NCBI GenBank assembly: GCA_964201665.1
Contig: CAXNEW010000001.1
Span: 2,623-66,622 of the forward strand
DNA: 64,000 nt
DNA from: Bdellovibrionota bacterium
Lineage (GTDB): Bacteria > Bdellovibrionota > UBA2428
Direction: 5' to 3'
In this document: positions 1-64,000 of the stretch, piece after piece
How the letters are laid out: the number at the start of each line of letters is the position of its first letter
How positions within the stretch are numbered: position 1 is the first letter of the stretch
Translations under genes and position numbers: made by a program
The notes under the pieces: model-generated
What the model was told of the DNA's origin: nothing
Database searches by the model: none
What the model saw: only the letters and a program-made list of their open reading frames with translations

Positions 1-1
1 C

Positions 2-277
2 ATGAGCTGTCACGGAACTCCGGGAACTCCTAATGCCGCAAACCTAGACGTACCTGCTTTTCCTAACTTCACAACTGAGGCAGAATTTTTGAATTTAACT
101 GTTCGAGGCCAACCCTTTGTAGTGCCAAATAATCCTGCGCAATCTTTGTTGTGGATTGCTACGAGTCGAAATCCAAATCTCAACAAACCACGAATGCCCC
201 AGTTTCGAGGTTCAGCAACACAAGACCAGGTAAACGCAACAATCACTGAGTGGATCCAAAAACTAGGCCAACCGTAG
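2..277 (+). CDS. 3' end of a gene truncated by the window edge; cytochrome-c-like (planctomycete PSCyt1-type) domain fragment
   Basis: The ORF is open to the window edge. It begins ..SCHG, the tail of a CxxCH haem motif. It continues with a ..PNNPAQSLL..(n)..RMP pattern reminiscent of that domain. The true start cannot be assessed. Confidence 0.3.
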   Translation: MSCHGTPGTPNAANLDVPAFPNFTTEAEFLNLTVRGQPFVVPNNPAQSLLWIATSRNPNLNKPRMPQFRGSATQDQVNATITEWIQKLGQP

Positions 278-285
278 GTGACGGC

Positions 286-1572
286 TCACCGCTCTATCTT
301 GAATTCGACTCTTCGGTTTGCCTGGCGCCCCTGGAAATTTCCATTATCTGCAATCGGCCTCTCTTCGCCGACACCCAAAACGTCGACTTTTTCTTTTGCG
401 AATCCGTGCACGGCAACTAAATATTTTTTAATGGCATCGGCTCGGCGAAGTGAGAGCGATTTATTGTAAGCATCGGGCCCAATGGAATCTGTGTGCCCTT
501 CGATTGAAAGCATTTTGAAATTTTTAGAACTTTGCAACCGACCAACGAGCTCTTGCACTGCATCTTGAGACTCCTGAGTCATTTCCTCGGAATCAAATTT
601 AAACCGAATATTGGTAACAACAATAACTTCGCGACCATCGCTATCGTAAGTATAGGTTGAGGCTTTCGCGTCATATCCAAACACATAGTTGACCCCAGAA
701 TACAATCGCCAATCCGGACTGCTGCGGGCATGCAAGAGTTCGGTGCCCATTCCAAAATGCGCTGAAAGCTCGTGCGAAAAATCGTGCTTCAAACCCGCAA
801 TAAGTTCACTGGCCGAGTTGTTTCGGCTCGACAAATCAATCTGTGAGCCAGTTGGAAAACCTGTGTAAATTTCGCCAATGACTTTTGTGTCGATGCCATC
901 AACGAGGTAACTCGCGGCAACTGAGGCAATAACTTGATCCCCTAGGGGCTCAATGGGAAAGCCTGCAATTGCAGATCCCGAATTTCGCTTGCGATAGCCC
1001 AGGTTCGCACCAACCGAAACTGGGCCCCATGTTGTGTCACCCACAATTTCGAAATTATAGGTTGGCCCTGGATTAAGTCCCGCCATAGGATCATTTCGAA
1101 TAAGATTGAAATTTGAACTAAGTACGAGTCCCAGTCCCCTCGAATCATTTCCTAAGAATCTAACTTTTGTAAGTAAACGAATTTCAGTCATTCCTGGTTT
1201 TGAAAATTCGCCCCGAAACCCCGTGTCCGATTTGTTTTGTGAAATTAAAACCGGGAAACTGGCTCCGAAGTCCCATCCCCTCATTAACCCAAGGGCAAAA
1301 TTGAAATCACTAAACAAAATACCATCTTTAAATTTTAACCGACTCGCCTCGGTTTCATCAAAATAGGGTAACGAGTTTATGGCGTAATTTAAAAATAAAC
1401 CTGAATTAATAATTCCTGGCTTTAGGGTTTCAGAAGAATGGACTGTTACAAAATCAAGACCACTCGGAATAGTATTAAAATTTTGGGACCCTACCCCCAC
1501 GATGTTGGCATGACCTACGGTATTCATACCAAAGAACCCAAGAACCAAGGCACTAACGATTTTTTTACCCAT
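286..1572 (-). CDS. OmpA-family outer-membrane protein (N-terminal beta-barrel-like region plus C-terminal OmpA/MotB peptidoglycan-binding domain)
   Basis: Signal peptide MGKKIVSALVLGFFGMNTVGHA. The C-terminus carries GHTDSIGPDAYNKSLSLRRADAIKKYLV...NRRVEF, the classic OmpA_C motif. Confidence 0.8.
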   Translation of the reverse strand: MGKKIVSALVLGFFGMNTVGHANIVGVGSQNFNTIPSGLDFVTVHSSETLKPGIINSGLFLNYAINSLPYFDETEASRLKFKDGILFSDFNFALGLMRGWDFGASFPVLISQNKSDTGFRGEFSKPGMTEIRLLTKVRFLGNDSRGLGLVLSSNFNLIRNDPMAGLNPGPTYNFEIVGDTTWGPVSVGANLGYRKRNSGSAIAGFPIEPLGDQVIASVAASYLVDGIDTKVIGEIYTGFPTGSQIDLSSRNNSASELIAGLKHDFSHELSAHFGMGTELLHARSSPDWRLYSGVNYVFGYDAKASTYTYDSDGREVIVVTNIRFKFDSEEMTQESQDAVQELVGRLQSSKNFKMLSIEGHTDSIGPDAYNKSLSLRRADAIKKYLVAVHGFAKEKVDVLGVGEERPIADNGNFQGRQANRRVEFKIER

Positions 1573-1743
1573 AAAACTTAGTATCCGGGTATCTCCTTGA
1601 TTTCACAAGTCTTAACACAACCTAAATAGTTGATACCTGATCAAATACTAAACACTTCCTGTTGGCATGGGCTATAAAATTCAGGCCCTTAAAGTGGCAC
1701 CCATCTTGCATCCTTAAGGTTAAGGAATAAAGGGGCAATTTAT

Positions 1744-2721
1744 ATGAGCAAAAATTTACCAGGAATAATTCTCGTCCAGGCTGCTGCGATTTCATTTTTA
1801 ATTGTGGGTTGCACCGCTGAGTATGCTCTCCGGCTTCAGCCAGCTTCTTCAATTCTACCAGATGGGAGCGTACCTGCTGGTACGCCAACAGAACCTGGTG
1901 GTGGCAAAAACGCTGCCACCGACCCTTTGCCGGCGCCAACTACTCCTCAGTTACCTCCTTTACCGCCTGTGGTTTGCGACCCCTTCGCTGCAGCAAACAT
2001 TGTTGGACCCGAATACGGTATTAGCGGGCAAATTTTTGCCGAAGGTGACTCAAACATAGGTTACAACCTCTTAAGCAGTTTTGATTATTTTACACCGGCG
2101 AGACTCTTCAACGTCGAACTCGTGTTATCAGCAATCGACGTTCCAGGCCGAAGGTGGCAAAATGGATTTTCGACTCCACAGGGTAATCAACTTAAAGTTA
2201 TAGTCAACGGCGTCGAAACACCCTTTATTGAATGGTTTGCAATTCAGGGCACAAGCAAAATTGTACTTGCCGACGGAGATCTTCCTGGGAAAAAACAATT
2301 TGCGCTGATTTCTGACGATGGCTCAACACTCGAGATTCAAGATTCTGCGGGCGTTTATCAGACGATGATTTCAAATGAGGGCTTACACAGTCAAAAACTA
2401 AAAGTTTCAGAATCAGTCTTAGATTTTCAAAACGCAACATCGCAGTTTCCAATGAGAATAAATTATTTTCAAGGACCTCGGGTACACATTGCCCTTCAAC
2501 TTCTTTGGAGAAATGTAGAATCTGACTCGGCCGCACACTTGGCTGAACCCTTAAATGGCGCCGTTGGCGGCGAGTATTTTTGGGATACACGGGTAACCCC
2601 GGTCGTACAGACCCCGGCCTATCAGGATTTTCTGTCGAGAGGCTGGAGACCCCTTCGCCCACAAAACTTTATGCGCCAGTCGGGCTACAACCGCTGCACA
2701 CAAACCACAATGGGCCAATAA
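1744..2721 (+). CDS. Lipoprotein with a PA14-like domain
   Basis: Lipobox ..FLIVGC. A Pro-rich linker follows. The pattern GISGQIF..F..........W.....L..DDGSTLEI......YFQG...IALQLLW resembles the PA14 fold signature. Confidence 0.4.
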   Translation: MSKNLPGIILVQAAAISFLIVGCTAEYALRLQPASSILPDGSVPAGTPTEPGGGKNAATDPLPAPTTPQLPPLPPVVCDPFAAANIVGPEYGISGQIFAEGDSNIGYNLLSSFDYFTPARLFNVELVLSAIDVPGRRWQNGFSTPQGNQLKVIVNGVETPFIEWFAIQGTSKIVLADGDLPGKKQFALISDDGSTLEIQDSAGVYQTMISNEGLHSQKLKVSESVLDFQNATSQFPMRINYFQGPRVHIALQLLWRNVESDSAAHLAEPLNGAVGGEYFWDTRVTPVVQTPAYQDFLSRGWRPLRPQNFMRQSGYNRCTQTTMGQ

Positions 2722-2747
2722 TTTATTTGTTCTAGGGCCTTAGGAAA

Positions 2748-4625
2748 CTAAAAGCCTATACCGAAGCCCAATCCGTCTGATGCAGTTAAGCCTGCAGGAT
2801 TGGCTTGAGGACTTAAAAGAACAGCCTGCATGTAGAGCTGGATGCCAACCAGGTTAAAGTCAAACGGAGTAACAAAGGGCTCAACAATGGCCTCACCGTT
2901 AGCATCCAAAGAAAATGAAATTGCGAAGTCAGGGGTATTGAAGCCTAGGCAACCCAACATCCCAAAGGGGTCCAGAGGTGCATTTATTTGGGAAAGGCCG
3001 ATGTAAAGCACCCCACCCACTGAGCCTACGGGTGAATTGGGAGCTGCTCTTACCTTAACTCGAAGTTGTGTTCCAATTCCCGATGAGGCTGCGTTCAAAA
3101 CCTCAACGGTAGCATTGACTGTGGCACCTGTAGGACGACACGCAACGTTTTGGATTCCTGTTTGCACCGATGTTGAGACTGGGGCCTGATAGTACCAAGA
3201 ATCATTGAAATTATCGTTTTGCCAAGCCCCAGTTTGATAACGATAACCTCCAAACATGAAGATCTTATTGAGAGCCGTTACATAAACCATTGAAGCAAAG
3301 GCTCTTGGGCCTGGAGCTGACGAGTTAGGAATCGTTTTCCACCAGTCTCGAGGTTGCGGCTCGATCGCGGCATAGGCAGCGTAAAGATTCAATCCGCTAG
3401 GAAACTGAGACGTCGCAAGCGGAGGCTGGATCGTATTTTGTCCACCATAGCTAAAAGGTTTTCCCAGACCGCCGTGGAACGCCCTTGCTGCGAAACCTCG
3501 AGCGCCACCATTTGTAACTGTCGGTAGCGATGTAACCGCTTCCCATTTTACAAAATTTCCGTTTGGAGTTTCGTTACAGTTAGCGTCCACGAACTTTGCA
3601 TTCCACTCAATTGTTGAAGCTTCGGGCAGGTTCCCACCACTGTTATAAAACCCTCGAGACTGAATAAGTTTTTTTCTAATGGGATCAAAAAAAAGATCGT
3701 GCCCAAAAACTTGGATTGGTGCGACTGCCGCCGAATTGAGGCAACCCGGCGAGGAAATTAGTTTTTTCCAAATGAGCCTTTTCTCGGTCGAAACCGAGGT
3801 ATCAAGTCTGGCAATGTAAGTCGTCATTGGGGCAGCTTCGGGAGGACTGGTGTTTCCTCCGGTCAGAACGACCATGCCATCAATATCGGTTCCACTACCA
3901 AAAGGAACATAAACCATAGCGTGATCGAAACGAGGAGACGGGACCTGTCCCGGGGGAGATTGAGAATTATAACTTTCCCAATAGCCACCAGGCACAGTTC
4001 CGGTTTGGAGCTGTGAAGGCGAAGCGAACCAATATTGGTTCAGCCGATTTGTATTACTGCATGCCATGAGGCCACCATATCGGAACAAAAGATTAACTGA
4101 ATTTCCTAAGTGGTCCCTCTCCCAAAAAACCATCGGTGCGCCATCAATACCGTCTCGAAAAAAACAACAACTCCCTGGATTTTGAGTACAAAAGGGTGCT
4201 GTCGGCGGGAGGCAATTGCAATTATTCAAATTTCCGGTTGGTGAGCCACCGACGATTGGGCATCCCCCCAAACCTCCTGATAGATTGGGGCTCAAGGCCT
4301 TCATTTTTGCCCCTGTGTCCTGCCATTGCCCCCCTGTCTGGCTATGGAAAAATACAAATGAATTTAGGTTTGCAGGGGGTCCGCTGAAACATTGGTAATC
4401 AGTTCCTTCGGTTAGCACCGAAACCCCGTAGGTAGTGCCTGAAGCCGCTGGCGGCACATAAACCATTGAAGCCCGACGCCTTATGGGCGGCACCACTCCA
4501 GCAGTGGGTGTGATTGCACTCCACTGGCTATAGGCTGCCGGCTCGACTGCAACGACAGTCAATAGAAGCAATTGACGACTCAGGACATTGAATTTTTGAT
4601 ATTTTTTTTGGGAAAGTACTGCCAC
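2748..4625 (-). CDS. Secreted Kelch/beta-propeller-like repeat protein
   Basis: GTG start with an N-terminal signal-like segment. Blades of the type ..R..ASMVYV.....I.MFGG recur (RFDHAMVYVPFG, AFASMVYVTALNKIFMFGGY). Confidence 0.4.
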   Translation of the reverse strand: MAVLSQKKYQKFNVLSRQLLLLTVVAVEPAAYSQWSAITPTAGVVPPIRRRASMVYVPPAASGTTYGVSVLTEGTDYQCFSGPPANLNSFVFFHSQTGGQWQDTGAKMKALSPNLSGGLGGCPIVGGSPTGNLNNCNCLPPTAPFCTQNPGSCCFFRDGIDGAPMVFWERDHLGNSVNLLFRYGGLMACSNTNRLNQYWFASPSQLQTGTVPGGYWESYNSQSPPGQVPSPRFDHAMVYVPFGSGTDIDGMVVLTGGNTSPPEAAPMTTYIARLDTSVSTEKRLIWKKLISSPGCLNSAAVAPIQVFGHDLFFDPIRKKLIQSRGFYNSGGNLPEASTIEWNAKFVDANCNETPNGNFVKWEAVTSLPTVTNGGARGFAARAFHGGLGKPFSYGGQNTIQPPLATSQFPSGLNLYAAYAAIEPQPRDWWKTIPNSSAPGPRAFASMVYVTALNKIFMFGGYRYQTGAWQNDNFNDSWYYQAPVSTSVQTGIQNVACRPTGATVNATVEVLNAASSGIGTQLRVKVRAAPNSPVGSVGGVLYIGLSQINAPLDPFGMLGCLGFNTPDFAISFSLDANGEAIVEPFVTPFDFNLVGIQLYMQAVLLSPQANPAGLTASDGLGFGIGF

Positions 4626-4832
4626 GTTTGAGAATCCCTTTCGATTTCGAGCTTAGGTTTGAACAAAGGAGGGGCCTTACTACAAAAGAGGATCGGTTTC
4701 TACAAGAAGTCTTTTCCGTTTGGGGGAAAAAACAGGGTCAGTTTTTGCCTCCATTGCAATTTAAATTTTTCAATTGAAAGGCTTTCACTCAGGGGCTTAT
4801 TCCTAGGGACGTAAAAACAGGCGACTTCTTTA

Positions 4833-4909
4833 GCACCCATAGCTCAATTGGATAGAGCATCAGACTACGAATCTGAAGGTTGTTGGTTCGATCCCAGCTG
4901 GGTGCGCCA
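4833..4909 (+). tRNA. tRNA-Arg (anticodon ACG), CCA encoded
   Basis: Hand-folded cloverleaf of 77 nt. Acceptor GCACCCA/TGGGTGC. D arm GCTC-AATTGGATA-GAGC. Anticodon arm TCAGA-CTACGAA-TCTGA. Variable loop AGGTT. T arm GTTGG-TTCGATC-CCAGC. Discriminator G followed by CCA. Confidence 0.93.
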
Positions 4910-5246
4910 CTGAGTTGCTAACGAAGTATTTTTTCTTTCTACAAATTCCATACGTGTCATAACCGCCGCCAGTCAAAGAGTGACATTTAGTCACTCCTTG
5001 CCACGGGGCGGCCCAGCTGGGTGCGCCACTTGATTGCAAATGAAGTATTTTTTCTTTCTACAAATTCCTTGCGTGTCATAACCGCCGCCAGTCAGCGCGA
5101 GCGCGCTAAATTGCGGAGCGATTTAGCGCGATGCGCGCGTGAGTTCAACAAAGCCCCCCGAAGGGAGGGCGACTTGAACGGAACGCGAGCCGGAGGCTAC
5201 CTCTTTAGTCACTCTTCGCCACGGGGCGGCCCAGCTGGGTGCGCCA
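4893..5246 (+). repeat. Three perfect direct copies of the tRNA-Arg 3' end (17 nt cccagctgggtgcgcca), each with a conserved flank (att-like tandem units of 119 and 218 bp)
   Basis: Copies lie at 4893-4909 (inside the tRNA), 5012-5028 and 5230-5246. Each is followed by ..tg.ttgc.aa.gaagtattttttctttctacaaattcc.t.cgtgtcataaccgccgccagtca. Copies 2 and 3 are preceded by ttagtcactc.t.gccacggggcgg. Confidence 0.85.
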
Positions 5247-5353
5247 TTTATCGCAAATGAAGATCATTTATCTTTCTACAATCTCCAAACGTGTCATGTC
5301 CGCCGCCAGTAGATAGTGCTATTTGCCGGGGTTTGGCAGCGAAACAAATGTTG

Positions 5354-5388
5354 TTGAATTTTGGGCATATAATGTGTATAATATGCCC
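5354..5388 (+). promoter_or_regulatory. Putative sigma70-type promoter with an overlapping operator palindrome upstream of, or abutting, the DUF4160 gene
   Basis: TTGAAT (5354-5359), a 17-nt spacer, then TATAAT (5377-5382). The inverted repeat gggcatat (5363-5370) / atatgccc (5381-5388) brackets the -10 element. The ATGs at 5383 and 5389 would make the mRNA leaderless or nearly so. Confidence 0.4.
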
Positions 5389-5631
5389 ATGTCGCCAGTG
5401 GTTTTCTATTTTGAGTCGCTGAAGTTCAAAATCAATGCAAACGACCATAATCCGCCACACGTTCACATCGAAGGGCGTGGAGCTAAAATTCGGATCAACT
5501 TACTTACCTTACAGTTCATGGACGCAAAAACGGGTTTTTCGAACAGAACATTAGAACTCATTTTGGAAGAAGTGACTCGAAGGCAAAACGAGTTAACAGA
5601 AGAATGGAGAAAGTATCATGAAAAAGATTAA
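5383..5631 (+). CDS. DUF4160-family small protein (candidate toxin-like partner of a two-gene module)
   Basis: The motif ..NDHNPPHVHIEG.. matches the DUF4160 H-PPH-H signature. The start was moved from 5323 to ATG 5383 (5389 is an alternative) because of the promoter just upstream. It overlaps the next gene by 14 nt. Confidence 0.55.
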   Translation: MPMSPVVFYFESLKFKINANDHNPPHVHIEGRGAKIRINLLTLQFMDAKTGFSNRTLELILEEVTRRQNELTEEWRKYHEKD

Positions 5632-5866
5632 AACAGGAAATGTTGAAATTGGGCCTGACGAGTTCAACCCTAAACACGGCAAGTTTCGAGTTAATATGTT
5701 CGTTGACTTAGATGTTGTAGATGAAATTCGAAGAGTCGCGGCTCAGCGAAATATTGCCTACCAAACGCTCATCAATCAAAAGCTGCGAGAAATTTTTCTA
5801 TATGAAGAAACTCTTGAAGACCGTGTGGCTCGTTTGGAAAAACTCTTGAAGAAGAAACGAGCCTGA
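5618..5866 (+). CDS. BrnA/CopG-like antitoxin-type DNA-binding protein
   Basis: An 82-aa protein. The segment ..DVVDEIRRVAAQRNIAYQTLINQKLRE.. resembles the BrnA antitoxin C-terminal ribbon-helix-helix region. It is translationally coupled to the upstream gene. Confidence 0.5.
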   Translation: MKKIKTGNVEIGPDEFNPKHGKFRVNMFVDLDVVDEIRRVAAQRNIAYQTLINQKLREIFLYEETLEDRVARLEKLLKKKRA

Positions 5867-6120
5867 AAGCTCAAATTCTTATTATCCACAGTCTCAGCAT
5901 CGATCCAAAGAAAATGAGCCCTACGACTTAAGTTCACTGCATTTTCTACGCTGTTCGCCATAAGGAAAGTGCCATAGGACATCTGGTTCTTGGCTATCGC
6001 GCTCTTAACAGGATTGTCGTAAATGTTTTTAGGCCATTCAAAAGGCGCTTCCTGTATGCCCTCAGTGGCAAAAGCCACCGTTGCTCCCAAAAGAGCGGTT
6101 ATGAGAACGAGGTTTTTCAT
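5776..6120 (-). CDS. Small secreted hypothetical protein
   Basis: ATG at 6120 is preceded by GGAGG about 11 nt upstream. Signal peptide MKNLVLITALLGATVAFA. The 3' end overlaps the convergent BrnA-like gene by about 90 nt, so the real stop and even the reality of the gene are uncertain. Confidence 0.35.
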   Translation of the reverse strand: MKNLVLITALLGATVAFATEGIQEAPFEWPKNIYDNPVKSAIAKNQMSYGTFLMANSVENAVNLSRRAHFLWIDAETVDNKNLSFQARFFFKSFSKRATRSSRVSSYRKISRSF

Positions 6121-6178
6121 AAGCATCACGGCCTCCAAAGTTACGCCCGCAGTCCAGGTACACAAAGACCACTTCTAT

Positions 6179-6289
6179 AAAGATGCAGGAATATCGAGAC
6201 GAGCCTTGTTTAAACTGATGGAGCCAAACGCTAATCCAACACTGGAGAGTTTAGCAAAGGTTTGCAGGGCACTAGCGAAAGCGGCATAA
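6179..6289 (+). pseudogene. Remnant of an XRE-family helix-turn-helix gene (C-terminal half only)
   Basis: The translation ..KDAGISRRALFKLMEPNANPTLESLAKVCRALAKAA* looks like helices 2-5 of an XRE HTH. No matching N-terminus is present, and the upstream part of the ORF is antisense to another gene. Confidence 0.3.
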
Positions 6290-6408
6290 AAAGACCGCGA
6301 TTGCCCGGCGCCTATTTTTTGTTTGGTTGATCGGCAAAAACCAAAGACAGGCCCCGGTAGAAAAAATCGAAGGCACTTGTCAAATCGCCGAAGCAAAGAA
6401 ATGAAAAG

Positions 6409-7353
6409 CTAGGGATTTAGGCCCAGTATCGCGGCAAATATACGATTGGCCTTCTGAATCTCCGTTAGCAAACCATTCTTGTCATCGGTCGGCCGAAAGG
6501 ACGCATCCCAGTAAGCGGCAGCAGCAAGGGCTCGTTCAAAGTAGGCCGCTTTGTCTCGCTGAACCTCATCCCAATGGGCGCCCACCTCACCCCGAAGCCA
6601 ACCAAAGTAGCCGTGAACTTCCTTGAACTCCTTTGTCGAGGGCGGCCTTTTGTTGGCCGCACGACAAAGCCCCCTCAGCCTCTTCTCGAAACGCGCGGGA
6701 TCCCATCGCGTCGCAAAACTCCGCAAGCCGTTCCAAGCAGTGAAGAAGGCGGTCGAGTAGGGTCCTTTTCCCTGACGATCATGACTAACCTCCCGCGTTG
6801 CAATTGCAAGTAATTCGAGATCTTCAAGCCAGAGGACTCCAAAAAGATCCGCCAAAAATTCTTCAATTCCCTCTGAAACCCTCTTCTTTTCCTTGCCGGA
6901 AAAAGTAGGGCTTCGATGCAGTCGGATAGCGATCAAATGATGGGCCCACTCATGGAGGGCTATCGCTTGGAAAACCTCCAAATTCGGGGAGTCGTAAGTC
7001 TCTATTACTCTTGACCCCCATTCACTTCTGGCAAGTCCGCCCTTCTCTTCAGTGAGGATGACCTTGAGTGAAAGCGGAATCGAAAGAAATGGGTAGCGAG
7101 AACGTGTGCCCTGAATCATCTCTTTGATCCACGCTTCCTTTTTAACCTCTCTCGATGTTCCGGCTTTCCAGACAAAAGTGACTTCTACCTTGTCTACGGT
7201 GTTAATGGGCACCAGCAAGATGTTCTGGAAAACAGGTCCCAAAAGATTGCCGCAAGAAGCGGTATAGGAATCTGCTTCCGCAGCCAAAACACCTGGGCTG
7301 AATAAGCTCATCAGCAGAGCCGCCACGCAGGGCACGACCGCAGATGCGGTCAT
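6409..7353 (-). CDS. Secreted putative zinc metalloprotease-like protein (HExxH)
   Basis: The internal ATG at 7353 gives the signal peptide MTASAVVPCVAALLMSLFSPGVLAAEA. The motif ALHEWAHHL (HExxH) is present. I recognise no further family. Confidence 0.45.
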   Translation of the reverse strand: MTASAVVPCVAALLMSLFSPGVLAAEADSYTASCGNLLGPVFQNILLVPINTVDKVEVTFVWKAGTSREVKKEAWIKEMIQGTRSRYPFLSIPLSLKVILTEEKGGLARSEWGSRVIETYDSPNLEVFQAIALHEWAHHLIAIRLHRSPTFSGKEKKRVSEGIEEFLADLFGVLWLEDLELLAIATREVSHDRQGKGPYSTAFFTAWNGLRSFATRWDPARFEKRLRGLCRAANKRPPSTKEFKEVHGYFGWLRGEVGAHWDEVQRDKAAYFERALAAAAYWDASFRPTDDKNGLLTEIQKANRIFAAILGLNP

Positions 7354-7445
7354 GGAAAACGCGCGCGGTATCACAAAGAGATAAAACCTAGATTTAAACA
7401 CGATCGGTTGGGTAACACACTTAGGTACTTGGATCAATTCGAAAC

Positions 7446-7560
7446 GATCCCGGCTGCCGTTGTACTAAACTGACCTCTATTCAAACAGTTTCCTACCAAC
7501 CTTTGTCATGAAACTTTCTCAAATTCTAAACATTCAGCTCGAAAGTCCCTCAGAAGGATA
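7446..7560 (+). repeat. Degenerate tRNA-3'-end-like sequence plus ~75-nt E-element, copy 1
   Basis: gatcccggctg (7446-7456) matches tRNA gatcccagctg (4890-4900) at 10 of 11 positions. The E core at 7484-7560 (aacagtttcctaccaacctttgtcatgaaactttctcaaattctaaacattcagctcgaaagtccctcagaaggata) aligns without gaps to copy 2 at about 60 of 77 positions. Confidence 0.7.
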
Positions 7561-7572
7561 AATTGCCGTTTG

Positions 7573-8262
7573 TTACTTTTCTAAAAAAGCATTCTCTAAG
7601 ATCTTAAAGATCTTCTCTCTGCCCGCCCTTTGTAAAAATGGAAAATGTCCTGCACCCGCAATTTCAAAATTAGTCACCCTTTTATTTAGGGTTTGAAAAG
7701 TTCTACAAATTCGAGCTGGAAAACGGACATCTTTCTCACCAAATATATTTAGTATTGGAATCCCGATGTTTCTAAAAGAATCCGTAAGATCGTAACTGTC
7801 TAAATAAGTCTGCATGCACTCAAAGGTTTCACTAGAAAATGATTCCCAGGTTTGGTCTAGAAAAGAAGTTCCATCATTGGCTTCATGGGGTGTTAGAAAA
7901 ATTTCGTGGGGTTTTGCACTGAGAAGTCCAAGCTTAGTTCGCTCCAATTGGAATTCGTCGTTCCAATGTTTGTGACTAAGCCCGGTGCTCATCAACACAA
8001 GGCCCGCCAATTGCTCTTCATGTTGAGTCACGTAGGCAGTGGCCAAAACAGCACCCCATGAATGGCCAACAAGAATTTTTTTTCCGGGAATGGAGCAAAC
8101 CCTTGTGTTCAACTGAGCTAACATTTCATCAATAGTGACCGTCGGGCCACGAATCTGGTCATAAAATTCACAGTTAAATTTGACGGCAAGACTTTTAAAA
8201 AAAGGTTTTAGATAATCTCTAAATCCTGGACCACCGTGCAGAAAAATTAAAGTCGGTTTCAC
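7573..8262 (-). CDS. Alpha/beta hydrolase (proline-iminopeptidase-like)
   Basis: N-terminal LIFLHGGPG, which looks like an oxyanion-hole motif, and the nucleophile elbow GHSWG. Confidence 0.7.
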   Translation of the reverse strand: MKPTLIFLHGGPGFRDYLKPFFKSLAVKFNCEFYDQIRGPTVTIDEMLAQLNTRVCSIPGKKILVGHSWGAVLATAYVTQHEEQLAGLVLMSTGLSHKHWNDEFQLERTKLGLLSAKPHEIFLTPHEANDGTSFLDQTWESFSSETFECMQTYLDSYDLTDSFRNIGIPILNIFGEKDVRFPARICRTFQTLNKRVTNFEIAGAGHFPFLQRAGREKIFKILENAFLEK

Positions 8263-8385
8263 TTTAGCTCATACTAGCATCGCAAAGAATCCACTCAATT
8301 CAGGGTTTTTCCTTTGACTATAGTGTTAGTGTTTTAAATTCAATTCGTAGGTCTGAAATCGGGGGGTATGCGATCGACTTAAACG

Positions 8386-8925
8386 CTACTTTAATTGAAA
8401 AAAATATTTTCGAATCGATTTTGGCCAGTCTGGAACATCATAGGTATCAATGAGTTTGCCCCCATTCTTTTCAAGAACCCCGATGGAACCAAGATTATCG
8501 GTATCACATGTCACGACAACTTCTGTCGTTCCTCGCCTCTTGATTTCTCTGAGCCCAAGTCTAAATGCCTCGCTCGCAATTCCCTGCTTCCGATAATCAG
8601 GTCGAATCTCAAATCCAAAGTGACCACCTAGTTGTTCTAATTCGGGAGTTAATTTAGGGCGAAGGGTGAGTTTTCCAACTGCGGTTTCTCCATCGCACAC
8701 GATCCAGTAGGTGATCTGAGCGACACGACCTTCAATAACATCTGTCCATTCTCGTTCTCGACGAGCCCAATCGAGATAGAGTTGAAAGTTTTTAAGCCAT
8801 TCCCAATTGATTGGGCGCAAAGGATCTTCTTTTTGAAAATCCTTTAGACATTCAATGTAACTCTCCCTCAACTCCCATGAAGGGAACTCCAATGTCACCT
8901 TATGTCGGCATGTGGTTTTGGCCAT
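8386..8925 (-). CDS. GNAT-family N-acetyltransferase
   Basis: ..FGFEIRPDYRKQGIASEAFRLGL.. matches the acetyl-CoA-binding R/Q-x-x-G-x-A/G motif, and the protein has typical GNAT length. Confidence 0.7.
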   Translation of the reverse strand: MAKTTCRHKVTLEFPSWELRESYIECLKDFQKEDPLRPINWEWLKNFQLYLDWARREREWTDVIEGRVAQITYWIVCDGETAVGKLTLRPKLTPELEQLGGHFGFEIRPDYRKQGIASEAFRLGLREIKRRGTTEVVVTCDTDNLGSIGVLEKNGGKLIDTYDVPDWPKSIRKYFFQLK

Positions 8926-8944
8926 AACAGTATTTTACGACAGT

Positions 8945-8980
8945 TCAAATCTTGGGCAATCAACCTAATTGTTTCATACC
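8945..8980 (+). repeat. Truncated E-element, left part only
   Basis: caaatcttgggcaatcaacctaattgtttcatacc parallels caagacttgataaataattgtttcatacc at 11675-11703. The 14 nt aattgtttcatacc are identical. Confidence 0.5.
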
Positions 8981-8994
8981 GAAGTTCGGCTCTT

Positions 8995-9297
8995 CTAGCC
9001 GACTTTGAGTTTTAAGGATGGGTTGATCTTTTCGTAGAGCGAGATCAGCCTGTCCGTGGAGAACTCCTCCGTACGGTTTCTGAGAATTTTGCTGACCTTG
9101 CCTTCGTCGATTCCAAGAATCTTAGCGAGTTCGCGCTGGTTGATCTTTTCAGTCAGCACATAGCTCACAAATTTCTGCTGGATATCGTGACGAAACTTCT
9201 CAAGAGGAGTTGGGTTTGCGGGAAGTGCACGTGTACCCTCGACCTTCTCGAGTTTTTTCAAAACTTGTTTAATCTCACGACTCTTAGGAAATCCCAT
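8995..9297 (-). CDS. XRE-family HTH protein (antitoxin-like, with no adjacent toxin)
   Basis: C-terminal HTH ..INQRELAKILGIDEGKVSKILRNRTEEFSTDRLISLYEKI.. About 220 bp of non-coding DNA lies upstream where a partner gene would be expected. Confidence 0.6.
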   Translation of the reverse strand: MGFPKSREIKQVLKKLEKVEGTRALPANPTPLEKFRHDIQQKFVSYVLTEKINQRELAKILGIDEGKVSKILRNRTEEFSTDRLISLYEKINPSLKLKVG

Positions 9298-9520
9298 TAT
9301 TTCTTCCTCCGGTAAGCGTTAATCAGGCCCGGGATACTCGCGGCGATTCAATCGCAAACCGGAATAGCAAAACTTACCAAATATGGCAAGCTTTATCTTG
9401 ACTCCCCCATTTGCCCGTTAAGCCTGCTGTCGCGCAAGTGCGGGGACTCTTAGCCATATCGTTTGTGGGTAATGCCTGAATTTGTAAACGGCTGTAATTC
9501 AGAAACCAAGGAGTATTAAA

Positions 9521-9931
9521 TCATTTCTTTAAAAAAGGTTTCCTCCAATAATATGGCGACGCTTGTGAAAGTTTGATCCAGTTACATTTCGTGGAATCAG
9601 TTTCATCAGGGACACCTACGGTTACATCTCCGCCCCACGAATAAAGTCGTTCCTGACATACTCCACAAGGAGACAAGATATGATACTTTAAATCTTCACC
9701 TCGACTCACGCATACACTTGCTATGACTGATTGATCTCGCTTGTAAGCCTCACAAATTGCTCCGGTTTCATGACATAAAGAAACTGATTCACTTTCTACG
9801 CGTGGAGAAGTTGAAATTAGAAATTCCCCATTTTTCAATAGAAGAGCGGCCGCCCCTTGCCATGGAGTCGGTGGAAATCTTTTTTCAATAAATTCAATTG
9901 CCTCATGAACGAGGATATCTAGGCTCGTCAT
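9521..9931 (-). CDS. Cytidine-deaminase-fold protein resembling blasticidin-S deaminase
   Basis: Zinc motifs ..SLCHETGAI.. (C/H-A-E type) and ..ILSPCGVCQERL.. (PCGxC). The size (136 aa) and the C-terminal ..SPYYW.. parallel BSD. Confidence 0.6.
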   Translation of the reverse strand: MTSLDILVHEAIEFIEKRFPPTPWQGAAALLLKNGEFLISTSPRVESESVSLCHETGAICEAYKRDQSVIASVCVSRGEDLKYHILSPCGVCQERLYSWGGDVTVGVPDETDSTKCNWIKLSQASPYYWRKPFLKK

Positions 9932-9974
9932 GATCTAGAACATAATAGAGGTCGTTAAAGGTGGCGATCAGCCC

Positions 9975-10052
9975 AACAGTTTCACATAAATCTTTTTCAT
10001 AAAAACTTACTTAAATTCTAAACACACGGTTCGAAAGTCCCACCGAGGGATA
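9975..10052 (+). repeat. E-element, copy 2
   Basis: aacagtttcacataaatctttttcataaaaacttacttaaattctaaacacacggttcgaaagtcccaccgagggata. It is preceded by aaaggtggcga, a weak echo of the tRNA-end repeat. Confidence 0.7.
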
Positions 10053-10055
10053 CAT

Positions 10056-10424
10056 CTACGCTGCCAGATCCAATTCAAAACCTGAGAACCTCGAAAGAGG
10101 CACAAGTCCTTTTCGTCCGGTACCAGCATTTTTCAACTCAATAAGACCTATATCCACAAGAAGCTTCACATCAGTGTGCACATTTTTGAAATCCTTACCC
10201 AATATTTTAGCAAGCTCATAAATCGATTGGGGCTTCTCATGAATTACAGCACGAAGAATTTCCATTCGATTTTTCGAGAAAATTCGAGCAACAGCCTCCA
10301 GATTCGCAAAGATGATCTCATCATCTTTCTGGATTGATTTCCTTTTGCCTACCAAAGCTTCTTTCCATTCGCGTTTTACATTTTCCAATGACTTTACGAC
10401 AATTTTTGCGTGGTTTTTTTTCAT
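10056..10424 (-). CDS. Winged-helix DNA-binding protein, TumA-like antitoxin candidate
   Basis: ..MEILRAVIHEKPQSIYELAKILGKDFKNVHTDVKLLVDIGLIEL.. is a wHTH. There is a 4-nt overlap with the upstream small gene. Confidence 0.5.
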   Translation of the reverse strand: MKKNHAKIVVKSLENVKREWKEALVGKRKSIQKDDEIIFANLEAVARIFSKNRMEILRAVIHEKPQSIYELAKILGKDFKNVHTDVKLLVDIGLIELKNAGTGRKGLVPLSRFSGFELDLAA

Positions 10425-10759
10425 ACTAAAAATCCTTCTTTTTTTGCCAAAAACCAGAATTCATCGATCAACTCAGAATCCCCCAGATATTCATAAGGTT
10501 CTTCTTGAGAATTTCGGTGCAGATGTGGCCCTTTGGGTTTGTGATTATCGAATCCAAAAATCACAACTCCATTTTCCTTCCAAACAAGATAAAGAGAATA
10601 CTTTTTACCTTCAGGATAATGAACCGAGGCCGGAACGCTCCAAATCTTTAGCTCTGCTATTGCGATCTCTTCGCTATTTCTATGCAACAACTGGATTTTG
10701 GAGTGATAAAGCAGCGAAGCTTTAGTTCGCATTGCAGCCATATATGGTAAATATAACAT
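10421..10759 (-). CDS. DUF6516/TumE-like toxin candidate
   Basis: ..KYSLYLVWKENGVVIFGFDNHKPKGPHLH.. matches my recollection of the DUF6516 core (..gyDN....G.H.H). It is paired with a wHTH gene. The start could be one of the internal Met codons. Confidence 0.45.
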   Translation of the reverse strand: MLYLPYMAAMRTKASLLYHSKIQLLHRNSEEIAIAELKIWSVPASVHYPEGKKYSLYLVWKENGVVIFGFDNHKPKGPHLHRNSQEEPYEYLGDSELIDEFWFLAKKEGFLV

Positions 10760-10774
10760 ATATAAAGGAAAGAT

Positions 10775-10942
10775 CTAGCAGCTTGCTGAAAAACTCCTGT
10801 ATGCCAGTTCCCGAGCGAAATTTTCGAGATTGCGACGGACCGACGACGGGCTATACGGAGTTATAACCCTAGGAGGTCCAACAAAAATCTCGGAAATTGC
10901 AGCCGGGAAATGGCGTGCAGGAGTTTTTCAGCAAGCTGCTAG
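10775..10942. mobile_element. MITE-like 168-bp palindromic element with perfect 25-bp terminal inverted repeats
   Basis: ctagcagcttgctgaaaaactcctg (10775-10799) is the exact reverse complement of 10918-10942. The interior is itself an imperfect palindrome (gccagttcccgagcgaaattttcgagatt vs the reverse complement gccatttcccggctgcaatttccgagattt). The outermost CTAG could instead be a palindromic target duplication. Confidence 0.6.
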
Positions 10943-11033
10943 TGTAGTGATTGAAATTCTCTTCTAAGGTCTTTAACCAAGGGTTTTTAGCCCTTGTTAG
11001 GAAGTCCAAAGACGGGATATTTTAATACATAAC

Positions 11034-11684
11034 ATGAAAACTATTGAGTTCTACTTCGATGTAGTCAGCCCCTATTCCTGGCTCGCCTTTCATAGAATCC
11101 ACACAGCGTTACCGTCTGCCAATTGGAACTATCGCTCGATACCCGTACTCTTCGCTCGTTTACTTGATCATCACAAAAAATTGGGACCAGCCGAAATTCC
11201 AGAAAAGAGACGTTATGTTTTTAAAGACGTGATTAGAATTGCTCACAGACTCCAGAAAAAATTTGTAGGACCGCCTTCTCATCCCTTTAATCCACTCCTT
11301 CCCCTCCGAGTGATCTGTGCAACCCCTGAGCGGGATCGCAATGAGGTGGGATTTTCTTTAATTGATGGTGCTTGGGGCAAAGGAATCGACATTTCCACAG
11401 AGCAAGGCGTAAGGGCCGCGTTGGAACACCTCGGTCTCGATCTGGATGCTATTCTTTCCAATTCTCTATCCGAGCAGACAAAGCAAATACTTAAACAAAA
11501 CACTGAGACAGCCATCAACAAAGGAGTTGATGGCGTTCCAACTTTTTTTGTCGAACACGAAATGTTTTTTGGCCAAGACCGATTTGAAGATGTTTTATAT
11601 TGTGCCGAAGGAAGGCTAAAAGTTGACGAATCTTTTGTAAATGAAGTTCTCAGTCGCCCCTCGTCCGCCATCCGCAAGACTTGA
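11034..11684 (+). CDS. DsbA-family 2-hydroxychromene-2-carboxylate isomerase-like protein
   Basis: N-terminus MKTIEFYFDVVSPYSWLAF and C-terminal ..GVDGVPTFFV...FFGQDR.. are typical of the HCCA isomerase/DsbA_FrnE group. Confidence 0.7.
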   Translation: MKTIEFYFDVVSPYSWLAFHRIHTALPSANWNYRSIPVLFARLLDHHKKLGPAEIPEKRRYVFKDVIRIAHRLQKKFVGPPSHPFNPLLPLRVICATPERDRNEVGFSLIDGAWGKGIDISTEQGVRAALEHLGLDLDAILSNSLSEQTKQILKQNTETAINKGVDGVPTFFVEHEMFFGQDRFEDVLYCAEGRLKVDESFVNEVLSRPSSAIRKT

Positions 11685-11689
11685 TAAAT

Positions 11690-11817
11690 AATTGTTTCAT
11701 ACCAGTCTTTGTCATGAAACTTTTTTAAACTTTTGACATACGGCTCGAATATCAGCTTAGCAAAAACAGCGGGGCCCCAAGGTGGCTGCCCCACTCAAAG
11801 CAAATGAAGATCAGTTA
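11690..11817 (+). repeat. E-element copy 3 (11690-11755) followed by a degenerate tRNA-3'-end copy with flank (11770-11817)
   Basis: aattgtttcataccagtctttgtcatgaaacttttttaaacttttgacatacggctcgaat. Next, cggggc-cccaaggtggctgccccact compares with cggggcggcccagctgggtgcgccact at about 15 of 20 positions in the core. Finally, gcaaatgaagatca is identical (14 of 14) to the flank of the third perfect copy near 5252. Confidence 0.65.
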
Positions 11818-12348
11818 TTAGCTTTTGTTGCGCACTTTAAAAATAACGACCGCTTTAGATGGCGAACCGCCTGATTTGATTAGCGCAAAATCTGGTCGGG
11901 CTAAGGTGCCTGATTCTTTTTTAGCAAAAACGGCGTCCAACTCGGCTTCAGAGCTATGAAGGTAGCGTCCAACCCAATTGGAATTTTCGGCCATGTTGTA
12001 CTCGTGAATATATTTCATTTGCCCAACGCTTGCTTTCAAGTCTTGTTTAATTGTATCCAACCGTCTGTCGGCCAAAGTTCGGTCTGCCTTGGGCAAATCT
12101 CCAGTTACCATGTGATCTTTGTCAGACCAGGCAGCAACTTCAATTTTTGTAATTTTTCCTTTGGCTTTTGCGTCGGCTATCGCTTTGTTCAAGGTCGTTA
12201 AATTCGTCGAATTTAGATTAGAAGCCCCCTGGTCAAAACTCAAAATAACACTTTCAAATTCTTCCACTGGGGGGAGATTCTCTTTGCCCTGCCCAAATGT
12301 GTTTAAACTTATCAACGTTACAACGAGACCAAATTTTTTCATTTTCAT
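11818..12348 (-). CDS. Secreted hypothetical protein
   Basis: An internal ATG gives the signal peptide MKMKKFGLVVTLISLNTFGQ. There is weak OmpA_C-like wording (..ADRTLADRRLDTIKQDL..). Confidence 0.4.
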   Translation of the reverse strand: MKMKKFGLVVTLISLNTFGQGKENLPPVEEFESVILSFDQGASNLNSTNLTTLNKAIADAKAKGKITKIEVAAWSDKDHMVTGDLPKADRTLADRRLDTIKQDLKASVGQMKYIHEYNMAENSNWVGRYLHSSEAELDAVFAKKESGTLARPDFALIKSGGSPSKAVVIFKVRNKS

Positions 12349-12444
12349 AATTTTTTCCTTTTCCGAATTTTCCGAAAACATCGGTGGTTTGTTTTTTTTA
12401 AGTAACAACAAGCACGCCTCACAAAATACGGCGCGCCTGTAACT

Positions 12445-13101
12445 CTAGTTTGGCGAAATATTTAAATTGTTTTCTACGCTGGTGATTCCGGGTGCGCAGT
12501 AGGCTGCCCAAAGAGCATCGTTTTTTTCTGCCATAGAATGAACACTGCCATTGAGAGTGACTCTGCCCCCATCAACAGCCACATCTATTCCCTTGCTATC
12601 TGTATCGGCAGAACGTTTGAAAGCGGCTTCAATTCGAGTTTTAATATCAGCGGGCTGAACACTCGATTTAAGTTCGATTTCATTGTTAACATTGCTCACG
12701 CCCATCAAGGACTTAACACAATTTTTCGCTGCTTCTTTTTGGTAGGCCCATTCAACTTGGCCTCGAAGGGTTACGTTCCCTTCAGACACCGAAACTTTAA
12801 TGCCTTCAGGCACTTCCCAGTGCCATTTCAAAGCATTTATTGCTGCCTCTGCAATGTCGGTGTCCGTTCGTTTAAACGAAAAATTTAAGAAGTGAACTTT
12901 GATTTCGTTGGTAACGGCCCTAACACCCGCAACCCTTTGGGCAGCCTCTTCGGCAGCAGTTTTTTGAACATAGTGTGCAGTTGTTCCATTTAGTGAAACA
13001 ATGCCCTCTTTTACGGTAACCCCAATTTCAGATGCTGTTGTACGAGCATCCCACTTAAGTTCTTCCCGAACATCTTGTTGAATTTGATTGTCAGTTTTCA
13101 T
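12445..13101 (-). CDS. BON-domain (OsmY-like) protein
   Basis: Three repeats of ..V.V.V..G.V.L.G.V......A...A....GV..V.N.I.V.. are present. Confidence 0.7.
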   Translation of the reverse strand: MKTDNQIQQDVREELKWDARTTASEIGVTVKEGIVSLNGTTAHYVQKTAAEEAAQRVAGVRAVTNEIKVHFLNFSFKRTDTDIAEAAINALKWHWEVPEGIKVSVSEGNVTLRGQVEWAYQKEAAKNCVKSLMGVSNVNNEIELKSSVQPADIKTRIEAAFKRSADTDSKGIDVAVDGGRVTLNGSVHSMAEKNDALWAAYCAPGITSVENNLNISPN

Positions 13102-13278
13102 TGTTTTTTCCTTTTTTCCTGTTGCAAAAGAGAACCTCGATTGCCTTTTTTTTAACCGAACCTATTGAAGTAGACCTTTAAACACCCGCAATGCCCCTAG
13201 CGAAAATACAAAATTTCGATCTAACGAATAGCTTTTAGTTATGTATCGAGGGCTGTTTCTCGTGATTACCAAAGTAAA

Positions 13279-14100
13279 TTAATCCGATTTTCTTAGGCCA
13301 AAAAAATCAATTCCGTAGGCATAGGTTTCTTCCTCACCGGTGGACTCCCTTACGACCTTCCTAATTTTTTCTATGGCTTGGGTGAGTATTTCTCGTGCCT
13401 TACCAACGGCCTCTGGATTGATCGTAATCGTAGACGAAAAGTGAAGTCCCTCATTGGTGTTTCTAATTTCCTGCAAGGCCTTTAAGCGCCAGTTTCGGTG
13501 GTGTTGAGACACGAACAGGGAGCCATCAGCTAGATGTACATTCACGGAGCCCGCGAAATATCGATCTCCCCTCTTTTCGGCAAAACCGCCTCGGACTAAA
13601 GAATCCAAAGTACTCCTAACAATTTTAGAACTCAGACCGAAGTAGCTAGCAATATCAGGAATTCGCTGAAGTTTAGGATTAAACAAAGACACATGAATGG
13701 CGCTAGGGGCCCAATCTGAATAATAATTAATTTTTTGTAGCTCATCGATCTGGGATTCAAATTTCAATCTTTTTCCCAGATGATTGAATTCTTGGCGAGC
13801 TGACTGAAGCTGGTTTAGAAAAATTTTTCTTAGCGAAGGCGTTCCTGCTCGTGCCAAATGAACCATCAACAAAAAATAGTTATGTTCAGCATCTGACAAA
13901 CTCATCCTTTGTCCTATTGAATCAGCCTGCTCTAAGTTTAAATGAGCCGCTCCGCCTAAAACCTGACTCAAATAGGCTGCATTACACCGGGCCGCAGAAG
14001 AAAGCTTCGCCTTCCACCCGTAGCCCTTGTTGGGCTGGCACTCTAACCAACTTTTAAGGAATTTTTTATAATCTTCGAAATCTGAAATATTGATTTCCAT
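13279..14100 (-). CDS. TIGR02147/DUF4423-family protein
   Basis: MEINISDFEDYKKFLKSWLE...GYGWKAKLSSAARCNAAYLSQVL matches my memory of this Fibrobacter/Bdellovibrio-expanded family. ATG 14100 is preferred over TTG 14127. Confidence 0.5.
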   Translation of the reverse strand: MEINISDFEDYKKFLKSWLECQPNKGYGWKAKLSSAARCNAAYLSQVLGGAAHLNLEQADSIGQRMSLSDAEHNYFLLMVHLARAGTPSLRKIFLNQLQSARQEFNHLGKRLKFESQIDELQKINYYSDWAPSAIHVSLFNPKLQRIPDIASYFGLSSKIVRSTLDSLVRGGFAEKRGDRYFAGSVNVHLADGSLFVSQHHRNWRLKALQEIRNTNEGLHFSSTITINPEAVGKAREILTQAIEKIRKVVRESTGEEETYAYGIDFFGLRKSD

Positions 14101-14205
14101 TACTTTTTCTTTAGTTTGGCTTAACAAAAAGCTAAAGAATTAATTAATAATAAAGTGACTGATTTGGGGGAGTGGGATTTACTTTTCCTCAGGAGGAAAT
14201 AAAAA

Positions 14206-15345
14206 ATGAAGCTATTTGAAGGGACTTTTTTTAAAACAATGAGTGGTGTTATTGGGAATAGGGCGATGGTATTTTTATTGGCTGCCCCGGTTTTCGGACA
14301 CGCCGGAAATGAAAGCAGTGGGGGCGGAAATGCAATTGTCTGTTTTAACTCCAAAGAAATTCCTGTAGAGGTGCGAGCAAACAAAGGAAAAGTTCAAGAC
14401 AGCCATATTGAAAAAATAACTTCCATTGAGATGCTTGACCTTTGGGAACTCAAAAAACTTGGAGACATTGATTCCGACCTAACCCACCCTTGGATTGACA
14501 TTAAGGAAAACGAAAATCCAACAGCCTTTGCGTTACGAGTTATTTCAAGAGTTCAGAAAGTTTTTCCAACGCTTTACGATGGGCTCCTTGTATCACGTCA
14601 AAAACTCTCCCTTGATCAAGCCATTCGAGCCGAACATGGATTGGGACCCATTGATGATCATGACATGAAGGCCCTTATTGATCACGAAAACTGTGTTGTT
14701 GCTACGGTTTTACGCGCCGACGACATGGGCCAAGCAGCCGAATTGCATTTTGATCCACGACTTTTCAATCACGCGCTCCATAGTCCCTTAAGCAAAGGAA
14801 TCGGAGTTTTACACGAAATAATTTATAAATTCGGGCGAAGTTTTAATCACAAGACTTCTTTGAATTCCCGCAGACTCCTAAGGTCCTTTATGCTGCAAAA
14901 AACAACCTATTGGGATTTCCTTGAAACGGCCCGAAACAATTTTTTTGATTTCGAGTTTATAACTTCTAATTATACAAATCTTGTTTATGTAAATAGCGAC
15001 TATTACAATTCTGGACATCCTTGGAGACGAAAAATCACTAGAACCTGGTCATATCCTTCCCCATACAATCAACCCACGTGGGAGGTACCAGACCAAATCG
15101 GGCACACCTTGAATCATTTTTCAGCAGTTCTTTCTAAAGCCGATCCCCATCAACGAGTTTCAATTTTTAAAAATGAACTCAGCCCAGAACTAGATCGACT
15201 TACATACCTCTCGGAGGCTCAAAGAAATACAATTAAGTCCCGGATTGTAAAATTTTTGGGCTTAACACTCGAATATGAGGTGGTGGCCTTTGATGGATTT
15301 AGTCTTAATTTTGAATCAGGTTTCCCTCCCTTGCCCATAAACTAA
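14206..15345 (+). CDS. Secreted hypothetical protein
   Basis: The ORF is long and has no competing overlapping ORF. The N-terminus has a hydrophobic signal-like segment (..AMVFLLAAPVFGHAG). No family recognised. Confidence 0.4.
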   Translation: MKLFEGTFFKTMSGVIGNRAMVFLLAAPVFGHAGNESSGGGNAIVCFNSKEIPVEVRANKGKVQDSHIEKITSIEMLDLWELKKLGDIDSDLTHPWIDIKENENPTAFALRVISRVQKVFPTLYDGLLVSRQKLSLDQAIRAEHGLGPIDDHDMKALIDHENCVVATVLRADDMGQAAELHFDPRLFNHALHSPLSKGIGVLHEIIYKFGRSFNHKTSLNSRRLLRSFMLQKTTYWDFLETARNNFFDFEFITSNYTNLVYVNSDYYNSGHPWRRKITRTWSYPSPYNQPTWEVPDQIGHTLNHFSAVLSKADPHQRVSIFKNELSPELDRLTYLSEAQRNTIKSRIVKFLGLTLEYEVVAFDGFSLNFESGFPPLPIN

Positions 15346-15362
15346 ACTTAAAAGCTGACCCG

Positions 15363-15394
15363 CCCCGGGAAAAATTTTAGAATTTTTCCCGGGG
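15363..15394. terminator. Perfect 14-bp stem / 4-nt loop hairpin downstream of the 14206-15345 gene
   Basis: ccccgggaaaaatt-ttag-aatttttcccgggg. No clean U-tract follows on either strand, so intrinsic-terminator function is plausible but unproven. Confidence 0.45.
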
Positions 15395-15604
15395 GTGTAA
15401 AGTCATTCCGTTTGTCCCCTTAGACTCAATGAAAATTCCTTTTCAAATTTTGATCCAAGAAAATCTGAGAATGCTTTGGTGGAAGTTTTGGTCGGGGTCG
15501 CTCTCAAGACCGTGAGCAACTATCTTGACCACCTAAATCCCACGCCTATAGACGCCGCCTTCAGTGCCGAATCCTAGGGCGTGTCATCATCAAGTCGAAA
15601 ATCT

Positions 15605-16426
15605 TCAGTCCAGCAGTCCTAGGGTTGCAATAAACTGGAGCAGAAAACCTGAAGTTTTGTCGGCAACTAAAGACCCGTTTTGAGCAGAACCCGACGTCGA
15701 GTAGAATTGAAGCAGTACTATCGGATAAAAGCGGTCCGCCGTTTCAGGCAGTGCCAATTGAAGGCCAGCTGCAACATAACTCAGGCCGCCACTTCCAGAG
15801 TTCGCACCATACATGTACTGATTATGGGCCTTACTGCCAAATCCTAGAGAAATAACAGCATTGGGTTCTAGAAGCGTTTGGGCCCAGGGTTCTCGATAAG
15901 AAAAAAGACGGGTTTTGGAAACCAGCTCAAAAAACTGGCCGTGATGAGTCGCGACATCTTGGGAAAAATTGAGGTCTAGTTCGGCTGCGTAAGTGCTTGT
16001 GTAGCTAGGCAAAAATAACTCCAAACTTGCGGCAAATTCATAGGTGTCTTGCCTCGAATTCGGCGCGCCCAATCGACTTACTTTCTTAGGAAACAAGGGA
16101 TCATCCGAGATTGCGACGATTCGCGCGCGAGCACGAATCGTTTTCTCGTAAATAAAATCTCGATACCCTACCGAGTCTCCAAGAAATTCAAAGCGATCAT
16201 CGAACAAGAAAATTCCCAAAACAGGGTCGAGTTGAAAATAGTCATACATCGTTGCGCCACGTTTCGTAAGTACGGACGAATATCTGGTGCCAAGATTGAT
16301 ACTACTTAGGATACCCAAATTCCATGGCCCTTCTTTTTGTGAAGGCGACGCTACGATCGGCTCTTCTGCAAACGATTGAATTGAAAATGCCAAAGTGAAA
16401 ACAGTTAAAATATATTGATACTTCAT
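15605..16426 (-). CDS. MipA/OmpV-family outer-membrane protein
   Basis: Signal peptide ..AFSIQSFAEE, beta-strand-rich composition, and ..HNQYMYGA.. comparable to the MipA ..N.YYYGV.. motif. Confidence 0.5.
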   Translation of the reverse strand: MKYQYILTVFTLAFSIQSFAEEPIVASPSQKEGPWNLGILSSINLGTRYSSVLTKRGATMYDYFQLDPVLGIFLFDDRFEFLGDSVGYRDFIYEKTIRARARIVAISDDPLFPKKVSRLGAPNSRQDTYEFAASLELFLPSYTSTYAAELDLNFSQDVATHHGQFFELVSKTRLFSYREPWAQTLLEPNAVISLGFGSKAHNQYMYGANSGSGGLSYVAAGLQLALPETADRFYPIVLLQFYSTSGSAQNGSLVADKTSGFLLQFIATLGLLD

Positions 16427-16435
16427 GGTCAGCTC

Positions 16436-18031
16436 CTACGACGCTATTGTTAAATTTTTATTTTTTTTGAAATGGAGTTTGATGTCGGCAGCGAGATCTC
16501 TCAGTCTCTTCTTTTTAGACGCAATCCCTTTTAAACGAACTCGTTCACCTGTTTGAAAGAGGAGATTCCATTGATAGAATAGGGTTTTGTACGCCGAAAT
16601 TAGAGAGTTGGTGGCATCCCAAATGTGAGTCATCTCAGATCCAGAGCCATTGATTTCTATAACTACAAAATTTTTCCCAATCTTCAGATCGTCAAGAGAA
16701 CGTGCTCGGACGTCGATGCGTCCGAAGTAAAAGTTAGGGATTTCATGGGCCAGTAGATCTATAGAGTGTAGGATCTGGTCAGTAATAAGGTCTTGGCCAT
16801 CCCAAAAAATAGCTCCTTGGCAATGATTGCCCGAAAGACCCAGAGGCACACGCTCACCAGACGATGGAACCCGGTCTAATTCTTTTTCAAATCTTGCAAA
16901 GTAGGTGGCCGCAATGATTCGAGCCCGTTTGTCTTTGAGAATCAGGGCGCCTAATTTGGTTTTCCCATCGCCTACAACAAAAGGAAATTCTTTGCGCGTG
17001 AGCGAAGGAATTGTCCCCGCTACTTGTTCGGGAAATCGGTGGTAAAAAATTCCGACTTCTACATTCCAATCGCTATATTCTTGGGCAATGACTTTGGTCT
17101 TGATTTGGGAGAGGTACGCACGAGCTTCGTCTTCATTGGGAATCAGTCTAACTCCGTATCCTCTTTGTCCGACGTCCGGTTTAAAAATGATCGGGTATTG
17201 CAATCCCGAATTGGCCAAAAGGCTTTGCCAATCTGATTCTGCATCAATCGGAACTGCCTTCAGTGCCCATGGACTTGTGGAGTTAACAAATTTCAAATAG
17301 TCCCATTTCGACTCGCCAATCAGCCCTCCATTTCTGAGGTCCGGATTTGCGTCGAGAGGAACACTAAAACTTCGATATTTAAAAGCTAGATAAGGGATAT
17401 AAAACACAACCGGAAGATAAAAGAGCCAGGCGGGCCAAAACTCGAAATGAGTCCACCTTCTCCAGCTGTAAAGAAGAGCTTTGCGCCTCCAGGGGTCGGC
17501 GAGTTGGGGCAGCATTTGCCTAACAACAAAAATTGAGGAAGCAGAGACCACGAGCAAGCTCCAAAGTGGGCCCGTCCAAAGCTCGGCGATTCCCTGGACC
17601 AAACTGAAGGCAAATGCAACCCAAACGAAGACACTAGCGAGGGTGACGAGGACAAAACGCTTCAGCGAGTAACCGAAATAGCCTGCGGCGAGGTAGAGGG
17701 GTAGCCTTGAACCTGGGACTGCTCGCGAAACGACCATGAGAATATCAGCGCGTTTTGAATCTCGAATTTGCTGCCTCAATGTTTCAAGACGGGGCCAGGT
17801 CTTTTTGTGTAACTTTCGAGCCAGTGCCCCAATCAAATAAAGGCCAATATCGCCTAAAACGATTCCGCAAAAAGTGGCCAAAAAAGCCTTCACAAAACTC
17901 AAGTTTGAACTTTTTACCAGAGCGATACCCATAACCAGAGCCGCATCTTCGAGAACAAAGGTGGTCAAGAAGAGAGAAATGACATGCCAAGCTTCTGACA
18001 GGCCGAAAAAATTTTGGAACAACTCAGACAA
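16436..18031 (-). CDS. Fusion protein: N-terminal DedA/VTT (SNARE-associated) membrane domain plus C-terminal ATP-grasp ligase domain
   Basis: The N-terminus has ..LGDIGLYLIG...VSRAVPGSRLPLYLAAGYFGYSLKRF.. (DedA signature). The C-terminus has ..IIFKPDVGQRGYGVRLI...VIAQEY...GRIDVR...VVIEINGSGSE.. (ATP-grasp strands). The apparent start is TTG, so the start is uncertain. Confidence 0.6.
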   Translation of the reverse strand: MSELFQNFFGLSEAWHVISLFLTTFVLEDAALVMGIALVKSSNLSFVKAFLATFCGIVLGDIGLYLIGALARKLHKKTWPRLETLRQQIRDSKRADILMVVSRAVPGSRLPLYLAAGYFGYSLKRFVLVTLASVFVWVAFAFSLVQGIAELWTGPLWSLLVVSASSIFVVRQMLPQLADPWRRKALLYSWRRWTHFEFWPAWLFYLPVVFYIPYLAFKYRSFSVPLDANPDLRNGGLIGESKWDYLKFVNSTSPWALKAVPIDAESDWQSLLANSGLQYPIIFKPDVGQRGYGVRLIPNEDEARAYLSQIKTKVIAQEYSDWNVEVGIFYHRFPEQVAGTIPSLTRKEFPFVVGDGKTKLGALILKDKRARIIAATYFARFEKELDRVPSSGERVPLGLSGNHCQGAIFWDGQDLITDQILHSIDLLAHEIPNFYFGRIDVRARSLDDLKIGKNFVVIEINGSGSEMTHIWDATNSLISAYKTLFYQWNLLFQTGERVRLKGIASKKKRLRDLAADIKLHFKKNKNLTIAS

Positions 18032-18191
18032 AAAAATTTCCCCACGTCATCGCCGTTCTGAGTGACGGGTAAGGGTACTTTCTTACAACAATAAAATTGG
18101 CCTCAAATTTTTTTGTAAGATTTAGTGACCTCACCACACTCATTCACCGGGAAACCTCTGAATTAAGTTCGAACGATTAAAGGAGATTGAA

Positions 18192-18662
18192 ATGGGAAAA
18201 AAGTGGACTCACGTTTTTTTAGGATTTTTTATGGCTGCTACAGCGCAGGCAGGAAATTTATTGAATACCGACAAGTCTGGAGTGGCTTTGTCTAACTACG
18301 ACGCAGTTTCGTATTTCAAGGGGGAGGCCCCGCAAAAGGGTAGCTCTCAATTCCAAACAACCCACGAAGGAGCCGTTTACTTTTTTGCAAATGAAGTAAA
18401 CAAGCAGACCTTCTTGAAGGCGCCAGAAAAATTTCTTCCACAATTTGGCGGTTGGTGCGCCTATGCTGTAGCAGATTCGAAATCAAAAGTTGAAGTCGAT
18501 CCAAAAAGTTTTTTGATTCAAGATGGACGCCTATTGCTTTTTTATAACGGATTTTTTGGGAATACTCGTAAAAAGTGGCAGGAAACCAAAGGCAAAGATG
18601 CCGCAAGTTTTCTAAAGGAAGCCGACGCTAACTGGCCTGAAGTGAAAAACAAAGACTCCTAA
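18192..18662 (+). CDS. Secreted YHS-domain (seleno)protein-family homologue (Cys form)
   Basis: ..LSNYDAVSYFKG....G......HEGAVYFFANEVNKQTFLKAPEKFLPQFGGWCAYAV.. matches the family pattern GYD.V.Y...G..Y.F......F...P..Y.PQ.GG.C. Confidence 0.55.
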   Translation: MGKKWTHVFLGFFMAATAQAGNLLNTDKSGVALSNYDAVSYFKGEAPQKGSSQFQTTHEGAVYFFANEVNKQTFLKAPEKFLPQFGGWCAYAVADSKSKVEVDPKSFLIQDGRLLLFYNGFFGNTRKKWQETKGKDAASFLKEADANWPEVKNKDS

Positions 18663-18664
18663 AT

Positions 18665-19075
18665 ATGAAAAATAAAATTCTGTTCCTTCTTAGGTTGCTC
18701 TCAGCTGGCATTCTTCTTCAGACGCTTTTCTTTAAGTTTTCGGGAGCGAAAGAATCTATATTTATTTTTTCTAGTCTGGGTGCTGAGCCTTGGGGACGAT
18801 GGATTTCTGGTGGCTTTGAACTTGTGGCGAGTATTTTGCTTTTGCTCCCGTCAACTCAAGCCTTGGGGGCACTTCTCGCGGCTGGAGTGATGGCGGGTGC
18901 AATTCTGAGTCACATTCTAATCCTTGGAGTTGTCGTAGAGAACGATGGAGGACTGCTCTTTGGACTGGCCCTTGTTGTCTTTTCGTCGTCTTTGATTGTT
19001 TTATACGATCAGCGAAACTCGCTGTTCGTTTTGCTCGACAATCTAAGACGAAAGAGGCGTGGGGAGTATTCCTAG
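18665..19075 (+). CDS. DoxX-family membrane protein
   Basis: A 136-aa protein with four predicted TM helices and a ..RLLSAGILLQTLFFKF.. opening typical of DoxX. Only 2 nt separate it from the upstream stop. Confidence 0.55.
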   Translation: MKNKILFLLRLLSAGILLQTLFFKFSGAKESIFIFSSLGAEPWGRWISGGFELVASILLLLPSTQALGALLAAGVMAGAILSHILILGVVVENDGGLLFGLALVVFSSSLIVLYDQRNSLFVLLDNLRRKRRGEYS

Positions 19076-19089
19076 GAAAGCTGCGAAAT

Positions 19090-20730
19090 ATGGCGGTCGA
19101 CACAAATCTTGCTTTCCGAAACTACGACCGAAAAGTTCTGTATTCATGTCCTGCCTTTGAAGTTGTTCAATGCGAATGGAAAAAAAACAGCAGCTCGCCG
19201 ATGCACAATCATGGCTCAAGCGACTGCTATGTGCTTGTCGAAGAGGGGCTGTTCGAAGAATCGGTTCGAAGCGGCTTAGAGATTTCAACGTCTTTTCGGA
19301 AATCAGGCCAGGTTATTCACACACCCCCTTTTTCAAGCCACGATCTCATCTGCAAATCTGATTACGCTCGCACGGTGCACGTTTATGTTCCGCCGCTTTC
19401 TAAAGACCAGCTTGGGAACAGGTTTTCCAGTCCAGATCAGAGTGAGAAGCTAAACTTTTTCGAACCGCTTTCAAGGCCGGGAATATCCAGAGATGCGTTT
19501 AGCTCACTTCTAGATGAAGTGCGGAATCAGTCCGTTTCGGTTCACTCGGAATACTTCATGAATCAGCTTTTCTCTGGCCTTCTTCCGGAGTCGATCGCTG
19601 TGAGCCGCATTGTAGCTTCGACCAAGGCGACATTGGCGACGCGCGAAGCGAGTCCCGTATTTTCCCTTGCTGAAAATGAGGTTGTCTTTGCACTTAGTCA
19701 GGCACTTGGCTGGGATCCAAGAAAATCAAACGGACTGGCAGTTCCCGGCGGTAGCGCTGCCAACTTCATGGGCCTTCATTGTGCTCGCCAGCGAGTTTTG
19801 CCCTCTGCTCGCGATGAGGGAAATCAAGGCCATAGGTTTAGAGTTTTTGTTTCAGAAGAATCCCACTATTCCTGGAAAAAAGGCTGTCTAGCTCTAGGTT
19901 TCGGTTTGAATGCCGCGATTCCGATTCGCGCAGATGCTCGAGGTCGCCTGATTCCAGAACAACTCCAGGTAGAATTAACTAAGAGTCGTTTGCGTGGAGA
20001 AGTTCCTTTGTTAGTCGGTGCAACCGCCGGAACAACAGTGACCGGAGCCTTCGATCCCATCCGGGAAATGCACAGCGTGTGTCGGGACCAGGATGTGTGG
20101 TTGCACGTCGATGCGGCCTGGGGTGGACCTGCAATTTTTTCGAACTCCGCAAAACATCTCATGAACGGCGTGGAATTGGCTGATTCTTTGAGTTTTGATG
20201 CACATAAACTTTTGGGAGCCTCTCTAACCTCAAGTATTTTTATTACCCAACATAAACATATTCTATTGGAAGCAAACGACGTCGCAGCTACATACCTGTT
20301 TCACGACAATGAAGACTTCGGGGACCGAGGAAGGTTGTCTTGGCAATGTGGGCGACCGGCGGATGCATTTGCGTTTTGGTCGATATGGAAACGCTATGGC
20401 AGTGATGGGTTTGGGAGGTTTATTGATCGGCAAATGGATTTGCAGAAGTCGTTTGTTCAACTTCTTAAGGAAAGTGGGCCGCGAATCAAGCTACTGCACG
20501 AACCAGAGTTCTTGAACGTGTGCGTTCAGGTGCTTCCGCCTGAAGATCAACAAGACGTTGCAAGTTGGTCGCGCCATGTTCGTCAATCTCTATTGGAGTC
20601 CAACCAGGCTATGATCAATTTTTCGGTGAATCCTCAAGGAGTGTCGTTTCTGAGATTTATTCTTGCTCATCCACACCTCGAAATTGTTCAACTTAGAAAA
20701 ATAGTTCAATGGGCACTCGAGGTTCAATAG
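19090..20730 (+). CDS. Fusion: cysteine-dioxygenase-like cupin (residues ~1-105) plus group II PLP-dependent decarboxylase (GAD/CSAD-like)
   Basis: The N-terminal PMHNHGSSDCYVLVEEGLFEE, ..SSHDL.. and ..TVHVYVPP parallel rat CDO SIHDHTDSHCFLKLLQGNLKE, GLHRVEN and SLHLYSPP. The C-terminal part has ..VPGGSAANFMGLHCARQ.. and the PLP-lysine motif SFDAHKLLGA. Confidence 0.65.
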   Translation: MAVDTNLAFRNYDRKVLYSCPAFEVVQCEWKKNSSSPMHNHGSSDCYVLVEEGLFEESVRSGLEISTSFRKSGQVIHTPPFSSHDLICKSDYARTVHVYVPPLSKDQLGNRFSSPDQSEKLNFFEPLSRPGISRDAFSSLLDEVRNQSVSVHSEYFMNQLFSGLLPESIAVSRIVASTKATLATREASPVFSLAENEVVFALSQALGWDPRKSNGLAVPGGSAANFMGLHCARQRVLPSARDEGNQGHRFRVFVSEESHYSWKKGCLALGFGLNAAIPIRADARGRLIPEQLQVELTKSRLRGEVPLLVGATAGTTVTGAFDPIREMHSVCRDQDVWLHVDAAWGGPAIFSNSAKHLMNGVELADSLSFDAHKLLGASLTSSIFITQHKHILLEANDVAATYLFHDNEDFGDRGRLSWQCGRPADAFAFWSIWKRYGSDGFGRFIDRQMDLQKSFVQLLKESGPRIKLLHEPEFLNVCVQVLPPEDQQDVASWSRHVRQSLLESNQAMINFSVNPQGVSFLRFILAHPHLEIVQLRKIVQWALEVQ

Positions 20731-20731
20731 A

Positions 20732-21577
20732 TTGCAAACTTTAAGATTTTTTTTGATAATTTTTGTTCTTAGTCTGAGTGCCTGTGAGGATCCCACACTT
20801 GCAATACGAGCCGATATTGCGGCTTTCAAAACGGAGACGCCTGATAGTTTTTATTTTACACACTCTGGCGGACGTAAAGTCCGAGCTGCATGGGCTGGGC
20901 TACCGACGCTTCGTCCGTTGATTTTTGTGCACGGATCTCCTGGATCATGGCAGGGATGGGCTGCCTTTCTGAGAAACAAAGAACTTCAAAATCGGTTTCA
21001 CATCATAGCCGTGGACCGACTGGGATACGGAGGATCAGGAGCAGGTCAAGCTGAACCAGCCCTGGAGTCTCAGGCAAATGCTATTTCACAATTTCTCCAA
21101 GAGAACAAAAGTGGCCTAGGAGCTGTTGTGGTTGGACATTCTCTAGGCGGCCCAGTTGCTGCCCGAATTGCAATGGATTTTCCCACGCAAGTCGCTGCCC
21201 TTGTACTTTTAGCGAGTTCGGTCGATCCTGCTCTCGAAGAAACCAAATGGTTCCAAATTCCCGCGCAGTGGCTCCTTTTAAAGTGGATGATTCCAAAAGA
21301 TTTGAAGGTTTGTAACAAGGAGATTCTTGGTCTTAAAGATCAGCTTCGCGAAATGACTCCAAGTTGGCAAAACCTAAACATACCCATTGCCATTGTACAT
21401 GGAGATAGAGATGATTTGGTTCCGGTTGAGAATGTCGATTTCCTAAAACTTCATTTAAAAAAGAATGCACTTGTGAGTGTCGAAATCATCCAGGGAATGA
21501 ATCATTTTATCCCATGGCGAAACATGGAATCTGTTTTGAACGCAATCCGAGTCGTGTCCAACAAAGTCACCCTCTAG
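20732..21577 (+). CDS. Alpha/beta-hydrolase lipoprotein
   Basis: TTG start 1 nt after the upstream stop. Lipobox LSLSAC. ..FVHGSPGSW.. and the nucleophile elbow GHSLGG are present. Confidence 0.6.
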   Translation: MQTLRFFLIIFVLSLSACEDPTLAIRADIAAFKTETPDSFYFTHSGGRKVRAAWAGLPTLRPLIFVHGSPGSWQGWAAFLRNKELQNRFHIIAVDRLGYGGSGAGQAEPALESQANAISQFLQENKSGLGAVVVGHSLGGPVAARIAMDFPTQVAALVLLASSVDPALEETKWFQIPAQWLLLKWMIPKDLKVCNKEILGLKDQLREMTPSWQNLNIPIAIVHGDRDDLVPVENVDFLKLHLKKNALVSVEIIQGMNHFIPWRNMESVLNAIRVVSNKVTL

Positions 21578-21599
21578 TGTAGTGATTCATACATTAGCC

Positions 21600-21920
21600 T
21601 TAAGGCAGAGTTGTTTTAGAATGCTCATTGAGGAGGCGTTTGTTGAGTTTGAGAAGCGTGTCCTCGCCAAGTTTTTTAACTTTTATCTGAGTTGCCTCTT
21701 TATTGAGCCAGGTACTGTACCCCTGATAGTTTCGACAGGCTTGGCACAAGCTCATGTGGAGTGAATGACGAATTTTCTGTTTCGGGGTTTTAACAGAGTC
21801 CCCCATGTTGATCCGCTCCGCTACTTCTTGGCAGCGCATAGCAAAATTGACCATCGTCCTCGATGCGAGAGCATAATAGCTGTCGTGCCAGATTTTTCTC
21901 AGTCTTTGAATAATCGTCAC
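21600..21920 (-). CDS. Anti-sigma factor (zf-HC2 type, no TM segment)
   Basis: H-x3-C-x2-C motif (HMSLCQAC). It lies immediately downstream of the ECF sigma gene. Confidence 0.5.
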   Translation of the reverse strand: MTIIQRLRKIWHDSYYALASRTMVNFAMRCQEVAERINMGDSVKTPKQKIRHSLHMSLCQACRNYQGYSTWLNKEATQIKVKKLGEDTLLKLNKRLLNEHSKTTLP

Positions 21921-21922
21921 GA

Positions 21923-22525
21923 CTAATAGCCTTCTAAATTAATATTCCCCTCTAAGCACCGGCGAAGTTTTTCTTTGGCGCGAAAGAGCAACACTCCAAG
22001 GTTAGTGACGCTCACTCCTAGAATATTACAAATGGATGCCGATTCTAAGTCATCGACCTCTTTTAGAATAAAAGCTTCTTTTTGATTCGAGCTTAGCCCT
22101 TCCAGGCAGTTTTTAATTGCTGTCCCGGTCTGTTTTCTGCTCAGCAATCGAGAAGGATCAGGAGGTTCTCGCTTCCACCATCCTTCGGGGGTGAAACTAT
22201 GGCTCATCACGGTCTCGGGATCTTCTTCGGAAGTAGTACGAGCTTGGGACCTGCGTTCTTCACGAATTTTGTTGATTAGAATTCCCCCTAGAAAAGTTTT
22301 AACTTCGGATCGACCCTCGAAAGACTCGATATTTTCAAAGAAGGTCGCCCAAGTTTGGCAGACAATTTCCTCAGCGTGCTCGCCAAAGACGCGACGAGAT
22401 CCGGCCATTTTCAAAAGGTAGGGATTCAGGTTACAAAAAAGTTCAGCGAGAAAATGAGGGTCACGATCTCGTAGGGATTTTAAGACGGCTTCATCGAGTT
22501 GAATCAATGGACCTCCGACATCCAC
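21923..22525 (-). CDS. ECF-type RNA polymerase sigma-70 factor
   Basis: Region 2 (..AEEIVCQTWATFFE..) and region 4 HTH (..QKEAFILKEVDDLESASICNILGVSVTNLGVLLFRAKEKLR..). Confidence 0.8.
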   Translation of the reverse strand: MDVGGPLIQLDEAVLKSLRDRDPHFLAELFCNLNPYLLKMAGSRRVFGEHAEEIVCQTWATFFENIESFEGRSEVKTFLGGILINKIREERRSQARTTSEEDPETVMSHSFTPEGWWKREPPDPSRLLSRKQTGTAIKNCLEGLSSNQKEAFILKEVDDLESASICNILGVSVTNLGVLLFRAKEKLRRCLEGNINLEGY

Positions 22526-22599
22526 TTGAATTAGTTTTTTTTGACCGTTTGTTCAATAATGAAATTGCACACTAACCTTATCTGTGCTCCAATGACGCA

Positions 22600-23223
22600 A
22601 TGGGGCGGCCTCCAAAGTTTGATCGTGAAACGATTTTAGATTCGGCTATGCGATGTTTTTGGCAACGCGGGTATGCCCAGACGAGCGTCGATGATCTTGT
22701 CAGGGCGACGGGCCTAAAGCGAGGTAGCCTTTATTTTCACTTTACCGATAAAAAGACTCTCTTTCTGGCAGTTCTCGAGCACTACAAGCAAACTGTTGTG
22801 CTCGGGCGACGCTCACATGTTGATTCCGCGCCGAACGCTAGGACGGGAATCGAGAATTTTTTTGTCGAAACCTTGCTCTCCGTGGAAGGCGCCAGTTTCT
22901 ATTGGGGCTGCCTCAACACCAATACGGCAACCCAGCTTGGAGAGGTCTCGGAGAAAGAGATTTTAACATGGATCAGGAACGGAATTATAGCTTGGGAAAA
23001 GTATTGGGAAACTGTTGTTAGTCGCGGAATTCAGGATGGAAGTATTTACACAAAGAGTGCACCTAAAGATGTTGCAATTGCGTTAGTGGCGCTCACGCAA
23101 GGCTCTAACGTCATATTGAAAAGCTTGAACAGTCCTGTAGCCTCTCGACGCGCCATTAAGATCATTCTCGAGGGAATTTTGGGGGAATCCCGTAATAAAG
23201 CGCTCGATTTGTACACTGACTAA
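22600..23223 (+). CDS. TetR/AcrR-family transcriptional regulator
   Basis: N-terminal HTH ..FWQRGYAQTSVDDLVRATGLKRGSLYFHFTDKKTLF.. Confidence 0.8.
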   Translation: MGRPPKFDRETILDSAMRCFWQRGYAQTSVDDLVRATGLKRGSLYFHFTDKKTLFLAVLEHYKQTVVLGRRSHVDSAPNARTGIENFFVETLLSVEGASFYWGCLNTNTATQLGEVSEKEILTWIRNGIIAWEKYWETVVSRGIQDGSIYTKSAPKDVAIALVALTQGSNVILKSLNSPVASRRAIKIILEGILGESRNKALDLYTD

Positions 23224-23230
23224 ATGAAAA

Positions 23231-23965
23231 ATGAGTATTTCCGAATTATTGGTGTCGGCGCTTGCAGGATTTCTTACAACGCTTTCTCCTTGCGTACTTC
23301 CGGTCTTGCCTCTGGTCATCGCTAGCTCGCTTCGAGCAGGACGCCGTGGTCCACTATTTTTTGTCGGAGGTCTTTTACTGACTTTTGTCGGCGTCACTTG
23401 GGCCCTATCTAGCTTCGGCAACATTCTTGGATTGGATCGCGGCCTCATTCGCAATATTTCAGCACTCACGCTGATCACAGCCGGAGTTCTGTTTCTGAGC
23501 GAAAAGGCTCAGGAACTCCTCTCTCAGGCTCTCGCACCCTTAGTGAACAAGCTGAACTATACGAGCCAAGTGGTCAGTATGCGGTCCTCAGTTTGGGAAA
23601 ACGGACGTCAGTTTATCCTGGGGGCCCTGGCCGGAATTATTTGGACCCCCTGCAGTGGCCCAAGCCTAGGAGTGGCGATTGGCCTCGCTTCAAATAAACA
23701 AAACAGCTTACAGGCTTTGCCAGTGCTCGCTATTTTTGGTCTTGGGGCGGCGCTGCCTCTTTTGGCTATTGCCTACGGATCTACTGCCTTTTCGCTGCGG
23801 CTTCGCCGGGGCTCGATGCGGTGGATGACGCTCATCAAGAAGACCGCAGGTATTTTAATCATCACTATTGGTCTCGCGATCCTTACGGGTCTGGATAAAA
23901 AAATTGAATCTCAACTTTTGCGGTGGTCACCCGAATGGCTCACCGATCTCACCACACGCTTTTAA
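23231..23965 (+). CDS. ccdA: CcdA/DsbD-type transmembrane thiol-disulfide electron transporter
   Basis: ..[12 protein letters not shown].. and ..TPCSGPSLG.. are the two conserved Cys-containing TM motifs of the DsbD_2/CcdA family. Confidence 0.7.
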
Positions 23966-23981
23966 ACTTGGAGGAATTTTC

Positions 23982-25415
23982 ATGAATCTAAAATCTGCGG
24001 TCTTTGCTCTCGCCACTTTTTCAAGCACAGCCAGTGCTTACCCCGTTTTTGATCAAACGCAGTACGATGCTGCGCTAAAGGCGAATTCAAAAATTCTACT
24101 GCATTTTCATGCTGACTGGTGTCCCACCTGTGTCAAACAAGAAAAGGTTCTCAAAGGGCTGAGCGGCGATTCTTTGCTTAAGGGAGTAACCCTTTTCAAG
24201 GTAGATTACGACAATGCCGACGCTCTAAAAAAGACTTACAAAATCAACTCGCAATCAACGCTTGTGGCCCTCAACGGCGGTATCGAAAGTGGTCGCATTA
24301 TCAGCAAAACAAGCGAATCCGATTTGCGGGAATTTTTGAAGTCAGCTTTTTCTGAGAAAAAATTGAGCGATACCCTGGATGCACTATCGAAGGCATCGGT
24401 GAGTCGAGTTACTTCTGAGCAAAAGGCAATTATGGAAAAAGCCCTGCAGGATTTGCGTAAGTCAGACCTGCTAAAGAAGCTGCCCAAGGAGGGTGATAAG
24501 GCTCCGGATTTTACTCTGATGAACGTCCTCGGAAAAGAAATCAAACTCTCGACTCTGCTTCGACGTGGCCCCATCGTGTTGACGTTTTATCGCGGGGGTT
24601 GGTGCCCTTACTGTAATGCGCAATTGCGTGCTTACCAGGAAAAGTTGCCTGCATTTCGACAGCTCGGAGCCCAACTCGTGGCCATTTCGCCAGAAGTGCC
24701 GGAGGCAGGCCTCTCGACGGCCGAAAAAGATGATCTTAAGTTTCAAGTTCTAAGCGACCGCAACAATCAAGTGGCTAGGACCTACGGATTGGTCTTTAAG
24801 CTTTCACCCGATCAGCAGAAAACATACAAAGAATTTGGCGTGGACCTGGAGAAAAATCAAGGCAGCACAAATTGGGAACTACCGGTGCCAGCGACCTTCG
24901 TCATCGGTAAAGATCGCGTAATTCACTACGCCTTTGCGGAGGTCGACTACACGAAACGCGCAGAGCCTGAGGATATTTTGTCGGCTATAAAAAATAAAGA
25001 ACTAAAAACTCGATTGACCTCAGAGCAGTATCGAGTGACCCAAGAAGGGGCTACTGAAGCCCCCTTCAAGAACGCCTACTACAATAATAAAAAGCCGGGA
25101 ATTTATGTCGATGTCGTTTCGGGAGAACCCTTATTTAGCTCGCTCGATAAATTTGACTCGGGGACTGGCTGGCCAAGTTTTAGCAAGCCGATCGATGTCG
25201 ACCAAGTGAGCAAAAAAGAGGATCTCTCACTTGGGATGTCTCGAATCGAGGTCGAGTCCTCCAACGGAGCGCATTTAGGTCACGTTTTTAACGACGGTCC
25301 GAAAGATAAAGGCGGGCAACGTTACTGCATCAATTCGGCAGCCTTAAGGTTTATTCCGGTCGAAAACCTGTCTGCCGAAGGTTATGAAGAGTATGAAAAA
25401 TCTTTCACCAAATAG
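23982..25415 (+). CDS. Exported tri-domain protein: thioredoxin-like (WCPTC), AhpC/TSA redoxin-like (WCPYC) and methionine-R-sulfoxide reductase MsrB
   Basis: The start was moved to ATG 23982, which has GGAGG 8 nt upstream. Signal peptide [19 protein letters not shown]. The C-terminus has ..[11 protein letters not shown]...GHVFNDGP....[11 protein letters not shown] (MsrB). The MsrB zinc CxxC pairs are absent ([13 protein letters not shown]). Confidence 0.75.
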
Positions 25416-25476
25416 TTCTCGTTTATAGGTATTGAAACAAACCAAAACTTGAATTCGCGTTAATCGTAAAGTTTTT

Positions 25477-25953
25477 TCAAACTCTTTTCGACCTAAAAAA
25501 TCCAACGAGAAGTTCGCGGCATTCTTTTTCTAAAACTCCACCTTCAACTTCGATTTTATGATTCAGTCGGGCGTCATCGTGAATTTGGTAAATAGAACCT
25601 GTTGCCCCGGCTTTGGGGTCAAAGGCCCCAAAAACTATTCTGTCAATTCGAGAAAGCGAAAGTGCGCCCGCGCACATCACGCAGGGCTCAAGCGTAACCA
25701 CCAAGGTGCAGCCGGTAAGTCGCCAGTTATCAATTTGTTTGGAAGCTTCTCGAATAGCTAAAACCTCAGCGTGCGCCGTAGGATCCTTTTGCAACTCTCT
25801 TTCGTTGTGAGATTCAGAAATTATTTTCCCCGACTTATCCACAACTAGCGCTCCAACCGGAATATCGCCCTTGTCGGCTGAGAGTTTGGCAAGCTCAAGC
25901 GCCCTCACCATAAAAGGAACCCAATCTCGACTTTGGCTTGATTTCGGTTTCAA
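25477..25953 (-). CDS. tadA: tRNA-specific adenosine deaminase
   Basis: ..HAEVLAIREA.. and ..TLEPCVMCAGAL.. are the zinc motifs, and the size is typical. Confidence 0.85.
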   Translation of the reverse strand: MKPKSSQSRDWVPFMVRALELAKLSADKGDIPVGALVVDKSGKIISESHNERELQKDPTAHAEVLAIREASKQIDNWRLTGCTLVVTLEPCVMCAGALSLSRIDRIVFGAFDPKAGATGSIYQIHDDARLNHKIEVEGGVLEKECRELLVGFFRSKRV

Positions 25954-25966
25954 TTTTTTATCCAGT

Positions 25967-27313
<1,347 letters not shown>

Positions 27314-30300
27314 TTAAAATCTCGAAAGCTTTGACTGAATTTCAGCGGCATCGCCCGCCTGTGGGAGTAGCTGCAAGTATTTTTCAAAGTAACTGCGTGC
27401 ATTTTCATACTGTGCTTGATTTTCAAAAACATAACCTAAAACTCGATAGGCCTCAGCAATATTTGGGTTTGTAGCCAGAACTGTTTTGGCCATTCTTTCG
27501 GCATTCTCAAAATCCTTAAGTGCCAAATAGGCTTGGGCCAAGCGAGTGAGAACTCTTGGGTCATCTTGAAAGGTCGATGTGAATTTCTGAAAAAGTTTGG
27601 GAACTTCCTGCGGAGCATTCACCGAAAGAAGATATTCAGCGGCCTCAATAAAGGTTGCCAAAACCGCTGGCCTCTCTTCGATTTCCCTGAGGTAGGCCTG
27701 AATTGCTGGGGCCGCTTTTGACCCTTTTGCATAAGACCTGGCAGCCCAAAGCCAGGCTTCGGGATAGGTGGGCTCACTGATTGCAGCTCCTTCAAAATTC
27801 CGAGCCGCCTCAATGAATTTAGATTGGTCATAAAAAATTTTCCCAATTTTCATTGAGGGCAAAGCGCTTGTGGGATTGTCCTTAGAGGCACGAGTGAAAA
27901 AAAGTACGGCCCGGTCGAGGTCACGCTTTTTAGTGTAAAGATCGCCCAAAAGCATACGAAGCTCAAAAGACCTTGGAAAAACCAAAACCTGATCACCAAC
28001 AAACCCAATGGCATCATTCAATTGGTCTCCATGTGCAAGTGCCGAACCTACTGCCAAAATTAGAGAAATATTTTCGGGGTCTGCTTTAAGGCGACGGCGC
28101 AAATCTGCAATTGCAGATTTAATATCAACTTTTCCGCGAACCCTGCAGTCGTAAAAGAGTAAGTCCGCGCGAAATGCAAGCTCGGCACGACCATGGACCC
28201 TGCCTAAATTTGCAGCCTTAATACAATCTATAAATTTTTCTTTTTCTCGGTACATTTCAGCCAAAAAATAATGAGACCAGCCGTCATTAGGTTTAAGTTT
28301 GATGGCAGCCCTGAAATTCTTTTCGGCTTCATCATATTCGCGTCCCATCTTTTGAAGGAGTCCTAAAAATTTTTCGCTATCGTTTGAGACTGTGTTTCCG
28401 GCTTGTTTTGTTCGACTGAGTTTTTCGATTTCATCATAGGCTTCAAAGGCTTTATCAAAAGAAAATTGTCCTGCTCGTGCCCACAAAAGCCCTCCCCATC
28501 CGTCAACACTTTTTGGATCAGATTTTACGAGTCTCTCAAAATAATTTTCTGCTCGAAACCACTGCCCCTCAAAGGCAGCCGCTTGGCCAGCAATCAGTAA
28601 CAAATCAGAGGCCCCATCAAGGACTAAAGACAGCACAACAAGAGTAGCAGTCTCTCGTGGGCCCAGCGGACCGCTCGATGCCTTCTTTTTTATTTCTTCT
28701 GTAATCTCAGAAAAATTTAAATCCGTACTGCCAAGATCAACCCAGTTTTTCGAGGGGTTGATTTGCCCTCGTCTCAAAATTTCCAAATTTTGAACAACTG
28801 CTTTTGCAGTAGAAAATCTGCCGAAGGTTTCAAGAAATGATGCAAATTCCATCCAGTACACATCCTGAAATGATTTCGGCAAAAGAGAAGATGTTCCCAG
28901 ACCTGTTAAAAAAAGTCTAAACGCCAGTTGGGCCCCATCAGACTTAAGTCTCCAATTCGTTTGAGCCGTGGCAAACCACAACAAAGGAAGTGTCGGATGA
29001 TTTTGAGCCGTTTGTAACACCCAATCATTAAACTTTTTAGCGTCTCGCCTTAGAAAAGCTTTTTTTAAGTTGTGCGAGGATTCTGCAACCGAATCATTAA
29101 AATCGACACCCTCTTTAACAAGTAAAACTTCGCCCTTGCCGCCTTTGCTCCAAAAATTTTGCCACGAAATTTCTTCTAAAAGCATTGCCGTTTCTTTGCG
29201 TTGACTCTCGAGATGTGGCTTTAGTTTCAAGAGTGCTTCATCCCATTTTGCCTCGATCGCCAAAAAAGAGGCGCCAAAGAGCGCCACTTGCTCGGAGTCC
29301 AAAATGTTCTTTGCCAATAAAAAGTCAAAAGCGGTTTTAGCTCTGCCAATCAAAGCCGAGCCTTGCTGAAAATCAAAAGATTGAATTGCGGCCCCAATCC
29401 ACATTGAGTTCCAAATCCATCGAGCCCAATAAGAAGATTTGAGTCTATCCTTTGGGTCATTTTTCTCATTTAAGGACTCCAGATCTTGGGTCCAAATTTC
29501 GGCCGAAAAGCCTAGGGGTAAATCAAGTTCAGCACTAGGCTCTAAACTTTGTGGAAACACCGGAAGATCAAAATTTAAACCCTGAAGTGCAAGTTTAAGG
29601 GGCTTTGCGTAGTTGGAGTTAGCCAGAAAAAAACCTGGCCCTAAATTTACAGTTTTAGAACTTCCCTTAAAGCCATTTCCACTAAACAAAAAGAATGTAC
29701 CCGCCAGAGCAAAAAAGCCAACCGCCCAATAGAGGGGTGGAATCTTTCTTTTTTCGCTCCCCCTTTGATTACCCCCGACAAGCGGCCCCGCGGGGTTCAA
29801 GGTATTTGATTGCCAGTTGGGGGGATTTTCTTTTTGCGATTTTTGATTGTTGGCACTTGAAGCGGGCCTACTTGAAACCCTTTGAGACCCCAAGGGCTGA
29901 GTCTCTCCCTTTTTTTCGGAAACTTTTTTGTCTTTTGGTGGAGTTTGGATCGAAGGTTTTTTGGTACTTGGGATAACCGCGGTTGGGCGGGTTACACGAG
30001 TATTCTGTGTTTTAATTTCCGGAAGATTTGCGGTTTCAGGAGTCCCCTGAACAAGCATCTTTTGAAACAAATCAAAAAACTCAAGATCGCTTGAAATGGG
30101 TTTCCAGTCGGAGTCGCCTTCAAAAAGAATTTCTTCTTCTCCGGTTAACCTTTTTGTAACAATAAACCCAACAACTTCGGTGCGGGTATAGGGTCCATAG
30201 ACTTTTCTAGACACCATTCTGATTTGAATTTTTTTGTCAGAAATAGACGTCCTTGTTTTATCAAACAAGGACCCCGCCAGCCCAGTTCGGGTTCCAGAGT

Positions 30301-30319
30301 CTTCATCCTGGTTGGACAT
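27314..30319 (-). CDS. Large membrane-anchored TPR-repeat protein with an N-terminal GYF_2-like domain
   Basis: The N-terminus ..VYGPYTRTEVVGFIVTKRLTGEEEILFEGDSDWKPI.. is GYF_2-like. It is followed by a low-complexity linker, one TM segment (YWAVGFFALAGTFFLF) and a long TPR-like C-terminal region. Confidence 0.55.
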   Translation of the reverse strand: MSNQDEDSGTRTGLAGSLFDKTRTSISDKKIQIRMVSRKVYGPYTRTEVVGFIVTKRLTGEEEILFEGDSDWKPISSDLEFFDLFQKMLVQGTPETANLPEIKTQNTRVTRPTAVIPSTKKPSIQTPPKDKKVSEKKGETQPLGSQRVSSRPASSANNQKSQKENPPNWQSNTLNPAGPLVGGNQRGSEKRKIPPLYWAVGFFALAGTFFLFSGNGFKGSSKTVNLGPGFFLANSNYAKPLKLALQGLNFDLPVFPQSLEPSAELDLPLGFSAEIWTQDLESLNEKNDPKDRLKSSYWARWIWNSMWIGAAIQSFDFQQGSALIGRAKTAFDFLLAKNILDSEQVALFGASFLAIEAKWDEALLKLKPHLESQRKETAMLLEEISWQNFWSKGGKGEVLLVKEGVDFNDSVAESSHNLKKAFLRRDAKKFNDWVLQTAQNHPTLPLLWFATAQTNWRLKSDGAQLAFRLFLTGLGTSSLLPKSFQDVYWMEFASFLETFGRFSTAKAVVQNLEILRRGQINPSKNWVDLGSTDLNFSEITEEIKKKASSGPLGPRETATLVVLSLVLDGASDLLLIAGQAAAFEGQWFRAENYFERLVKSDPKSVDGWGGLLWARAGQFSFDKAFEAYDEIEKLSRTKQAGNTVSNDSEKFLGLLQKMGREYDEAEKNFRAAIKLKPNDGWSHYFLAEMYREKEKFIDCIKAANLGRVHGRAELAFRADLLFYDCRVRGKVDIKSAIADLRRRLKADPENISLILAVGSALAHGDQLNDAIGFVGDQVLVFPRSFELRMLLGDLYTKKRDLDRAVLFFTRASKDNPTSALPSMKIGKIFYDQSKFIEAARNFEGAAISEPTYPEAWLWAARSYAKGSKAAPAIQAYLREIEERPAVLATFIEAAEYLLSVNAPQEVPKLFQKFTSTFQDDPRVLTRLAQAYLALKDFENAERMAKTVLATNPNIAEAYRVLGYVFENQAQYENARSYFEKYLQLLPQAGDAAEIQSKLSRF

Positions 30320-30340
30320 AGTTGAAGTTTGAGTTTCGCC

Positions 30341-31840
30341 TTAACGGGCGAAAATCTCAACAGTCTCCACCCACCTGGGCAAACGACTTAAACCCCCAAG
30401 AGCATAAATTGCTGCCAGCACACACAGAGTTGTCGCCAAGGCCGTTGGCCAAAGCTTAGCCACGCGTTTGTTTTGAGGAATTTCGTCAGTGGGTTCATCC
30501 TGATTCATGTACAAAGGAACTAAAATTTTCAGATAGAAACCAAGACCAAGAAGTGTTCCTAAAATCAGTAAACCTGCTGAAAAGTATTCTTGCCCAATCC
30601 ACAGGTCTTTGAGAATTAAATATTTTCCAAAAAAACCGGGCAAAGGCGGGATACCTGCAATGGAGAAAACAAAAAATGCAAAAATTCCCACAAAAATACC
30701 CTGAAATTTTCGTCCAATTTGTGGAAGGTTCTCGATTTTCAAATCCCCATGGGGCTCAAGGCCCAATTGAGTTGAAAACCTTTCTAAAAGTGCAAAAATT
30801 CCAACTACGCTAACAGAGTAAATAAAAAGGTAAGCAAACATGGACCCTGTCGCAAAAGGTCCGGCCGCCAAAGCTAATGCTGCGAAACCCGCGTTCACAA
30901 TTCCAGAATAAGCAAAAAGGCGGCGCAAGCTTTTTTGGGCCATTGCAAGAAGGCTTCCCGCAACAATCGACAAACCCGCAAGTCCAATCAAAATCTGCTT
31001 AAGCTCAGGAAAATTTGAAAAACCGGTGAGCGTCCAAATGCCTGCCAGGGCTCCAAAAACAGAAATTTTTGTAGCCGTAGAAAGCATCGCTGCCATTGCA
31101 GTGGGCGATGCTTGGTAAACATCGGGTGCCCACATGTGCAAAGGAAACAAAGCGAGCTTAAAGGACAAACTCGAAATTATTAAAATTGCGGCCGAAAGGG
31201 CCATAAATTTTTCAGGGCCGCTGTTTACTGACTTTAAAGCAGAGGCAATGAGCTCAAAATCCAGAGTTCCCGTGAGACCGTAAAAGAGGGCTGCTCCCAT
31301 TAAAAAAAATCCCGAACCAAAGGCTCCGGTCAAAAGATATTTTAATCCGGCTTCAAGAGATTTTTCTCTGTCCGTGTCTAGGGATGCCATCACATAGCCA
31401 GTTATGGCGAGAGTTTCGAGATAAACAAAAAATGAAACCCAATCTCGGGCGCCAGGTAAAAGCGTAAGGCCCAAAACTTGAACAACCAAAATAGCTAGCC
31501 ATTCGGGATGCAACACGCCATTTCGCGTTGGGGTGACAAATGTTGATACCAATAACGCAAGAATCCCTACTGCGCAGCCCACGAGCCTAGTGAAGGCATT
31601 CATCTCTAGCGCTGTGCCCATAACAGCCACTGGAGGATTTCCAAGTTGAATCGCCAACAAACCCACAAAGGGAACAAAAACAAAAAAACTAAGTACCCGT
31701 GTAAACCCAATCCCTAAACGAAAGCCCGCAGCTAAAGTCGAAAAAACCAAACCTACACAAAGCCAAAGAAGCGGAAAAAGAGCCTGAAGCTCATTTGGGC
31801 CCAGGGTAAAAACAGAGGAATCAAAAAAACTACTTTCCAT
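30341..31840 (-). CDS. nuoN: NADH-quinone oxidoreductase subunit N (cluster 1)
   Basis: ..LFPLHMWAPDVYQASPTAMAAMLSTATK.. and its position after nuoM. Confidence 0.8.
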   Translation of the reverse strand: MESSFFDSSVFTLGPNELQALFPLLWLCVGLVFSTLAAGFRLGIGFTRVLSFFVFVPFVGLLAIQLGNPPVAVMGTALEMNAFTRLVGCAVGILALLVSTFVTPTRNGVLHPEWLAILVVQVLGLTLLPGARDWVSFFVYLETLAITGYVMASLDTDREKSLEAGLKYLLTGAFGSGFFLMGAALFYGLTGTLDFELIASALKSVNSGPEKFMALSAAILIISSLSFKLALFPLHMWAPDVYQASPTAMAAMLSTATKISVFGALAGIWTLTGFSNFPELKQILIGLAGLSIVAGSLLAMAQKSLRRLFAYSGIVNAGFAALALAAGPFATGSMFAYLFIYSVSVVGIFALLERFSTQLGLEPHGDLKIENLPQIGRKFQGIFVGIFAFFVFSIAGIPPLPGFFGKYLILKDLWIGQEYFSAGLLILGTLLGLGFYLKILVPLYMNQDEPTDEIPQNKRVAKLWPTALATTLCVLAAIYALGGLSRLPRWVETVEIFAR

Positions 31841-31843
31841 TTT

Positions 31844-33343
31844 TCACCTAAAATAAGTTAGAACCTGCGTAGCCGCAGGTTCTACTTTCGAAAGAATTGC
31901 CTGAGAACCAAAACCTAAATAGATCATAAATAAAAGTAGAGGAACTAAACTTGCCCATTCGTTCCAAGTCACTCTAACTGGATGAGATTTCACAAGTTCA
32001 GAAACAGGTCCATAGGCAAACCGTCTGAGCATTCCCAGCATATAAATAGCTCCAAGCAAAACTCCCGACAGCGCAACCAGCGAATAAACAGGAAATGTTT
32101 TGAAACTACCTGCGAGAATTAAAAACTCTCCTACAAAACCCGGCAACCCTGGAAGACCAATCGAGGCCATTGAAGCTAAAATAAAACTTGTGGCAAGCCA
32201 TGCATGCTCTTGGGCAAAGCCTCCATATTTTGAAATTTCTCTTGAGTGAGTACGCTCATAAATAATTCCGAAAATCAAAAACAGAGCGCCTGTACTTAAA
32301 CCGTGGGCAATATTTTGAAAAAAGGCCCCCTGTAAGGCTTCGACGCCAAGAGCAAAGAGTCCCAAAACCATAAAGCCCAAGTGCGAAACCGAAGAATAAG
32401 CGATCATTTTTTTAATGTCAGTTTGGAACCAGGCCGCGAAAGCGCCCATCACGATTCCCACACAACCTAATGCCATGAGTGTCGGAGCCGCTGCTGCGCT
32501 TGCCTCTGGAAATAGCGGTAGGCACCAACGAGCAATTCCGTAAACTCCTAACTTCAACAAAACTCCAGCCAAAATCACTGAGGCCCCGGTTGGCGCTTCA
32601 GTGTGGGCATCAGGCAACCAAGTATGAAAAGGCCAAACGGGAATTTTAACAACAAATGCGAGCATAAAACCTAAAAACAAAAGGCCTTGAACCGAGCCCC
32701 ATCCTTGAAATTCAAAATTTGTTGCAACAAGATCGTGCCACCCTAAACTTGCAACATCAAACTGGAATGCCAAAGCTAAAATAGCTGCAAGCATGAAAAG
32801 TGATCCCGCCATAGTAAATGCAAAAAATTTTAAGGAAGCATAAACTCGATTTTTAGACCCCCACCCCCCAATTAAGAGATACATCGGGATGAGCATAAAC
32901 TCCCAAAAACAATAAAAAACAAAGGCGTCTGCGGCGAGTAAGGACCCAACCGAGGCTCCATTTAAAATCGAAAAAAGTCCTAAATATCCTGGACCCAAAT
33001 TCTTTTTGTTTAGTGAAAAAAACCCCAAACAAAGACTCAAAAGAACATTGAGACCCAGAAGGGGAATATTGAGCCCATCTAAACCAAGCGAAAACCGACT
33101 CTTAAGAAATGGAATCCAGTCCCAAGAAAAATATACCGGAAATGCCCGTGGCCCGCCGCCATCCCCTGCAACACTGAGCTCCTCCCAAATGGGGCCAATT
33201 GCCCAAACGAAAAGGAGTACCCAAACAATCTGAAACACCAGACTTGAGTACTGCGCAAGCAATGGGATTTTTTTGGGAAACAAAAACAACAAAAGCCCCG
33301 TTACAAAGGGCCACAACAAAAACAAAAGCAATGAATTTTCCAT
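31844..33343 (-). CDS. nuoM: NADH-quinone oxidoreductase subunit M (cluster 1)
   Basis: ..VWPFHTWLPDAHTEAPTGASVILAGVLLKLGVYG.. Confidence 0.85.
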   Translation of the reverse strand: MENSLLLFLLWPFVTGLLLFLFPKKIPLLAQYSSLVFQIVWVLLFVWAIGPIWEELSVAGDGGGPRAFPVYFSWDWIPFLKSRFSLGLDGLNIPLLGLNVLLSLCLGFFSLNKKNLGPGYLGLFSILNGASVGSLLAADAFVFYCFWEFMLIPMYLLIGGWGSKNRVYASLKFFAFTMAGSLFMLAAILALAFQFDVASLGWHDLVATNFEFQGWGSVQGLLFLGFMLAFVVKIPVWPFHTWLPDAHTEAPTGASVILAGVLLKLGVYGIARWCLPLFPEASAAAAPTLMALGCVGIVMGAFAAWFQTDIKKMIAYSSVSHLGFMVLGLFALGVEALQGAFFQNIAHGLSTGALFLIFGIIYERTHSREISKYGGFAQEHAWLATSFILASMASIGLPGLPGFVGEFLILAGSFKTFPVYSLVALSGVLLGAIYMLGMLRRFAYGPVSELVKSHPVRVTWNEWASLVPLLLFMIYLGFGSQAILSKVEPAATQVLTYFR

Positions 33344-33344
33344 T

Positions 33345-35276
33345 TCACAACACCCCCCAGCCCGAAAAGATCGCTACACAAATTGAGAGGGCCGCAACGA
33401 AAACTAAATACCAAGTATAGGTCTGGACTCCGCCGGTATGAAAAAGAGCCAACACGTTTCCTGATAGATTTAAAGAATCTTTTATGCCATGGAGGGCGCC
33501 ATTTATGAGAGAGTGATCTACAATTTTTGACCCTGTCCGAGCGACAAAAGCCAGTGGCTTCAAAAACAAAATTCCGTAAATCTCATCTACATAGAATTTA
33601 TTTTCACTCAGGCGAGTAAAAAAACCTGGGTTAGATTCCACAGCACTTTTTGCTTGGATCTGTCCAAATTTTTTCCAAGAAAGGTAGGCTATCCCCAGAG
33701 ATCCACCCGTGGTGAATAAAACCAAAAGCCACTCTGCCAAATGACTCAAATGGTGGGCTTCAGCTGTTCCACCACCCAATTGAGGCGTCCACCCAATCCA
33801 ACTTAAATTTACCCACTCAGTAAATTTATGAATCCCTCCCAAAATATCGGGTACCTCAAAAAAGCCAACGACAACACTAAGCAAGGCCAAAATTCCAAGC
33901 GGGACAGTCATTAGCCAATGGCTTTCATGGGCATGTTCGGCTTCTTTTGTCCTAGGCTTGCCCCAGAAAGCAAGGGAGTAAGCTCTCAGCATATAAAAGG
34001 CCGTGAGGAGTGCCGCTCCCAAAAGTAAAAAGTAAACGACCGGGCTTTTTACAAAGGCTTTTTCAAGAATCAGGTCTTTTGAAAAAAATCCGGATGTAAG
34101 CGGAAATCCAATAATTGCCAGTGTTCCCACCAAAAAAGTTCCGTGGGTTAGGGGCATTTTTTTCTGCAACCCCCCCATTTCAAGCAGGTCTTGTTTTTCA
34201 TGCATTCCATGAATGACCGAGCCCGCCCCTAAAAACAAAAGTGCTTTAAAACAAGCGTGGGTCACGACATGAAAAAAGGCCGCAACCGGCGCGCCAATAC
34301 CAAGAGCCGCAAACATAAATCCCAACTGAGAAACTGTTGAGTAGGCCAATACTTTTTTAATATCTCTCTGTGTGAGCGCGATAAGTGCCGCTAACCATGC
34401 CGTTGAAAGGCCAATCACCAAAATCACTTCAAGCAATTGTGCTTGTCCTTCAAAAATGGGCCAAAGCCTGAGGCTTACAAAAACCCCTGAAGTCACCATA
34501 GTCGCGGCGTGAATCAATGCAGAAACGGGCGTTGGCCCCGCCATTGCATCCGGAAGCCAAACGTACAAAGGAATCTGAGCTGACTTTCCGGTTGAGGCCC
34601 AAAAAATTCCGGCGGCAAAAATCAAAAGCGAAGTAGAGCCTAGTGCAGCAGCTTGTGGTCCAGAGACAAAAGCTAAAATTTCAGAAATGTTTAAGGTGCC
34701 AAAATCTCGAATGGCAATAAACAACGCCACAAGAAAACCCAAGTCACCTATTCGGTTTGTAACAAAAGCTTTCATACCAGCTTCTGTATTTTTATTTTCT
34801 TTGTACCAATAGCCAATCAACAGGTAGGAGCAAAGTCCGACCCCCTCCCACCCTAAAAAAACTCCAACAAGATTTTGTGAAAGCACGAGGGTCAGCATCG
34901 CGGCCAAAAACAAATTGAGGTAGGCAAAAAATCGCCAAGGACTTTCGTCGTGCGACATATAGGATACGGCGTAAGTATGAATGAGGCCACCAATTCCCGT
35001 AATCACCAACAGCATGACGGAAGTGACGGCTGTCACTTCGAGTGCAAAATCAACTTTTATGTTTCCGGTAGAAAACCAAGTAAACAAAAAGTCTGTAATG
35101 TGAGTTGAGAATCCATTCTGTGAAAAAATGATTAGACTTGTAAAAAATGAGGCAAACGCAGCAAGGGTTCCAATGGCTCCGCTTAAATAAGGATTTTTAG
35201 ACCGAATCAAAAGACCATTCAAAGCCGCTCCAATGAGTGGAAAAAAGACTATCCATCTTAAGGCTTCAGATTTCAT
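33345..35276 (-). CDS. nuoL: NADH-quinone oxidoreductase subunit L (cluster 1, 643 aa)
   Basis: ..GKSAQIPLYVWLPDAMAGPTPVSALIHAATMVTSGVF.. It has a single lateral-helix segment ..VDHSLINGALHG.. Confidence 0.85.
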   Translation of the reverse strand: MKSEALRWIVFFPLIGAALNGLLIRSKNPYLSGAIGTLAAFASFFTSLIIFSQNGFSTHITDFLFTWFSTGNIKVDFALEVTAVTSVMLLVITGIGGLIHTYAVSYMSHDESPWRFFAYLNLFLAAMLTLVLSQNLVGVFLGWEGVGLCSYLLIGYWYKENKNTEAGMKAFVTNRIGDLGFLVALFIAIRDFGTLNISEILAFVSGPQAAALGSTSLLIFAAGIFWASTGKSAQIPLYVWLPDAMAGPTPVSALIHAATMVTSGVFVSLRLWPIFEGQAQLLEVILVIGLSTAWLAALIALTQRDIKKVLAYSTVSQLGFMFAALGIGAPVAAFFHVVTHACFKALLFLGAGSVIHGMHEKQDLLEMGGLQKKMPLTHGTFLVGTLAIIGFPLTSGFFSKDLILEKAFVKSPVVYFLLLGAALLTAFYMLRAYSLAFWGKPRTKEAEHAHESHWLMTVPLGILALLSVVVGFFEVPDILGGIHKFTEWVNLSWIGWTPQLGGGTAEAHHLSHLAEWLLVLFTTGGSLGIAYLSWKKFGQIQAKSAVESNPGFFTRLSENKFYVDEIYGILFLKPLAFVARTGSKIVDHSLINGALHGIKDSLNLSGNVLALFHTGGVQTYTWYLVFVAALSICVAIFSGWGVL

Positions 35277-35286
35277 TTTTAATTCC

Positions 35287-35607
35287 CTAACCCTTCAAAG
35301 ATCTCAAATCGTCGAGCGAGACTGTTCCCACTTTTCTAAAGATTGCAACAAATAGACCCAACGCCACGGCAGCCTCGGCCGCTGCAACTAAGACAATAAA
35401 AAGAACTAAGGACGCTCCCTCAGGATTTCGGTGCAGATTTGAAAAACTCACTAAGCACAAATTCACCCCGTTGAGCATGAGCTCCAAACACATGAGGGCA
35501 ATCAAGCCCGACCTTCGAATCAAAAAGCCCGATACCCCAATACAAAAAAGTAGGACCCCGATTCCAACATGAAACTGCGTTACAGATAATCCAGAAAACA
35601 ATTCCAT
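35287..35607 (-). CDS. nuoK: NADH-quinone oxidoreductase subunit K (cluster 1)
   Basis: ..LELMLNGVNLCLVSF.. and ..AAAEAAVALGL.. ATG 35607 is preferred over TTG 35625. Confidence 0.8.
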   Translation of the reverse strand: MELFSGLSVTQFHVGIGVLLFCIGVSGFLIRRSGLIALMCLELMLNGVNLCLVSFSNLHRNPEGASLVLFIVLVAAAEAAVALGLFVAIFRKVGTVSLDDLRSLKG

Positions 35608-35611
35608 TTTT

Positions 35612-36157
35612 TTACTTACCTTCAACCTGATCCAATTGTTTTTTGGGCTTCCCTAAAACCACAACTCCCATAACGGTTGCAAAAATCAGAAGGCCCGCCA
35701 CCTGAAAGGGTAAATGATACTTCGAAAGAAACTGCAAAGAGATCACCGACGGAGAGGCAATAGAAGCAAGCGACTCAACCTCCGCCGCGCCCTGATTTCC
35801 AAAAGAACTTCTAAACGCGGCCACGCTTAAGCCCAAACCTAAAAATAAGCTTACAAAAACTCCTCCCGCAATTGAAACTGCCCGCCCGGGAAGAGTCAAA
35901 GAAAGCGGCTTAAGATCTAGCAACATGACAATAAAAACAAACAAAACCGCTATGGCGCCGGCATAAATAAGAATTTGAATGGCTCCCATAAAAAAATGAC
36001 CAAGCCCTATATAAAGAGCCCCCGTCAGAAAAAGAGTTGCCATCAAATTCACCGCACTCACAACCGGATTTTTCGAAAGCACTACAGAAAGAGCCGTAAC
36101 CAAGGTCAAAAAACCTAAAACAATTTGCACCACGTTTGGGCTGCCAACGGATTCCAT
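35612..36157 (-). CDS. nuoJ: NADH-quinone oxidoreductase subunit J (cluster 1)
   Basis: Its position between nuoH and nuoK. ..QILIYAGAIAVLFVFIVML.. is typical of NuoJ/ND6. Confidence 0.75.
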   Translation of the reverse strand: MESVGSPNVVQIVLGFLTLVTALSVVLSKNPVVSAVNLMATLFLTGALYIGLGHFFMGAIQILIYAGAIAVLFVFIVMLLDLKPLSLTLPGRAVSIAGGVFVSLFLGLGLSVAAFRSSFGNQGAAEVESLASIASPSVISLQFLSKYHLPFQVAGLLIFATVMGVVVLGKPKKQLDQVEGK

Positions 36158-37240
36158 TTACAAACCTCGACCCGAGTAAAAAAAAGTGATGAGCACTGTC
36201 GCAATAACATTCAAAATTCCTAAGGGCAGTAGAACTTTCCAGCCCAAATCCATAAGTTGGTCATAGCGAAAGCGAGGCAAAGTCCACCTTACCCAAACAA
36301 AAATCCACATAAACACCGCTACCTTTGATGCAAAAGCCGCAAGCTGAATGAGTCCCTGTATCCAGCTGGCTTGGTCTAAGGGAAACCCCCACCCAACAAT
36401 GAGATCTCTAAGTTCAGCCTGAGAAATAAACGGAAGATTAAATCCGCCAAAAAACAATGTAACTAGAAATGATGAAGCCAAAATCATGGCCACATATTCG
36501 CCCATCATAAACAAACCAAATTTGAGACCAGAATATTCCGTGTGATACCCCGCCACCAATTCACTTTCCCCTTCGGGCAAATCAAAAGGAAGCCTATTGG
36601 TTTCGGCAAACGAGCAAACCCATAAAATTAAAAATGCCAAAGGCTGGTAAAGGACTCCCCAATGACCCAGTTTTCCGCCGACTTCTTGGGCTCGAACAAT
36701 TTCGCGAAGATCCAAAGTTCCATAGGCCATTACAAGCGAGGTGATTGTAATTCCTATGGCAATTTCATAGGAAATCATTTGAGAACTCGCCCTAAGGGCT
36801 CCCATCAAAGAAAATTTATTATTTGAGGCCCAGCCGGCCGCAAGAACCGAGAACACATGCAAACTCGTAATTGCAAGCAAAAGTAAAAGACCCACATTCA
36901 CGTTGGCAATTTGCCCAGGGAATTCCTGCCCACCAATCAATACAGTTCCAGAAAATGGAATTACTGAAAACGCAAACATAGGAGGCAACACCGCCAAAGC
37001 CGGAGCTAAAATGAAAAGTACTTTGTGTGCCTGTGCCGGGATGTTTTCTTCTTTAAAAACGAGCTTAATAGCATCTGAAATCGGCTGCAGAAGCCCAAGT
37101 GGCCCCACACGATTGGGACCAACCCGTCTTTGCATCCAGGCAGATCCCCGCCGTTCAATGGTCACCATAATCGGAACCGAGGTAAGAAGGGCAATTCCAA
37201 CCAATGGAACTAACAACAGCGACCATTCAAAATTTGTCAT
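36158..37240 (-). CDS. nuoH: NADH-quinone oxidoreductase subunit H (cluster 1)
   Basis: ..ERRGSAWMQRRVGPNRVGPLGLLQPISDAIKL.. and ..ETNRLPFDLPEGESELVAGYHTEYSG.. Confidence 0.85.
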   Translation of the reverse strand: MTNFEWSLLLVPLVGIALLTSVPIMVTIERRGSAWMQRRVGPNRVGPLGLLQPISDAIKLVFKEENIPAQAHKVLFILAPALAVLPPMFAFSVIPFSGTVLIGGQEFPGQIANVNVGLLLLLAITSLHVFSVLAAGWASNNKFSLMGALRASSQMISYEIAIGITITSLVMAYGTLDLREIVRAQEVGGKLGHWGVLYQPLAFLILWVCSFAETNRLPFDLPEGESELVAGYHTEYSGLKFGLFMMGEYVAMILASSFLVTLFFGGFNLPFISQAELRDLIVGWGFPLDQASWIQGLIQLAAFASKVAVFMWIFVWVRWTLPRFRYDQLMDLGWKVLLPLGILNVIATVLITFFYSGRGL

Positions 37241-37242
37241 TT

Positions 37243-38607
37243 TTAATTTCTCATCCGACTCCGGATACCCTCAAGGAGTGCACCCATTTGTCCTGATACT
37301 TTTGGCATTGATACTGGAACAGAATCCATCGGCTTTGCGAGTGCCTCAAACTCATGACGATATTTTTTAATCATCGAAGTTACGGGCATGGCGCACGCAT
37401 CAGAAAGAACACAAATCGTTTTTCCGGCCATATTTGCACAAGCTTCAAGAACAGTATCGATGTCTTTTTTGCTTCCCTGCCCATCAACTAATCGATGCAG
37501 CATTTGATAAACCCAGTAGGTGCCCTCGCGACAGGGAACACATTGCCCACAAGATTCGTGGGCATAAAAACGAGCCGTCCGCATGGCGATTTGCGGAATT
37601 GAACGACGATCATCCATCACAATAATTGCGCCGCTTCCGGCCATAGTTCCTTTTGCAGCTAAGCTGTCAAAATCAATGGCAACATCAAATTCGTCTGCAG
37701 TTAAAACCGGCGATGACGAGCCTCCCGGGAAACAGGCCTTTAAGGTTCGCCCCGGAGAGGGGCCGCCGCAAATTTCATAAAGTACAGTTTTCAAATTAAT
37801 ACCCACAGGTAATTCAAAAAACCCTGGCTTCTGAACATCCCCCGACACACAAAGTAGCCGAGTGCCACCGCCTCGAGGAGTTCCGTTTCCATTTTTTTGA
37901 AACCACTGAGCGCCGTTATTCAGAATTCCCGGAACCTGACACAAAGTTTCAACATTATTTACAATCGTCGGCCCGCCAAAGGCGCCGCTAACAGCCGGAA
38001 AAGGCGGCTTGAGTCTTGGCTGCCCGCGATCGCCTTCGAGAGATTCAATCAATCCAGTTTCTTCGCCACAAATATAAGCGCCCGCACCAGGGTGTACGGT
38101 GAGGTCAAAATCGCGGCCTGATCCAAAAATGTTTTTTCCAAGATACCCAGCCGCGTAAGCTTCATCGACGGCTTTTTGAGTTCGCTCTAGGGCAAGCCTC
38201 AGCTCGCCGCGAATGTAAATATAACCTGTTTTGGATCCAATCGCTGAAGCGGCACAAATCATTCCTTCAATCAGACGATGTGGAACATGTTCCAAGATTT
38301 GTCTGTCTTTAAAAGTTCCGGGCTCGCCCTCGTCGGCATTGCAAACCAAGTAAACAGGTTTTGTTGGATTTTTTGGAATAAAACTCCACTTAACTCCTGT
38401 GGCAAAACCCGCTCCACCTAAACCCCGTAGACCCGAATTTTTAACTTCTGAAATGATGGCGTCGGGTTCTTGAGTAACAGCCTTTTTTGCAGCCTGGTAG
38501 CCATTCTCTTTTTCAAAAGCCTTCATTGTCCAGGACTCCGGTTTGTCCATTCCCGCCAAAACAACTCTGTTTTCGAGGGCATGCGGTGGAAGAATTCTTT
38601 GGGTCAT
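37243..38607 (-). CDS. nuoF: NADH-quinone oxidoreductase subunit F
   Basis: ..GLRGLGGAGFATGVKWSF.., ..NADEGEPGTFKDR.. and ..ESCGQCVPCREGT.. Confidence 0.9.
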   Translation of the reverse strand: MTQRILPPHALENRVVLAGMDKPESWTMKAFEKENGYQAAKKAVTQEPDAIISEVKNSGLRGLGGAGFATGVKWSFIPKNPTKPVYLVCNADEGEPGTFKDRQILEHVPHRLIEGMICAASAIGSKTGYIYIRGELRLALERTQKAVDEAYAAGYLGKNIFGSGRDFDLTVHPGAGAYICGEETGLIESLEGDRGQPRLKPPFPAVSGAFGGPTIVNNVETLCQVPGILNNGAQWFQKNGNGTPRGGGTRLLCVSGDVQKPGFFELPVGINLKTVLYEICGGPSPGRTLKACFPGGSSSPVLTADEFDVAIDFDSLAAKGTMAGSGAIIVMDDRRSIPQIAMRTARFYAHESCGQCVPCREGTYWVYQMLHRLVDGQGSKKDIDTVLEACANMAGKTICVLSDACAMPVTSMIKKYRHEFEALAKPMDSVPVSMPKVSGQMGALLEGIRSRMRN

Positions 38608-39137
38608 GCAATTCCTCCTTGTGACATCCGCTCATTGAAACTTGGGCAAGCAAACTTATGCTCTTTTAGACTTCGAATAATTTTTTCAGTTTTTTCACCC
38701 GTAAGTTCTTCATGGTAGTCCCAGTTGTTTATTTGCATCATCGGGGCTGTAGAACAAGAAGCCAAACATTCAACTGTTTCAAGAGTAAAAAGACCGTCAG
38801 GAGTTGTTTGTCCGACCTCAATTCCCAACAATGTTTTTATTTTTGAGACGATGTCGTCGGCCCCTCGTAAGTAACAAGAAAGGTTGTGACAAACTTGCAA
38901 AACATATTTGCCTTTTTTGTTGAGCTTAAAAAGTGAGTAAAATGAAGCGATTTCTCTCACACGCGCCGAACTTAACCCCAACCTTTGCGCCACATAATCA
39001 ATGGCATCCGGACTTAAAAAACCAACCTCGTCTTGAACTTTGTGTAACAAAGGCAATAGTACCGCATCTTTTTTTGGGTACTTTTTTAGAAGATTCTGAA
39101 ATTCCAATTCGCGTTCAGCAGAAAAAACATACGCCAT
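38604..39137 (-). CDS. nuoE: NADH-quinone oxidoreductase subunit E
   Basis: 2Fe-2S ligand motifs ..CHNLSCYLRGA.. and ..VECLASCSTAPMMQIN.. ATG 39137 has AAGGAG upstream, 1 nt after the nuoC stop. Confidence 0.85.
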   Translation of the reverse strand: MAYVFSAERELEFQNLLKKYPKKDAVLLPLLHKVQDEVGFLSPDAIDYVAQRLGLSSARVREIASFYSLFKLNKKGKYVLQVCHNLSCYLRGADDIVSKIKTLLGIEVGQTTPDGLFTLETVECLASCSTAPMMQINNWDYHEELTGEKTEKIIRSLKEHKFACPSFNERMSQGGIA

Positions 39138-39138
39138 T

Positions 39139-39693
39139 TTAGGTCTCCTTCGATTCTGCCACAATTGTATTACCGAAAGGATCAAAACCGGGATCAGCTT
39201 TCAACGTTTGCGGAAACTCCTGGCGGTAGTCCACAACAAAATCTTTTTGAAGGGGGTGCCCCTTAAAAGAAGGGGGCAACAATATGCGACGAAGATCGGG
39301 GTGACCTGTAAACTCAATCCCAAACATATCGTAAACTTCCCGCTCTAACCAGTTTGCGCCAGGCCACAAATCAGTACAAACGGTTTCTATTTGGCAAACT
39401 CCGCCCTTGTCAGAAACGGGAGCCACCACCGAACACCTCATTTTACGCATCATCGAAATGAGTTCATAAACTACAAAAAAGCGCGGATTTTTAGGAAACT
39501 CATCATAGGCGGTCAAATCTGCCAGATGTTCGAAGGGGCCGTGGGGCAAATTTTTCAAATATTCAAGCAGGGCTTTTGCCCTTTCGGGTTTAATTGAAAA
39601 CTCAAACTCGTTTGGGGAGGATTCGCGAACAGCCAACAGGTCTGCTTCAAATTCCTTTTTAACTTGCTCCGCCCAATCATGGGAAATTGCCAT
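39139..39693 (-). CDS. nuoC: NADH-quinone oxidoreductase subunit C (stand-alone, not fused to D)
   Basis: ..[31 protein letters not shown].. Confidence 0.85.
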
Positions 39694-39705
39694 AAAAAAA
39701 TTCTC

Positions 39706-40092
39706 CTACCGTTCCCATTCCAGAGCTTTAACTTTAAACTCGTACCAAAGGCCCAAAACAAAAAAGAAAAGAAAAAATCCAACAAGACTCAAAATTACAG
39801 GGCCCACCTTTATGAGTTCGCTCCACCCAAGAGCCACCGGTAATAAAAATGCGGCCTCAAGATCAAACAGCAAGAACAAAATAGCAACGAGGTAATACTT
39901 TACACTTACCCGATCGCGAGCTTGGCCGGTCGGCGCAATTCCGCACTCATAGGGCAAAATTTTTGTCCCCTCGAGTTTAAGGGGCCCCAAAAATCTGCCC
40001 ACAAACAAAGCTCCAGAAACAACAACTAAGGCAAAGCCCAACATCGCAAGCATGGAAAGCAATACGATCGTCGGATTATCTAGCTCTGCCAA
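39706..40092 (-). CDS. nuoA: NADH-quinone oxidoreductase subunit A (cluster 1)
   Basis: ..PYECGIAPTG.....V.YYLVAILFLLFDLEAAFLLP.. The apparent start is TTG. Confidence 0.8.
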   Translation of the reverse strand: MAELDNPTIVLLSMLAMLGFALVVVSGALFVGRFLGPLKLEGTKILPYECGIAPTGQARDRVSVKYYLVAILFLLFDLEAAFLLPVALGWSELIKVGPVILSLVGFFLFFFVLGLWYEFKVKALEWER

Positions 40093-40101
40093 TTATCACC
40101 T

Positions 40102-41631
40102 CTATTGGGGTATCTGTCCGCCAACATAAAAATTCACTACACGCATGGAAAGTTGAAAAACGGGTTCCCAGTAAATTCCAAGAATAACATTAGGGACCAC
40201 CAAAAGCGCAATAAAGACCTTAGAAACCCCACAATTGAATGCAAGCTTTGCTTTTTCAGATGCGTGATCCATTTCGGGTGCATCCAAAAAAATGGCCCGC
40301 AAAATTTTCGCATAATAATAAAGCGAAATTACAGAGTTGATGGCAGCAAGAATTGCAAAGCCATAGAGTTCGCGCGCGACAACAGCCTTAAATAAATAAA
40401 ATTTACCTATGAACCCCGCAAACGGAGGCGCTCCGATCAAAGAGAACAAAAAAATCGCCATCGCAACGGCGTAGAAGGGTTGAGTTTGGGCAAGGCCTTT
40501 AAAGTTCCGAAGTTGGTCACCACCTGTGGCGTCTTCCATTTTGGATGCAACCCAGAAAGCCCCTAAATTCATCAAACAGTAAATTGTAAGATAAAAAACA
40601 ATTGCCACGATTCCCTCGTGGGTTTGGGTCGAAGCCCCCATCAAAATATATCCGGCGTGGGCAATGCTTGAGTAGGCTAAAATGCGCTTTACGGAAACCT
40701 GCCCCAATGCAGCCAAATTCCCCATGAACATTGTAAAAATTGACGAAACTAATAGAAATTTTGGCCAGTCAAAGGGACCAATAATATGAAACCCTACAGG
40801 AATATTCGCCAGCTGCGAGATGGCCTCTGTCCCTTCAATTGGCTGAGAAAACCCCGTTACAAAAAAACGAATAAGTAGGGCAAAACCCGCAGCCTTTGGT
40901 CCAACAGAAAGCAAAGCCGAAACAGGAGTCGGGGCCCCTTCATAAACATCTGGAGTCCACATATGCATTGGTGCCGCAGAAATTTTGTAGCCAATGCCAG
41001 CAAAAACCATAAGCACACCAATCCAAAGTGCCAGCGGAATTTGTGCTGAATCTTGCTGAGTAAAAAACTGTCTAAGGTCGGTAATTTCTAGCGAACCCGT
41101 GTACCCATAAAGAAGGCTCATCCCAAAAACCATAATGGCCGAAGCCATAGATCCATAAACAACATATTTTAAGCTCGCCTCAACCGACGCCTGTCTTTCG
41201 CGATTAAAGCCCGCGAGTGTGTAACTTAAAATTGAGACCGTTTCGATGGCTAAATACACCATCAAAAGATGGTTGGAGATTCCCATAAAAACCAAGCCAG
41301 AGAGTAGCGCTAAAACAATTGAATAGTACTCAGAGCGCCGATCAGAACGGATCTCTTGGGATTTTGAACTTAGGACAAAAACAAAAAATCCCACAACAAT
41401 TGCAAAAAGAGAAAAAAACAAACCGAAAGAATCAAAAACAAGCATTCCCGCAAAGGCTTCTTGGGCGGGCATTCCTATCATTGAGGCAAAAAGTCCACCC
41501 GCGGCTAAAAGAGATGCAAGCGAAACTCCCAACCATGCTCCGTGTGACTGAATCCATAACCCCATCATGAGAACAGCAAGGGAGCCCCCACAAAGAACAA
41601 GGGCTGGACTTACAAAAAATAGGGACTGCAT
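40102..41631 (-). CDS. nuoN: NADH-quinone oxidoreductase subunit N (cluster 2)
   Basis: ..SAAPMHMWTPDVYEGAPTPVSALLSVGPKAAGF.. Confidence 0.8.
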   Translation of the reverse strand: MQSLFFVSPALVLCGGSLAVLMMGLWIQSHGAWLGVSLASLLAAGGLFASMIGMPAQEAFAGMLVFDSFGLFFSLFAIVVGFFVFVLSSKSQEIRSDRRSEYYSIVLALLSGLVFMGISNHLLMVYLAIETVSILSYTLAGFNRERQASVEASLKYVVYGSMASAIMVFGMSLLYGYTGSLEITDLRQFFTQQDSAQIPLALWIGVLMVFAGIGYKISAAPMHMWTPDVYEGAPTPVSALLSVGPKAAGFALLIRFFVTGFSQPIEGTEAISQLANIPVGFHIIGPFDWPKFLLVSSIFTMFMGNLAALGQVSVKRILAYSSIAHAGYILMGASTQTHEGIVAIVFYLTIYCLMNLGAFWVASKMEDATGGDQLRNFKGLAQTQPFYAVAMAIFLFSLIGAPPFAGFIGKFYLFKAVVARELYGFAILAAINSVISLYYYAKILRAIFLDAPEMDHASEKAKLAFNCGVSKVFIALLVVPNVILGIYWEPVFQLSMRVVNFYVGGQIPQ

Positions 41632-41690
41632 TGTTATAGTCCTTCCTTCATTTCTACCGTCATCTTACTGGACCCATTTACTTCACCCAT

Positions 41691-43253
41691 TTACTGAACA
41701 ATGTTCTGAATAATTGACCCCAAGCTTGTTTTCATAAAATCTAAAAAGGGCTGGGGATAAACTCCTATCCAAATACATAAAATTCCAAGGGGCGCCAAAA
41801 CAACCCATTCTCGCAAAGTCATTTCAGGAATTTCGTGAGCCGGATGCATGACTCCGGTTCCGGTGTCCTTATGCAGAGTCGTGTAAGGACCCAGAAAAAC
41901 TCTCTGAACCATCCAAAGTAAATAGGCTGCGCCTAAAACTATTCCAAGCGAGGCAACTATGGTTTCAGTTTTGTAAACTGGGAAAGCACCAAGAAAAACC
42001 ATCGACTCTGAAATAAATCCGTTGAGTCCCGGCAATCCGAGCCCTGCAAAAACTGCAAGTGTCCAGACAGCGGTAATCATCGGCGCCTTTTGCGCGATTC
42101 CGCCGAATCCCAATTTTCCTTCCGGGGTTACAATGTATCGATGGTGAAGTCGGTCATACAAAACTCCAACAAGCATAAACATCATTGCCGCCGACAAGCC
42201 GTGGTTAAACATTTGTAACATGGCTCCATTCATTCCGGCTGGCGTAAAAACGGCCATTCCCAAAATGCAATAACCCATGTGGCTGACTGACGAATAGGCC
42301 ACCAATTTTTTGATGTCCTTTTGTGCCATGGCACAAAAAGCCCCATAAATTATATTTATGATGCCAAGAATGGCCATCGTATAGGCAAAATATTCAGTGG
42401 CCTGAGGAAGAACTGTAAAATTGAGACGCAACATCCCGTAGGTTCCCATTTTCAAAAGAACTCCTGCCAGAATTACCGAAACCGCTGTTGGAGCCTGAAC
42501 GTGCGCCCAGGGCAACCAGGTGTGAAACGGAAACAAGGGAACCTTTACCGCAAAACCAATAAACAAAAGCCACCAAACCGTTTTATCAAAGGGAAGCTCG
42601 CTTCCAAAAATAACTATTTTGTATTGAGTCCAATCAATTTGCGCCAACTTTAAAATGTTGAAAGTTGGTAAAACATCTCCGTTGGGACCCTTGGAGTAAA
42701 AGAAAAGAGCCAGCATCCCGACGAGCATAAGTACTGAGCCCGCCATCGTGTAGAGGAAAAACTTAATGGCTGCGTATTCTTTTTTCTCGCCGCCCCAGAT
42801 TCCAACCAAAAAGTACATTGGCAAAAGCATGAGCTCCCAAAATACAAAAAACAAAAAGAAATCAAGCGAGCAAAACAGCCCCATCATGCCAACATGCAAA
42901 AGTAGAAACATTGAAAAATAGCCTTTAACCATTTTCTTTACGTTCCAACCTGCAAAAATACACAAAAAACTGAGCATCGCTGTAAGCAGAATCATCAGAA
43001 TACTGAGGCCGTCGACCCCCATGTGATATTCGGCCTGAATACTCGTTATCCACTGAAACTGCTCAACAAACTGTGGGCCTGGATTTGTCACGTCAAAGGC
43101 CGAAATTAAAACAAGCGCTAAAGCTAGCGGCACAGCCGTTGCGGAGGCGGCAATCCACTTAATTAAATTTTCCTGCCGGCTTGGCACAAAATTTATGGCT
43201 GCGATGCCAATGAGCGGAAAAAAGGTCATCCAACTTAAAATGTTTTGGGTCAT
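41691..43253 (-). CDS. nuoM: NADH-quinone oxidoreductase subunit M (cluster 2)
   Basis: ..LFPFHTWLPWAHVQAPTAVSVILAGVLLKMGTYG.. Confidence 0.85.
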   Translation of the reverse strand: MTQNILSWMTFFPLIGIAAINFVPSRQENLIKWIAASATAVPLALALVLISAFDVTNPGPQFVEQFQWITSIQAEYHMGVDGLSILMILLTAMLSFLCIFAGWNVKKMVKGYFSMFLLLHVGMMGLFCSLDFFLFFVFWELMLLPMYFLVGIWGGEKKEYAAIKFFLYTMAGSVLMLVGMLALFFYSKGPNGDVLPTFNILKLAQIDWTQYKIVIFGSELPFDKTVWWLLFIGFAVKVPLFPFHTWLPWAHVQAPTAVSVILAGVLLKMGTYGMLRLNFTVLPQATEYFAYTMAILGIINIIYGAFCAMAQKDIKKLVAYSSVSHMGYCILGMAVFTPAGMNGAMLQMFNHGLSAAMMFMLVGVLYDRLHHRYIVTPEGKLGFGGIAQKAPMITAVWTLAVFAGLGLPGLNGFISESMVFLGAFPVYKTETIVASLGIVLGAAYLLWMVQRVFLGPYTTLHKDTGTGVMHPAHEIPEMTLREWVVLAPLGILCIWIGVYPQPFLDFMKTSLGSIIQNIVQ

Positions 43254-45391
43254 AGAATACCTCTAAAGAAGAAAAGAACGACTAGTGCTGCAACTGCGAC
43301 CAGCAAATATCGCTGGATTTTTCCATTTTGTAGGGTCCTTAAGCTGGCGCCAAAAACCGAGGGAATCCCGCCCCCCAAACCATCAACCATGACTCCATCA
43401 ACGACGACGTCATCAAAGGTTCCGGCCGATTTATATCCAACTTTGGCAACATCACTCCACCCATCAACGACAATTCTATCAATGACGTTGTCATCAAACT
43501 TCGCAATCTTATCTGCACTGGGCATTAGAAATTTCTGAATGAAAATTTTGATATAGAAAAAATCAAAATAATAAAGATTATCAATAAGCTTGTGAACAAA
43601 TTTGGGCCACAAATTGGATAACTTTTCGGACGAAATTTTCTTTGATCCGTACACCAAAAAACTTACTCCGATTCCTAGACCCGCAAGAATGAGCGACAAA
43701 ATCATAGCTGGCATATGGGCCAGATGCTCGTAGTGCTCAAAACCGTGGTGCCCCCCTGTTTCGTGGCCATGTGCGCCCGCTTCAACAAGTGTCGACCCAA
43801 GTCGCGGAACCTGAACTAGATTTTTAAACCAGTCATTTGAGGCTCCAAAAATTTTATCCGCACCGCCAAAAAGACCGCCCGTTAGGGAGCCCGTATAAAA
43901 AATCGCCAACGAGAAAAATGCTAGCACGGCCAGAGGCAGCCACATGTTCCACCCACCTTCATGGGCTTCCTCATAGTGATGGTGATCATGAGGCTTTCCA
44001 AAGAAAGTCATAAAAATTAACCTGAACATATAAAAAGCTGTTAGGCCCGCGGTTAAAAATGCAGCTATAGGTAAAAACATGTGGTCTGGATTATTAAAAA
44101 ATCCAAAACCAAGAACTCCAGCCAAAATCATATCCTTTGAAACAAATCCGCTGAATGCGGGAACCCCCGAAATTGCTAGCGTTGTGATGAACATGGCCGC
44201 GAATGTAATTGGCAATTTTTTCTTCAATCCACCCATGTTTCTCATGTCCTGTTCGTGGTGCATGGCATAGATCACCGAGCCTGAGCTCATAAACAAACAG
44301 GCCTTAAACACAGCGTGCGTGATGAGATGAAAAAACGCCGCCGTAAACGCGCCCACGCCAACTGCCATCACCATGTACCCGAGCTGAGAAAGAGTTGAGT
44401 AAGCGAGAACTTTTTTTATATCATTTTGTTTGATCGCAAGAATTGCTGCCAGTAGGGCGGTTGTGGCTCCAACGTAAGCAACCAGAGTTAAAACGTGACC
44501 TGCTTCTAAAATTGGAAACATTCGAATAATCAAATAAACGCCCGCAGCAACCATGGTCGCTGCGTGAATCAATGCCGAAACAGGAGTGGGCCCCTCCATC
44601 GCGTCAGGCAACCAAACCTGAAGCGGAAATTGTGCCGACTTTCCGACCGTTCCAAGAAAAATTAAAAATCCAATAAACCCTGCTGCTGTGAAACCAAGAA
44701 GCTGGCCTGAAAGTGCCCCCTCTCCTACAGCTCGGTAAATATCCTCAAACCTAAAAGATCCGACGATTCCAAAGAGGGCAAGCATTCCAATAAAAAGTCC
44801 GGTATCCCCCACTCGAGTGGTCATGAAGGCTTTTAGCGAGGCATTTGCGGCAGAGGTTTTGTGTCGATAAAAACCAATCAAAAGATAGGAGCAAAGGCCC
44901 ATCAGCTCCCAACACATAAACAAAGTTAACAGGTTGTCCGAAATGACAAGTCCCAACATGGACGCCGTGAACAAACTTAAAAATGAAAAAAACGAAGCGT
45001 ATCGATATCCGTCTTCGGGTTTTCCATGGTGGTCGCGCATGTAGCCTGTAGAAAACAAGTGAATCAAAGTCGCACAAAGAGTGACCATCAAAAGCATGAT
45101 GGCCGCAATGTTATCCAGCCTAACGCCAACAATAAGCTTGAAGGGAATTGTTTCGGTGCCTACATCAATCCACTTCCACGCATGACTTACGGCCCAATTC
45201 GGATCGTTTGCACTCCACATGGCTGCAAAAATCCGACACGCAAGCAGGAATGAAGCGAAAATGGCTCCCGTGCTTAACCAGTCCCCCATGCGGGGGAGCT
45301 TGACCCCGAAAGCTGTCTGAATAACGTAGGCCAAAAGTGGAAGGGTAGGTATCCAAAGAGCTGTATAAATGAGGGGATCAACACTTTCCAT
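43250..45391 (-). CDS. nuoL: NADH-quinone oxidoreductase subunit L (cluster 2, 713 aa, extended)
   Basis: ..GKSAQFPLQVWLPDAMEGPTPVSALIHAATMVAAGVY.. It has His-rich inserts and a duplicated FDD.VID..V.DG segment in the C-terminal lateral-helix region. Confidence 0.85.
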   Translation of the reverse strand: MESVDPLIYTALWIPTLPLLAYVIQTAFGVKLPRMGDWLSTGAIFASFLLACRIFAAMWSANDPNWAVSHAWKWIDVGTETIPFKLIVGVRLDNIAAIMLLMVTLCATLIHLFSTGYMRDHHGKPEDGYRYASFFSFLSLFTASMLGLVISDNLLTLFMCWELMGLCSYLLIGFYRHKTSAANASLKAFMTTRVGDTGLFIGMLALFGIVGSFRFEDIYRAVGEGALSGQLLGFTAAGFIGFLIFLGTVGKSAQFPLQVWLPDAMEGPTPVSALIHAATMVAAGVYLIIRMFPILEAGHVLTLVAYVGATTALLAAILAIKQNDIKKVLAYSTLSQLGYMVMAVGVGAFTAAFFHLITHAVFKACLFMSSGSVIYAMHHEQDMRNMGGLKKKLPITFAAMFITTLAISGVPAFSGFVSKDMILAGVLGFGFFNNPDHMFLPIAAFLTAGLTAFYMFRLIFMTFFGKPHDHHHYEEAHEGGWNMWLPLAVLAFFSLAIFYTGSLTGGLFGGADKIFGASNDWFKNLVQVPRLGSTLVEAGAHGHETGGHHGFEHYEHLAHMPAMILSLILAGLGIGVSFLVYGSKKISSEKLSNLWPKFVHKLIDNLYYFDFFYIKIFIQKFLMPSADKIAKFDDNVIDRIVVDGWSDVAKVGYKSAGTFDDVVVDGVMVDGLGGGIPSVFGASLRTLQNGKIQRYLLVAVAALVVLFFFRGIL

Positions 45392-45392
45392 T

Positions 45393-45722
45393 TTAGCCTC
45401 TCAGCCCCACGGCGACATCGGGATCAATTGTTTGCTTGGAGCCAAAAAATCTCAACACAATTGCCAATGCAACAGCCGCCTCAATTGCGGCCAAGATTAT
45501 AATAAACAACGAAAAAACCTGGCCGTGAAGCCATCCATCTGACCGGTCCTTTAAAAATGCATTAAAGGCAACAAAATTTAATCCAGCCCCGTTGAGCATA
45601 AGCTCCACTCCCATGAAAATTCCTATGGAATTTTTTCGAGTAAGAGCCGTAAGTAAACCCAGGCCAAAAAAAATGGCCGCTAGGCTTAAGTAAACGTTCA
45701 AGTTATTTGCAAGTCCCGACAT
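45393..45722 (-). CDS. nuoK: NADH-quinone oxidoreductase subunit K (cluster 2)
   Basis: ..VELMLNGAGLNFVAF.. and ..AAIEAAVALAIV.. Confidence 0.8.
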   Translation of the reverse strand: MSGLANNLNVYLSLAAIFFGLGLLTALTRKNSIGIFMGVELMLNGAGLNFVAFNAFLKDRSDGWLHGQVFSLFIIILAAIEAAVALAIVLRFFGSKQTIDPDVAVGLRG

Positions 45723-45740
45723 TTCTAACTCACCCTTGCC

Positions 45741-46265
45741 TTATTCCAAGTTACTTCCAGATGATTTTTCATGATAATGGGGGCGCGCAATCACAACCGC
45801 GCCAATGAGCCCCGCCAACAACACAATAGCAACGTATTGAAAAACCAGGGCGTAAGGTCCAACCAAAGCCCTGCCGATGGCCTCCACTGTGTGTTCGCGA
45901 ACAGGAACATCAATTCTTGGCCAATTAGCTTGGTTGACAAGTTTTAATAGCGCCCACAAAACGGCCACCGAAATAATAAATGGGGCAAAAAACCCCTTCC
46001 AGCCACCTACCCCACGGTTTTTGTAAACATCTTCGCTCATCATTACTGCAAATAGAATCACAACAATAATTCCACCGACGTAAATAATGAGTTGAGCGGC
46101 AGCAAGAAAATCTGCACCCAAGGCTCCATACAAACCCGCAACCGACAGCAAAGAAAAAACCAAAGCCACGGCTGCGTAAAGTATGTTGGGATGAAAGGCT
46201 ACGACCACCGCGCTCAACGCACCCAACAGAAAACAAAATCCCACAAAAAAATCTACAAATGTCAT
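45741..46265 (-). CDS. nuoJ: NADH-quinone oxidoreductase subunit J (cluster 2)
   Basis: Its position between nuoH and nuoK, plus ..AQLIIYVGGIIVVILFAVMM.. Confidence 0.75.
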   Translation of the reverse strand: MTFVDFFVGFCFLLGALSAVVVAFHPNILYAAVALVFSLLSVAGLYGALGADFLAAAQLIIYVGGIIVVILFAVMMSEDVYKNRGVGGWKGFFAPFIISVAVLWALLKLVNQANWPRIDVPVREHTVEAIGRALVGPYALVFQYVAIVLLAGLIGAVVIARPHYHEKSSGSNLE

Positions 46266-46267
46266 GG

Positions 46268-47428
46268 TCAGCCACCAATCCCTAGGCTCAAGCCGAGAAG
46301 CTGAAGGAGGCTTCGCCCGTCAAAAACCCAAACCCAAATCGCCGCCAAAAATAAGTTTACAAAGCTAATTGGAATCAAATATTTCCAACAAAGATCCATC
46401 AGCTGATCCACCCGAAGCCTCGGCAGGGTCCAACGAATCCACATCACAATAAAAACAAGCAAAGAAACTTTGGCCAAAAACACGGACATCATCAACAGCG
46501 TCTGAATCAGCGGAGTTAAACTTGCTTCACCTATTTTAATACCTGGATCAATCGAGGAGAGGTCTACAAAGGGCAAATTCCATCCCCCTAAAAATATAGC
46601 CGTAGCGATACACGCAAATAGAATGGCGTCAGCGAATTCAGAAAGCGCATAAAGACCAAACCTCATACCCGAAAACTCGGTATTAAAACCTGAAACCAAT
46701 TCACTTTCGGCTTCTGGCAAATCAAAGGGTGTCCTATTGCACTCAGCCAAGGCTGCCGTGAAATAAATAAAGAAGTTAATAAACAAAAAGGGATTATGAA
46801 AAACGTTCCAGAAATGTCCGCCACCTTGGCCCGAACCTGGCCAGGCCTGCGCATCAACAATTCCGAACATACTCATTGACCCCGAAACCACCACCACACT
46901 CAAAACGGAAATTCCCAATGGAATTTCGTAAGAGACAATCTGCGCTGCCCCTCTCATTCCGCCAAGAAGTGACCATTTATTATCAGAGGCCCATGCCCCC
47001 AAGAGGATGCCCAACGAAACCAGTGAGCCCAGGGCCATCACATAGAAAACCCCAATATCAAGGTCGGCCCCAATGACGTATTTTGAAAAGGGAACCAACG
47101 CAAATGCCCCCAAAGATCCCGCAGTAACGAGTGAGGGCGCCAAATTAAACAAAAATCGATCCGCATTTTTTGGAATTGTGTCTTCTTTAAGAAACATTTT
47201 AATGCCGTCAGCAAAAAACTGGAGAATACCGATGGGCCCCACCCGATTGGGACCAACCCTTTCCTGCATATCGGCTGCAACTTTCCTCTCGATGTAGGTA
47301 CAAATTCCGCCAACAGGCATAGCAAAGAGTAAAATAACAATAACCGCAGAAAGTACCGAAAAAACCAAAAGGGGTATTTGTAGGCCTAACAAGCCATTTA
47401 TGCCGCTTAAAAACTCAGGAAGACTCAC
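46268..47428 (-). CDS. nuoH: NADH-quinone oxidoreductase subunit H (cluster 2)
   Basis: ..ERKVAADMQERVGPNRVGPIGILQFFADGIKM.. and ..ECNRTPFDLPEAESELVSGFNTEFSG.. Confidence 0.85.
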   Translation of the reverse strand: MSLPEFLSGINGLLGLQIPLLVFSVLSAVIVILLFAMPVGGICTYIERKVAADMQERVGPNRVGPIGILQFFADGIKMFLKEDTIPKNADRFLFNLAPSLVTAGSLGAFALVPFSKYVIGADLDIGVFYVMALGSLVSLGILLGAWASDNKWSLLGGMRGAAQIVSYEIPLGISVLSVVVVSGSMSMFGIVDAQAWPGSGQGGGHFWNVFHNPFLFINFFIYFTAALAECNRTPFDLPEAESELVSGFNTEFSGMRFGLYALSEFADAILFACIATAIFLGGWNLPFVDLSSIDPGIKIGEASLTPLIQTLLMMSVFLAKVSLLVFIVMWIRWTLPRLRVDQLMDLCWKYLIPISFVNLFLAAIWVWVFDGRSLLQLLGLSLGIGG

Positions 47429-47473
47429 TCATCGCTCCTTGTGCTGCTCAACTCAAAAACTCAACTATAAAAA

Positions 47474-47905
47474 TCAAATTCGAACTTTTGCCTTTAGCGT
47501 TTTTGCTAAAACTTTTCTTCGATCGTCCGAATCGCGTACCCAGTCGATGTCACCCTTTTTCCACTCGTAAATTAATCCGAGCAAAAGAACAAAAAGAAAA
47601 GCAAAAGCTAATAGAAAAACGGCCGCACCCTCGCCAGACTGCAAAGAATCTCTAAACAAAACTAACACAGGAAAAAGGAGTGCTACCTCAACATCAAAAA
47701 CCAAAAAGCAAATCGCCACTAAGTAGAAACGATTATTAAACATTGAGTAGGCAGAACCCCTTGGAATTTCACCGCACTCATAAGTCATTTCTTTGCCAGC
47801 ATGTGGAAAGCTTGGCCTAAAAAATTTTGAAATAAATAGAATCGCCACCGGAAGAATGGCGGCTAAAACAACAAATGACAGAGCATTGCCTAACTCTTGG
47901 AGCAT
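47474..47905 (-). CDS. nuoA: NADH-quinone oxidoreductase subunit A (cluster 2)
   Basis: ..TYECGEIPRG......NRFYLVAICFLVFDVEVALLFP.. Confidence 0.8.
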   Translation of the reverse strand: MLQELGNALSFVVLAAILPVAILFISKFFRPSFPHAGKEMTYECGEIPRGSAYSMFNNRFYLVAICFLVFDVEVALLFPVLVLFRDSLQSGEGAAVFLLAFAFLFVLLLGLIYEWKKGDIDWVRDSDDRRKVLAKTLKAKVRI

Positions 47906-48068
47906 TATAAAAAGGTTTTACCATAGGTTTTAAAAATCAAACCACCCGGTTTTAAGAAAATTGATTTTTGTTTTGATGATTTCTGTTTTTGAGTAGGATC
48001 ACATCCTGTGGCGCAGACCCCGCAATGTTTGCGCGGCGAGTCGCCTTTGAATTGTTAAAAAAAACTGA

Positions 48069-51000
48069 ATGGTCAAATCAATCGAAACTCTTCCGAACCT
48101 TTCTGGTTTTTGTTGGAGGCTTTGGACTTCTTGTCTTTCTGAAGCAAAAAAACGCCCCGTAAAATTGGTTTGTCCTGATCTTTCTTGGGCCTACAATATT
48201 CGAGATGAAATTTTAATTCTTGATCCAGCCCTCAATGTTGAAATCCTTGCACCACTCGAAACAGACCTCACACGCAACCGAGGCCCATCACCGCAACGGA
48301 GGGCCCAAAGGCTTAAAGCACTCACCGCATTGGCCCACGAAATTCCTGGCCTGGTTTTAATCCCGGCAGAGTCTTTTGTTTTCCGGACACCTTCAAAAGA
48401 TTTTTTTTTAAATCAAACTCTGAAGCTACAGGCCCATGCCCCGCTTTCTCGAAATTCTCTGTCTGAAAGTCTGGCTCGATTGGGCTATTACCCCGTCGAA
48501 ATTGTCGAACAGCCTTTTCAATTTGCCGTTCGCGGATCAATTGTAGATTTATTTTCACCCCTTTTTGAATACCCCATTCGCCTTGAGCTTTTTGAAGATC
48601 TCATTCAATCCATCCGTACTTTTCATCCAGAATCACAACGCCGCATTAGCGATTTGTCAGAAGCCTGGGTTCCCCCGGCCTTTGAATTTGTTTTTCCTGC
48701 TAGTGAAAACGACCTTGCCTCTCTGAAAACTCAGTTGAGAGGTTTTTTGGACTCTTGGGATTGGCTGAAGGCTGAAAGGGATGCGCTCCTAACTCAGGTC
48801 GATCAAAAGAGCCTGTTTCCAACCCTTCCCTTTTGGTCTCAGTTTTTTCATGGCTCTCCTGCCGCTGAATTCTCTGAGTTAAATTGGATGGGGCCAATTG
48901 ATTTTATTGTTGAGAGTGAAGCCTGCCTTCGCAGCCTGGTTCTATCCTCTTCAGAGTTTTTCTCACATTTGATTCGGGCTCGCGAAGAGGGGGAATGGGT
49001 TCCCGACCCCGATGGGTTGTTTGTAAAAGAGAGCAAAACCCTTTTTGGAAATTTAATTGAAAGGTCGTCTTTTCTAGGTTTCCAAATTGGCAACACGCAG
49101 CTCTCCAGTGACCTGGCCCCCTCCGCAAAAATCCGGTCCACTGAGGCCCTTGCAACCCGCATTTTTTCTCGAATGCCTGAGCCCTCCGCCGAAAACAAAC
49201 ATCCCCTGCCGGTTGAAGGAAGCATTGCTGAGCTTCAAGAATTTACTTCTTCAGATTTCAAAATTATTTTTTGTGCATCAAACAATGCTCAGTTAGATCG
49301 GGTGAATTTTCTTGTTAAGCCTTATCACTGGCACTTTGATTTTTCTTCAAGCTGGGATCATGCCCTTGAATCCAAATCTCCGTTAGTTGGTGTCGTGGGT
49401 CCTCTGGAGTCTGGTCTTATAGATGAAGAAAAGAAAATTCTAGTTTTGAACGAAGAAATTCTACTTGGAACAAAAAAAAAGAGGGTTCCCGCTGGCCGTG
49501 GTTCTCAAAGCTCCTCTACTCTTTCCAAAAATGTTTTTGGCTCAGATCTCCTGCTTGTTGAGCTCAAGCCGGGAGATCTCGTTGTTCACAAGGAGCACGG
49601 TGTCGGAAAATATTTAGGGCTCAAAGTTATGAAGCTTTCAGGGGTTCCTGTTGAGCTTTTTGAAATCGAATACAAAGACCAACACAAACTTTTTGTTCCG
49701 GTCACCCGTCTTGGACTCATTCAAAAACACTCAACGGCAAACGAAGCTGCAACCCTCGACAAGTTGGGTGGGCAAAGTTGGGAAGAAAAAAAAGCAAAAG
49801 TTCGCAAAGATCTGCAATCCATTGCTGGCGAGCTTTTACATTTATATTCACTCAGGCAACTCTCTAAAGCCTCTCCTGTTTTACCAAGTGAAAATGATCT
49901 TCAATCTTTTGCAGCCTCCTTTCCTTTCACTGAAACTCCAGATCAACTTAAAGCTATTCATGATGTGTTGAATGATCTGAAAGGTCCACGCCCGATGGAT
50001 CGCCTAGTCTGCGGGGACGTGGGCTACGGAAAAACTGAAGTCGCGCTGAGGGCCGCACATGCTGCAGCCTCATGTGGATTTCAGGTGGCTATTTTGGTTC
50101 CCACCACTCTTCTTGCAATCCAACATGAGGCTCAGTTCAAAAAACGTCTTTCGCCCTTTGGAATTTCTGTTGCCGGGTTATCCAGATTTAAAAGCCCCAA
50201 GGAAGTTAAAGAAACTCATGAAAAACTCAAAACGGGTTCTTGTTCGGTTGTTATCGGGACCCATAAAATTTTATCCCAATCAGTGGGTTTCAAAAACTTA
50301 GGATTGCTTATCGTTGATGAAGAACAACGTTTTGGGGTTGTTCACAAAGAAAAAATTAAAAGGCTGCGATCCGACGTGCATGTTTTATCTATGACGGCCA
50401 CTCCTATTCCAAGGACTCTCAACATGTCGCTTTCTGGTATTCGAGATTTATCTATCATCACCACTCCTCCTCAGGACCGCATGAGTGTTCGCACTTTTAT
50501 TCAAAAAAAGAAAGGCTCACTTATTTCTGAGGCTCTTCTTCACGAGCTGAGGCGGGGCGGCCAAGTTTTTTATGTTCACAATCGAGTTATGGACATCGAA
50601 AAGGAACTTGCCTTTGTTCGCGAAAATAGTCCGCCGGGCACAACTCTTGATGTTGTTCATGGCCAAATGGATCCGGCCCAACTTGAAGAACGTATGCTTC
50701 GTTTTTATGAGGGGAAAACCCAGGTTCTGGTGACAACTGCAATTATTGAATCTGGACTTGATGTACCAAGGGCAAACACCCTTATCGTAGACCGGGCAGA
50801 CGCTTTTGGACTTGCACAGCTCTACCAAATTAGAGGACGAGTCGGTCGCTCAACTTTGCGAGGATACGCGTACTTTTTACTTCCTGAAAAAGGTGTCATT
50901 AGCCAGGACGCCGAAGAACGTCTTCGTGTTCTGGAGGCCTATCAAGAACTTGGCTCAGGCTTTCATATCGCAAGTCATGACCTTGAAATTCGAGGTTCAG

Positions 51001-51572
51001 GAGACCTTTTAGGGCGCAGCCAAAGCGGAAGTATTTCGGCTCTTGGTTTTGACGCCTACATCGAACTCTTAAACGAGGCCGTCGCAGAAATTAAAGGCGA
51101 AAGCTTGGCCCAGGCCATTGATCCCGAAATCAATATTGGAATCGACACCGTCATCCCCGATTTTTACATCCCTGAAATTGGTTTAAGGCTTTTGTTTTAT
51201 CGTCGCCTGGCTTCCGCCTCGGATGAATCTGAAATTGATGTTCTTGCAGAAGAAATTGAAGACCGCTTTGGCACTCCCACCCCTGGCACACAGGGTTTGT
51301 TTTCGGCCATGAAAATCAAATGCCTCCTACGTCGATTGGCGGTGAGGTCTTTGTCTGCAGGACCCTCGGGCTACTCCGTTGCATTTGACCCCTCTACCCC
51401 TGTTTTACCTGCAAAAATGGTTTCCGCCGTGCAAAAATATCCCCTTCACTTTCAGTTTTCTCCAGATGGCCGCCTCTTAATTAAAAAAATTCACGCCGAA
51501 TCTGATCCACAAAAAATTGTGCGGGGCATCGAAACTGCGCTTACTGAAATTGAGTCCTGGTGTCGCAGGTAG
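48069..51572 (+). CDS. mfd: Transcription-repair coupling factor
   Basis: 1167 aa. CarD/TRCF RNAP-interacting segment (..GDLVVHKEHGVGKYLG..). Superfamily 2 helicase motifs (GDVGYGKTEVA, DEEQRFG, ..TATPIPRTL..). C-terminal TRG motif region. Confidence 0.9.
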   Translation: MVKSIETLPNLSGFCWRLWTSCLSEAKKRPVKLVCPDLSWAYNIRDEILILDPALNVEILAPLETDLTRNRGPSPQRRAQRLKALTALAHEIPGLVLIPAESFVFRTPSKDFFLNQTLKLQAHAPLSRNSLSESLARLGYYPVEIVEQPFQFAVRGSIVDLFSPLFEYPIRLELFEDLIQSIRTFHPESQRRISDLSEAWVPPAFEFVFPASENDLASLKTQLRGFLDSWDWLKAERDALLTQVDQKSLFPTLPFWSQFFHGSPAAEFSELNWMGPIDFIVESEACLRSLVLSSSEFFSHLIRAREEGEWVPDPDGLFVKESKTLFGNLIERSSFLGFQIGNTQLSSDLAPSAKIRSTEALATRIFSRMPEPSAENKHPLPVEGSIAELQEFTSSDFKIIFCASNNAQLDRVNFLVKPYHWHFDFSSSWDHALESKSPLVGVVGPLESGLIDEEKKILVLNEEILLGTKKKRVPAGRGSQSSSTLSKNVFGSDLLLVELKPGDLVVHKEHGVGKYLGLKVMKLSGVPVELFEIEYKDQHKLFVPVTRLGLIQKHSTANEAATLDKLGGQSWEEKKAKVRKDLQSIAGELLHLYSLRQLSKASPVLPSENDLQSFAASFPFTETPDQLKAIHDVLNDLKGPRPMDRLVCGDVGYGKTEVALRAAHAAASCGFQVAILVPTTLLAIQHEAQFKKRLSPFGISVAGLSRFKSPKEVKETHEKLKTGSCSVVIGTHKILSQSVGFKNLGLLIVDEEQRFGVVHKEKIKRLRSDVHVLSMTATPIPRTLNMSLSGIRDLSIITTPPQDRMSVRTFIQKKKGSLISEALLHELRRGGQVFYVHNRVMDIEKELAFVRENSPPGTTLDVVHGQMDPAQLEERMLRFYEGKTQVLVTTAIIESGLDVPRANTLIVDRADAFGLAQLYQIRGRVGRSTLRGYAYFLLPEKGVISQDAEERLRVLEAYQELGSGFHIASHDLEIRGSGDLLGRSQSGSISALGFDAYIELLNEAVAEIKGESLAQAIDPEINIGIDTVIPDFYIPEIGLRLLFYRRLASASDESEIDVLAEEIEDRFGTPTPGTQGLFSAMKIKCLLRRLAVRSLSAGPSGYSVAFDPSTPVLPAKMVSAVQKYPLHFQFSPDGRLLIKKIHAESDPQKIVRGIETALTEIESWCRR

Positions 51573-51616
51573 CTAGGCTCTGTTACAGTAAACATTAAGT
51601 CTTCGGAGGGTTTCCT

Positions 51617-52474
51617 ATGAAAAATCAACTCATTACCGCACTTCTATTTTACGGACCTGCCTTTTTTTCGGTTTCCGCATTTTCACAAGCTCAAACAAAA
51701 AAAGGAACCTCGGTGGTGGCCACAGTAAACGATCGTAAAATCACCCTGGACGAATTCAACACTCGATATGAGCAAAATTCGGCCCTGATTCCAGGCAGAG
51801 CTCCAGACAAACCTGAAGTTCTAAAACAAATTGTCTATTTTGAGCTCGCAGTGCAAGAAGCTCGTCGACAAAAAATTCATCTCGATGCGGCCCTCAAAGA
51901 ACAATTTGATTTGCTTCTTTATCAAGCTCTTTTGAGGCGAAATGTGCAACCTAAAATTGATGCTCTCGATGTTTCTGAGGCGGATGTTAAAAAATATTAC
52001 GAAAAAAATCCTTTGATTCGTACTAGCCACATCATTCTTTTAACCAAACCCGGAATGACCGCCGACGAGTCCAAGCAACTTCGAACTCAAGCTGAAAAAA
52101 TTCTTGCTCAGGTGAAAGAAAAGAAAAAAGGTTTTGAAGAGCTCGCTCGCCAGTATTCCGAAGGGCCCTCAGCAAAAACTGGCGGGGACGTTGATTGGGG
52201 AGCCCGCCACAAACTTTTGCCTGAATACTATGAAGCTGCTTTAGCGCTAAAAAACATTGGCGACACCACCGACGTCATTGAGACCCCCTATGGCATGCAC
52301 ATCATAAAATTAACGGGCAAACAGCCCTTCGCTAAGCTTGACGCTGTATATCGCGATTTTATTATTCGTACTCTAAGAGAAAACAAAGGCCAGTCTGTTT
52401 ACACCGATTATTTTGAAGATCTAAAAGGCAAGCCCTACAATAAAGTGGTGGTCTCGCCTGAATTACTCAATTAA
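51617..52474 (+). CDS. Parvulin-type peptidyl-prolyl cis-trans isomerase (PpiC/PrsA-like), exported
   Basis: A signal peptide is present, and ..SEGPSAKTGGDVDWGARHKLLPEYYEAA....TPYGMHIIKL.. is a rotamase domain. Confidence 0.75.
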   Translation: MKNQLITALLFYGPAFFSVSAFSQAQTKKGTSVVATVNDRKITLDEFNTRYEQNSALIPGRAPDKPEVLKQIVYFELAVQEARRQKIHLDAALKEQFDLLLYQALLRRNVQPKIDALDVSEADVKKYYEKNPLIRTSHIILLTKPGMTADESKQLRTQAEKILAQVKEKKKGFEELARQYSEGPSAKTGGDVDWGARHKLLPEYYEAALALKNIGDTTDVIETPYGMHIIKLTGKQPFAKLDAVYRDFIIRTLRENKGQSVYTDYFEDLKGKPYNKVVVSPELLN

Positions 52475-52484
52475 GAATTGAGGC

Positions 52485-53408
52485 GTGCCTCGATTTGTTT
52501 ATAATTTAAACTCGTTTTTTCTACTTATTTCCATTGGGCTGTTTTGTTCTCGCAGTTTTGCCGCAGACCTTTTTTTAGATGGTGTAGCGGCTGTCGTGGG
52601 TGACTCCCCGATACTTTTTTCTGATGTAAAAAAACTAAAAGCCGAAGTTTCGATGACTCCTCTTTTAGCCCAGGCTTATCGTATTGAACCAAAAAATGTT
52701 ACGGACTCCCAAGTTTTAGATCGTTTGATTGAAGAAAAAATTGTTCGCATTGAAACCCGCGCCCTCGAAATTCGGGTTTCCGATGCCGAAGTTGAAAACC
52801 AACTCAAGTCTATAGCTAAACAAAATGGAATTACACGGGCCCAACTTGAGGCCTCTCTCAAGGCCGAAAAAATTTCTATTGATGTTCACAAAGAAAATAT
52901 CCGCTCCCAACTCGAGCGTCGAGACCTCTTTGACCGAGTTCTCCGTCGTGGCGGCGGAGTTTCTGAAGAAGAGCTCAGGAAAATTTTTTTTGAATCAGCC
53001 CCCAAAGAGTTAAAAATTTTCGCCCTCTCAGTTCGAAACAACGAACTGGCCCGAAAAAATTTTGAGGCCCTAAAACTAAGAGTGGATACCGGGAAAGCTC
53101 CCTTTAGAGAAATCGTAGCCCAATCTGGCGCCGAAGAAGTGGGCTGGGTTTCAATGGATCAACTTGACCCTAAAGTTGCAAAAATTTTGTCTGATGCTAA
53201 AGCCGGACAAGCCTACGGCCCCATGGAAATTAAAGGCGTCTTGCAACTGATTTTTGTTGATTCCTTGAGGGCGGGCTCGGAAGAATCTTTCCAGGCCAAA
53301 AAAAACGAACTCATGGTAAGAGCGCAGTCTGAAGACTTTGAAAGTCGCTTTTCGTTTTGGTTGGAGTCGAAAAAAAGAGAACTCCATATAGTGGTAAACA
53401 CAAAATGA
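52485..53408 (+). CDS. SurA-like periplasmic chaperone (SurA_N-like domain, degenerate PPIase region)
   Basis: GTG start with a signal-like N-terminus. ..DGVAAVVGDSPILFSDV...LIEEKIV.. is typical of SurA N-terminal domains. Confidence 0.55.
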   Translation: MPRFVYNLNSFFLLISIGLFCSRSFAADLFLDGVAAVVGDSPILFSDVKKLKAEVSMTPLLAQAYRIEPKNVTDSQVLDRLIEEKIVRIETRALEIRVSDAEVENQLKSIAKQNGITRAQLEASLKAEKISIDVHKENIRSQLERRDLFDRVLRRGGGVSEEELRKIFFESAPKELKIFALSVRNNELARKNFEALKLRVDTGKAPFREIVAQSGAEEVGWVSMDQLDPKVAKILSDAKAGQAYGPMEIKGVLQLIFVDSLRAGSEESFQAKKNELMVRAQSEDFESRFSFWLESKKRELHIVVNTK

Positions 53409-54814
53409 GTAGTCTTTTTAGAGAATACGACATTCGCGGAATTGCTGAATCTGAGCTCACCCCTCAAATTGCGTGGGCATTAGGCAAGGCTTTAGGCGAA
53501 AAAATTAAAGCTGCAGGTGAGCAATATGTTTATGTAGGTCAGGACGTTCGTCTGTCCTCCCCGCGACTAGCTCAGAATCTTTCTTGGGGTTTAGAAAACT
53601 CTGGTTTAAAAGTTATTCGAATTGGCGAAGGCCCCACCCCTCTGCTTTATTTTAGCGCTGCCCGCCCCTTGCCTCATCACAAAACAAATTCTGGCATTAT
53701 GGTTACGGGAAGCCACAACCCCCCTGAATTTAATGGGTTTAAAATGGTTGTTGGTGGCAAGACCCTATATGGCGATCAGATTCAGGAACTAAAAAAATCA
53801 GTTGAAAAATATTTATCCGAGAAACCACCGACATCGTCTGAGTTAATTTCAGGGACCTTTGAATCCGTAAGCCGTTTTGAGAACTACGTTTCATTTTTAA
53901 AAAATAATATCTCCGTCAAGAAAAAGGTTCGCGTAGTTCTTGACGCTGGCAACGGGGCCGCTGGCCCCCTCGCTGTTAAGACCTTTGAGGCTCTCGGATG
54001 TGATGTCATTTCTATTTTCTGTGATCCCGATGGCCGATTTCCAAATCACCATCCGGACCCCACGGTTCCAAAAAATCTCGTTCATCTTCAAAAAGCTGTG
54101 ATTGAGCATAAAGCTGATTTAGGAATTGGCTTTGATGGAGATGGGGATCGGATCGGGGCGGTCACCTCAACGGGCAGGATTCTCTTTGGTGACCACCTCA
54201 TTTTGTATCTTTCTAGAGACATCATTGCTGAAGTCAAAAATCCTACAATTATTTCTGATGTAAAAAGTAGTCAGGTTTTGTTTGATGAGCTCAAAAAATT
54301 AGGAGCCAATCCGATCCTTTGGAAAACCGGACACAGCCTCATTAAAGCTAAACTTTTTGAAACTGGGGCCCAGCTCGCAGGCGAAATGTCGGGACACATT
54401 TTTTTTAAACATCGATATTTGGGTTTTGATGATGCCATATATGCCGGAGCCCGCCTTGTTGAGTCCTTGAGCAAACGGACCGAAACTCTTGATCAATTTT
54501 TGGACTCACTTCCCCCTTGCTTTAACACCCCAGAAATTAGAGTGGATTGTCCGGATGACAGAAAATTCGAAGTCGTTAAAGAAATGGTTTTAGAAGCAAA
54601 GAAACAGTTCAAAGATCAGGTTTTTGATTTAGACGGAGCGCGAATTAAATTCCCCTTTGGGTGGGGCTTAGTTAGGGCTTCAAACACTCAGCCCATACTG
54701 GTTTTTCGTTTTGAAGCTTCATCCAAAGAAAATTTACCCAAAGTTCGAAAGGTTTTTGTCGATCTCCTGGGCGGAATCGACAAGACCATTACGATTCCTC
54801 CGATTGAATCTTAG
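53405..54814 (+). CDS. Phosphomannomutase/phosphoglucomutase
   Basis: [14 protein letters not shown].., the active-site loop ..[17 protein letters not shown].., and ..GFDGDGDR.. The start at ATG 53405 forms an ATGA overlap with the upstream stop. Confidence 0.85.
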
Positions 54815-54832
54815 GAACATAGAAAAACACAA

Positions 54833-57445
54833 ATGGACTTTTTTGGCGCCCCAGAATCAATAATCATTCGTGGTGCCAGGCAAAATAATCTTAAAAATAT
54901 CTCTCTTGATTTACCCCTCGAAAAACTTGTGGTTATCACGGGCCCGTCGGGTTCGGGTAAATCTTCTCTTGCCTTTGATACACTGTTTGCCGAAGGCCAA
55001 CGCCGGTACATTGAAAGCCTCTCCGCTTATGCCCGCCAGTTTTTAGAGCAGGTTTCCAAGCCTGATGTTGACCTGATTGACGGCCTGTCTCCAGCAATTG
55101 CGATTGAACAAAAAACGATTTCGAGTCATCCCAGATCCACAGTTGGAACTGTCACAAATATTTATGATTATTTGCGACTTCTCTTTGCCCGATTGGGATC
55201 TGTAATTGACCCCGAATCCGGAACTGCTCTTCAGAAACAAACCGAAGAAGATATTTTTAATTCCCTTGATAATTTGGGCGCAGGCGAAAAGGTTCAAATT
55301 TTTGCTTCTGTTGTGCGTGGCCGAAAGGGTGAATTTTTAAGAGAATTTGAACAATGGCGGAGAGCAGGTTTTACAAAAGTAAGAATCGACGGGAAATTTT
55401 TTGATCTTCACGATCCCATTCTGATCAGTCGCCATCAGCAGCACGATATTGATATTTTGTTAGATGTAGTAACGGTTGGCGCAATTGAAACGCCCAGTCG
55501 ACTTAAAGAGGCCTTAGTGCTTGCTGATAAATATTCAGAAGGAGCCCTCAGGGTTGTTCGTCGCTCGGATGGAAATGAAAATCTTTTTTCTAAAAAACTG
55601 GTTTCATTTTCTTCAGGATCAAGTTTTCCAGATTTAGAGCCCCGATTGTTTTCCTTTAATTCTCCACATGGTATGTGCGCATCCTGTAAAGGTACGGGCT
55701 GGGTGGAAAAGGGTCACAAAGCTTCGGCTAAAAGACCCTCTATTAAAAACCTGATCGTCGACGAAGATTTAGTCGAAGAGACTGAAGGCGAGGAACTCGA
55801 AAATTTCGAAACCTGTGGTCAGTGCAAGGGTTCCAGGCTGCGACCAGAGGCGCTCTGTGTAAGAATTGCCGAAAAAACTATTTCTGAATTGTGTGAAAAA
55901 AGCTGCATCGACCTAAAATCATTTTTTGAAAAAGAAATACCCGAGAGCCTTGCAAAACATCCGGTCATGCAACGAATTGGCGCTGAAGTCATTTCACGCC
56001 TGCATTTTTTAATTAATGTGGGTGTTGGGTATTTATCTCTGAATCGTGGCACTCAATCCCTCTCTGGAGGAGAGGCTCAACGCATACGCCTCGCCACTCA
56101 ACTGGGCTCCCAATTGAGTGGAGTTCTGTATGTTCTTGACGAGCCCTCGATTGGACTTCACCCAAGAGATCAACAAAAACTTCTAACGAGCCTCAAAAAT
56201 CTGAGAGACCTTGGCAATACGGTCGTGGTTGTAGAGCACGATGAAGAAACAATGCTTGCTGCCGATTTCTTGGTTGATATTGGTCCAGGCGCCGGTATTC
56301 ACGGTGGAAACGTCGTGGCCATCGGGGCTCCTGAAAAATTTCTAAAAGATTTTTCTGAAAGTTCTACTGCGCGGTTTCTAACCAAGAAAGATTTTGTGTT
56401 TGAGCCTCACGACCCCAGGACTGGAAACTCAAAAACTATTGATATTTTGGGCTGCAAGGGCCACAATTTAAAAGACGTCAACCTTTCGCTTCCTCTAGGT
56501 AAATTTATAGTTTTTTCGGGCGTCAGTGGATCTGGGAAATCCTCTTTAGTTCGAGATACTTTAGAAAAAGCTTTAATAAAAAAAATGTATCATTCCCTGC
56601 AAGAGCCCCTGCATTTTAAAGAAATGCGTGGCTTTGATAACGTAGACAAAGTCGTTCACGTTGACCAAAAACCCATTGGACGAACCCCGCGAAGTAATCC
56701 TGCCACCTATACTGGATTGTTTTCACTCCTTAGGACTCTTTATTCTCAAAGCCCTGATGCACAAATTCGCGGCTACACTCCAGGAACCTTCAGCTTCAAT
56801 GTCAAAGGTGGCCGATGTGACAATTGTGAGGGTGCAGGTCGAGTAAAAGTTGAAATGCATTTTATGGCGGATGTTTTTGTTCCCTGTGAGGTTTGTCACG
56901 GACGCCGTTACCGGCGTGAAGTTCTAGAAGTTCGTTTTCGGGGCAAAAGTGTTTCCGATGTTTTGGACCTTTCAATCGAAGAAGCTCTACCGGTTTTTGA
57001 AAACCAGCCCTTAATCGAGCCCAAACTCAGGACTCTTTTAGATGTGGGCCTGGGTTACATAAAATTAGGTCAATCTGCCACCACACTTTCTGGCGGAGAA
57101 GCTCAGCGCATTAAACTTGCGCGCGAACTTTCAAAGCGCTCCACAGGAAAAACAATTTACTTTTTAGACGAGCCCTCAACCGGGCTTCACTTTGATGATG
57201 TTAAAAAATTACTGGTTTTACTGCAAAAGCTCGTAGACTTAGGAAACACAGTAGTAGTGATCGAACACAATCTAGATATTATTTGCGCAGCCGACTGGGT
57301 TGTAGATTTAGGTCCCGAAGCCGCCCAAAATGGCGGCAAAATAGTTTTTGAAGGTTCACCTTTAGATCTCGCCAAAGCGAAATCTACCACCAGCCTCACA
57401 GCAAAATTTGTAAAAGAATATTTCGAAAAACGCGGCCTACTATAG
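54833..57445 (+). CDS. uvrA: Excinuclease ABC subunit A (short, 870 aa)
   Basis: Two ABC modules ([23 protein letters not shown].., [11 protein letters not shown]..), signature LSGGEAQR twice, and the C-terminal zinc module CDNCEGAG...CEVCHGRRY. Confidence 0.9.
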
Positions 57446-57538
57446 TCCTTGAAAAAAATTGCCTACAAATTTAAAGATCACGGGGCAAGAATCTACAAAG
57501 TACGCGCCTAAGGTCATTCCGACCAACGGGAGGAATCT

Positions 57539-60073
57539 TTAACGTCTCTTGGCAAGTTTCTCTAGCAGCACTTGACGAGTACTCGAATCGATTTCCACAT
57601 AAGGTTCTAAAAGCGAGCTGACGTGTTGGTAAAACTCTATGGATCCCGAATGAACTCTTTGGTGTGCATGTCTTCCCGCAGGCTTCTGCTCGCGAGCGGG
57701 ACTATGTTTCCCCGAGCCCATAACTTTTGAGGCCTGGTTGCGACTTTCAAAAGGAGTCTTGGGTCCGCCGTGAGACCACTCAAAATCTGTATTTGGATTT
57801 TCTTTTAAAAACTTTAAAATCTTTGCGTCCCAGACTTGTATTAAAAGCTTGCGAAATTCAGATGTGTATTCGCCATTAAACTCTACCTTACTCAAATCAA
57901 ACCCTACTCCTGATTCCGTTGCTTTGTTGTAAATGTGTATCCAAAATGCTTCAGGCCCCTCATGAACTCTTTTGTGTGCATTTCTTCCCGCAGGCTTCTG
58001 CTCGCGAGCGGGACTATATATCCCCGAGCCCATAACTTTTGAGGGCTGGTTGCCACTTTCAAAAGGTGTCTTAGGTCCGCTGTGAGACCACTTAAAATCT
58101 GTATTTGGATTTTCTTTTAAAAATTTAAAAATCTTTGCATCCCAGACTTGGGTTAGAAGCTTGCGAAATTCAGGAGTGTATTCGCCTTGAAACTCTACCT
58201 TACTCAAATCAAACCCTACTCCTGATTCCGTTGCTTTGTTGTAAATGTGTATCCAAAATGCTTCAGGCCCCTCATGAACTCTTTTGTGTGCACTTCTTCC
58301 CGCAGGCTTCTGCTCGCGAGCGGGACTATAAATCCCTGTGCCCATAACTTTGGAGGCCTGGTCTGTGTTTTCAAATGGGGTTTTGGGTCCTCCATTGGAC
58401 CATTCAAAATCTGTGTTGGGATTTTCTTTTAAAAATTTTAGAATAACAAAATCGCTGTAGCGTTTTTGAAGAGCTCTTAGCCGCATTTCTATGCCTGGTT
58501 GAAAAACGGAACCCCTCTGTAAGCAGGTTTCCTTGCTACTTAAATCCCAAAGATCTACTCGGTGTGCCACAGTCCTTAACTCAAGCTCAGAAAACAGAGC
58601 CTCTAAAAACAAAAGAGGATCATTTGAAAAATTTGCCTCTATGGATTCTTTGTATGTTTTTAAAAGTTCTTTAGGATCCATTTTTAGTTTGGATTCGCTA
58701 GCCTCATCAAATTTCAAAACTTCGGCGACAATTTTGTCGATGAAATCTCTTTGGGTTGAAAATTTTTCTTGAGCTTTTCTAAGGCTTCTTTGGGCTTCAC
58801 TTTGATTTGCCTCTACAATCTGATGAAACCCCTTACCCTCCAATGAGTCAGGCGAGTCTTTAAGCGAGGCGGACCGGGTCCCAAAGTCATCAAACAAAAA
58901 ATCTAATTTGTGGCGAGCTACAAAGGCATCAAAGGAACTCGCCTGAACTTCAAGAAGCTCTGCTAGATGGCTACGATTGTTAAAGCCTGTTCCCAAAACA
59001 AACTTCATTAAGGCTTCAACTTGTATTTGCCCCTTTTCTTTAAGGGCTCCATAAGGTGGCTGAACTATCAGGTCAGCTCCTTTTTGAATGTTGGCCACAA
59101 GCCCCAGGGTTGAAAGTTTTGCACTTACTGAAGCCTCAGTGCGGTTAAGTGAATTTGCAATTTCTGAAATTGTTAATCTTTTTTGGAGTCTAAGTTCTTT
59201 TAGTTTAAAAATATCACCCGCACTCCATGGCCTTCCATTTTGAAAGCTTCCCAAATAGTGCAAATAGAACTTAAGAGCCTCAAATCCAACTTTGTGTTTT
59301 TGAGAAGTCTCTAAAATAAAATCATCAGTCAGCACGCCTCCCGACAGACCCCGTTGAACTTCAATTTCACTAAATAAATTTTTAAACTTTGTGCTCTGCC
59401 ATTTAGTATCAATTGAAATTCTTAGGTCTGACAAAAGTTGATAAATCTCATTTTCAGTTACATTCAAATCATCAGCTATTTGTGGAACCGACATTTGCGT
59501 AATGTTTTTATGAAAATAAATAAAATAGTCTTTAACAGTTAGCAGGGTTAAATTTTGTTTTTTGGAATAGGCACGACCTAAAGACTTGTTAGTGTTCTTT
59601 ATAAAGTCGGCAAAATGCAAAAACCGCAAGCGATCAAAAAAACGAACTCGCGCATCCTGGCCAAAGGCACTCAAAGTGGGGTCTTCCCAAATATGAACTG
59701 AGTAAAACGAAATCACATCTGCAAACTGGATTTCAGTTAATCCCCACTTGCTTTTAAATGCGGAACCTAAAAGTGTGGGATCGCCAAGCTCAATGAGCTT
59801 TAAATAATCATCTTCAAACTCACGAAAAACTTTGGAGTGATCGGGATTTGTTTGCCAAGGATAGGAGCCTGAAAGTTCCTGTCCCCGTAGACTTTGAGTT
59901 AGATCATCCCGAATAAATTTTACGGCTTCAATCTGTTTGAAAACTTCAGCGAGAGTGCCCTGACAGGGATTGGCTAGGGAAGGATTGGCTAGGGAAGGAT
60001 CCGCCCCAAGATAAATTAAAGCTCCGAAGGCTAAAACAAATCCTTTGATGGAATAAGACTTCGAAGCAATCAT
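57539..60073 (-). CDS. Secreted 844-aa hypothetical protein with HTH-like segments and 2.7 tandem 104-aa repeats at the C-terminus
   Basis: A signal-like N-terminus with a duplicated PSLAN. HTH-like stretches (..VPQIADDLNVTENEIYQLLSDL.., ..LTISEIANSLNRTEASVSAKLSTLGL..). There are three FLKENPNTDF.WS..GPKTPFE...SPAREQKPAGR.AH.RVH.. units. Confidence 0.6.
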   Translation of the reverse strand: MIASKSYSIKGFVLAFGALIYLGADPSLANPSLANPCQGTLAEVFKQIEAVKFIRDDLTQSLRGQELSGSYPWQTNPDHSKVFREFEDDYLKLIELGDPTLLGSAFKSKWGLTEIQFADVISFYSVHIWEDPTLSAFGQDARVRFFDRLRFLHFADFIKNTNKSLGRAYSKKQNLTLLTVKDYFIYFHKNITQMSVPQIADDLNVTENEIYQLLSDLRISIDTKWQSTKFKNLFSEIEVQRGLSGGVLTDDFILETSQKHKVGFEALKFYLHYLGSFQNGRPWSAGDIFKLKELRLQKRLTISEIANSLNRTEASVSAKLSTLGLVANIQKGADLIVQPPYGALKEKGQIQVEALMKFVLGTGFNNRSHLAELLEVQASSFDAFVARHKLDFLFDDFGTRSASLKDSPDSLEGKGFHQIVEANQSEAQRSLRKAQEKFSTQRDFIDKIVAEVLKFDEASESKLKMDPKELLKTYKESIEANFSNDPLLFLEALFSELELRTVAHRVDLWDLSSKETCLQRGSVFQPGIEMRLRALQKRYSDFVILKFLKENPNTDFEWSNGGPKTPFENTDQASKVMGTGIYSPAREQKPAGRSAHKRVHEGPEAFWIHIYNKATESGVGFDLSKVEFQGEYTPEFRKLLTQVWDAKIFKFLKENPNTDFKWSHSGPKTPFESGNQPSKVMGSGIYSPAREQKPAGRNAHKRVHEGPEAFWIHIYNKATESGVGFDLSKVEFNGEYTSEFRKLLIQVWDAKILKFLKENPNTDFEWSHGGPKTPFESRNQASKVMGSGKHSPAREQKPAGRHAHQRVHSGSIEFYQHVSSLLEPYVEIDSSTRQVLLEKLAKRR
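57640..58440. repeat. 312-bp tandem repeat (about 2.7 copies) inside the 844-aa gene
   Basis: The landmark tgaactct recurs at 57651, 57963 and 58275, a period of exactly 312 bp. Stretches of about 90 nt (for example ctaccttactcaaatcaaaccctactcctgattccgttgctttgttgtaaatgtgtatccaaaatgcttcaggcccctcatgaactctttt) are identical between copies. Confidence 0.85.
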
Positions 60074-60220
60074 GACATGATCATATAGCGCAACGCGTTA
60101 AACGCATCAAGGTTATTTGTATGTCTATAAGCTCTTGTTTTTTTTAGGGTTTTTTTCAGTGGCTTGCTTCCTAGGTTTGCCAGTCGAGGAGAACGCCTTT
60201 TTGCACCGAAAATAAAAAAA

Positions 60221-60250
60221 GGGCGCTGCGAGATAATTCTCGCAGCGCCC
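60221..60250. terminator. Rho-independent terminator downstream of atpE (A/T runs on both sides, potentially bidirectional)
   Basis: aaaaaaa-gggcgctgcgaga-taat-tctcgcagcgccc-ttttt: a 13-bp GC-rich stem. Confidence 0.8.
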
Positions 60251-60265
60251 TTTTTAATTTAAAAA

Positions 60266-60583
60266 TTATTTACCAGCTAAGCCGTTAGCAACGACGAAAG
60301 CCAATAGAGCTAAGGACTCCATAAGAGCCAAGCTCAAAATTAGGGGAGTGAACAATCCTTTTTGAGCGGCAGGGTTGCGACCAATGCCTTCAAGTGCAGC
60401 AACAGCAGCTCGGCTTTGTGAAAAACCAACAACAGCTGCGGCCAGGCCCATACACAAGCCCGCTGCCCAATAAGCATTACCAACAACAGAGCTTGCAGCT
60501 CCGGCAGCTGCCGCGGCTTCTTCAGCTCGAGCTAGAGCGGGCAACAAACTCATTCCAATTAAGACCAATCCATGTTTTTTCAT
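60266..60583 (-). CDS. atpE: F0F1 ATP synthase subunit c (with an N-terminal extension)
   Basis: ..ALEGIGRNPAAQ..(loop)..LALMESLALLAF.. is the hairpin with the conserved carboxylate. About 35 extra N-terminal residues resemble a signal sequence. Confidence 0.8.
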   Translation of the reverse strand: MKKHGLVLIGMSLLPALARAEEAAAAAGAASSVVGNAYWAAGLCMGLAAAVVGFSQSRAAVAALEGIGRNPAAQKGLFTPLILSLALMESLALLAFVVANGLAGK

Positions 60584-60618
60584 TTTATCTATCCTCCTAA
60601 AAATGCCACCACATTCAC

Positions 60619-61422
60619 TTAGTGGTCGTCATGGGCAGTGGCCATGCCGATATAAATGGCGGTTAACAACATAAACACAAAGGCCTGAATTACGCAGACC
60701 ATAAAACCCAAAATTACAATCGGAAGCGGCGCCACAACCGTAAGCACATAACCTAAGGAAGTCCCTACGATTCCCAGAGTCTCTCCCATAAATTCTTTTA
60801 ATCTAAAAACCAAGTCATTTATGATTCCTAGAACAACGTGATCGCCATAAATATTTGATCGCAACCTAATACCCAAGGTTACGGGCCTTGCTCCATGAGA
60901 AACAAGCTCAATCAAAAACATAATCGGACCCAAAAACAAAAGCAGAGCTCCGTGCAAATGACCCGTGTAGTTTTCTAAATACTTAAACCCATTAACTCGA
61001 AAACCCTGAAAATTATAGTAAAGAAAAACAAACAAGCCCATCGAAAGGGTGGTGTTGATATTGTCGGTCGCCGAACCCAGGGTTGGAATCATTCCAAGCA
61101 GGTTGTTAGAAAGCGTCCAAATGAAGATAAAGCTTAAGAGCGGAAGATAATCTTTATAGTGATGGCCAATGATGTCTTTAGACAAACCCTGCACGAATTC
61201 TGCAACCAGTTCAAAAGAGTTTTTTATCCCAAATTGAGGAGAGGGAACAAAGTCGCGGTCATTTCCAGAGGCAGAACTCAAGGCTGGAGCCTTTAAAGTA
61301 TAAATAAGTCCCGCCCCAAGAAGTAGGGTTGCTGTGACGCCAGCTGCGGCAACGTGGGGGTACTTATCAAGGTACTCCACGTGCAATAAATTCCAAATTT
61401 GAAAACCGTGTCCACCGGCCAT
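60619..61422 (-). CDS. atpB: F0F1 ATP synthase subunit a
   Basis: ..SHGARPVTLGIRLRSNIYGDH.. contains the conserved Arg of helix 4. A polytopic membrane protein located upstream of atpE. Confidence 0.8.
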   Translation of the reverse strand: MAGGHGFQIWNLLHVEYLDKYPHVAAAGVTATLLLGAGLIYTLKAPALSSASGNDRDFVPSPQFGIKNSFELVAEFVQGLSKDIIGHHYKDYLPLLSFIFIWTLSNNLLGMIPTLGSATDNINTTLSMGLFVFLYYNFQGFRVNGFKYLENYTGHLHGALLLFLGPIMFLIELVSHGARPVTLGIRLRSNIYGDHVVLGIINDLVFRLKEFMGETLGIVGTSLGYVLTVVAPLPIVILGFMVCVIQAFVFMLLTAIYIGMATAHDDH

Positions 61423-61475
61423 GAGGGCCTTATTCTATAGCGTTGACCTTTCGGTTTTGCCAACCCTAAAAATAA

Positions 61476-61787
61476 TTACTTCTTTTTTGAATCCCTAAAT
61501 TTTGCAATTAGGGCGCCCAAGAAAACCCAAAAAAAGATTCCCCCCACAAGGCCCAAGCCCATTTTAGGAGCCGAATGACCTCGGTCTGAGCCAACCTTTA
61601 GCAAATAGGCAGATAAAAGAAATTGCCCCATCAAAAGTAGAACTGAAAACAAGATTTTTAAATTTCTATTTTTACTGGGTTCTTGGCCTGAAGAATCCCC
61701 GCTTGCTGAAATAAGGACCCTTAGACCCCAGGTCAGCCCCCAAACACCAATTCCTCCAACTAGAAACCCCAATCCAACAGTCAACAT
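61476..61787 (-). CDS. Small membrane protein, AtpI-like
   Basis: 103 aa with 3-4 hydrophobic helices, located directly upstream of atpB. Confidence 0.4.
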   Translation of the reverse strand: MLTVGLGFLVGGIGVWGLTWGLRVLISASGDSSGQEPSKNRNLKILFSVLLLMGQFLLSAYLLKVGSDRGHSAPKMGLGLVGGIFFWVFLGALIAKFRDSKKK

Positions 61788-62090
61788 TTACGAATTTCTA
61801 TCTAAAACCTTTTGCAGTTTTTCGAGCTGTCTCACCACGTGGAACAACGCAACGCCCATAAAAAAAATTACGCAAAATGCTGTTCCCAATTTTGCCTTAG
61901 ATTCTAGCCAAATATCGGCTTTTGCCCCAACAAAATACCCCAGCAGTCCAGCCGCCAAAACCTCAAAACACAAAGAAAGTCCAAGAGCCGCTGCATACGC
62001 ATATTTTTTAAAGACTTTTTGATTTTCCTGACCTTCGTCGGGCTCCTTAGGCTGACTCAATTTTGAATTTTCCCATTTTTTGAAAAACAT
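61788..62090 (-). CDS. Small membrane protein, AtpZ-like (start uncertain)
   Basis: Two TM helices (..YAYAAALGLSLCFEVLAAGLLGYFVG.., ..GTAFCVIFFMGVALF..). Every candidate start overlaps the 3' end of hemL. Confidence 0.35.
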   Translation of the reverse strand: MFFKKWENSKLSQPKEPDEGQENQKVFKKYAYAAALGLSLCFEVLAAGLLGYFVGAKADIWLESKAKLGTAFCVIFFMGVALFHVVRQLEKLQKVLDRNS

Positions 62091-63378
62091 TTGAAAATGC
62101 GCGCTCAAGCTCTGTTCGAATTTGCGGTGTGTCGTGGGCGACTGATAAAAAACAAGCTTCAAACGGAGAGGGCGGCATTAAAACACCCTCCTCAAGTAGA
62201 AACCCAAAAAACTGATTGAAGTTTTCATTTGAAATATTTTTACAATCCTCAGAATTTCGCACCTGGCCAGATCTGAAATAAAAACTGACCATCGAACCAA
62301 CTCTTTCGGTCCGAAAAGGAATTTTATATTTTTCGGCCAAGCTATTTGCGCAGCCCTCAAGCCACGAGCCCAGAGAATCGAGCTTCGTGTAAGGGTCCTG
62401 TTCCTCGATCAGATCCAACATTGCCAGGCCCCCAGAGACACAAACTGGATTGCCCGAAAAAGTGCCTGCCTGATAAACCTTGCCCGTGGGTGCTAAGCAA
62501 TCCATTATTTCTGCTTTTCCACAAAGAGCCGCGAGAGGAAATCCGCCGCCAACAATTTTAGCCAAACAGGTTAGGTCAGGCTCAATGCCAAAGAGTCCCT
62601 GGGCCGATTTTTTTGAAACCCGAAATCCGGTCATGACCTCGTCAAAAATAAGAACAACTCCTTTTTGGTTGCAAAGCTCACGAATTTTTTTCAAAAATCC
62701 TGGCTCCGGGGGAACCACTCCCATGTTTCCCATTACGGGCTCTAAAATAATTCCTGCCAAACTTGAACCTTCATCGTTAAAAAGTTTTTCCAAGGCCTTT
62801 TCGTCATTGAAGGGAATTACGCGCGAAAGGTCGATTAGGTTTTGAGGCAAGCCCGCTGAATCAGCTTGTGCAGAGCCGGGTCCGGTTACTGTCTGTGTTG
62901 CGAGTCCGCTTCCAGAATCAACAAGAAGGCTATCTACGTGGCCATTATAGTGACCCGAAAATTTTGCTATTAAATTTCGATTGGTGAAGCCGCGCGCGAG
63001 TCTTACTGCCGTCGCACAACTTTCAGTTCCCGTGCTCATAAGTCTAATTTTTTTTGCTGCTGGAAGGTGAGCTAAAACTCGTTGAGCCCAAAGTATTTCC
63101 ATTTCGCTTGTAAAACCAAAAGCAGTTCCTTTTGAAATTGTGTTCTTTACTTTAGAAACAATGTGGGGATGGGCATGGCCAAAAAGGTGGGGGCCATAAC
63201 CCATGACTAAATCAACAAAAGTATTCCCATCGACATCTTTAACAAACGGGCCTTGGCCTGAGGCTAAAAGGATGGGCTTAGCTTTTACCCGTCTGAAACT
63301 TCGTACGGGTGAATTAACTCCTCCCACTAAGGGGCCTTGAGCCAGGCGATGGAGTTCCTCAGATCGAGTAGTTTTCAT
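62047..63378 (-). CDS. hemL: Glutamate-1-semialdehyde 2,1-aminomutase
   Basis: ..GGVNSPVRSFR.., ..LIFDEVMTGFR.. and ..LAKIVGGGFPL.. are class III aminotransferase/HemL motifs. Confidence 0.9.
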   Translation of the reverse strand: MKTTRSEELHRLAQGPLVGGVNSPVRSFRRVKAKPILLASGQGPFVKDVDGNTFVDLVMGYGPHLFGHAHPHIVSKVKNTISKGTAFGFTSEMEILWAQRVLAHLPAAKKIRLMSTGTESCATAVRLARGFTNRNLIAKFSGHYNGHVDSLLVDSGSGLATQTVTGPGSAQADSAGLPQNLIDLSRVIPFNDEKALEKLFNDEGSSLAGIILEPVMGNMGVVPPEPGFLKKIRELCNQKGVVLIFDEVMTGFRVSKKSAQGLFGIEPDLTCLAKIVGGGFPLAALCGKAEIMDCLAPTGKVYQAGTFSGNPVCVSGGLAMLDLIEEQDPYTKLDSLGSWLEGCANSLAEKYKIPFRTERVGSMVSFYFRSGQVRNSEDCKNISNENFNQFFGFLLEEGVLMPPSPFEACFLSVAHDTPQIRTELERAFSNVFQKMGKFKIESA

Positions 63379-63989
63379 ATTTGCTTTTCTTTCTGTCTTT
63401 TTAAAACTCTTTCAATTTTTAGCTCTATGACTTTTTTGTTCGGGTAGAGGGCTAAGCTTTTTTGGTAGGATTCAAGAGCCGTGCTTAAATCTCCTGCTGC
63501 CTCGTGAGCATTTCCAAGGCCGTAATAGGCCTCACCAACAAGTGCCGAATACTCAATGGACTCTGAAAATTTAGAAATAGTTTCATTAAAAAGGACTTTT
63601 GCCGAATCTAAATTTCTTGCCGCCAAATGGGCCTGGGCTTCATCAAACAAAGTTCGGGGTCCCTCCTTGTGGCCAGGAAAAAGCGTTCTAAAGCTTGCAT
63701 ATTTTTTTGCTGCAGAATCAAACTTTCCAGCGTCCATTAAATTTTTTGCACAAAGCAATAAAACATCGGGGCCTTCCTTTTGAAATTGCGCAATCGAATC
63801 AAAAAGGGTTTCAAGCTCTTTGGCCGCCGACGAGGGGTCCTCTAGTTTTTCCGAATAAATTTTTGATATTTCCAAATGTGCTTGGATTTTTATTGAGGCT
63901 TCTTTTGAGCTTTCAGAAGCCTTTCTATATGAAGCAATGGCCTTAGGAAAATCCTTTAAATGGGATCCAAAGATATTCGCAATTTCCAT
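63375..63989 (-). CDS. TPR-repeat protein (possibly longer; the reading frame stays open to the window edge)
   Basis: TPR-like AxxxYxxG repeats (..GEAYYGLGNAHEAAGDLSTALESYQKSL..). No in-frame stop lies between 63989 and 64000. Confidence 0.5.
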   Translation of the reverse strand: MEIANIFGSHLKDFPKAIASYRKASESSKEASIKIQAHLEISKIYSEKLEDPSSAAKELETLFDSIAQFQKEGPDVLLLCAKNLMDAGKFDSAAKKYASFRTLFPGHKEGPRTLFDEAQAHLAARNLDSAKVLFNETISKFSESIEYSALVGEAYYGLGNAHEAAGDLSTALESYQKSLALYPNKKVIELKIERVLKRQKEKQI

Positions 63990-64000
63990 TTGAGCTCGAA

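Follow-up and report, generated by a model that had tools for sequence, protein, structure and literature searches.

Accretion and cis-mobilizable elements (CIMEs) have reportedly been described for the ICESt1-related elements of Streptococcus thermophilus. For tandem accretion and CIMEs in these elements, PMC3146451 cites Pavlovic et al. (2004). In Dehalococcoides, tandem islands that lack an integrase and are bounded by ssrA 3'-end repeats in conserved surroundings have been read as cis-mobilizable elements that arose by accretion (PMC3146451). In the tycheposon islands of Prochlorococcus, serial integration at a tRNA shifts older elements outward and partial tRNAs remain (10.1101/2020.12.28.424599).

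The locus described here had been presented in an earlier note as a cassette-accretion system matching no described class of element; the tycheposon islands and the Dehalococcoides ssrA islands fit it. Within the window (the whole 64-kb stretch of DNA that was analysed), positions 4893-11818 probably constitute a genomic island at the tRNA-Arg(ACG) gene, which arose through successive site-specific insertions of small units lacking an integrase; these units may be likened to cis-mobilizable elements. This route of island building is already known; what is unusual here is the miniature form and the lack of an integrase nearby.

Direct repeats of the tRNA-Arg 3' end

The tRNA-Arg gene (anticodon ACG; 4833-4909, + strand) was called by ARAGORN, matched the Rfam tRNA model with 67.9 bits, and was identical at 77 of 77 positions in a relative (L016). 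Its last 17 nt (4893-4909, CCCAGCTGGGTGCGCCA) form a repeated core, which occurred with a conserved 66-nt flank in the three perfect-core copies already claimed in the earlier note, all on the + strand (nhmmer E-values from 1e-24 to 5e-27). These are T1 (4893-4975; repeat family D1; E = 5e-27), in which the flank forms a right arm (P'-like) directly after the tRNA, and T2 (5012-5094) and T3 (5230-5312), both recovered by repeat search and nhmmer, with identities to T1 of 100, 92 and 72% for T1, T2 and T3, respectively. The T2 and T3 cores matched at 17 of 17 positions though neither belongs to a tRNA. The T2 arm differed from that of T1 by 8%, and the T3 arm had diverged by 35%, yet the T3 core was intact; by simple arithmetic, the chance of 17 unchanged positions at 35% divergence is 0.65^17 = 7e-4. 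The T2 and T3 cores were therefore set by recombination or kept under selection, and single copying followed by drift is ruled out for them.

A 26-nt left arm (P-like; repeat family D4) precedes the second and third copies (4986-5011 and 5204-5229, 93% conserved) and has no counterpart upstream of the tRNA's own core. Arms are conserved on either side of the core and their boundaries with the interiors are sharp: right arms all end at CCGCCGCCAGT, left arms start at TTTAGTCACTC, and the interiors between them measure 11 nt, 100 nt or kilobases. Unit A (4893-5011, 119 bp, cargo-less) ends in a 49-nt imperfect hairpin (4963-5011, + strand) that contains the left arm and adjoins the core, with folding energies of -15.0 and -16.6 kcal/mol (z = -4.5 and -5.1); this hairpin was strong in unit A only. 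In unit B (218 bp, also cargo-less), the interior (5095-5229, + strand) consists of a G+C-rich structured insert of ~100 nt, which has a terminator-like minus-strand hairpin (5153-5170), and then the left arm (5204-5229). That larger elements simply decayed does not account for cargo-less units of 119-218 bp, which counts against serial integration.

The distal copy reported earlier was confirmed as T4 (11777-11818, + strand), a decayed core (13/17) plus flank (repeat family D2 at 79%; z = 13 against shuffles). It was significantly related to T2 and T3, shared the 14-mer GCAAATGAAGATCA in its flank with T3, and was preceded by a left-arm remnant, CGGGGC. T4 marks the distal boundary of the island and is probably its oldest junction, i.e. 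the displaced original tRNA 3' end. All modules had a single orientation, and the pattern behind the proposed age gradient, intact copies near the tRNA and decayed ones distal, was upheld.

If the tRNA 3' region had been duplicated locally in tandem or by replication slippage, with chance likeness accounting for the rest and no site-specific recombination involved, the first three copies could also have come to lie close together in tandem (119 and 218 bp apart). This explanation is disfavoured and we give it almost no weight, as it is at odds with perfect cores beside arms up to 35% diverged, with a left arm lacking upstream of the tRNA's own core, with a related copy 6.5 kb away beyond unrelated genes, and with gene content that varies between strains.

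A second family of arms

A 78-nt repeat, E, was present in three copies in one orientation (+ strand), namely E1 (7484-7562; nhmmer E = 3e-22), E2 (9975-10054; nhmmer) and E3 (11690-11768; nhmmer), with pairwise identities of 77, 71 and 65%. The likeness of E1 and E2 noted earlier (about 60 of 77 positions, gapless) is real, at 60 of 78 positions, but includes one 1-nt gap. In a profile scan of the window, nhmmer placed all copies inside the island and no other in the remaining 52 kb.

Decayed tRNA 3' ends preceded two of the copies, as the earlier note had pointed out. Before E1 (7446-7465, + strand; GATCCCGGCTG at 7446), positions 7446-7456 matched the tRNA (4890-4900) at 10 of 11 positions (Markov-null P = 0.0033 when every register from 0 to 60 nt ahead of an E copy is allowed), and before E3 (11651-11670, + strand; GTCCGCCA at 11663), positions 11663-11670 matched the tRNA 3' end at 7 of 8 positions (Markov-null P = 0.011 for registers at most one off the E1 spacing). 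Both remnants lie 19-20 nt before E, with a joint P of ~2e-4, choice of copies allowed for. Upstream of E2, no tRNA-end remnant was found. Between the E flank and the perfect-copy flank there was no detectable homology (summed local scores z = 1.2, a value reached by 38 shuffles and 45 random window segments out of 300 each); the resemblance proposed for the left part of E did not exceed chance, and the view of E as a decayed form of the same flank found no support. As the E1 and E3 remnants share one register and the likeness of the E and T flanks is at chance level, E represents a second flank ("arm") family, i.e. there are two families and not one decaying module. The truncated copy proposed at 8945-8980 was reduced to 15 nt (8966-8980, + strand) that exactly match the start of E3, a possible but weak truncated E with a pairwise z of 6.4 but a profile E-value of 0.73 (3-kb search).

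Folding of E was not significant on either strand, so E is not attC-like; the core being the tRNA 3' end, the earlier description of the sites as tRNA-end derived was correct. On the minus strand, E keeps a modest hairpin with one compensatory change, and a promoter/terminator scan detected no sigma-70-like promoter or intrinsic terminator common to the copies. All copies lie 3-50 nt past the stop codon of a minus-strand gene: E1 comes to within 10 nt of the hydrolase gene's stop codon and E2 abuts that of the TumA-like gene, while E3 also sits directly against the T4 junction. E3 and 11651-11776 are possibly a further cargo-less unit of ~126 bp. Chance hits aside, E patterns were absent from GTDB representative genomes and JGI metagenomes, and T and E patterns from IMG/VR viral contigs.

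It is unlikely, though conceivable, that only the T repeats are attachment sites, in which case 5230-11793 would be one 6.5-kb element bounded by T3 and T4, and E an unrelated short intergenic repeat carried inside it, e.g. an element that regulates the cargo genes or forms their 3' ends. Such an arrangement would accommodate the lack of significant likeness between E and the T flank, the missing core remnant at E2, the position of E after minus-strand gene stops together with its modest minus-strand hairpin, and a strain indel that ignores E boundaries (see below), but it leaves aside the low joint probability of the remnants before E1 and E3, the lack of a significant fold on either strand and of a shared promoter or terminator, and the contact of E3 with the T4 junction. 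The E2 copy without a core remnant, the marginal fragment at 8966, the lack of detectable homology between the E and T flanks and the indel that ignores the modules count against serial integration as well.

Gene content of the island

The units hold 0 to 4 genes and range in size from 119 bp to ~2.5 kb, so that the one-site-per-unit architecture proposed earlier applies loosely, the strain indel not falling at E modules either. In the codon profile suggested in the same note, island genes had GC3 values of 0.29-0.56, compared to 0.41 ± 0.05 for the window core. The cargo annotations held by Pfam, except that the sole basis for the "metalloprotease-like" label was a HEWAH motif.

On the + strand, a DUF4160 gene and a CopG/BrnA-like gene (5323-5866; Pfam) make up a toxin-antitoxin-like pair, for which the promoter scan gave a separate promoter-like site (5354-5382). 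They are followed by a HigA-like antidote gene fragment (6023-6289, + strand; Pfam dnstrm_HI1420), a decayed toxin-antitoxin module in which the match is confined to the C-terminal part and, at E = 1.7e-4, falls short of the curated cut-off. The genes up to the MITE-like insertion are on the minus strand, and encode a secreted protein with the HEWAH motif (6409-7437; likely start ATG at 7353; no Pfam family match; GC3 of 0.55 against 0.41 in the window core), an alpha/beta hydrolase (7573-8262; Pfam), a GNAT acetyltransferase (8386-8925; Pfam), an HTH_37 antitoxin with an operon remnant (8996-9398; Pfam and nucleotide identity to L009), a small cytidine-deaminase-fold protein (9521-9931; weak Pfam match; 455 homologues, several called cytidine deaminase by their sources), and the TumE toxin (10421-10759; Pfam) with its HVO_A0114/TumA-like partner (10056-10424; Pfam). 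The antitoxin unit was 87% nucleotide-identical to L009 9658-10302, toxin interior excepted, and judging from this alignment the toxin gene partner of the antitoxin is deleted; the matching unit in the other organism lies 730 nt from a tRNA-Leu. The MITE-like insertion (10775-10942, unstranded) has 57-nt terminal inverted repeats that are 86% complementary. Another assembly, made independently from the same sample, has a break within this insertion. The DsbA-like gene (2-hydroxychromene-2-carboxylate isomerase family; 11034-11684, + strand; Pfam) has its last codons running through the decayed tRNA-end copy.

Recombinase search and related strain

No recombinase domain was detected in the island ORFs scanned or in other scanned window ORFs of at least 150 aa, in line with the earlier statement that the window holds no integrase. 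Likewise, there was no integrase or recombinase in the 8.6 kb of contig beyond the left end of the window, and no integrase among the genes called on the array of the related strain GCA_041447055.1. The lack of an integrase in these three places counts against serial integration.

GCA_041447055.1 keeps the distal genes (196-aa protein, DsbA-like, GNAT and hydrolase), the hydrolase/GNAT pair adjoining the DsbA-like gene, and differs in its proximal array, where ~20 further small genes were grouped by the analyst into at least 16 units. The DUF4160/BrnA-like pair recurs, at least 90% identical, 8 kb into this array. Serial insertion at the tRNA, as first proposed, is the best reading of the locus and also fits this strain, distal units being shared and proximal ones different. 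One strain indel can be inferred, at ~8995-10942 (roughly 2 kb), with neither end at an E module. All module sequence evidence came from a single environmental sample, of which there is more than one assembly; this is a further point against serial integration.

The grouping into small units with no integrase called would also agree with an integron-like gene-capture platform, in which the tRNA 3' end is a fixed insertion site and an unlinked integrase would, as its normal operation, insert and excise minimal attP-type cassettes of ~110-130 bp, either empty or loaded with 1-3 genes, that are not debris of larger elements. We regard this as improbable. The sharp, shared arm/cargo boundaries, the two arms-only units and possibly a third (119, 218 and ~126 bp), the perfect cores despite diverged arms, the integron-type cargo (toxin-antitoxin pairs, GNAT, small enzymes) and the 49-nt imperfect hairpin beside the unit A core are consistent with it. 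However, no recombinase was found in the window, the left 8.6 kb or the related strain's called array genes, the E patterns are missing from the collections named above and the T patterns from IMG/VR, chance hits aside, a unit does not always comprise one gene and one site, and the hairpin is strong in unit A only.

Discussion

Serial integration, the preferred reading, links the repeats and their statistics, the absence of a recombinase and the differences in strain gene content, all of them observed, to a single process, with a common origin of the T and E arm families assumed. The spread of GC3 values among island genes and the counterpart of the antitoxin unit close to a tRNA-Leu also speak for it. 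An incoming circular unit would carry an attP-like site in which a copy of the tRNA 3' end stands between a left and a right arm. Its integration at the tRNA would restore the gene and displace earlier units outward (tandem accretion), so that every junction would consist of left arm, tRNA-end copy and right arm in one orientation. Young T-type arms with perfect cores would belong to units A (119 bp) and B (218 bp) and to the unit starting at 5230, and older E-type arms with decayed cores to junctions at ~7446, ~9955 (core no longer recognisable) and 11651. Since the units have no recombinase, they would depend, or have depended, on an integrase encoded elsewhere and acting in trans, possibly of the tyrosine or serine type; this type and the order of events are inferred, and the T-type sites may still be active. 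Later erosion may have blurred the array through toxin loss, the HigA fragment, the MITE-like insertion and the ~2-kb strain indel.

Compared by architecture alone, pdif modules and Xer-dependent integrative elements (IMEX), as they are reportedly described, share with this locus one- or two-gene modules between recombination sites, without their own recombinase and with the enzyme encoded elsewhere; they differ in having 28-bp XerC/XerD dif-like sites in alternating orientation, as opposed to tRNA-derived direct repeats. Integrons and CALINs, the latter said to be clusters of attC sites lacking an integrase, resemble it in short units of one orientation, typical cassette cargo and the newest unit beside the insertion point, and CALINs also in lacking an adjacent integrase. 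However, the sites here are not attC: E does not fold and, on a by-eye reading, shows no R''/R' boxes, and what recurs as the core is the 3' end of a tRNA. The arms, conserved over 26-80 nt, point to double-stranded attP-type sites.

In CIMEs, too, successive integrations at one att site yield tandem units with att copies in one orientation between them, and some units keep att sites without integrase or transfer genes and rely on a helper. Here, in contrast, it is the 3' end of a tRNA-Arg that serves as the target, none of the units has an integrase, no helper element is known, and the units are far smaller (119 bp to ~2.5 kb), at least two being cargo-less. Tycheposons offer a model of repeated integration at an island tRNA in which new elements push older ones deeper into the island, scattered partial tRNAs mark older events, and cargo is small and strain-variable; what defines them is an integrase and replication modules of their own, neither present here, where the arm sequences are unrelated and the host lineage, as homologue names suggest, is Oligoflexia/Bdellovibrionota. 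The Dehalococcoides ssrA islands differ in that many keep a serine-recombinase module, its gene overlapping attL, and extend over kilobases to tens of kilobases, whereas no recombinase, two arm families and sub-kilobase units were seen here. They nevertheless share multiple tandem islands downstream of a tRNA-like gene, each bounded by ~20-bp repeats of the gene's 3' end with extra conserved sequence around, in a strain-variable part of the genome, and 15 of them, without an integration module, are read as CIME-like.

Junctions derived from the 3' end of tRNA-Arg

The only tRNA gene of the window, tRNA-Arg(ACG) (4833-4909, plus strand; Rfam, 67.9 bits), borders an island (4893-11818) of small cargo units set between intact and decayed copies of the tRNA 3' end. 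The final 17 nt of the tRNA (CCCAGCTGGGTGCGCCA), which span the 3' strand of the T stem through the CCA, were repeated perfectly at 5012 and 5230 in the same orientation as the tRNA, and the 66-nt flanks following these two copies showed 92% and 72% identity, respectively, to the tRNA's own flank (family D1). The corresponding T modules, each a 17-nt core with its right arm (T1 at 4893, T2 at 5012, T3 at 5230), were recovered by nhmmer with E-values of 1e-24 to 5e-27. A 26-nt left arm (TTTAGTCACTCYTYGCCACGGGGCGG; family D4) was conserved 5' of the T2 and T3 cores and was absent from the corresponding part of the tRNA itself. As conserved arms stood on both sides of the T2 and T3 cores, the internal junctions read left arm - core - right arm, and they look like attP-like junctions between tandemly integrated elements.

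In the alignment, all right arms ended at CCGCCGCCAGT and all left arms began at TTTAGTCACTC. Between successive junctions lay 11 nt in unit A (4893-5011; 119 bp in total) and a structured G+C-rich stretch of about 100 nt in unit B (218 bp in total), while kilobases of sequence followed the third T copy before the next junction. The left arm of unit A pairs with the end of its right arm to give an imperfect hairpin of 49 nt (-15 to -16.6 kcal/mol; z = -4.5 to -5.1); no significant fold was obtained for the corresponding stretch following copy 3. On the minus strand of unit B, a G+C-rich hairpin followed by a T-run (5153-5170) resembled an intrinsic terminator; being directed towards the tRNA, it could block antisense transcripts coming from the island.

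A decayed distal copy, T4 (11777-11818), was 79% identical to copy 3 over 42 nt (family D2). Its core matched at 13 of 17 positions, a 14-mer (GCAAATGAAGATCA) was common to T4 and copy 3, and a left-arm remnant, CGGGGC, lay directly 5' of it. Against dinucleotide shuffles, the alignments of T4 with copies 2 and 3 reached z = 7.7 and 13.1, and a search for the 17-mer with at most four mismatches in 128 kb of sequence, both strands included, returned a single further site besides T4. As expected of tandem accretion, an intact tRNA thus stands at one boundary, with same-orientation repeats of its 3' end inside the island and at its far end.

The E repeat

Another repeat, about 78 nt long, occurred on the plus strand in three copies, E1 (7484-7562), E2 (9975-10054) and E3 (11690-11768), with pairwise identities of 77, 71 and 65%. 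A profile built from these copies found nothing further in the window with an E-value below 0.8. The truncated copy described in the earlier note at 8945-8980 does contain 15 nt identical to the beginning of E3 (8966-8980), but it was treated as doubtful since its profile E-value was only 0.73 in a 3-kb search.

Scanning with repeat profiles, as had been suggested, placed all E and T copies of the 64-kb window inside the island, and E is not palindromic; REP/BIME-like or MITE repeats are present in many copies scattered genome-wide in unrelated intergenic regions and are usually palindromic. E folded no better than shuffled sequences on either strand (z between -1.5 and +0.6), its three-sequence consensus gave a weak A+T-rich hairpin only, and Rfam returned no match for E or T apart from the tRNA. 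A GTTRRRY-like heptamer, read by eye, was seen in E2 only, with no RYYYAAC partner. Having neither a fold beyond that of shuffles nor an Rfam match, E is not an attC-like site.

Other identities for the repeat were considered and rejected. A role of E as promoter or terminator found no shared sigma-70-like site or intrinsic terminator among the copies. For E or the T arm as the remnant of a gene 3' end, the minus-strand frames were short, had no clear coding signature and fell below testable length. The 8995-10942 block was also considered as an insertion into an E copy, but its flanks, rejoined in 625 junction variants, never exceeded 7 bits.

E and T as probable separate junction families

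The relationship of E to the tRNA-end module was assessed for the flanks and for the adjoining cores separately. Pairwise local alignments of T and E flanks gave z of at most 2.6, the T profile missed every E copy even when the search space was cut to 1.6 kb, and the summed score of the nine T-E pairs was reached in 38 of 300 shuffles and in 45 of 300 draws of random segments from the window. Homology between the two flanks was accordingly rejected, since it stayed at chance level in local alignments, strict as well as mild, with nhmmer and against random-segment controls.

Decayed tRNA ends were nevertheless found directly before two E copies. The sequence GATCCCGGCTG at 7446 matches tRNA positions 4890-4900 at 10 of 11 sites and, when this alignment (7446-7465) is extended to the tRNA 3' end, that end falls 19 nt before E1. 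Similarly, GTCCGCCA at 11663 (within the remnant at 11651-11670) matches the last 8 nt of the tRNA at seven positions and stops 20 nt short of E3. With a first-order Markov null, the chance of equalling the 7446 match anywhere 0-60 nt upstream is P = 0.0033 per copy, and that of equalling the 11663 match to within one register of a set position is P = 0.011; the joint probability of both remnants, with the choice among copies allowed for, is about 2e-4. No comparable tRNA-end remnant was present upstream of E2.

With tRNA-end remnants before E1 and E3 and no homology between E and T flanks, we conclude that E is probably not a worn T flank and instead forms the right-hand flank in a second family of tRNA-end junctions, older than the T family. 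The earlier view that the distal copies are related to the tRNA-end module is thus upheld by the remnants and abandoned for the E flank. Conserved arms around the core, a further feature of tandem accretion, are found at T2 and T3 (26 nt on the left, 66 nt on the right) and, after decayed cores, as E.

The decayed tRNA-end copy before E3 and its spacer (11651-11684) encode the last ~11 codons of a DsbA-like gene (tail SRPSSAIRKT). The same tail is present in the DsbA-like protein of a related strain (P0004), and the DsbA-like ORF therefore seems to have been extended into a former putative attachment site.

Occurrence of the modules in other genomes

The T and E patterns had no matches in IMG/VR. 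The E pattern found two chance matches only in 185,579 species-representative genomes (GTDB), and a relaxed E pattern found one chance match only in JGI metagenomes, all three fitting the pattern alone. As these searches returned only chance matches, E is apparently not a widespread repeat. The T region had no BLAST match in phage or plasmid records, and the bare 17-mer had seven matches in IMG/VR, none of them in a tRNA, one being common to three contigs and lying inside a 579-aa ORF. No E or T modules were found near the homologues of the island deaminase or near a further homologue of the HTH antitoxin.

Cargo genes and genomic surroundings

Pfam annotation bore out the cargo first read from the sequence: a DUF4160 gene with a weak CopG/BrnA-like partner, an alpha/beta hydrolase with a GNAT, an HTH_37 protein, a weak cytidine-deaminase-fold protein, TumE with an HVO_A0114-type partner, and a DsbA-like protein. 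A 342-codon ORF matched no Pfam family and had a signal-peptide-like start and a HEWAH motif. The HTH gene that had been called an orphan is indeed an HTH protein in Pfam, but it encodes the antitoxin of an operon that has lost its toxin gene by deletion. Positions 8996-9398 of the window share 87% DNA identity, the toxin interior excepted, with a locus of another organism (L009, 9658-10303), in which the intact antitoxin-toxin pair lies 730 nt from a tRNA-Leu(GAG) gene (11033-11117). In the same locus, an ORF without Pfam match runs into the tRNA-Leu 3' end; its reading as a serine-recombinase remnant had no Pfam support and was rejected. The C-terminal 33 residues of the ORF at 6023-6289 match the HigA-like antidote family dnstrm_HI1420 (E = 1.7e-4, below the curated cut-off), and this ORF may be the remnant of a second decayed toxin-antitoxin module.

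A MITE-like element of 168 bp (10775-10942), with 57-nt terminal inverted repeats that are 86% complementary, was present only once in the window. A separate, independent assembly of the sample is interrupted within this element, suggesting that more copies exist in other parts of the genome or in the community. The codon-usage comparison called for earlier gave GC3 values of 0.29-0.56 for island genes against 0.41 +/- 0.05 for 24 housekeeping genes of the window, a spread that fits mixed gene origins, though the genes are short.

The remaining window is ordinary chromosome, encoding seryl-tRNA synthetase, Mfd, UvrA, an ATP synthase subunit and two NADH-dehydrogenase sets. The two NADH:quinone oxidoreductase (nuo-like) sets are adjacent (30341-39693 and 40102-47428), each with its own chain 1, chain 6 and antiporter-like subunits. 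Adjoining the tRNA on the minus strand (2748-4625) is a gene for a 625-aa beta-propeller-like protein, which had a single homologue (42% identity) among 5.8 billion proteins.

Strain variation

The window organism is rare, its proteins occurring in one environmental sample only, which has been assembled several times. A related strain (GCA_041447055.1; JGI 3300059473), compared through gene tables, shared several cargo proteins at 90% identity or more. One of its contigs (3.8 kb) carries genes for a 196-aa protein, the DsbA-like protein, the GNAT, the hydrolase and a 135-aa protein, and corresponds to the distal part of the island minus the antitoxin, deaminase, E2, TumA/TumE and MITE-like block (~8995-10942). 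On a 32-kb contig, OmpA and 319-aa genes are positioned like the OmpA and 325-aa genes of the window, the 319-aa protein not being among the homologues of the 325-aa protein. This contig continues into about 20 small genes, which we grouped into at least 16 units, nearly all unlike those of the window, and the DUF4160/BrnA-like pair sits 8 kb into this array.

The 5-12 kb block is thus plainly not conserved and syntenic in the related strain, conservation that would have counted against the earlier proposal. As in tandem accretion, units differ between the related genomes according to the gene tables, and the combination of shared distal and strain-specific proximal units is what accretion at the tRNA would predict. 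The 2-kb strain difference neither starts nor ends at a module, indicating that ordinary indels also shape the array.

In a more distant relative (locus L016; 55% identity in a neighbouring protein), the tRNA-Arg was identical (L016 10516-10596 compared with window 2722-4909). It lies 1-2 nt past the stop codon of a 322-aa gene, in the orientation opposite to that of the window; the 625-aa gene is absent between the 322-aa gene and the tRNA, and the contig ends exactly at the tRNA 5' end. With the tRNA flipped and the 625-aa gene absent, the surroundings of the tRNA have been rearranged on the 5' side too. A simple inversion was rejected: it would have left a remnant of the core after the 325-aa gene (1744-2721), which is the homologue of the 322-aa gene of L016, and no such remnant is present. 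As the 625-aa gene is missing from the same position in both relatives, it may belong to a variable region on the 5' side of the tRNA.

Recombinase search and proposed mechanism

The reported lack of an integrase in the window was confirmed, with no recombinase domain detected by Pfam in the 10 island ORFs or in 40 other window ORFs (those of at least 150 aa), and no tyrosine recombinase or IntI encoded among them. Neither the 8.6 kb beyond the left end of the window, taken from an independent assembly of the same sample, nor the called genes of the related strain's array included a recombinase or an integrase, respectively. An integrase encoded by at least one unit, which is part of the tandem-accretion pattern, was therefore not found.

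The T3 arm has diverged by 35% from T1, and its 17-nt core is intact though it lies outside any tRNA, an outcome with a probability of about 7e-4 under neutral drift. The cores would thus have been fixed by recombination or kept by selection as sites; a site-specific recombination reaction needs identity between partner cores. Perfect cores with conserved arms on both sides are the standard signature left when an integrase recombines an attP with a tRNA gene's 3' end, in line with what is known of tRNA-targeting integrases (Williams 2002). Repeated integration at the tRNA-proximal site would stack units with the newest adjoining the tRNA. The order outward from the tRNA is perfect T-type junctions, decayed E-type junctions and the most decayed copy, T4, and the sequence beyond T4 may be the original downstream flank. 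As no unit encodes a recombinase, the enzyme acting on them would have to come, or to have come, from another source. The serial insertion proposed in the earlier note is a reasonable interpretation of a largely real observation, qualified by the 2-kb strain indel that ignores module ends.

In a bolder reading, the units would be working parts and not debris of an integron-like, tRNA-anchored gene-capture system, in which minimal circular cassettes, made of a 110-130-bp attP-type site with two arm families and zero to few genes, are inserted and removed at the tRNA-Arg 3' end by an unlinked integrase. Such a system would yield arrays like that of the related strain (~20 small genes in at least 16 units) in this poorly sampled Oligoflexia-like lineage, and attachment-site-only units of 119-218 bp with sharp arms are not expected from random decay of larger islands. 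We regard it as improbable, no recombinase domain having been found in the scanned ORFs, and retain serial accretion at the tRNA.

Comparison with known systems

The attC sites of integrons consist of imperfect inverted repeats (R''-L''...L'-R') forming a single-stranded hairpin, with GTTRRRY at the crossover; IntI, attI and Pc beside the array define an integron and are not required for a CALIN. The likeness to an integron array noted earlier does not hold as a class assignment: E does not fold and has no attC boxes, the hairpin of unit A folds well but flanks a tRNA-derived core, and IntI is missing from the window. As the defining attC structure was tested and is absent, the locus is neither an integron nor a CALIN.

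CIMEs have functional att flanks, no recombination or transfer genes, and a cognate helper using the same site. Units A and B are flanked by putative att sites and are recombinase-less, as a CIME requires, and no helper element for them was found in the IMG/VR, GTDB, JGI, phage or plasmid searches. Should these units prove mobile, they would form an integrative-element counterpart to MITEs or empty integron cassettes and would imply an integrase serving many passengers in trans.

In a lineage for which hardly any genomes have been sampled, the locus offers a clean, small-scale picture of a tRNA gene seeding a strain-variable island, its junctions passing in order from intact through ageing to fossil over 7 kb. 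The evidence does not justify placing it in an undescribed element class, since the same accretion model has been published for tycheposons, in which further partial tRNAs mark older events (10.1101/2020.12.28.424599), and for Dehalococcoides, in which 20-bp repeats of the ssrA 3' end, each with additional conserved sequence around it, delimit the tandem islands that lie downstream of this gene (PMC3146451). Fifteen of the Dehalococcoides islands have no integration module, and these were read as cis-mobilizable elements that accretion had brought together (PMC3146451). On present evidence, the locus is an example of a published mechanism and not of a new one, the attachment-site-only units of 119-218 bp remaining a real curiosity. 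It is of the same kind as these published accretion islands and differs from them in degree, in that all its units lack an integrase and are very small, two or three have only attachment-site arms and no cargo, and a single tRNA bears two stacked arm families.

Follow-up and report, generated by a model that had tools for sequence, protein, structure and literature searches.

In the animal taurine pathway, the enzymes CDO1 and CSAD (with its paralogue GADL1) perform, as two proteins of about 200 and 490 aa, the same two chemistries, in the same order, as those considered here for one bacterial chain of 546 aa, whose cysteine dioxygenase (CDO) part comprises only about 100 aa. Linked but separate CDO and CSAD genes were reportedly described in bacteria by Agnello et al. 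in 2013, namely in Synechococcus sp. PCC 7335, marine cyanobacteria and flavobacteria. These pairs reportedly represent a prokaryotic route from cysteine via cysteine sulfinate to hypotaurine that is encoded by separate genes, whereas the gene analysed here is a single one, belongs to Bdellovibrionota and, unlike the pairs, is embedded in a YHS-DoxX/ECF-ZAS gene cluster. CDO and CSAD catalyse consecutive pathway steps and are encoded by separate genes in some bacteria (PMC8153620, PMC12585060); a search of the literature for a CDO–decarboxylase fusion found no precedent.

For the surrounding genes, the closest described systems are regulons of the response to HOCl and oxidative stress, which combine an ECF sigma factor and a small cytoplasmic anti-sigma factor with periplasmic Trx-Msr and CcdA/DsbD genes and with a DoxX cluster that includes a periplasmic partner (PMC7907618). 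A membrane oxidoreductase complex of Mycobacterium tuberculosis, DoxX-SseA-SodA, acts in thiol homeostasis under oxidative stress (PMC7907618).

The window analysed here is a stretch of 64,000 nucleotides from a Bdellovibrionota bacterium, in which a single ORF (19090–20730, + strand) encodes the 546-aa fusion protein. Such a fusion is carried by a family of relatives of Bdellovibrio (predatory bacteria), inside a conserved oxidative-stress gene cluster. The first-pass annotation proposed a cysteine-to-hypotaurine route on one polypeptide, and this reading is supported by the CDO profile and the CSAD/GADL1 similarity, from which the activity is predicted. We favour it, with somewhat better than even confidence: the protein would be a natural two-domain enzyme converting cysteine to cysteine sulfinate and then to hypotaurine, which are the opening two reactions on the way from cysteine to taurine.

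The two domains of the fusion protein

Residues 1–105 (19090–19404, + strand) form a minimal CDO-like cupin domain, with the cupin at about residues 9–104 and the barrel at 13–100. CDO features had been claimed for residues ~35–105 (an HxH-x4-C motif, a later His and the crosslink Tyr), and all of them are present: HNHGSSDC with H39 (codon 19204–19206), H41 (19210–19212) and C46 (19225–19227), SSHDL with H84 (19339–19341), and TVHVYVPP with T95, H97 and Y99 (19384–19386), all codons being on the + strand. In a family-profile alignment these motifs match, without gaps, HDHT(N/D)SHC, LHRVEN and SLHLYSPP of mammalian CDO1. A further element, absent from the first-pass annotation, is Y12-D-R14 (R14 codon 19129–19131, + strand), which aligns to Tyr58/Arg60 of CDO. 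All CDO catalytic positions are kept (Y12/R14, H39/H41/H84, C46 and T95-H97-Y99), so that the metal ligands, Arg60/Tyr58, Cys93 and the Ser-His-Tyr triad of animal CDO1 all have equivalents. Among 40 members of the fusion family, sharing 44–76% identity, R14, H39, H41, H84, H97 and Y99 do not vary, and C46 and T95 are retained in at least 90% of the proteins; judged from these sequences, the conservation of the catalytic positions far exceeds chance. The roles of the Arg-type signature and of the SHY-type triad in thiol dioxygenases have been described, the Arg-type Y-x-R being the true-CDO signature that grips the cysteine alpha-carboxylate, while Gln-type enzymes take 3-mercaptopropionate (PMC8050391).

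The only Pfam match of the N-terminal domain is CDO_I (E-value 0.0075, 16.3 bits); the window protein thus scores 16–17 bits, below the 23-bit cutoff of that family. CDO_I was matched by 27 of 36 fusion-family members, and PCO_ADO was not among the families matched by their N-terminal domains. A profile of the N-domain family compared with PDB sequences aligned the CDO metal ligands and matched the CDOs of B. subtilis (4.8e-10) and mammals (CDO1, 1.3e-5); the best 12 PDB matches are all CDOs, and ergothioneine dioxygenase is also among the profile or fold matches. When proteins matched by this profile beyond the fusion family were sampled, nine of nine scored above the CDO_I cutoff, as did stand-alone proteins of ~100–120 aa with the same signature. 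The AlphaFold model of the domain is all-beta (pLDDT 88.9), with cysteine-bound B. subtilis CDO as the best Foldseek match (4qm9, E-value 4.6e-9, TM 0.79). The B. subtilis enzyme (YubC; 3eqe, 4qm8, 4qm9), likewise Arg-type and the best match in both profile and fold, shares the Y-x-R, HxH, H and HxYxPP positions, but it is an unfused protein of 161 aa that has a helical segment at its N-terminus and carries Gly at the Cys93 position, where at least 90% of the fusion proteins have Cys. The fusion domain spans only positions 69–162 of the 170 in the CDO_I profile and lacks both the helical region of ~55 residues with which canonical CDOs begin and the strands at their C-terminus. On these sequence grounds it is probably a minimal Arg-type thiol dioxygenase.

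An inter-domain linker (residues 106–149; 19405–19536, + strand) has a pLDDT of 65–86, below the rest of the model, and varies in sequence and length among family members; alignments of GADL1 and CSAD to the fusion start at about residue 114. The remainder, residues 150–546 (19537–20730, + strand), is a group II PLP decarboxylase and falls in the CSAD/GADL1/GAD clade. The earlier assignment of the last ~440 aa to a GAD/CSAD-type decarboxylase with the PLP lysine in SFDAHKLLGA holds: Pfam Pyridoxal_deC covers residues 150–480 (1.9e-62), and this lysine, K373, is invariant across the fusion family, as are the other key residues F161, T181, A183, H259, Y402 and R522. PDB sequence matches rank GADL1 (1.9e-74), CSAD (2.4e-73) and GAD67 (9e-70) before a diaminobutyrate-type enzyme (1e-45), and Foldseek retrieved CSAD 6zek (4.2e-40). 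Animal CSAD/GADL1 are thus the closest relatives in both sequence and fold, with an identity of ~31% to CSAD. Clustering with decarboxylases of non-sulfinate specificity was not seen: GADL1 and CSAD score 251–255 bits, against ~154–160 for diaminobutyrate-type, 105–107 for tryptophan and aromatic-amino-acid and at most 92 for tyrosine and histidine decarboxylases. By these scores the domain is closest to CSAD/GADL1, far above the diaminobutyrate, histidine and tyrosine enzymes.

F161 is the equivalent of CSAD Phe94, a residue that keeps Glu out and has a specific importance for the binding of CSA (bioRxiv 10.1101/2020.09.25.308866); the equivalents of CSAD His191, Lys305, Tyr335 and Arg466 are also invariant. 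At the three CSAD selectivity positions the fusion has F/T/A versus F/S/Y in CSAD, and we count two of the three as CSAD-like. The Phe is the CSAD state and Thr181 replaces Ser, but the match does not extend to Ala183, which stands in place of Tyr. With Thr and Ala at the second and third positions, the acid-binding pocket therefore differs from that of CSAD.

Proposed route to hypotaurine and its alternatives

In the proposed mechanism, H39, H41 and H84 would hold Fe(II) in the cupin, where L-cysteine would bind via its thiolate and amine, its carboxylate being gripped by R14 and Y12. Insertion of O2, aided by the outer-sphere T95-H97-Y99 triad and possibly by a C46-Y99 crosslink, would yield cysteine sulfinate. 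The PLP domain could then decarboxylate it to hypotaurine, with K373 forming the Schiff base, H259 stacked on PLP, Y402 as the proton donor on the catalytic loop, R522 also in the site, and F161 excluding the longer glutamate. Coupling of the domains might prevent loss of the reactive sulfinate through transamination and sulfite release, and would fix the two activities at 1:1 stoichiometry.

The most serious alternative, to which we assign roughly one chance in seven, is that the decarboxylase works chiefly as an aspartate 1-decarboxylase of the PanP/GADL1 type producing beta-alanine, with the cupin as a separate or auxiliary module and no hypotaurine pathway. Asp is a substrate of GADL1, the best PDB match, and a weak one of CSAD (bioRxiv 10.1101/2020.09.25.308866); the second-best equivalog-type match is NCBIfam PanP, although its 146.5 bits are far under the cutoff of 606. 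Besides the third selectivity position, which is unlike CSAD, this alternative draws on relatives of the fusion: three unfused proteins (L027, L029, L031) and one with a decayed N-terminal domain (L026) have exactly the same decarboxylase residues. Since they retain the pocket, the decarboxylase is evidently useful without a fused active dioxygenase, and its substrate could therefore be aspartate or another acid. Against this, invariant CDO catalytic residues in a domain fused to this enzyme would be difficult to account for with two unrelated activities, and Phe161 represents the CSAD state, important for CSA binding, where GADL1 has Tyr.

Two further alternatives appear less probable than this one, and about equally so. 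The cupin could be a non-catalytic sensor, binding metal or cysteine and exerting allosteric control over the decarboxylase, as its truncation relative to canonical CDOs, its score under the Pfam cutoff and its decay in L026, where the decarboxylase was retained, might suggest; mere binding, however, requires neither the triad nor the crosslink-position Cys, both conserved along with the ligands, and the stand-alone proteins sharing the signature pass the CDO_I cutoff. Alternatively, the dioxygenase could take another thiol (homocysteine, D-cysteine, selenocysteine, mercaptosuccinate or 3-mercaptopropionate) and the decarboxylase its sulfinate. The substrates of thiol dioxygenases are diverse, ergothioneine dioxygenase is one of the matches, Ala183 in place of a bulky Tyr may enlarge the decarboxylase pocket, and the neighbouring YHS family includes selenoproteins. 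However, the invariant Y-x-R is of the true-CDO type and 3-mercaptopropionate goes with Gln-type enzymes, the CSAD equivalent of F161 blocks glutamate-length substrates, and a PLP decarboxylase requires an alpha-amino acid as its substrate, so that the products of 3-mercaptopropionate and mercaptosuccinate are excluded.

The reverse order, in which the decarboxylase converts cysteine to cysteamine and the cupin acts as a cysteamine dioxygenase, would give the same end product, and such a dioxygenase route is known from animals. We regard it as very unlikely, since the cupin matches CDO_I rather than PCO_ADO, the carboxylate-binding R14 would have no role with cysteamine, and the decarboxylase belongs to an acidic-amino-acid clade. 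An artefact of assembly or gene calling, of negligible probability, was ruled out: the exact ORF is present on three contigs, among them one of Logan run ERR5863105, which was assembled separately, ~98% of the query is covered by more than 120 protein clusters, mostly from Bdellovibrionota, the isolate Bdellovibrio sp. qaytius carries the fusion in its complete genome, and the single-chain model of the full protein is confident (pTM 0.86).

Conserved gene neighbourhood

As the first-pass annotation had described, four tightly packed genes lie on the + strand with intergenic gaps of 2, 14 and 1 nt: YHS (18192–18662, 156 aa), DoxX (18665–19075, 136 aa), the fusion and an alpha/beta hydrolase (20732–21577, 281 aa, TTG start). 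Independent gene calling in a second assembly yielded four identical products. The first gene, preceded by a strong AAGGAG ribosome-binding site, does encode a YHS-(seleno)protein homologue (NCBIfam NF041384, YHS_seleno_dom, 111.8 bits versus a cutoff of 70), with a signal-peptide-like N-terminus suggesting export; its GGWC cysteine is kept in 26 of 26 homologous matches across loci, none of which has Sec. YHS precedes both DoxX and the fusion in 20 loci. The DoxX call stands marginally (Pfam DoxX, 25.3 bits versus 23.6). Of 29 loci whose fusion has an intact CDO signature, 25 have DoxX as the gene immediately before the fusion, versus none of four loci in which the protein is unfused or its CDO domain decayed (Fisher p = 0.0017), and DoxX and YHS adjacency thus tracks the intact fusions. 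The hydrolase is indeed lipoprotein-like (Abhydrolase_1 1.9e-22, an LSAC lipobox-like motif and a GHSLGG nucleophile elbow), but its membership of the operon is not conserved: homologues are nearby in ~8 loci, and only the window and locus L033 have one directly downstream, so it is a loosely associated neighbour and no stable cluster member.

The conserved cluster consists of YHS, DoxX, the fusion and a divergent DedA/VTT–ATP-grasp gene, with an ECF sigma factor and a ZAS anti-sigma factor beside them; the first-pass annotation mentioned neither the DedA/VTT–ATP-grasp gene nor the sigma/anti-sigma pair. The DedA/VTT–ATP-grasp gene (16436–18031, − strand, 531 aa; Pfam VTT_dom 1.4e-10, RimK 1.1e-4) is the most consistently linked neighbour, upstream in 22 loci; its product belongs to an uncharacterised family of ~525 aa, whose profile weakly matches glutathione synthase and RimK-type ATP-grasp proteins. 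Many of the contigs listed for this family agree in length with contigs listed for the fusion. The ECF-type sigma factor (21923–22525, − strand; Sigma70_r4_2 1.9e-11, Sigma70_r2 1.3e-5) adjoins the cluster in 18 loci. It is always paired with a putative cytoplasmic anti-sigma factor (21600–21920, − strand, 106 aa), whose ZAS motif, C30...H55-x3-C59-x2-C62, is kept in 18 of 18 loci; since a Pfam search gave no match, the motif and the pairing are the basis of this assignment.

Further genes on the + strand encode a TetR regulator (22600–23223; TetR_N 2.5e-16), a DsbD/CcdA-type membrane thiol-disulfide transporter (23231–23965; DsbD_TM 2.2e-10) and an exported thioredoxin–peroxiredoxin–MsrB fusion (23868–25415; SelR 1.7e-45, AhpC-TSA 5.6e-37, Thioredoxin 2e-11), the true start of which is probably an internal Met before a signal-like stretch of 13 residues. 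By analogy, the cluster resembles the HOCl-responsive SigE regulon of Neisseria meningitidis and the RpoE2-HrsE regulon of Haemophilus influenzae, which have the same ECF, Trx-Msr and DoxX elements, and the ECF pair may regulate the operon. Unlike the fusion neighbourhood, those regulons contain no CDO or decarboxylase, and their DoxX partners are DUF proteins, not YHS. The M. tuberculosis complex likewise joins a membrane DoxX to sulfur/thiol-handling partners, but these are a sulfurtransferase and a superoxide dismutase, with no sequence relationship beyond the DoxX domain.

The fusion would be co-transcribed with the exported YHS Cys-protein and the DoxX membrane protein, and hypotaurine could serve as a sacrificial antioxidant, as the outlet of a cysteine-detoxification route, or both. 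Because the YHS/DoxX operon, the ECF/ZAS pair and the periplasmic Trx-Prx-MsrB/DsbD genes adjoin, hypotaurine would most likely be made in a response to oxidant or thiol stress.

On the other side of the cluster, a 273-aa exported protein of no known family (15605–16426, − strand; no Pfam match) is an occasional member, its homologues adjoining the decarboxylase or the hydrolase in six loci. A comparison of promoters across loci found no motif common to the operon and the ECF sigma gene. The divergent promoter region upstream of YHS contains an inverted repeat, CTTACAA-N24-TTGTAAG (18082–18119, + strand), and 17 of 22 loci have a TTACAA in the 200 nt preceding YHS, versus ~0.07 expected.

The fusion gene and its N-terminal domain

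The first-pass annotation described four tightly packed genes on the forward strand, and all four were recovered at the positions it gave: a YHS-family gene (18192–18662), a DoxX gene (18665–19075), the fusion gene (19090–20730), and an alpha/beta hydrolase gene (20732–21577), separated by intergenic gaps of 2, 14, and 1 nt. When genes were called independently on a contig from a separate assembly, the same four products were obtained, and the ribosome-binding sites of the set are plausible. Promoter and terminator scans of positions 17800–22700 gave the same counts as in shuffled sequence, so the operon boundaries are based on gene spacing alone. The fusion gene is a single ORF of 546 aa, as originally read, and a check for an assembly artefact gave no support for one, the identical ORF being present on three contigs. 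Nearly all related loci are from Bdellovibrionota MAGs, and one completely sequenced isolate, Bdellovibrio sp. qaytius, contributes a locus as well. The fusion is genuine and spans the lineage, and an assembly or gene-calling artefact can be dismissed for practical purposes.

When residues 1–147 were scanned alone, the sole Pfam family matched was the cysteine dioxygenase (CDO) family CDO_I, with a score of 16.3 bits (16.3–17.2 across scans), which does not reach the gathering cutoff of 23 bits; the match spans only profile positions 69–162 of 170. Since the CDO part lies under the Pfam threshold, domain-architecture databases overlook the fusion. The protein is labelled "glutamate decarboxylase", "cupin", once sulfinoalanine decarboxylase, or a glutamate/tyrosine decarboxylase-like enzyme with a quercetin-dioxygenase-like cupin, and the CDO domain is recognised in none of the source annotations. 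Among PDB sequences, two entries of the Bacillus subtilis enzyme (BsCDO) were the only matches to residues 1–147.

Because the single-sequence CDO_I match was weak, a family profile was built. A homology search with the fusion protein returned 1093 relatives, the best 120 of which cover about 98% of the query at 45–76% identity; conservation was assessed on an alignment of 40 family members, and the N-domain profile comprised residues 1–112 of 36 sequences. Residues R14, F23, E24, W30, H39, H41, S44, G53, H84, C88, H97, Y99, and P101 are invariant in the 40 members, C46 and T95 are conserved in at least 90% of them, and Y12 is the family consensus. In a search of the PDB, the profile matched BsCDO (4.8e-10) and mammalian CDO1 (1.3e-5); the top 12 matches were all CDOs, followed by quercetinase at 2.5e-4. 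CDO_I was matched by 27 of the 36 family members, with a best value of 1.5e-6.

The CDO metal ligands proposed at first reading were borne out by the profile alignment, in which H39 and H41 fall on His86 and His88, and H84 on His140 (rat numbering). These three positions of the three-His iron site, all invariant in the 40 members, correspond by alignment to the ligands of the cupin barrel. Y12-x-R14 is aligned on CDO Tyr58/Arg60, matching YGR of BsCDO and YTR of CDO1, while C46 falls on Cys93 without a gap (HxH-x4-C spacing) and T95-H97-Y99, followed by P101, on the outer-sphere triad Ser153-His155-Tyr157. The T95 position is Ser in some members, and in the 150 closest CDO relatives Thr and Ser are equally common. 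In CDO, the bound cysteine is contacted by Arg60 and Tyr157, and it is at the Arg position that true CDOs differ from the Gln-type 3-mercaptopropionate dioxygenases (PMC8050391).

In a reverse check, an exhaustive search with the N-domain profile returned 1468 proteins, and the CDO_I cutoff was passed by all nine of those sampled from outside the fusion family. The AlphaFold model of the domain is a nine-strand all-beta barrel (pLDDT 88.9), and its best structural match is cysteine-bound BsCDO (E 4.6e-9, TM 0.79, 26% identity), generic small cupins ranking behind it. Canonical CDOs (160–200 aa) have a helical N-terminus of about 55 residues and C-terminal strands, both absent from the domain, which runs from Y12 to near residue 104; stand-alone proteins of 100–120 aa that share its reduced form and signature were also found. 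Judged from alignments and the model, the predicted identity of the N-terminal domain is that of a minimal cysteine dioxygenase.

In mammalian CDO, the Cys-Tyr crosslink cofactor is formed by C93 and Y157. The occurrence of C46 at the crosslink position was considered as a striking eukaryote-like trait and dropped, Cys being present in 47 of the 73 nearest CDO relatives. The profile search also brought up other CDO_I architectures. Several proteins of 600–920 aa (P0131, P0132, P0134, P0136–P0142, and others) carry three or four tandem CDO_I domains, with a CDO_I score of 362 bits over four stretches in P0131; P0167 is a fusion of CDO_I with a SAM methyltransferase, and P0191 and P0247 are fusions with an FAD/NAD(P)-binding oxidoreductase domain.

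The decarboxylase domain and its unfused relatives

Pfam Pyridoxal_deC covers residues 150–480 (1.9e-62), scoring 211.6 bits where the cutoff is 27. Among PDB sequences, the domain scored highest with GADL1 (254.6 bits), cysteine sulfinate decarboxylase (CSAD, 250.9 bits), and GAD67/65 (236–239 bits; GAD67 239 bits), followed by decarboxylases of the diaminobutyrate type (about 154–160 bits), the lysine enzyme DfoJ (131 bits), the tryptophan and aromatic enzymes (105–107 bits; AADC 105 bits), and those acting on tyrosine or histidine (at most 92 bits; histidine 72 bits). By these bit scores, the suggested GAD/CSAD type is upheld, and the diaminobutyrate, histidine, and tyrosine enzymes are more distant. 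A Foldseek search with the full-length model (pLDDT 87.6, pTM 0.86) gave the same order, and in NCBIfam the diaminobutyrate decarboxylase and PanP equivalogs both scored far under their cutoffs.

Roles have been described for the PLP lysine K305, PLP-stacking H191, catalytic-loop Y335, and R466 of CSAD, and Phe94 of the mouse enzyme keeps glutamate out and has a specific importance for the binding of cysteine sulfinate (bioRxiv 10.1101/2020.09.25.308866). Their counterparts in the fusion protein are H259 (His191), the PLP lysine K373 (Lys305), Y402 (Tyr335), and R522 (Arg466), all invariant, and by residue alignment F161 corresponds to Phe94. A three-residue selectivity motif, reportedly defined by Agnello et al. 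in 2013, reads F94/S114/Y116 in human CSAD, S/N/F in GAD, and Y/S/Y in GADL1; its positions are confirmed by alignments to CSAD and GADL1 and by the Phe94 data. At these positions, the proposed CSAD character holds exactly for F161 and conservatively for T181 (Ser in CSAD), but not for A183 (Tyr in CSAD), which is unlike every characterised enzyme of the CSAD/GAD/GADL1 comparison. The F161/T181/A183 combination is near-invariant in the family and in unfused relatives, with conservative substitutions in two loci. The predicted pocket is CSAD-like at the best-studied position and not identical to that of CSAD, and sequence and model comparisons identify the C-terminal domain as a predicted CSAD/GADL1-type decarboxylase.

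Unfused decarboxylases occur at four of the related loci, namely L027 (455 aa), L031 (492 aa), and, by match range, L028 and L029. The stand-alone enzymes of L027 (1404–2771) and L031 (5617–7095) have the same F/T/A pocket and neither a CDO domain nor YHS, DoxX, or ECF neighbours. At a further locus outside the YHS-DoxX cluster, L026 (8001–9629), the N-terminal extension is kept and the decarboxylase half is intact, but none of the residues R14, H39, H41, C46, H84, and Y99 is retained. A crude NJ tree of the decarboxylase domains, constructed without support values, places L026 inside the fused clade, which suggests that its N-terminal domain arose by secondary decay and is, by appearance, a natural pseudo-domain. 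The full F/T/A/H/K/Y/R set of decarboxylase residues is kept in L026, L027, L029, and L031, the four loci compared (L028 was outside this comparison); the decarboxylase can therefore be useful without the dioxygenase.

To survey the gene context of the family, the proteins of the window were compared with 42 loci by tblastn. DoxX is directly upstream of the fusion gene in 25 of the 29 intact-CDO fusion loci with upstream DNA and in none of the four unfused or decayed loci with enough upstream DNA (Fisher p = 0.0017), which are also free of YHS, VTT, and ECF neighbours. Thus, the YHS-DoxX cluster goes with a predicted-active dioxygenase domain.

Predicted function of the fusion protein

The best-supported reading of the sequence data, which we consider reasonably probable, is that of a bifunctional enzyme leading from cysteine via cysteine sulfinate to hypotaurine. 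In the cupin domain, L-cysteine would be oxidised to cysteine sulfinate in a reaction dependent on Fe(II) and O2, and the PLP domain would then decarboxylate the sulfinate to hypotaurine. Hypotaurine is well known to scavenge radicals and HOCl, and CDO to detoxify cysteine. The hypotaurine reading is not rated higher mainly because the decarboxylase can be useful without the dioxygenase domain.

Alternatively, the protein could be a decarboxylase converting aspartate to beta-alanine and carrying an unrelated cupin; with A183 departing from CSAD on one side, and F161 and the conserved CDO catalytic residues of the cupin on the other, we hold this to be unlikely. The chances are smaller still that the cupin is a non-catalytic sensor, its residues being replaced in L026 but T95-H97-Y99 and C46 being conserved in the family along with the ligands, and equally small that the dioxygenase acts on another thiol, R14 being of the CDO and not the Gln type. 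A reversed order of steps, via cysteamine, is very improbable beside a decarboxylase closest to GADL1 and CSAD.

Separate CDO and CSAD genes are known from animals and a few marine bacteria, cyanobacteria and flavobacteria (PMC8153620, PMC12585060). Literature searches found no report of a natural CDO-CSAD fusion and nothing relevant on CDO, or on the synthesis of hypotaurine or taurine, for organisms like Bdellovibrio; the preprint on the B. qaytius genome is silent on both subjects. Neither the chemistry nor the two domain families are new; what appears to be new is the single-chain architecture, the minimal CDO core, the distinct F/T/A decarboxylase pocket, and the conserved association with YHS, DoxX, the DedA–ATP-grasp protein, and the ECF/ZAS pair. 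If the hypotaurine reading is true, no other single-chain CDO-CSAD enzyme would be known from nature before this one, and bacterial hypotaurine/taurine synthesis, so far known only from a few marine cyanobacteria and flavobacteria with separate genes, would be extended to a whole predatory lineage. A CDO core of about 100 residues with all catalytic residues would likewise define a minimal thiol dioxygenase, and the fused enzyme is an obvious candidate for one-gene production of hypotaurine or taurine.

Gene neighbourhood and regulation

The YHS gene lies upstream of DoxX in 20 loci. Its product matches NCBIfam NF041384 with 111.8 bits against a curated cutoff of 70, and the conserved cysteine noted in its GGWC motif is always Cys in these loci. 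A homology search with the YHS protein gave matches almost all from the same narrow clade. Divergent second YHS paralogues (FNGFCAF or FGGFCGY) were seen a few kb from the cluster in L014 (3685–4059), L019 (3684–4085), and L024 (3919–4683), the last having two in tandem.

A divergently transcribed upstream gene (16436–18031, minus strand), present in 22 loci, encodes a DedA/VTT–ATP-grasp fusion of 531 aa belonging to an uncharacterised family of about 525 aa. A homology search with this protein found no named relatives, and its profile matched glutathione synthase, RimK, and cyanophycin synthetase weakly in the PDB. The first-pass inclusion of the alpha/beta hydrolase as an operon partner did not hold: the hydrolase is near in about eight loci and directly downstream only in the window and L033, and therefore is not a stable operon member. 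An exported 273-aa protein without a Pfam family (15605–16426, minus strand) has counterparts beside the decarboxylase or hydrolase in six related loci.

An ECF sigma factor gene (21923–22525, minus strand) and a small partner ORF (21600–21920, minus strand; 106 aa) adjoin the cluster in 18 loci, the small ORF always being beside the sigma gene. It carries C30...H55-x3-C59-x2-C62, the ZAS motif, in 18/18 loci, while a Pfam scan detected no anti-sigma or other domain in it. Its size and motif spacing recall those of RsrA; by motif and ECF adjacency, it is a putative zinc-binding anti-sigma factor. Downstream of the cluster are a TetR gene and, at 23231–25415 on the forward strand, genes for a DsbD/CcdA-type membrane protein and for an exported fusion of three domains, thioredoxin–peroxiredoxin–MsrB. 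As called mechanically, the ORF of the latter starts at 23868 and overlaps the preceding gene, and the true start is probably the internal Met in front of the signal-like sequence.

The arrangement in the window closely parallels the HOCl-responsive RpoE2/HrsE regulon of H. influenzae and the SigE regulon of N. meningitidis, each of which governs a Trx-Msr operon together with a DoxX cluster that has a periplasmic partner (PMC7907618). In a search across loci, no ECF promoter motif common to the upstream regions of the YHS operon and of the ECF gene was demonstrated, so the link of the ECF factor to the operon is drawn from conserved adjacency and analogy. The only enriched element was the hexamer TTACAA upstream of YHS, which 17 of 22 loci have where about 0.07 would be expected, and in the window the YHS gene is preceded by an inverted repeat, CTTACAA-N24-TTGTAAG (18082–18119, forward strand). 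Judged by gene context, it is probably under thiol or oxidant stress that the fusion comes into play.

One could further hypothesise that the DedA/VTT–ATP-grasp protein, YHS, DoxX, the fusion, and ECF/ZAS form one oxidant-induced, hypotaurine-based envelope antioxidant system, although we consider this reading unlikely. Thiol or HOCl stress would free the ECF sigma factor, and the fusion would then make hypotaurine from cysteine. The membrane-anchored ATP-grasp ligase could join the amine of hypotaurine or taurine to a carboxylate, either of an envelope or lipid-linked molecule or of glutamate, while the exported YHS Cys-protein and DoxX might form a redox couple linked to quinones, by which the sulfinate would be oxidised or recycled in the periplasm. 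Such a system in predatory bacteria, if it exists, would be a previously unknown one. The conserved link of the fusion to DoxX, a Cys/Sec-family YHS protein, and a putatively ZAS-controlled ECF sigma factor offers a testable way into two poorly understood protein families and bears on how predators digesting cysteine-rich prey handle thiol and oxidant stress.

Further along the window, positions 30341–47428 (minus strand) form a block of strong AT skew (up to 0.27) consisting of two tandem complex I (Nuo) gene sets, in the minus-strand order NuoL/M/N-like, NuoH, NuoF, then NuoL/M/N-like and NuoH again; the skew is attributable to membrane-protein codon bias.

Follow-up and report, generated by a model that had tools for sequence, protein, structure and literature searches.

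The window, that is, the whole stretch of 64,000 nucleotides analysed here from a Bdellovibrionota bacterium (GCA_964201665.1 CAXNEW010000001.1:2623-66622), carries between positions 30341 and 47905 a run of 17 consecutive, tightly packed complex I genes, all on the minus strand, as determined by ORF listing and Pfam. Specifically, a first set with the order NuoA-H-J-K-L-M-N (cluster 2) is followed by a second with the order NuoA-C-E-F-H-J-K-L-M-N (cluster 1). The individual features are the following, L090 being an outgroup contig described below:

mfd, 48069-51572, plus strand: divergently transcribed neighbour marking the conserved chromosomal site of the nuo tandem; Pfam TRCF, CarD_TRCF_RID and DEAD.
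nuoA2, 47474-47905, minus strand: 143 aa, first gene of cluster 2; Pfam Oxidored_q4 (2.6e-28); best match the 11-type NuoA of L090; D79 and E81 (E. coli numbering) kept.
nuoH2, 46268-47428, minus strand: 386 aa; Pfam NADHdh (1.2e-113); 11/11 checked charged or polar residues kept.
nuoJ2, 45741-46265, minus strand: 174 aa; Pfam Oxidored_q3 (1.3e-32).
nuoK2, 45393-45722, minus strand: 109 aa; Pfam Oxidored_q2 (8.6e-20); E36 and E72 kept.
nuoL2, 43250-45391, minus strand: 713 aa; Pfam Proton_antipo_M and Proton_antipo_N; best E. coli match NuoL; E144, D178, K229, H334, H338, K342, K399 and D400 kept.
nuoM2, 41691-43253, minus strand: 520 aa; Pfam Proton_antipo_M; best E. coli match NuoM; E144, K234, K265 and E407 kept.
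nuoN2, 40102-41631, minus strand: 509 aa, last gene of cluster 2; Pfam Proton_antipo_M; best E. coli match NuoN; E133, K217, K247 and K395 kept.
nuoA1, 39706-40092, minus strand: 128 aa, first gene of cluster 1; Pfam Oxidored_q4 (3e-26); best match the 14-type NuoA of L090.
nuoC1, 39139-39693, minus strand: 184 aa, free-standing 30-kDa subunit with neither nuoB before it nor nuoD after it; Pfam Complex1_30kDa (9.6e-38).
nuoE1, 38604-39137, minus strand: 177 aa, start as called in L001; Pfam 2Fe-2S_thioredx (2.2e-52); four N1a cysteines kept.
nuoF1, 37243-38607, minus strand: 454 aa; Pfam Complex1_51K and NADH_4Fe-4S; four N3 cysteines, E95 and Y178 kept.
nuoH1, 36158-37240, minus strand: 360 aa; Pfam NADHdh (2.1e-115); best match the 14-type NuoH of L090; checked residues kept.
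nuoJ1, 35612-36157, minus strand: 181 aa; Pfam Oxidored_q3 (3.3e-25).
nuoK1, 35287-35625, minus strand: 112 aa; Pfam Oxidored_q2 (2.8e-25); E36 and E72 kept.
nuoL1, 33345-35276, minus strand: 643 aa; Pfam Proton_antipo_M and Proton_antipo_N; key residues kept.
nuoM1, 31844-33343, minus strand: 499 aa; Pfam Proton_antipo_M; key residues kept.
nuoN1, 30341-31840, minus strand: 499 aa, last nuo gene; Pfam Proton_antipo_M; key residues kept.

All Pfam matches of the 17 genes score well over the gathering score, and the identity of L, M and N was checked against E. coli by tblastn. In cluster 1, the junctions measure 12 nt (A1|C1), 1 nt (C1|E1, with the 177-aa NuoE start of the gene callers), 2 nt (F1|H1) and 0 nt (H1|J1); in cluster 2, they measure 45 nt (A2|H2), 2 nt (H2|J2) and 59 nt (M2|N2), the last being the largest of the whole tandem, while nuoN2 and nuoA1, and hence the two clusters, are only 9 nt apart. 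The lengths reported in the initial annotation (12, 1, 2, 0 and 45 nt) were thereby reproduced. As nuoF1 is directly followed by nuoH1, no nuoG lies between them, and the 0-nt junction of nuoH1 with nuoJ1 leaves no nuoI there.

The quinone-reducing and connecting subunits are missing from the surroundings as well. When E. coli NuoB, NuoCD, NuoG and NuoI were compared with all frames of the 64 kb window by tblastn, no B, D, G or I match was obtained, and only the C half of NuoCD aligned, to nuoC1. The same outcome was given by 58 diverse NuoB, NuoD, NuoG and NuoI sequences (tblastn, E<=0.01), whose only matches in the window were those of the C half of CD fusions on C1. Furthermore, a Pfam scan of 20 flanking proteins found no NuoB, NuoD, NuoG or NuoI, which are again not present in the 9.4 kb past the right end of the window (gyrA-gyrB-recF-dnaN-dnaA). 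In other words, cluster 1 consists of A, C, E, F, H, J, K, L, M and N only, falling short of the canonical 14-subunit arrangement with all of nuoA to nuoN together, and cluster 2 has no Q-module genes (B, C, D, I) of its own, falling short of a full 11-subunit (Nuo11) cluster. The statements that the 17 genes include no NuoB, NuoD, NuoG or NuoI and that neither cluster alone is a complete enzyme are upheld by the ORF listing, Pfam and tblastn and by the gene content, respectively. The further suggestion that the membrane modules dock to a different redox module found no support, no alternative NuoB/D-like module being present nearby.

An identical 17-gene layout adjoining mfd is found in four more Bdellovibrionota assemblies, whose NuoN2 is, by global alignment, 66% (L084, GCA_018266335.1, 'Bdellovibrionales bacterium'), 64% (L086, a 2.08 Mb scaffold), 56% (L088, GCA_041391385.1, 'Bdellovibrionota bacterium') and 48% (L089, from JGI) identical to that of the window. 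In these relatives, which carry names such as Bdellovibrionales or Bdellovibrionota bacterium, 17/17 ORFs are intact, with junctions mostly of -8 to +26 nt. The same gene order recurs in independent ENA, NCBI, JGI and Logan assemblies and is therefore not an assembly artefact. In the window and in the four relatives, the residues of the proton channels, of the E-channel and of the NuoH loops are all kept in both sets, as are the Fe-S ligands of NuoE (N1a) and NuoF (N3); in particular, the residues checked for a 14-type enzyme are kept in A1, E1, F1, H1, J1, K1, L1, M1 and N1. Within the lineage cluster 2 is better conserved than cluster 1: nuoM2 is 73-75% identical, whereas nuoN1, the fastest-evolving of the 17 genes, shows 32-47% identity.

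The two sets are distant paralogues, with identities of 38% (A), 42% (H), 27% (J), 38% (L), 39% (M) and 25% (N). The earlier view that they are old and do not derive from a recent duplication is borne out by their orthology to two enzyme types, Nuo11 and Nuo14, although the two NuoH, judged roughly half identical, are somewhat more divergent than that. This orthology emerges from contig L090, probably Ca. Deferrimicrobiaceae-like to judge from the names of its 81-89% identical NuoD matches, in which a complete 11-gene cluster (A B C D H I J K L M N) is directly followed by a 14-type cluster. Its 11-type subunits best-match cluster 2 proteins (H 53%, L 51%, M 53%, N 45%), nuoH2 being 53% identical to the 11-type NuoH and 36% to the 14-type NuoH of the contig. 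Conversely, its 14-type A, C, E, F, H, J and K each best-match cluster 1 proteins, with a near tie for NuoK (53.9 bits against K1, 52.4 bits against K2). Order and orientation, 11-type then 14-type, are thus the same as in the window; the difference lies in eight genes, kept by L090 (B, C, D and I in the 11-type cluster, B, D, G and I in the 14-type one) and lost from the window. L090 accordingly represents the complete ancestral form of the tandem, cluster 2 being Nuo11 minus B, C, D and I and cluster 1 being Nuo14 minus B, D, G and I.

A stand-alone complete Nuo11 is found at L093, whose NuoN is related to N2. The 713 aa of nuoL2 are a normal length for an Nuo11-type NuoL (721 aa in L090, 714 aa in L093). 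The composition of the '2M' high-stoichiometry complex I, reportedly described by Chadwick et al. in 2018 as having an extra NuoM and an extended NuoL, is not that of either cluster, and the proposal of supernumerary antiporter-like subunits is unsupported, since L, M and N occur exactly once in each cluster, which also has its own A, H, J and K.

The chromosomal site of the tandem is itself conserved. Upstream of nuoA2, mfd is present in 8/8 places examined (the window, L084, L086, L088, L089, L094, the P0306 place and L095), with gpsA and one small ORF in between in some places and absent in others. According to a published survey, nuoAHJKLMN is present in all Bdellovibrionota at one chromosomal site, and a second nuo cluster is complete in Peredibacter and split in Bdellovibrio (PMC13147790); the Bdellovibrio nuo operon has also been termed 'split' elsewhere (PMC4758237). 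The survey does not name its site, which we infer to be the mfd site described here. Cluster 2 has the same gene content as the published orphan cluster, without any peripheral subunit. Accordingly, the initial annotation's caveat that such an organisation might already be documented for the lineage proved partly justified, the orphan cluster and the split having been reported. What differs is the second cluster, which lies directly behind the orphan one at 9 nt and is neither complete, as in Peredibacter, nor stripped, as in the sister genome L094: C, E and F are kept, and B, D, G and I are missing. The A-C-E-F-H-J-K-L-M-N variant is new only as an arrangement, and the layout of the locus, typical of Bdellovibrio-like bacteria, reflects a lineage habit of gene scattering and not a new kind of enzyme.

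Related arrangements are found in other genomes. The closest named homologues of nuoN2 belong to Bdellovibrionales and Bdellovibrionota MAGs. In sister genomes (M2 60-62%), with cluster members named Bdellovibrionaceae or Pseudobdellovibrionaceae, the mfd/gpsA site is occupied by two bare arms in tandem, [A H J K L M N][A H J K L M N], without any peripheral gene. Separate peripheral-arm-only operons are present in Bdellovibrio bacteriovorus (B-CD-E-F-G-I) and in an Oligoflexales MAG (CD-E-F-G-I). NuoF1 contains 0/8 of the peptides specific to Bdellovibrio and Oligoflexales NuoF, so that cluster 1 shows no particular closeness to the peripheral operon of Bdellovibrio, which offers an analogy and no proof of orthology.

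On these grounds, we propose to interpret the locus as a split complex I in its Bdellovibrionota form, with two intact membrane arms and with NuoB, NuoD, NuoG and NuoI supplied in trans, a reading to which we would assign a probability of about 0.6. The ancestor would have had two complete enzymes in tandem, first one of 11 subunits (A B C D H I J K L M N), then an NADH-oxidising one of 14 (A-N). The tandem would later have shed the genes for the quinone-reducing and connecting subunits, the first cluster giving up B, C, D and I and the second B, D, G and I, so that two intact proton-pumping membrane arms stayed behind together with NuoC, NuoE and NuoF of the second enzyme. The tandem is probably co-transcribed from its mfd-proximal end; no terminator or promoter signal above chance was found at the tandem that would support or exclude a single transcript.

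The missing subunits would be provided by another locus, as by the B-CD-E-F-G-I operon in Bdellovibrio bacteriovorus, and in this lineage they are most likely encoded elsewhere in the genome, of which 74-87 kb was covered here, at a presumptive location and in a presumptive copy number. The case for them comes from the Bdellovibrio analogy and from the consideration that 17 genes so well conserved, and perfect in their key residues, must be in use; in a NuoD profile search, the matches were dominated by other clades, and none traced to the Mb-scale contigs of the lineage. The idea, already put forward in the initial annotation, of a B/D/G/I set encoded elsewhere and common to two arms is thus best supported in its first half, by analogy with the B. 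bacteriovorus operon and with the bare arms of the sister genomes. Together with trans-encoded B, D, G and I, cluster 1 would assemble into an NADH:quinone oxidoreductase with the usual 14 subunits. The orphan nuoAHJKLMN arm found throughout the phylum, cluster 2, still looks like a working membrane domain that would dock to a NuoB/D/I module, which could be the Q-module used by cluster 1 or another one encoded in trans.

A more specific possibility, tentative and on present evidence somewhat unlikely, is that the Nuo11-derived and Nuo14-derived membrane arms share a single peripheral arm, encoded by one set of B, C, D, E, F, G and I, so that complex I would exist as two interchangeable isoforms, possibly distinct in quinone preference, ion specificity or pumping stoichiometry. 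Consistent with this, NuoC, NuoE and NuoF are each retained only once in a tandem that has two membrane arms, two membrane arms are also present in the sister genomes, and one NuoF-bearing peripheral locus per B. bacteriovorus genome is found among the matches listed. Moreover, for Peredibacter only two nuo clusters are reported, AHJKLMN and a complete one, and BCDI do not occur as a separate group (PMC13147790). Of the two arms, the orphan is also the better conserved, and every Q-module-facing residue of its NuoH and NuoA is kept. However, the two cytoplasmic loops of nuoH2 show the same degree of conservation against complete Nuo11 enzymes as is found between such enzymes, and they remain 11-type-like with no measurable shift toward the 14-type, a test of adaptation that is negative or underpowered. 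Furthermore, the literature searched yielded no experimental case of complex I exchanging its arms.

A doubtful alternative is that cluster 2 acts alone, with no quinone-reducing module, and serves either in cation/proton antiport, in the manner of Mrp, or as an ion-leak module. Mrp subunits can be replaced by isolated NuoL and NuoN, and the antiporter-type Lys and Glu residues of the cluster are all intact. A role of this kind has been suggested for the orphan nuoAHJKLMN operons of Salinispora, Streptomyces and Kocuria, discussed as ion-pumping marine adaptation genes (PMC6676996). These actinomycete operons encode the same seven membrane-arm subunits, are extra beside another nuo set and have a putative function; they belong, however, to an unrelated phylum and represent an accessory, niche-linked copy, whereas here the orphan arm is phylum-wide, better conserved than its neighbour and of demonstrable Nuo11 descent. 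The Mrp/Mnh antiporter does share antiporter-like subunits (NuoL/M/N versus MrpA/D) and NuoK- and NuoJ-like parts with complex I, but it has no NuoH or NuoA, which form the quinone tunnel and the interface with the peripheral arm. Both are present in both clusters (PF00146 and PF00507), which do not have the composition of an Mrp-type antiporter, and both keep every checked loop residue, the quinone-site loops of H2 being conserved as in complete Nuo11. Descent from a complete Nuo11 enzyme also argues against this alternative.

A reading of the clusters as remnants in decay or as a chimera of the assembly, with the working complex I encoded by a third, complete operon elsewhere, would agree with the absence of B, D, G and I and with the complete 14-gene operon found beside the orphan cluster in Peredibacter (PMC13147790), but is strongly disfavoured and very improbable, given that 17/17 ORFs are intact and free of frameshifts in five divergent genomes, drawn from four data sources that are independent of each other, with invariant catalytic and Fe-S residues and compact, often overlapping junctions.

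Split or partial nuo clusters are usually written off as incomplete pathways in genome annotation, and calls of 'complex I incomplete' in Bdellovibrionota MAGs may be artefacts of the expectation of a single operon. The four states described here, namely the complete tandem (L090), the tandem that retains C, E and F (present lineage), the bare tandem arms (sister group) and the separate peripheral-arm operon (Bdellovibrio), form a clean evolutionary series in which a 25-gene double operon is dismantled gene by gene while every remaining gene stays under selection. The series raises the question of whether complex I can exchange whole membrane arms on one peripheral arm. The better-conserved arm is the orphan one. 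If the shared peripheral arm were confirmed, gene scattering would represent a genomic trace of complex I modularity, and arm exchange is open to experiment in Bdellovibrio, which is cultivable and genetically tractable.

A comparable split is known in myxobacteria, where complementary clusters, nuoEFJKLMN and nuoIHGDBA, have been described (PMC2330069), a pattern that is matched by the loci L040 and L055. There, one enzyme is made from two distant complementary clusters, and E and F travel with membrane-arm genes, as they do here; the myxobacterial arrangement differs in that H and A go with the peripheral genes and in that the membrane arm is not accompanied by a paralogous second one in tandem.

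The region between positions 30341 and 47905 carries 17 ORFs in a row, all on the minus strand (ORF listing). The subunit identity of all 17 is unambiguous by Pfam, and the assignment of the antiporter-like proteins to L, M or N was settled by tblastn with the E. coli subunits. The genes form two clusters, indicated here by the suffixes 2 and 1:

47905 down to 40102, minus strand: cluster 2, encoding NuoA, H, J, K, L, M and N (Pfam)
40092 down to 30341, minus strand: cluster 1, encoding NuoA, C, E, F, H, J, K, L, M and N (Pfam)

The two clusters are separated by 9 nt, and the largest junction anywhere measures 59 nt. The initial annotation had described seventeen minus-strand nuo genes without nuoB, nuoD, nuoG and nuoI. 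The ORF listing, Pfam and tblastn bear out this description, and the junction lengths quoted with it are right as well (12 nt for A1-C1, 1 nt for C1-E1, 2 nt for F1-H1, 0 nt for H1-J1 and 45 nt for A2-H2). Identity between the cluster 1 and cluster 2 paralogues amounts to 38% for A, 42% for H, 27% for J, 38% for L, 39% for M and 25% for N.

Searches with NuoN2 and NuoM2 retrieved about 65-75 clusters of near homologues, of which the named ones derive from Bdellovibrionales or Bdellovibrionota MAGs. Four relatives were inspected in context, namely L084 (GCA_018266335.1), L086 (a 2.08 Mb scaffold), L088 (GCA_041391385.1) and L089 (a JGI contig), and all four share the full set of 17 genes as well as its order. 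In each of them mfd lies upstream, either directly or, in L089, with gpsA in between, and in three of the four a large TPR gene lies downstream of the tandem. In global alignments, NuoN2 of these relatives ranges from 66% down to 48% identity to the window's NuoN2, and in all five genomes the 17 ORFs are intact, with compact or overlapping junctions. The layout is thus old, stable and independent of any single assembly. Moreover, the proteins of cluster 2 are better conserved than those of cluster 1 (69-80% for H2 and 73-75% for M2, versus 60-70% for H1 and 32-47% for N1).

After the homologues of the lineage itself, that is, the Bdellovibrionota genomes sharing the 17-gene layout, the next-nearest NuoN sequences are of the Nuo11 type, the 11-subunit complex I. 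A stand-alone, complete Nuo11 is found on contig L093. On the outgroup contig L090 (GCA_040960625.1), which is probably Ca. Deferrimicrobiaceae-like, judging from the names of NuoD matches 81-89% identical to its own NuoD, a first cluster comprises the complete 11 genes A B C D H I J K L M N. It is followed, 30 nt further on, by a second cluster of the NADH-oxidising 14-subunit type (Nuo14; A B C D E F G H I J K L...). In BLASTP against the window proteins, the 11-type subunits of L090 find their counterparts in cluster 2, and those of the 14-type find theirs in cluster 1. The window thus corresponds to a Nuo11 without B, C, D and I followed by a Nuo14 without B, D, G and I: eight genes have been cleanly lost from an ancestor with two complete enzymes in tandem.

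Within the phylum, a sister group, whose NuoM is 60-62% identical and whose members are named Bdellovibrionaceae or Pseudobdellovibrionaceae, shares the mfd/gpsA site, which is occupied there by [A H J K L M N][A H J K L M N]. This layout was observed in L094 (a 2.98 Mb contig), at the P0306 place and in the fragmented L095, and tblastn detected no remnants of peripheral genes in L094. B. bacteriovorus genomes, for their part, carry a peripheral-arm-only operon, B-CD-E-F-G-I (CD being a fused nuoC-nuoD gene), and genes for membrane subunits are absent from the neighbouring ~7 kb; an Oligoflexales MAG has CD-E-F-G-I. These layouts demonstrate that peripheral-arm genes can sit apart from membrane-arm genes in this phylum, and the lineage of the window stands in between, having kept C, E and F in the tandem.

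The best explanation of the locus, to which we assign a probability of roughly 60%, is a split complex I, in which the subunits B, D, G and I would be supplied in trans. The missing genes were sought at several scales. In the window, E. coli queries gave no tblastn match to NuoB, NuoD, NuoG or NuoI in any frame of the 64 kb, and 58 diverse B, D, G and I sequences gave none at E<=0.01. Within 9.4 kb past its right end, only the replication-origin region was found. A genome-collection scan with a NuoF query returned at least 600 candidates through universal motifs, with no close relative among the matches listed. A NuoD profile search was dominated by L090-like sequences, some of them named Ca. 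Deferrimicrobiaceae, and by Oligoflexales CD genes; none of the known long contigs of the lineage was among its matches, which other clades filled. The sole apparent unfused NuoD among the Oligoflexales-like matches, P0124, turned out to be a CD gene cut by the contig end. No synteny is shared between the flanks of the Bdellovibrio peripheral operon and the window, and none of eight Bdellovibrio/Oligoflexales-specific NuoF peptides survives in the lineage. Finally, in a metagenome scan with NuoC1 the universal YDMFGI motif swamped the matches; canonical clusters made up most of the loci, and no lineage contig was recognised among them.

The residues checked in the membrane subunits are positions of functional importance according to the E. 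coli mutagenesis literature; the identity of the E. coli residue at each of them was confirmed by script. With exceptions in NuoL only, they are kept in both sets of all five genomes.

Residues kept in both sets (E. coli numbering)
NuoL: E144, D178, K229, D303, H334, H338, K342, K399, D400
NuoM: E144, K234, K265, H322, H348, E407
NuoN: E133, K158, K217, K247, K395
NuoK: E36, E72
NuoA: D79, E81
NuoH: E36, R37, Q44, D63, E71, R148, E157, D213, E216, E220, E228

The exceptions are D400, which is Glu in the L1 of L089, and D563, which is missing in both sets and in the outgroup. Furthermore, NuoE1 has all four N1a cysteines, and NuoF1 has all four N3 cysteines together with E95 and Y178.

A further reading, the most interesting of the remaining ones, is that a single peripheral arm is used by both of the ancient membrane arms; we hold it to be possible, if rather unlikely. 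The two cytoplasmic loops of NuoH2 that face the Q-module, delimited approximately after the E. coli topology, show 62% and 76% identity to their counterparts in complete Nuo11 enzymes, versus 61% and 71% among the Nuo11 enzymes themselves. The orphan arm encoded by cluster 2 is thus under the same constraint as an arm docking to NuoB, NuoD and NuoI. A comparison of NuoH2 and NuoA2 with three Nuo11 outgroups yielded one column only that could indicate adaptation to a 14-type partner, an underpowered result that is uninformative on sharing, and region-wise identities, equally underpowered, showed no shift towards the 14-type.

The other explanations fare worse. A pseudogene locus is rejected in view of the 17 ORFs intact in five genomes, and a chimeric assembly in view of the same layout in all four relatives inspected. 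Supernumerary antiporter-like subunits are rejected because each cluster has one L, one M and one N, and a 2M-type complex I because each has a single NuoM.

The initial annotation had also considered that this split organisation might already be documented. As a general phenomenon it is indeed known for the phylum. The nuoAHJKLMN cluster is reported from every member of the Bdellovibrionota, predatory or not, always at one and the same place in the chromosome, the second nuo cluster being a complete 14-gene operon in Peredibacter and split in other members of the group (PMC13147790, 2026), and Bdellovibrio is a listed example of a split nuo operon (PMC4758237, 2015). Elsewhere, complementary clusters nuoEFJKLMN and nuoIHGDBA are described in myxobacteria (PMC2330069), orphan nuoAHJKLMN operons are summarised for marine actinomycetes (PMC6676996), and 'Nuo-partial' clusters are handled as a general category (2025 preprint, 10.1101/2025.03.13.643058). 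The locus is therefore a variant of something known rather than a new kind. This exact variant, A-C-E-F-H-J-K-L-M-N, was not found described, and neither was a direct tandem of two arms or its derivation from a complete Nuo11 + Nuo14 tandem.

Several other partial layouts were encountered. Leptospira sp. L013 (NZ_CP177134.1, 6707-18424) has A B C D E F H J K L M N, with nuoG and nuoI missing at the same F-H and H-J junctions as in the window. A Thermoanaerobaculia MAG (L032) has A E F G H J K L M N, without B, C, D and I, and a Bdellovibrionales MAG (L073) has C D E F G H J K L M N, where A, B and I are all missing from the 4 kb upstream. The nuo genes are thus scattered one by one more often than the canonical picture would have it. 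A free-standing nuoA-nuoC-nuoE (118, 153 and 159 aa), followed by unrelated genes, lies at 3519-4822 of L099 (JGI contig Ga0256833_1002980), and the same start, followed by the contig end, at 168-1369 of L097 (JGI contig Ga0256832_1106757). Both share the A-C and C-E junctions of cluster 1, with neither B nor D (NuoC identity 46-48%), but, unlike cluster 1, have no F, H or remainder behind E. Two metagenome contigs (L145, 7013-15314; L147, 1178-6359) carry an 11-type A C D H J K L M without nuoB and nuoI; here too, it is the two small Fe-S subunits that are missing. In the sister group, mfd is broken into two ORFs in L094 (163-3680) and L095 (837-3769), and several nuo genes of L095 are in pieces (11518-18676), most likely assembly frameshift errors and not pseudogenes.

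Since the counts of a promoter and terminator scan of the nuo region were at chance level, with no terminators in the nuo junctions, the operon structure is deduced from gene spacing only. The top sigma-70-like match of the region (47904-47933, minus strand; TTAAAA, 18 nt, TATAAT) ends on the annotated nuoA2 start codon; either it is due to chance or the real nuoA2 start lies further downstream. The length of NuoA2 among relatives ranges from 142 to 160 aa. The gene for a 1001-aa TPR-repeat protein (27314-30319, minus strand) follows nuoN1 in the same direction after 21 nt and may be co-transcribed with the nuo genes. TPR proteins of 962-991 aa occupy the corresponding position in L084, L086 and L088; the gene is absent from that position in L094 and the P0306 place, and L089 has a 692-aa gene without a Pfam record there.

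The window is a piece of a metagenome contig, and the proteins flanking the tandem include Mfd, SurA-like proteins, PGM, UvrA, the ATP synthase a subunit, the TPR protein and SerRS, among others. The 9.4 kb past its right end hold gyrA, gyrB, recF, dnaN, dnaA and rnpA; their order on contig L091 (1-9211, window-equivalent ~64.2-73.4 kb), rnpA, dnaA, dnaN, recF, gyrB, gyrA, indicates a replication-origin region, and the nuo tandem thus lies only ~25-40 kb from dnaA. The ATP synthase a (60619-61422) and c (60266-60583) subunits belong to a minus-strand region (57539-62060; L091 11319-15840) in which two small ORFs (90 and 103 aa; no Pfam match) precede them and an 844-aa protein (57539-60073; no Pfam match) follows in place of atpF, and the atp operon of this organism also looks split. 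On the plus strand, a 515-aa triple fusion of thioredoxin, AhpC/TSA peroxiredoxin and MsrB (SelR) at 23868-25415 adjoins a CcdA/DsbD-type membrane protein (23231-23965) and a TetR regulator (22600-23223), and together these genes (22600-25415) look like an oxidative-repair module.
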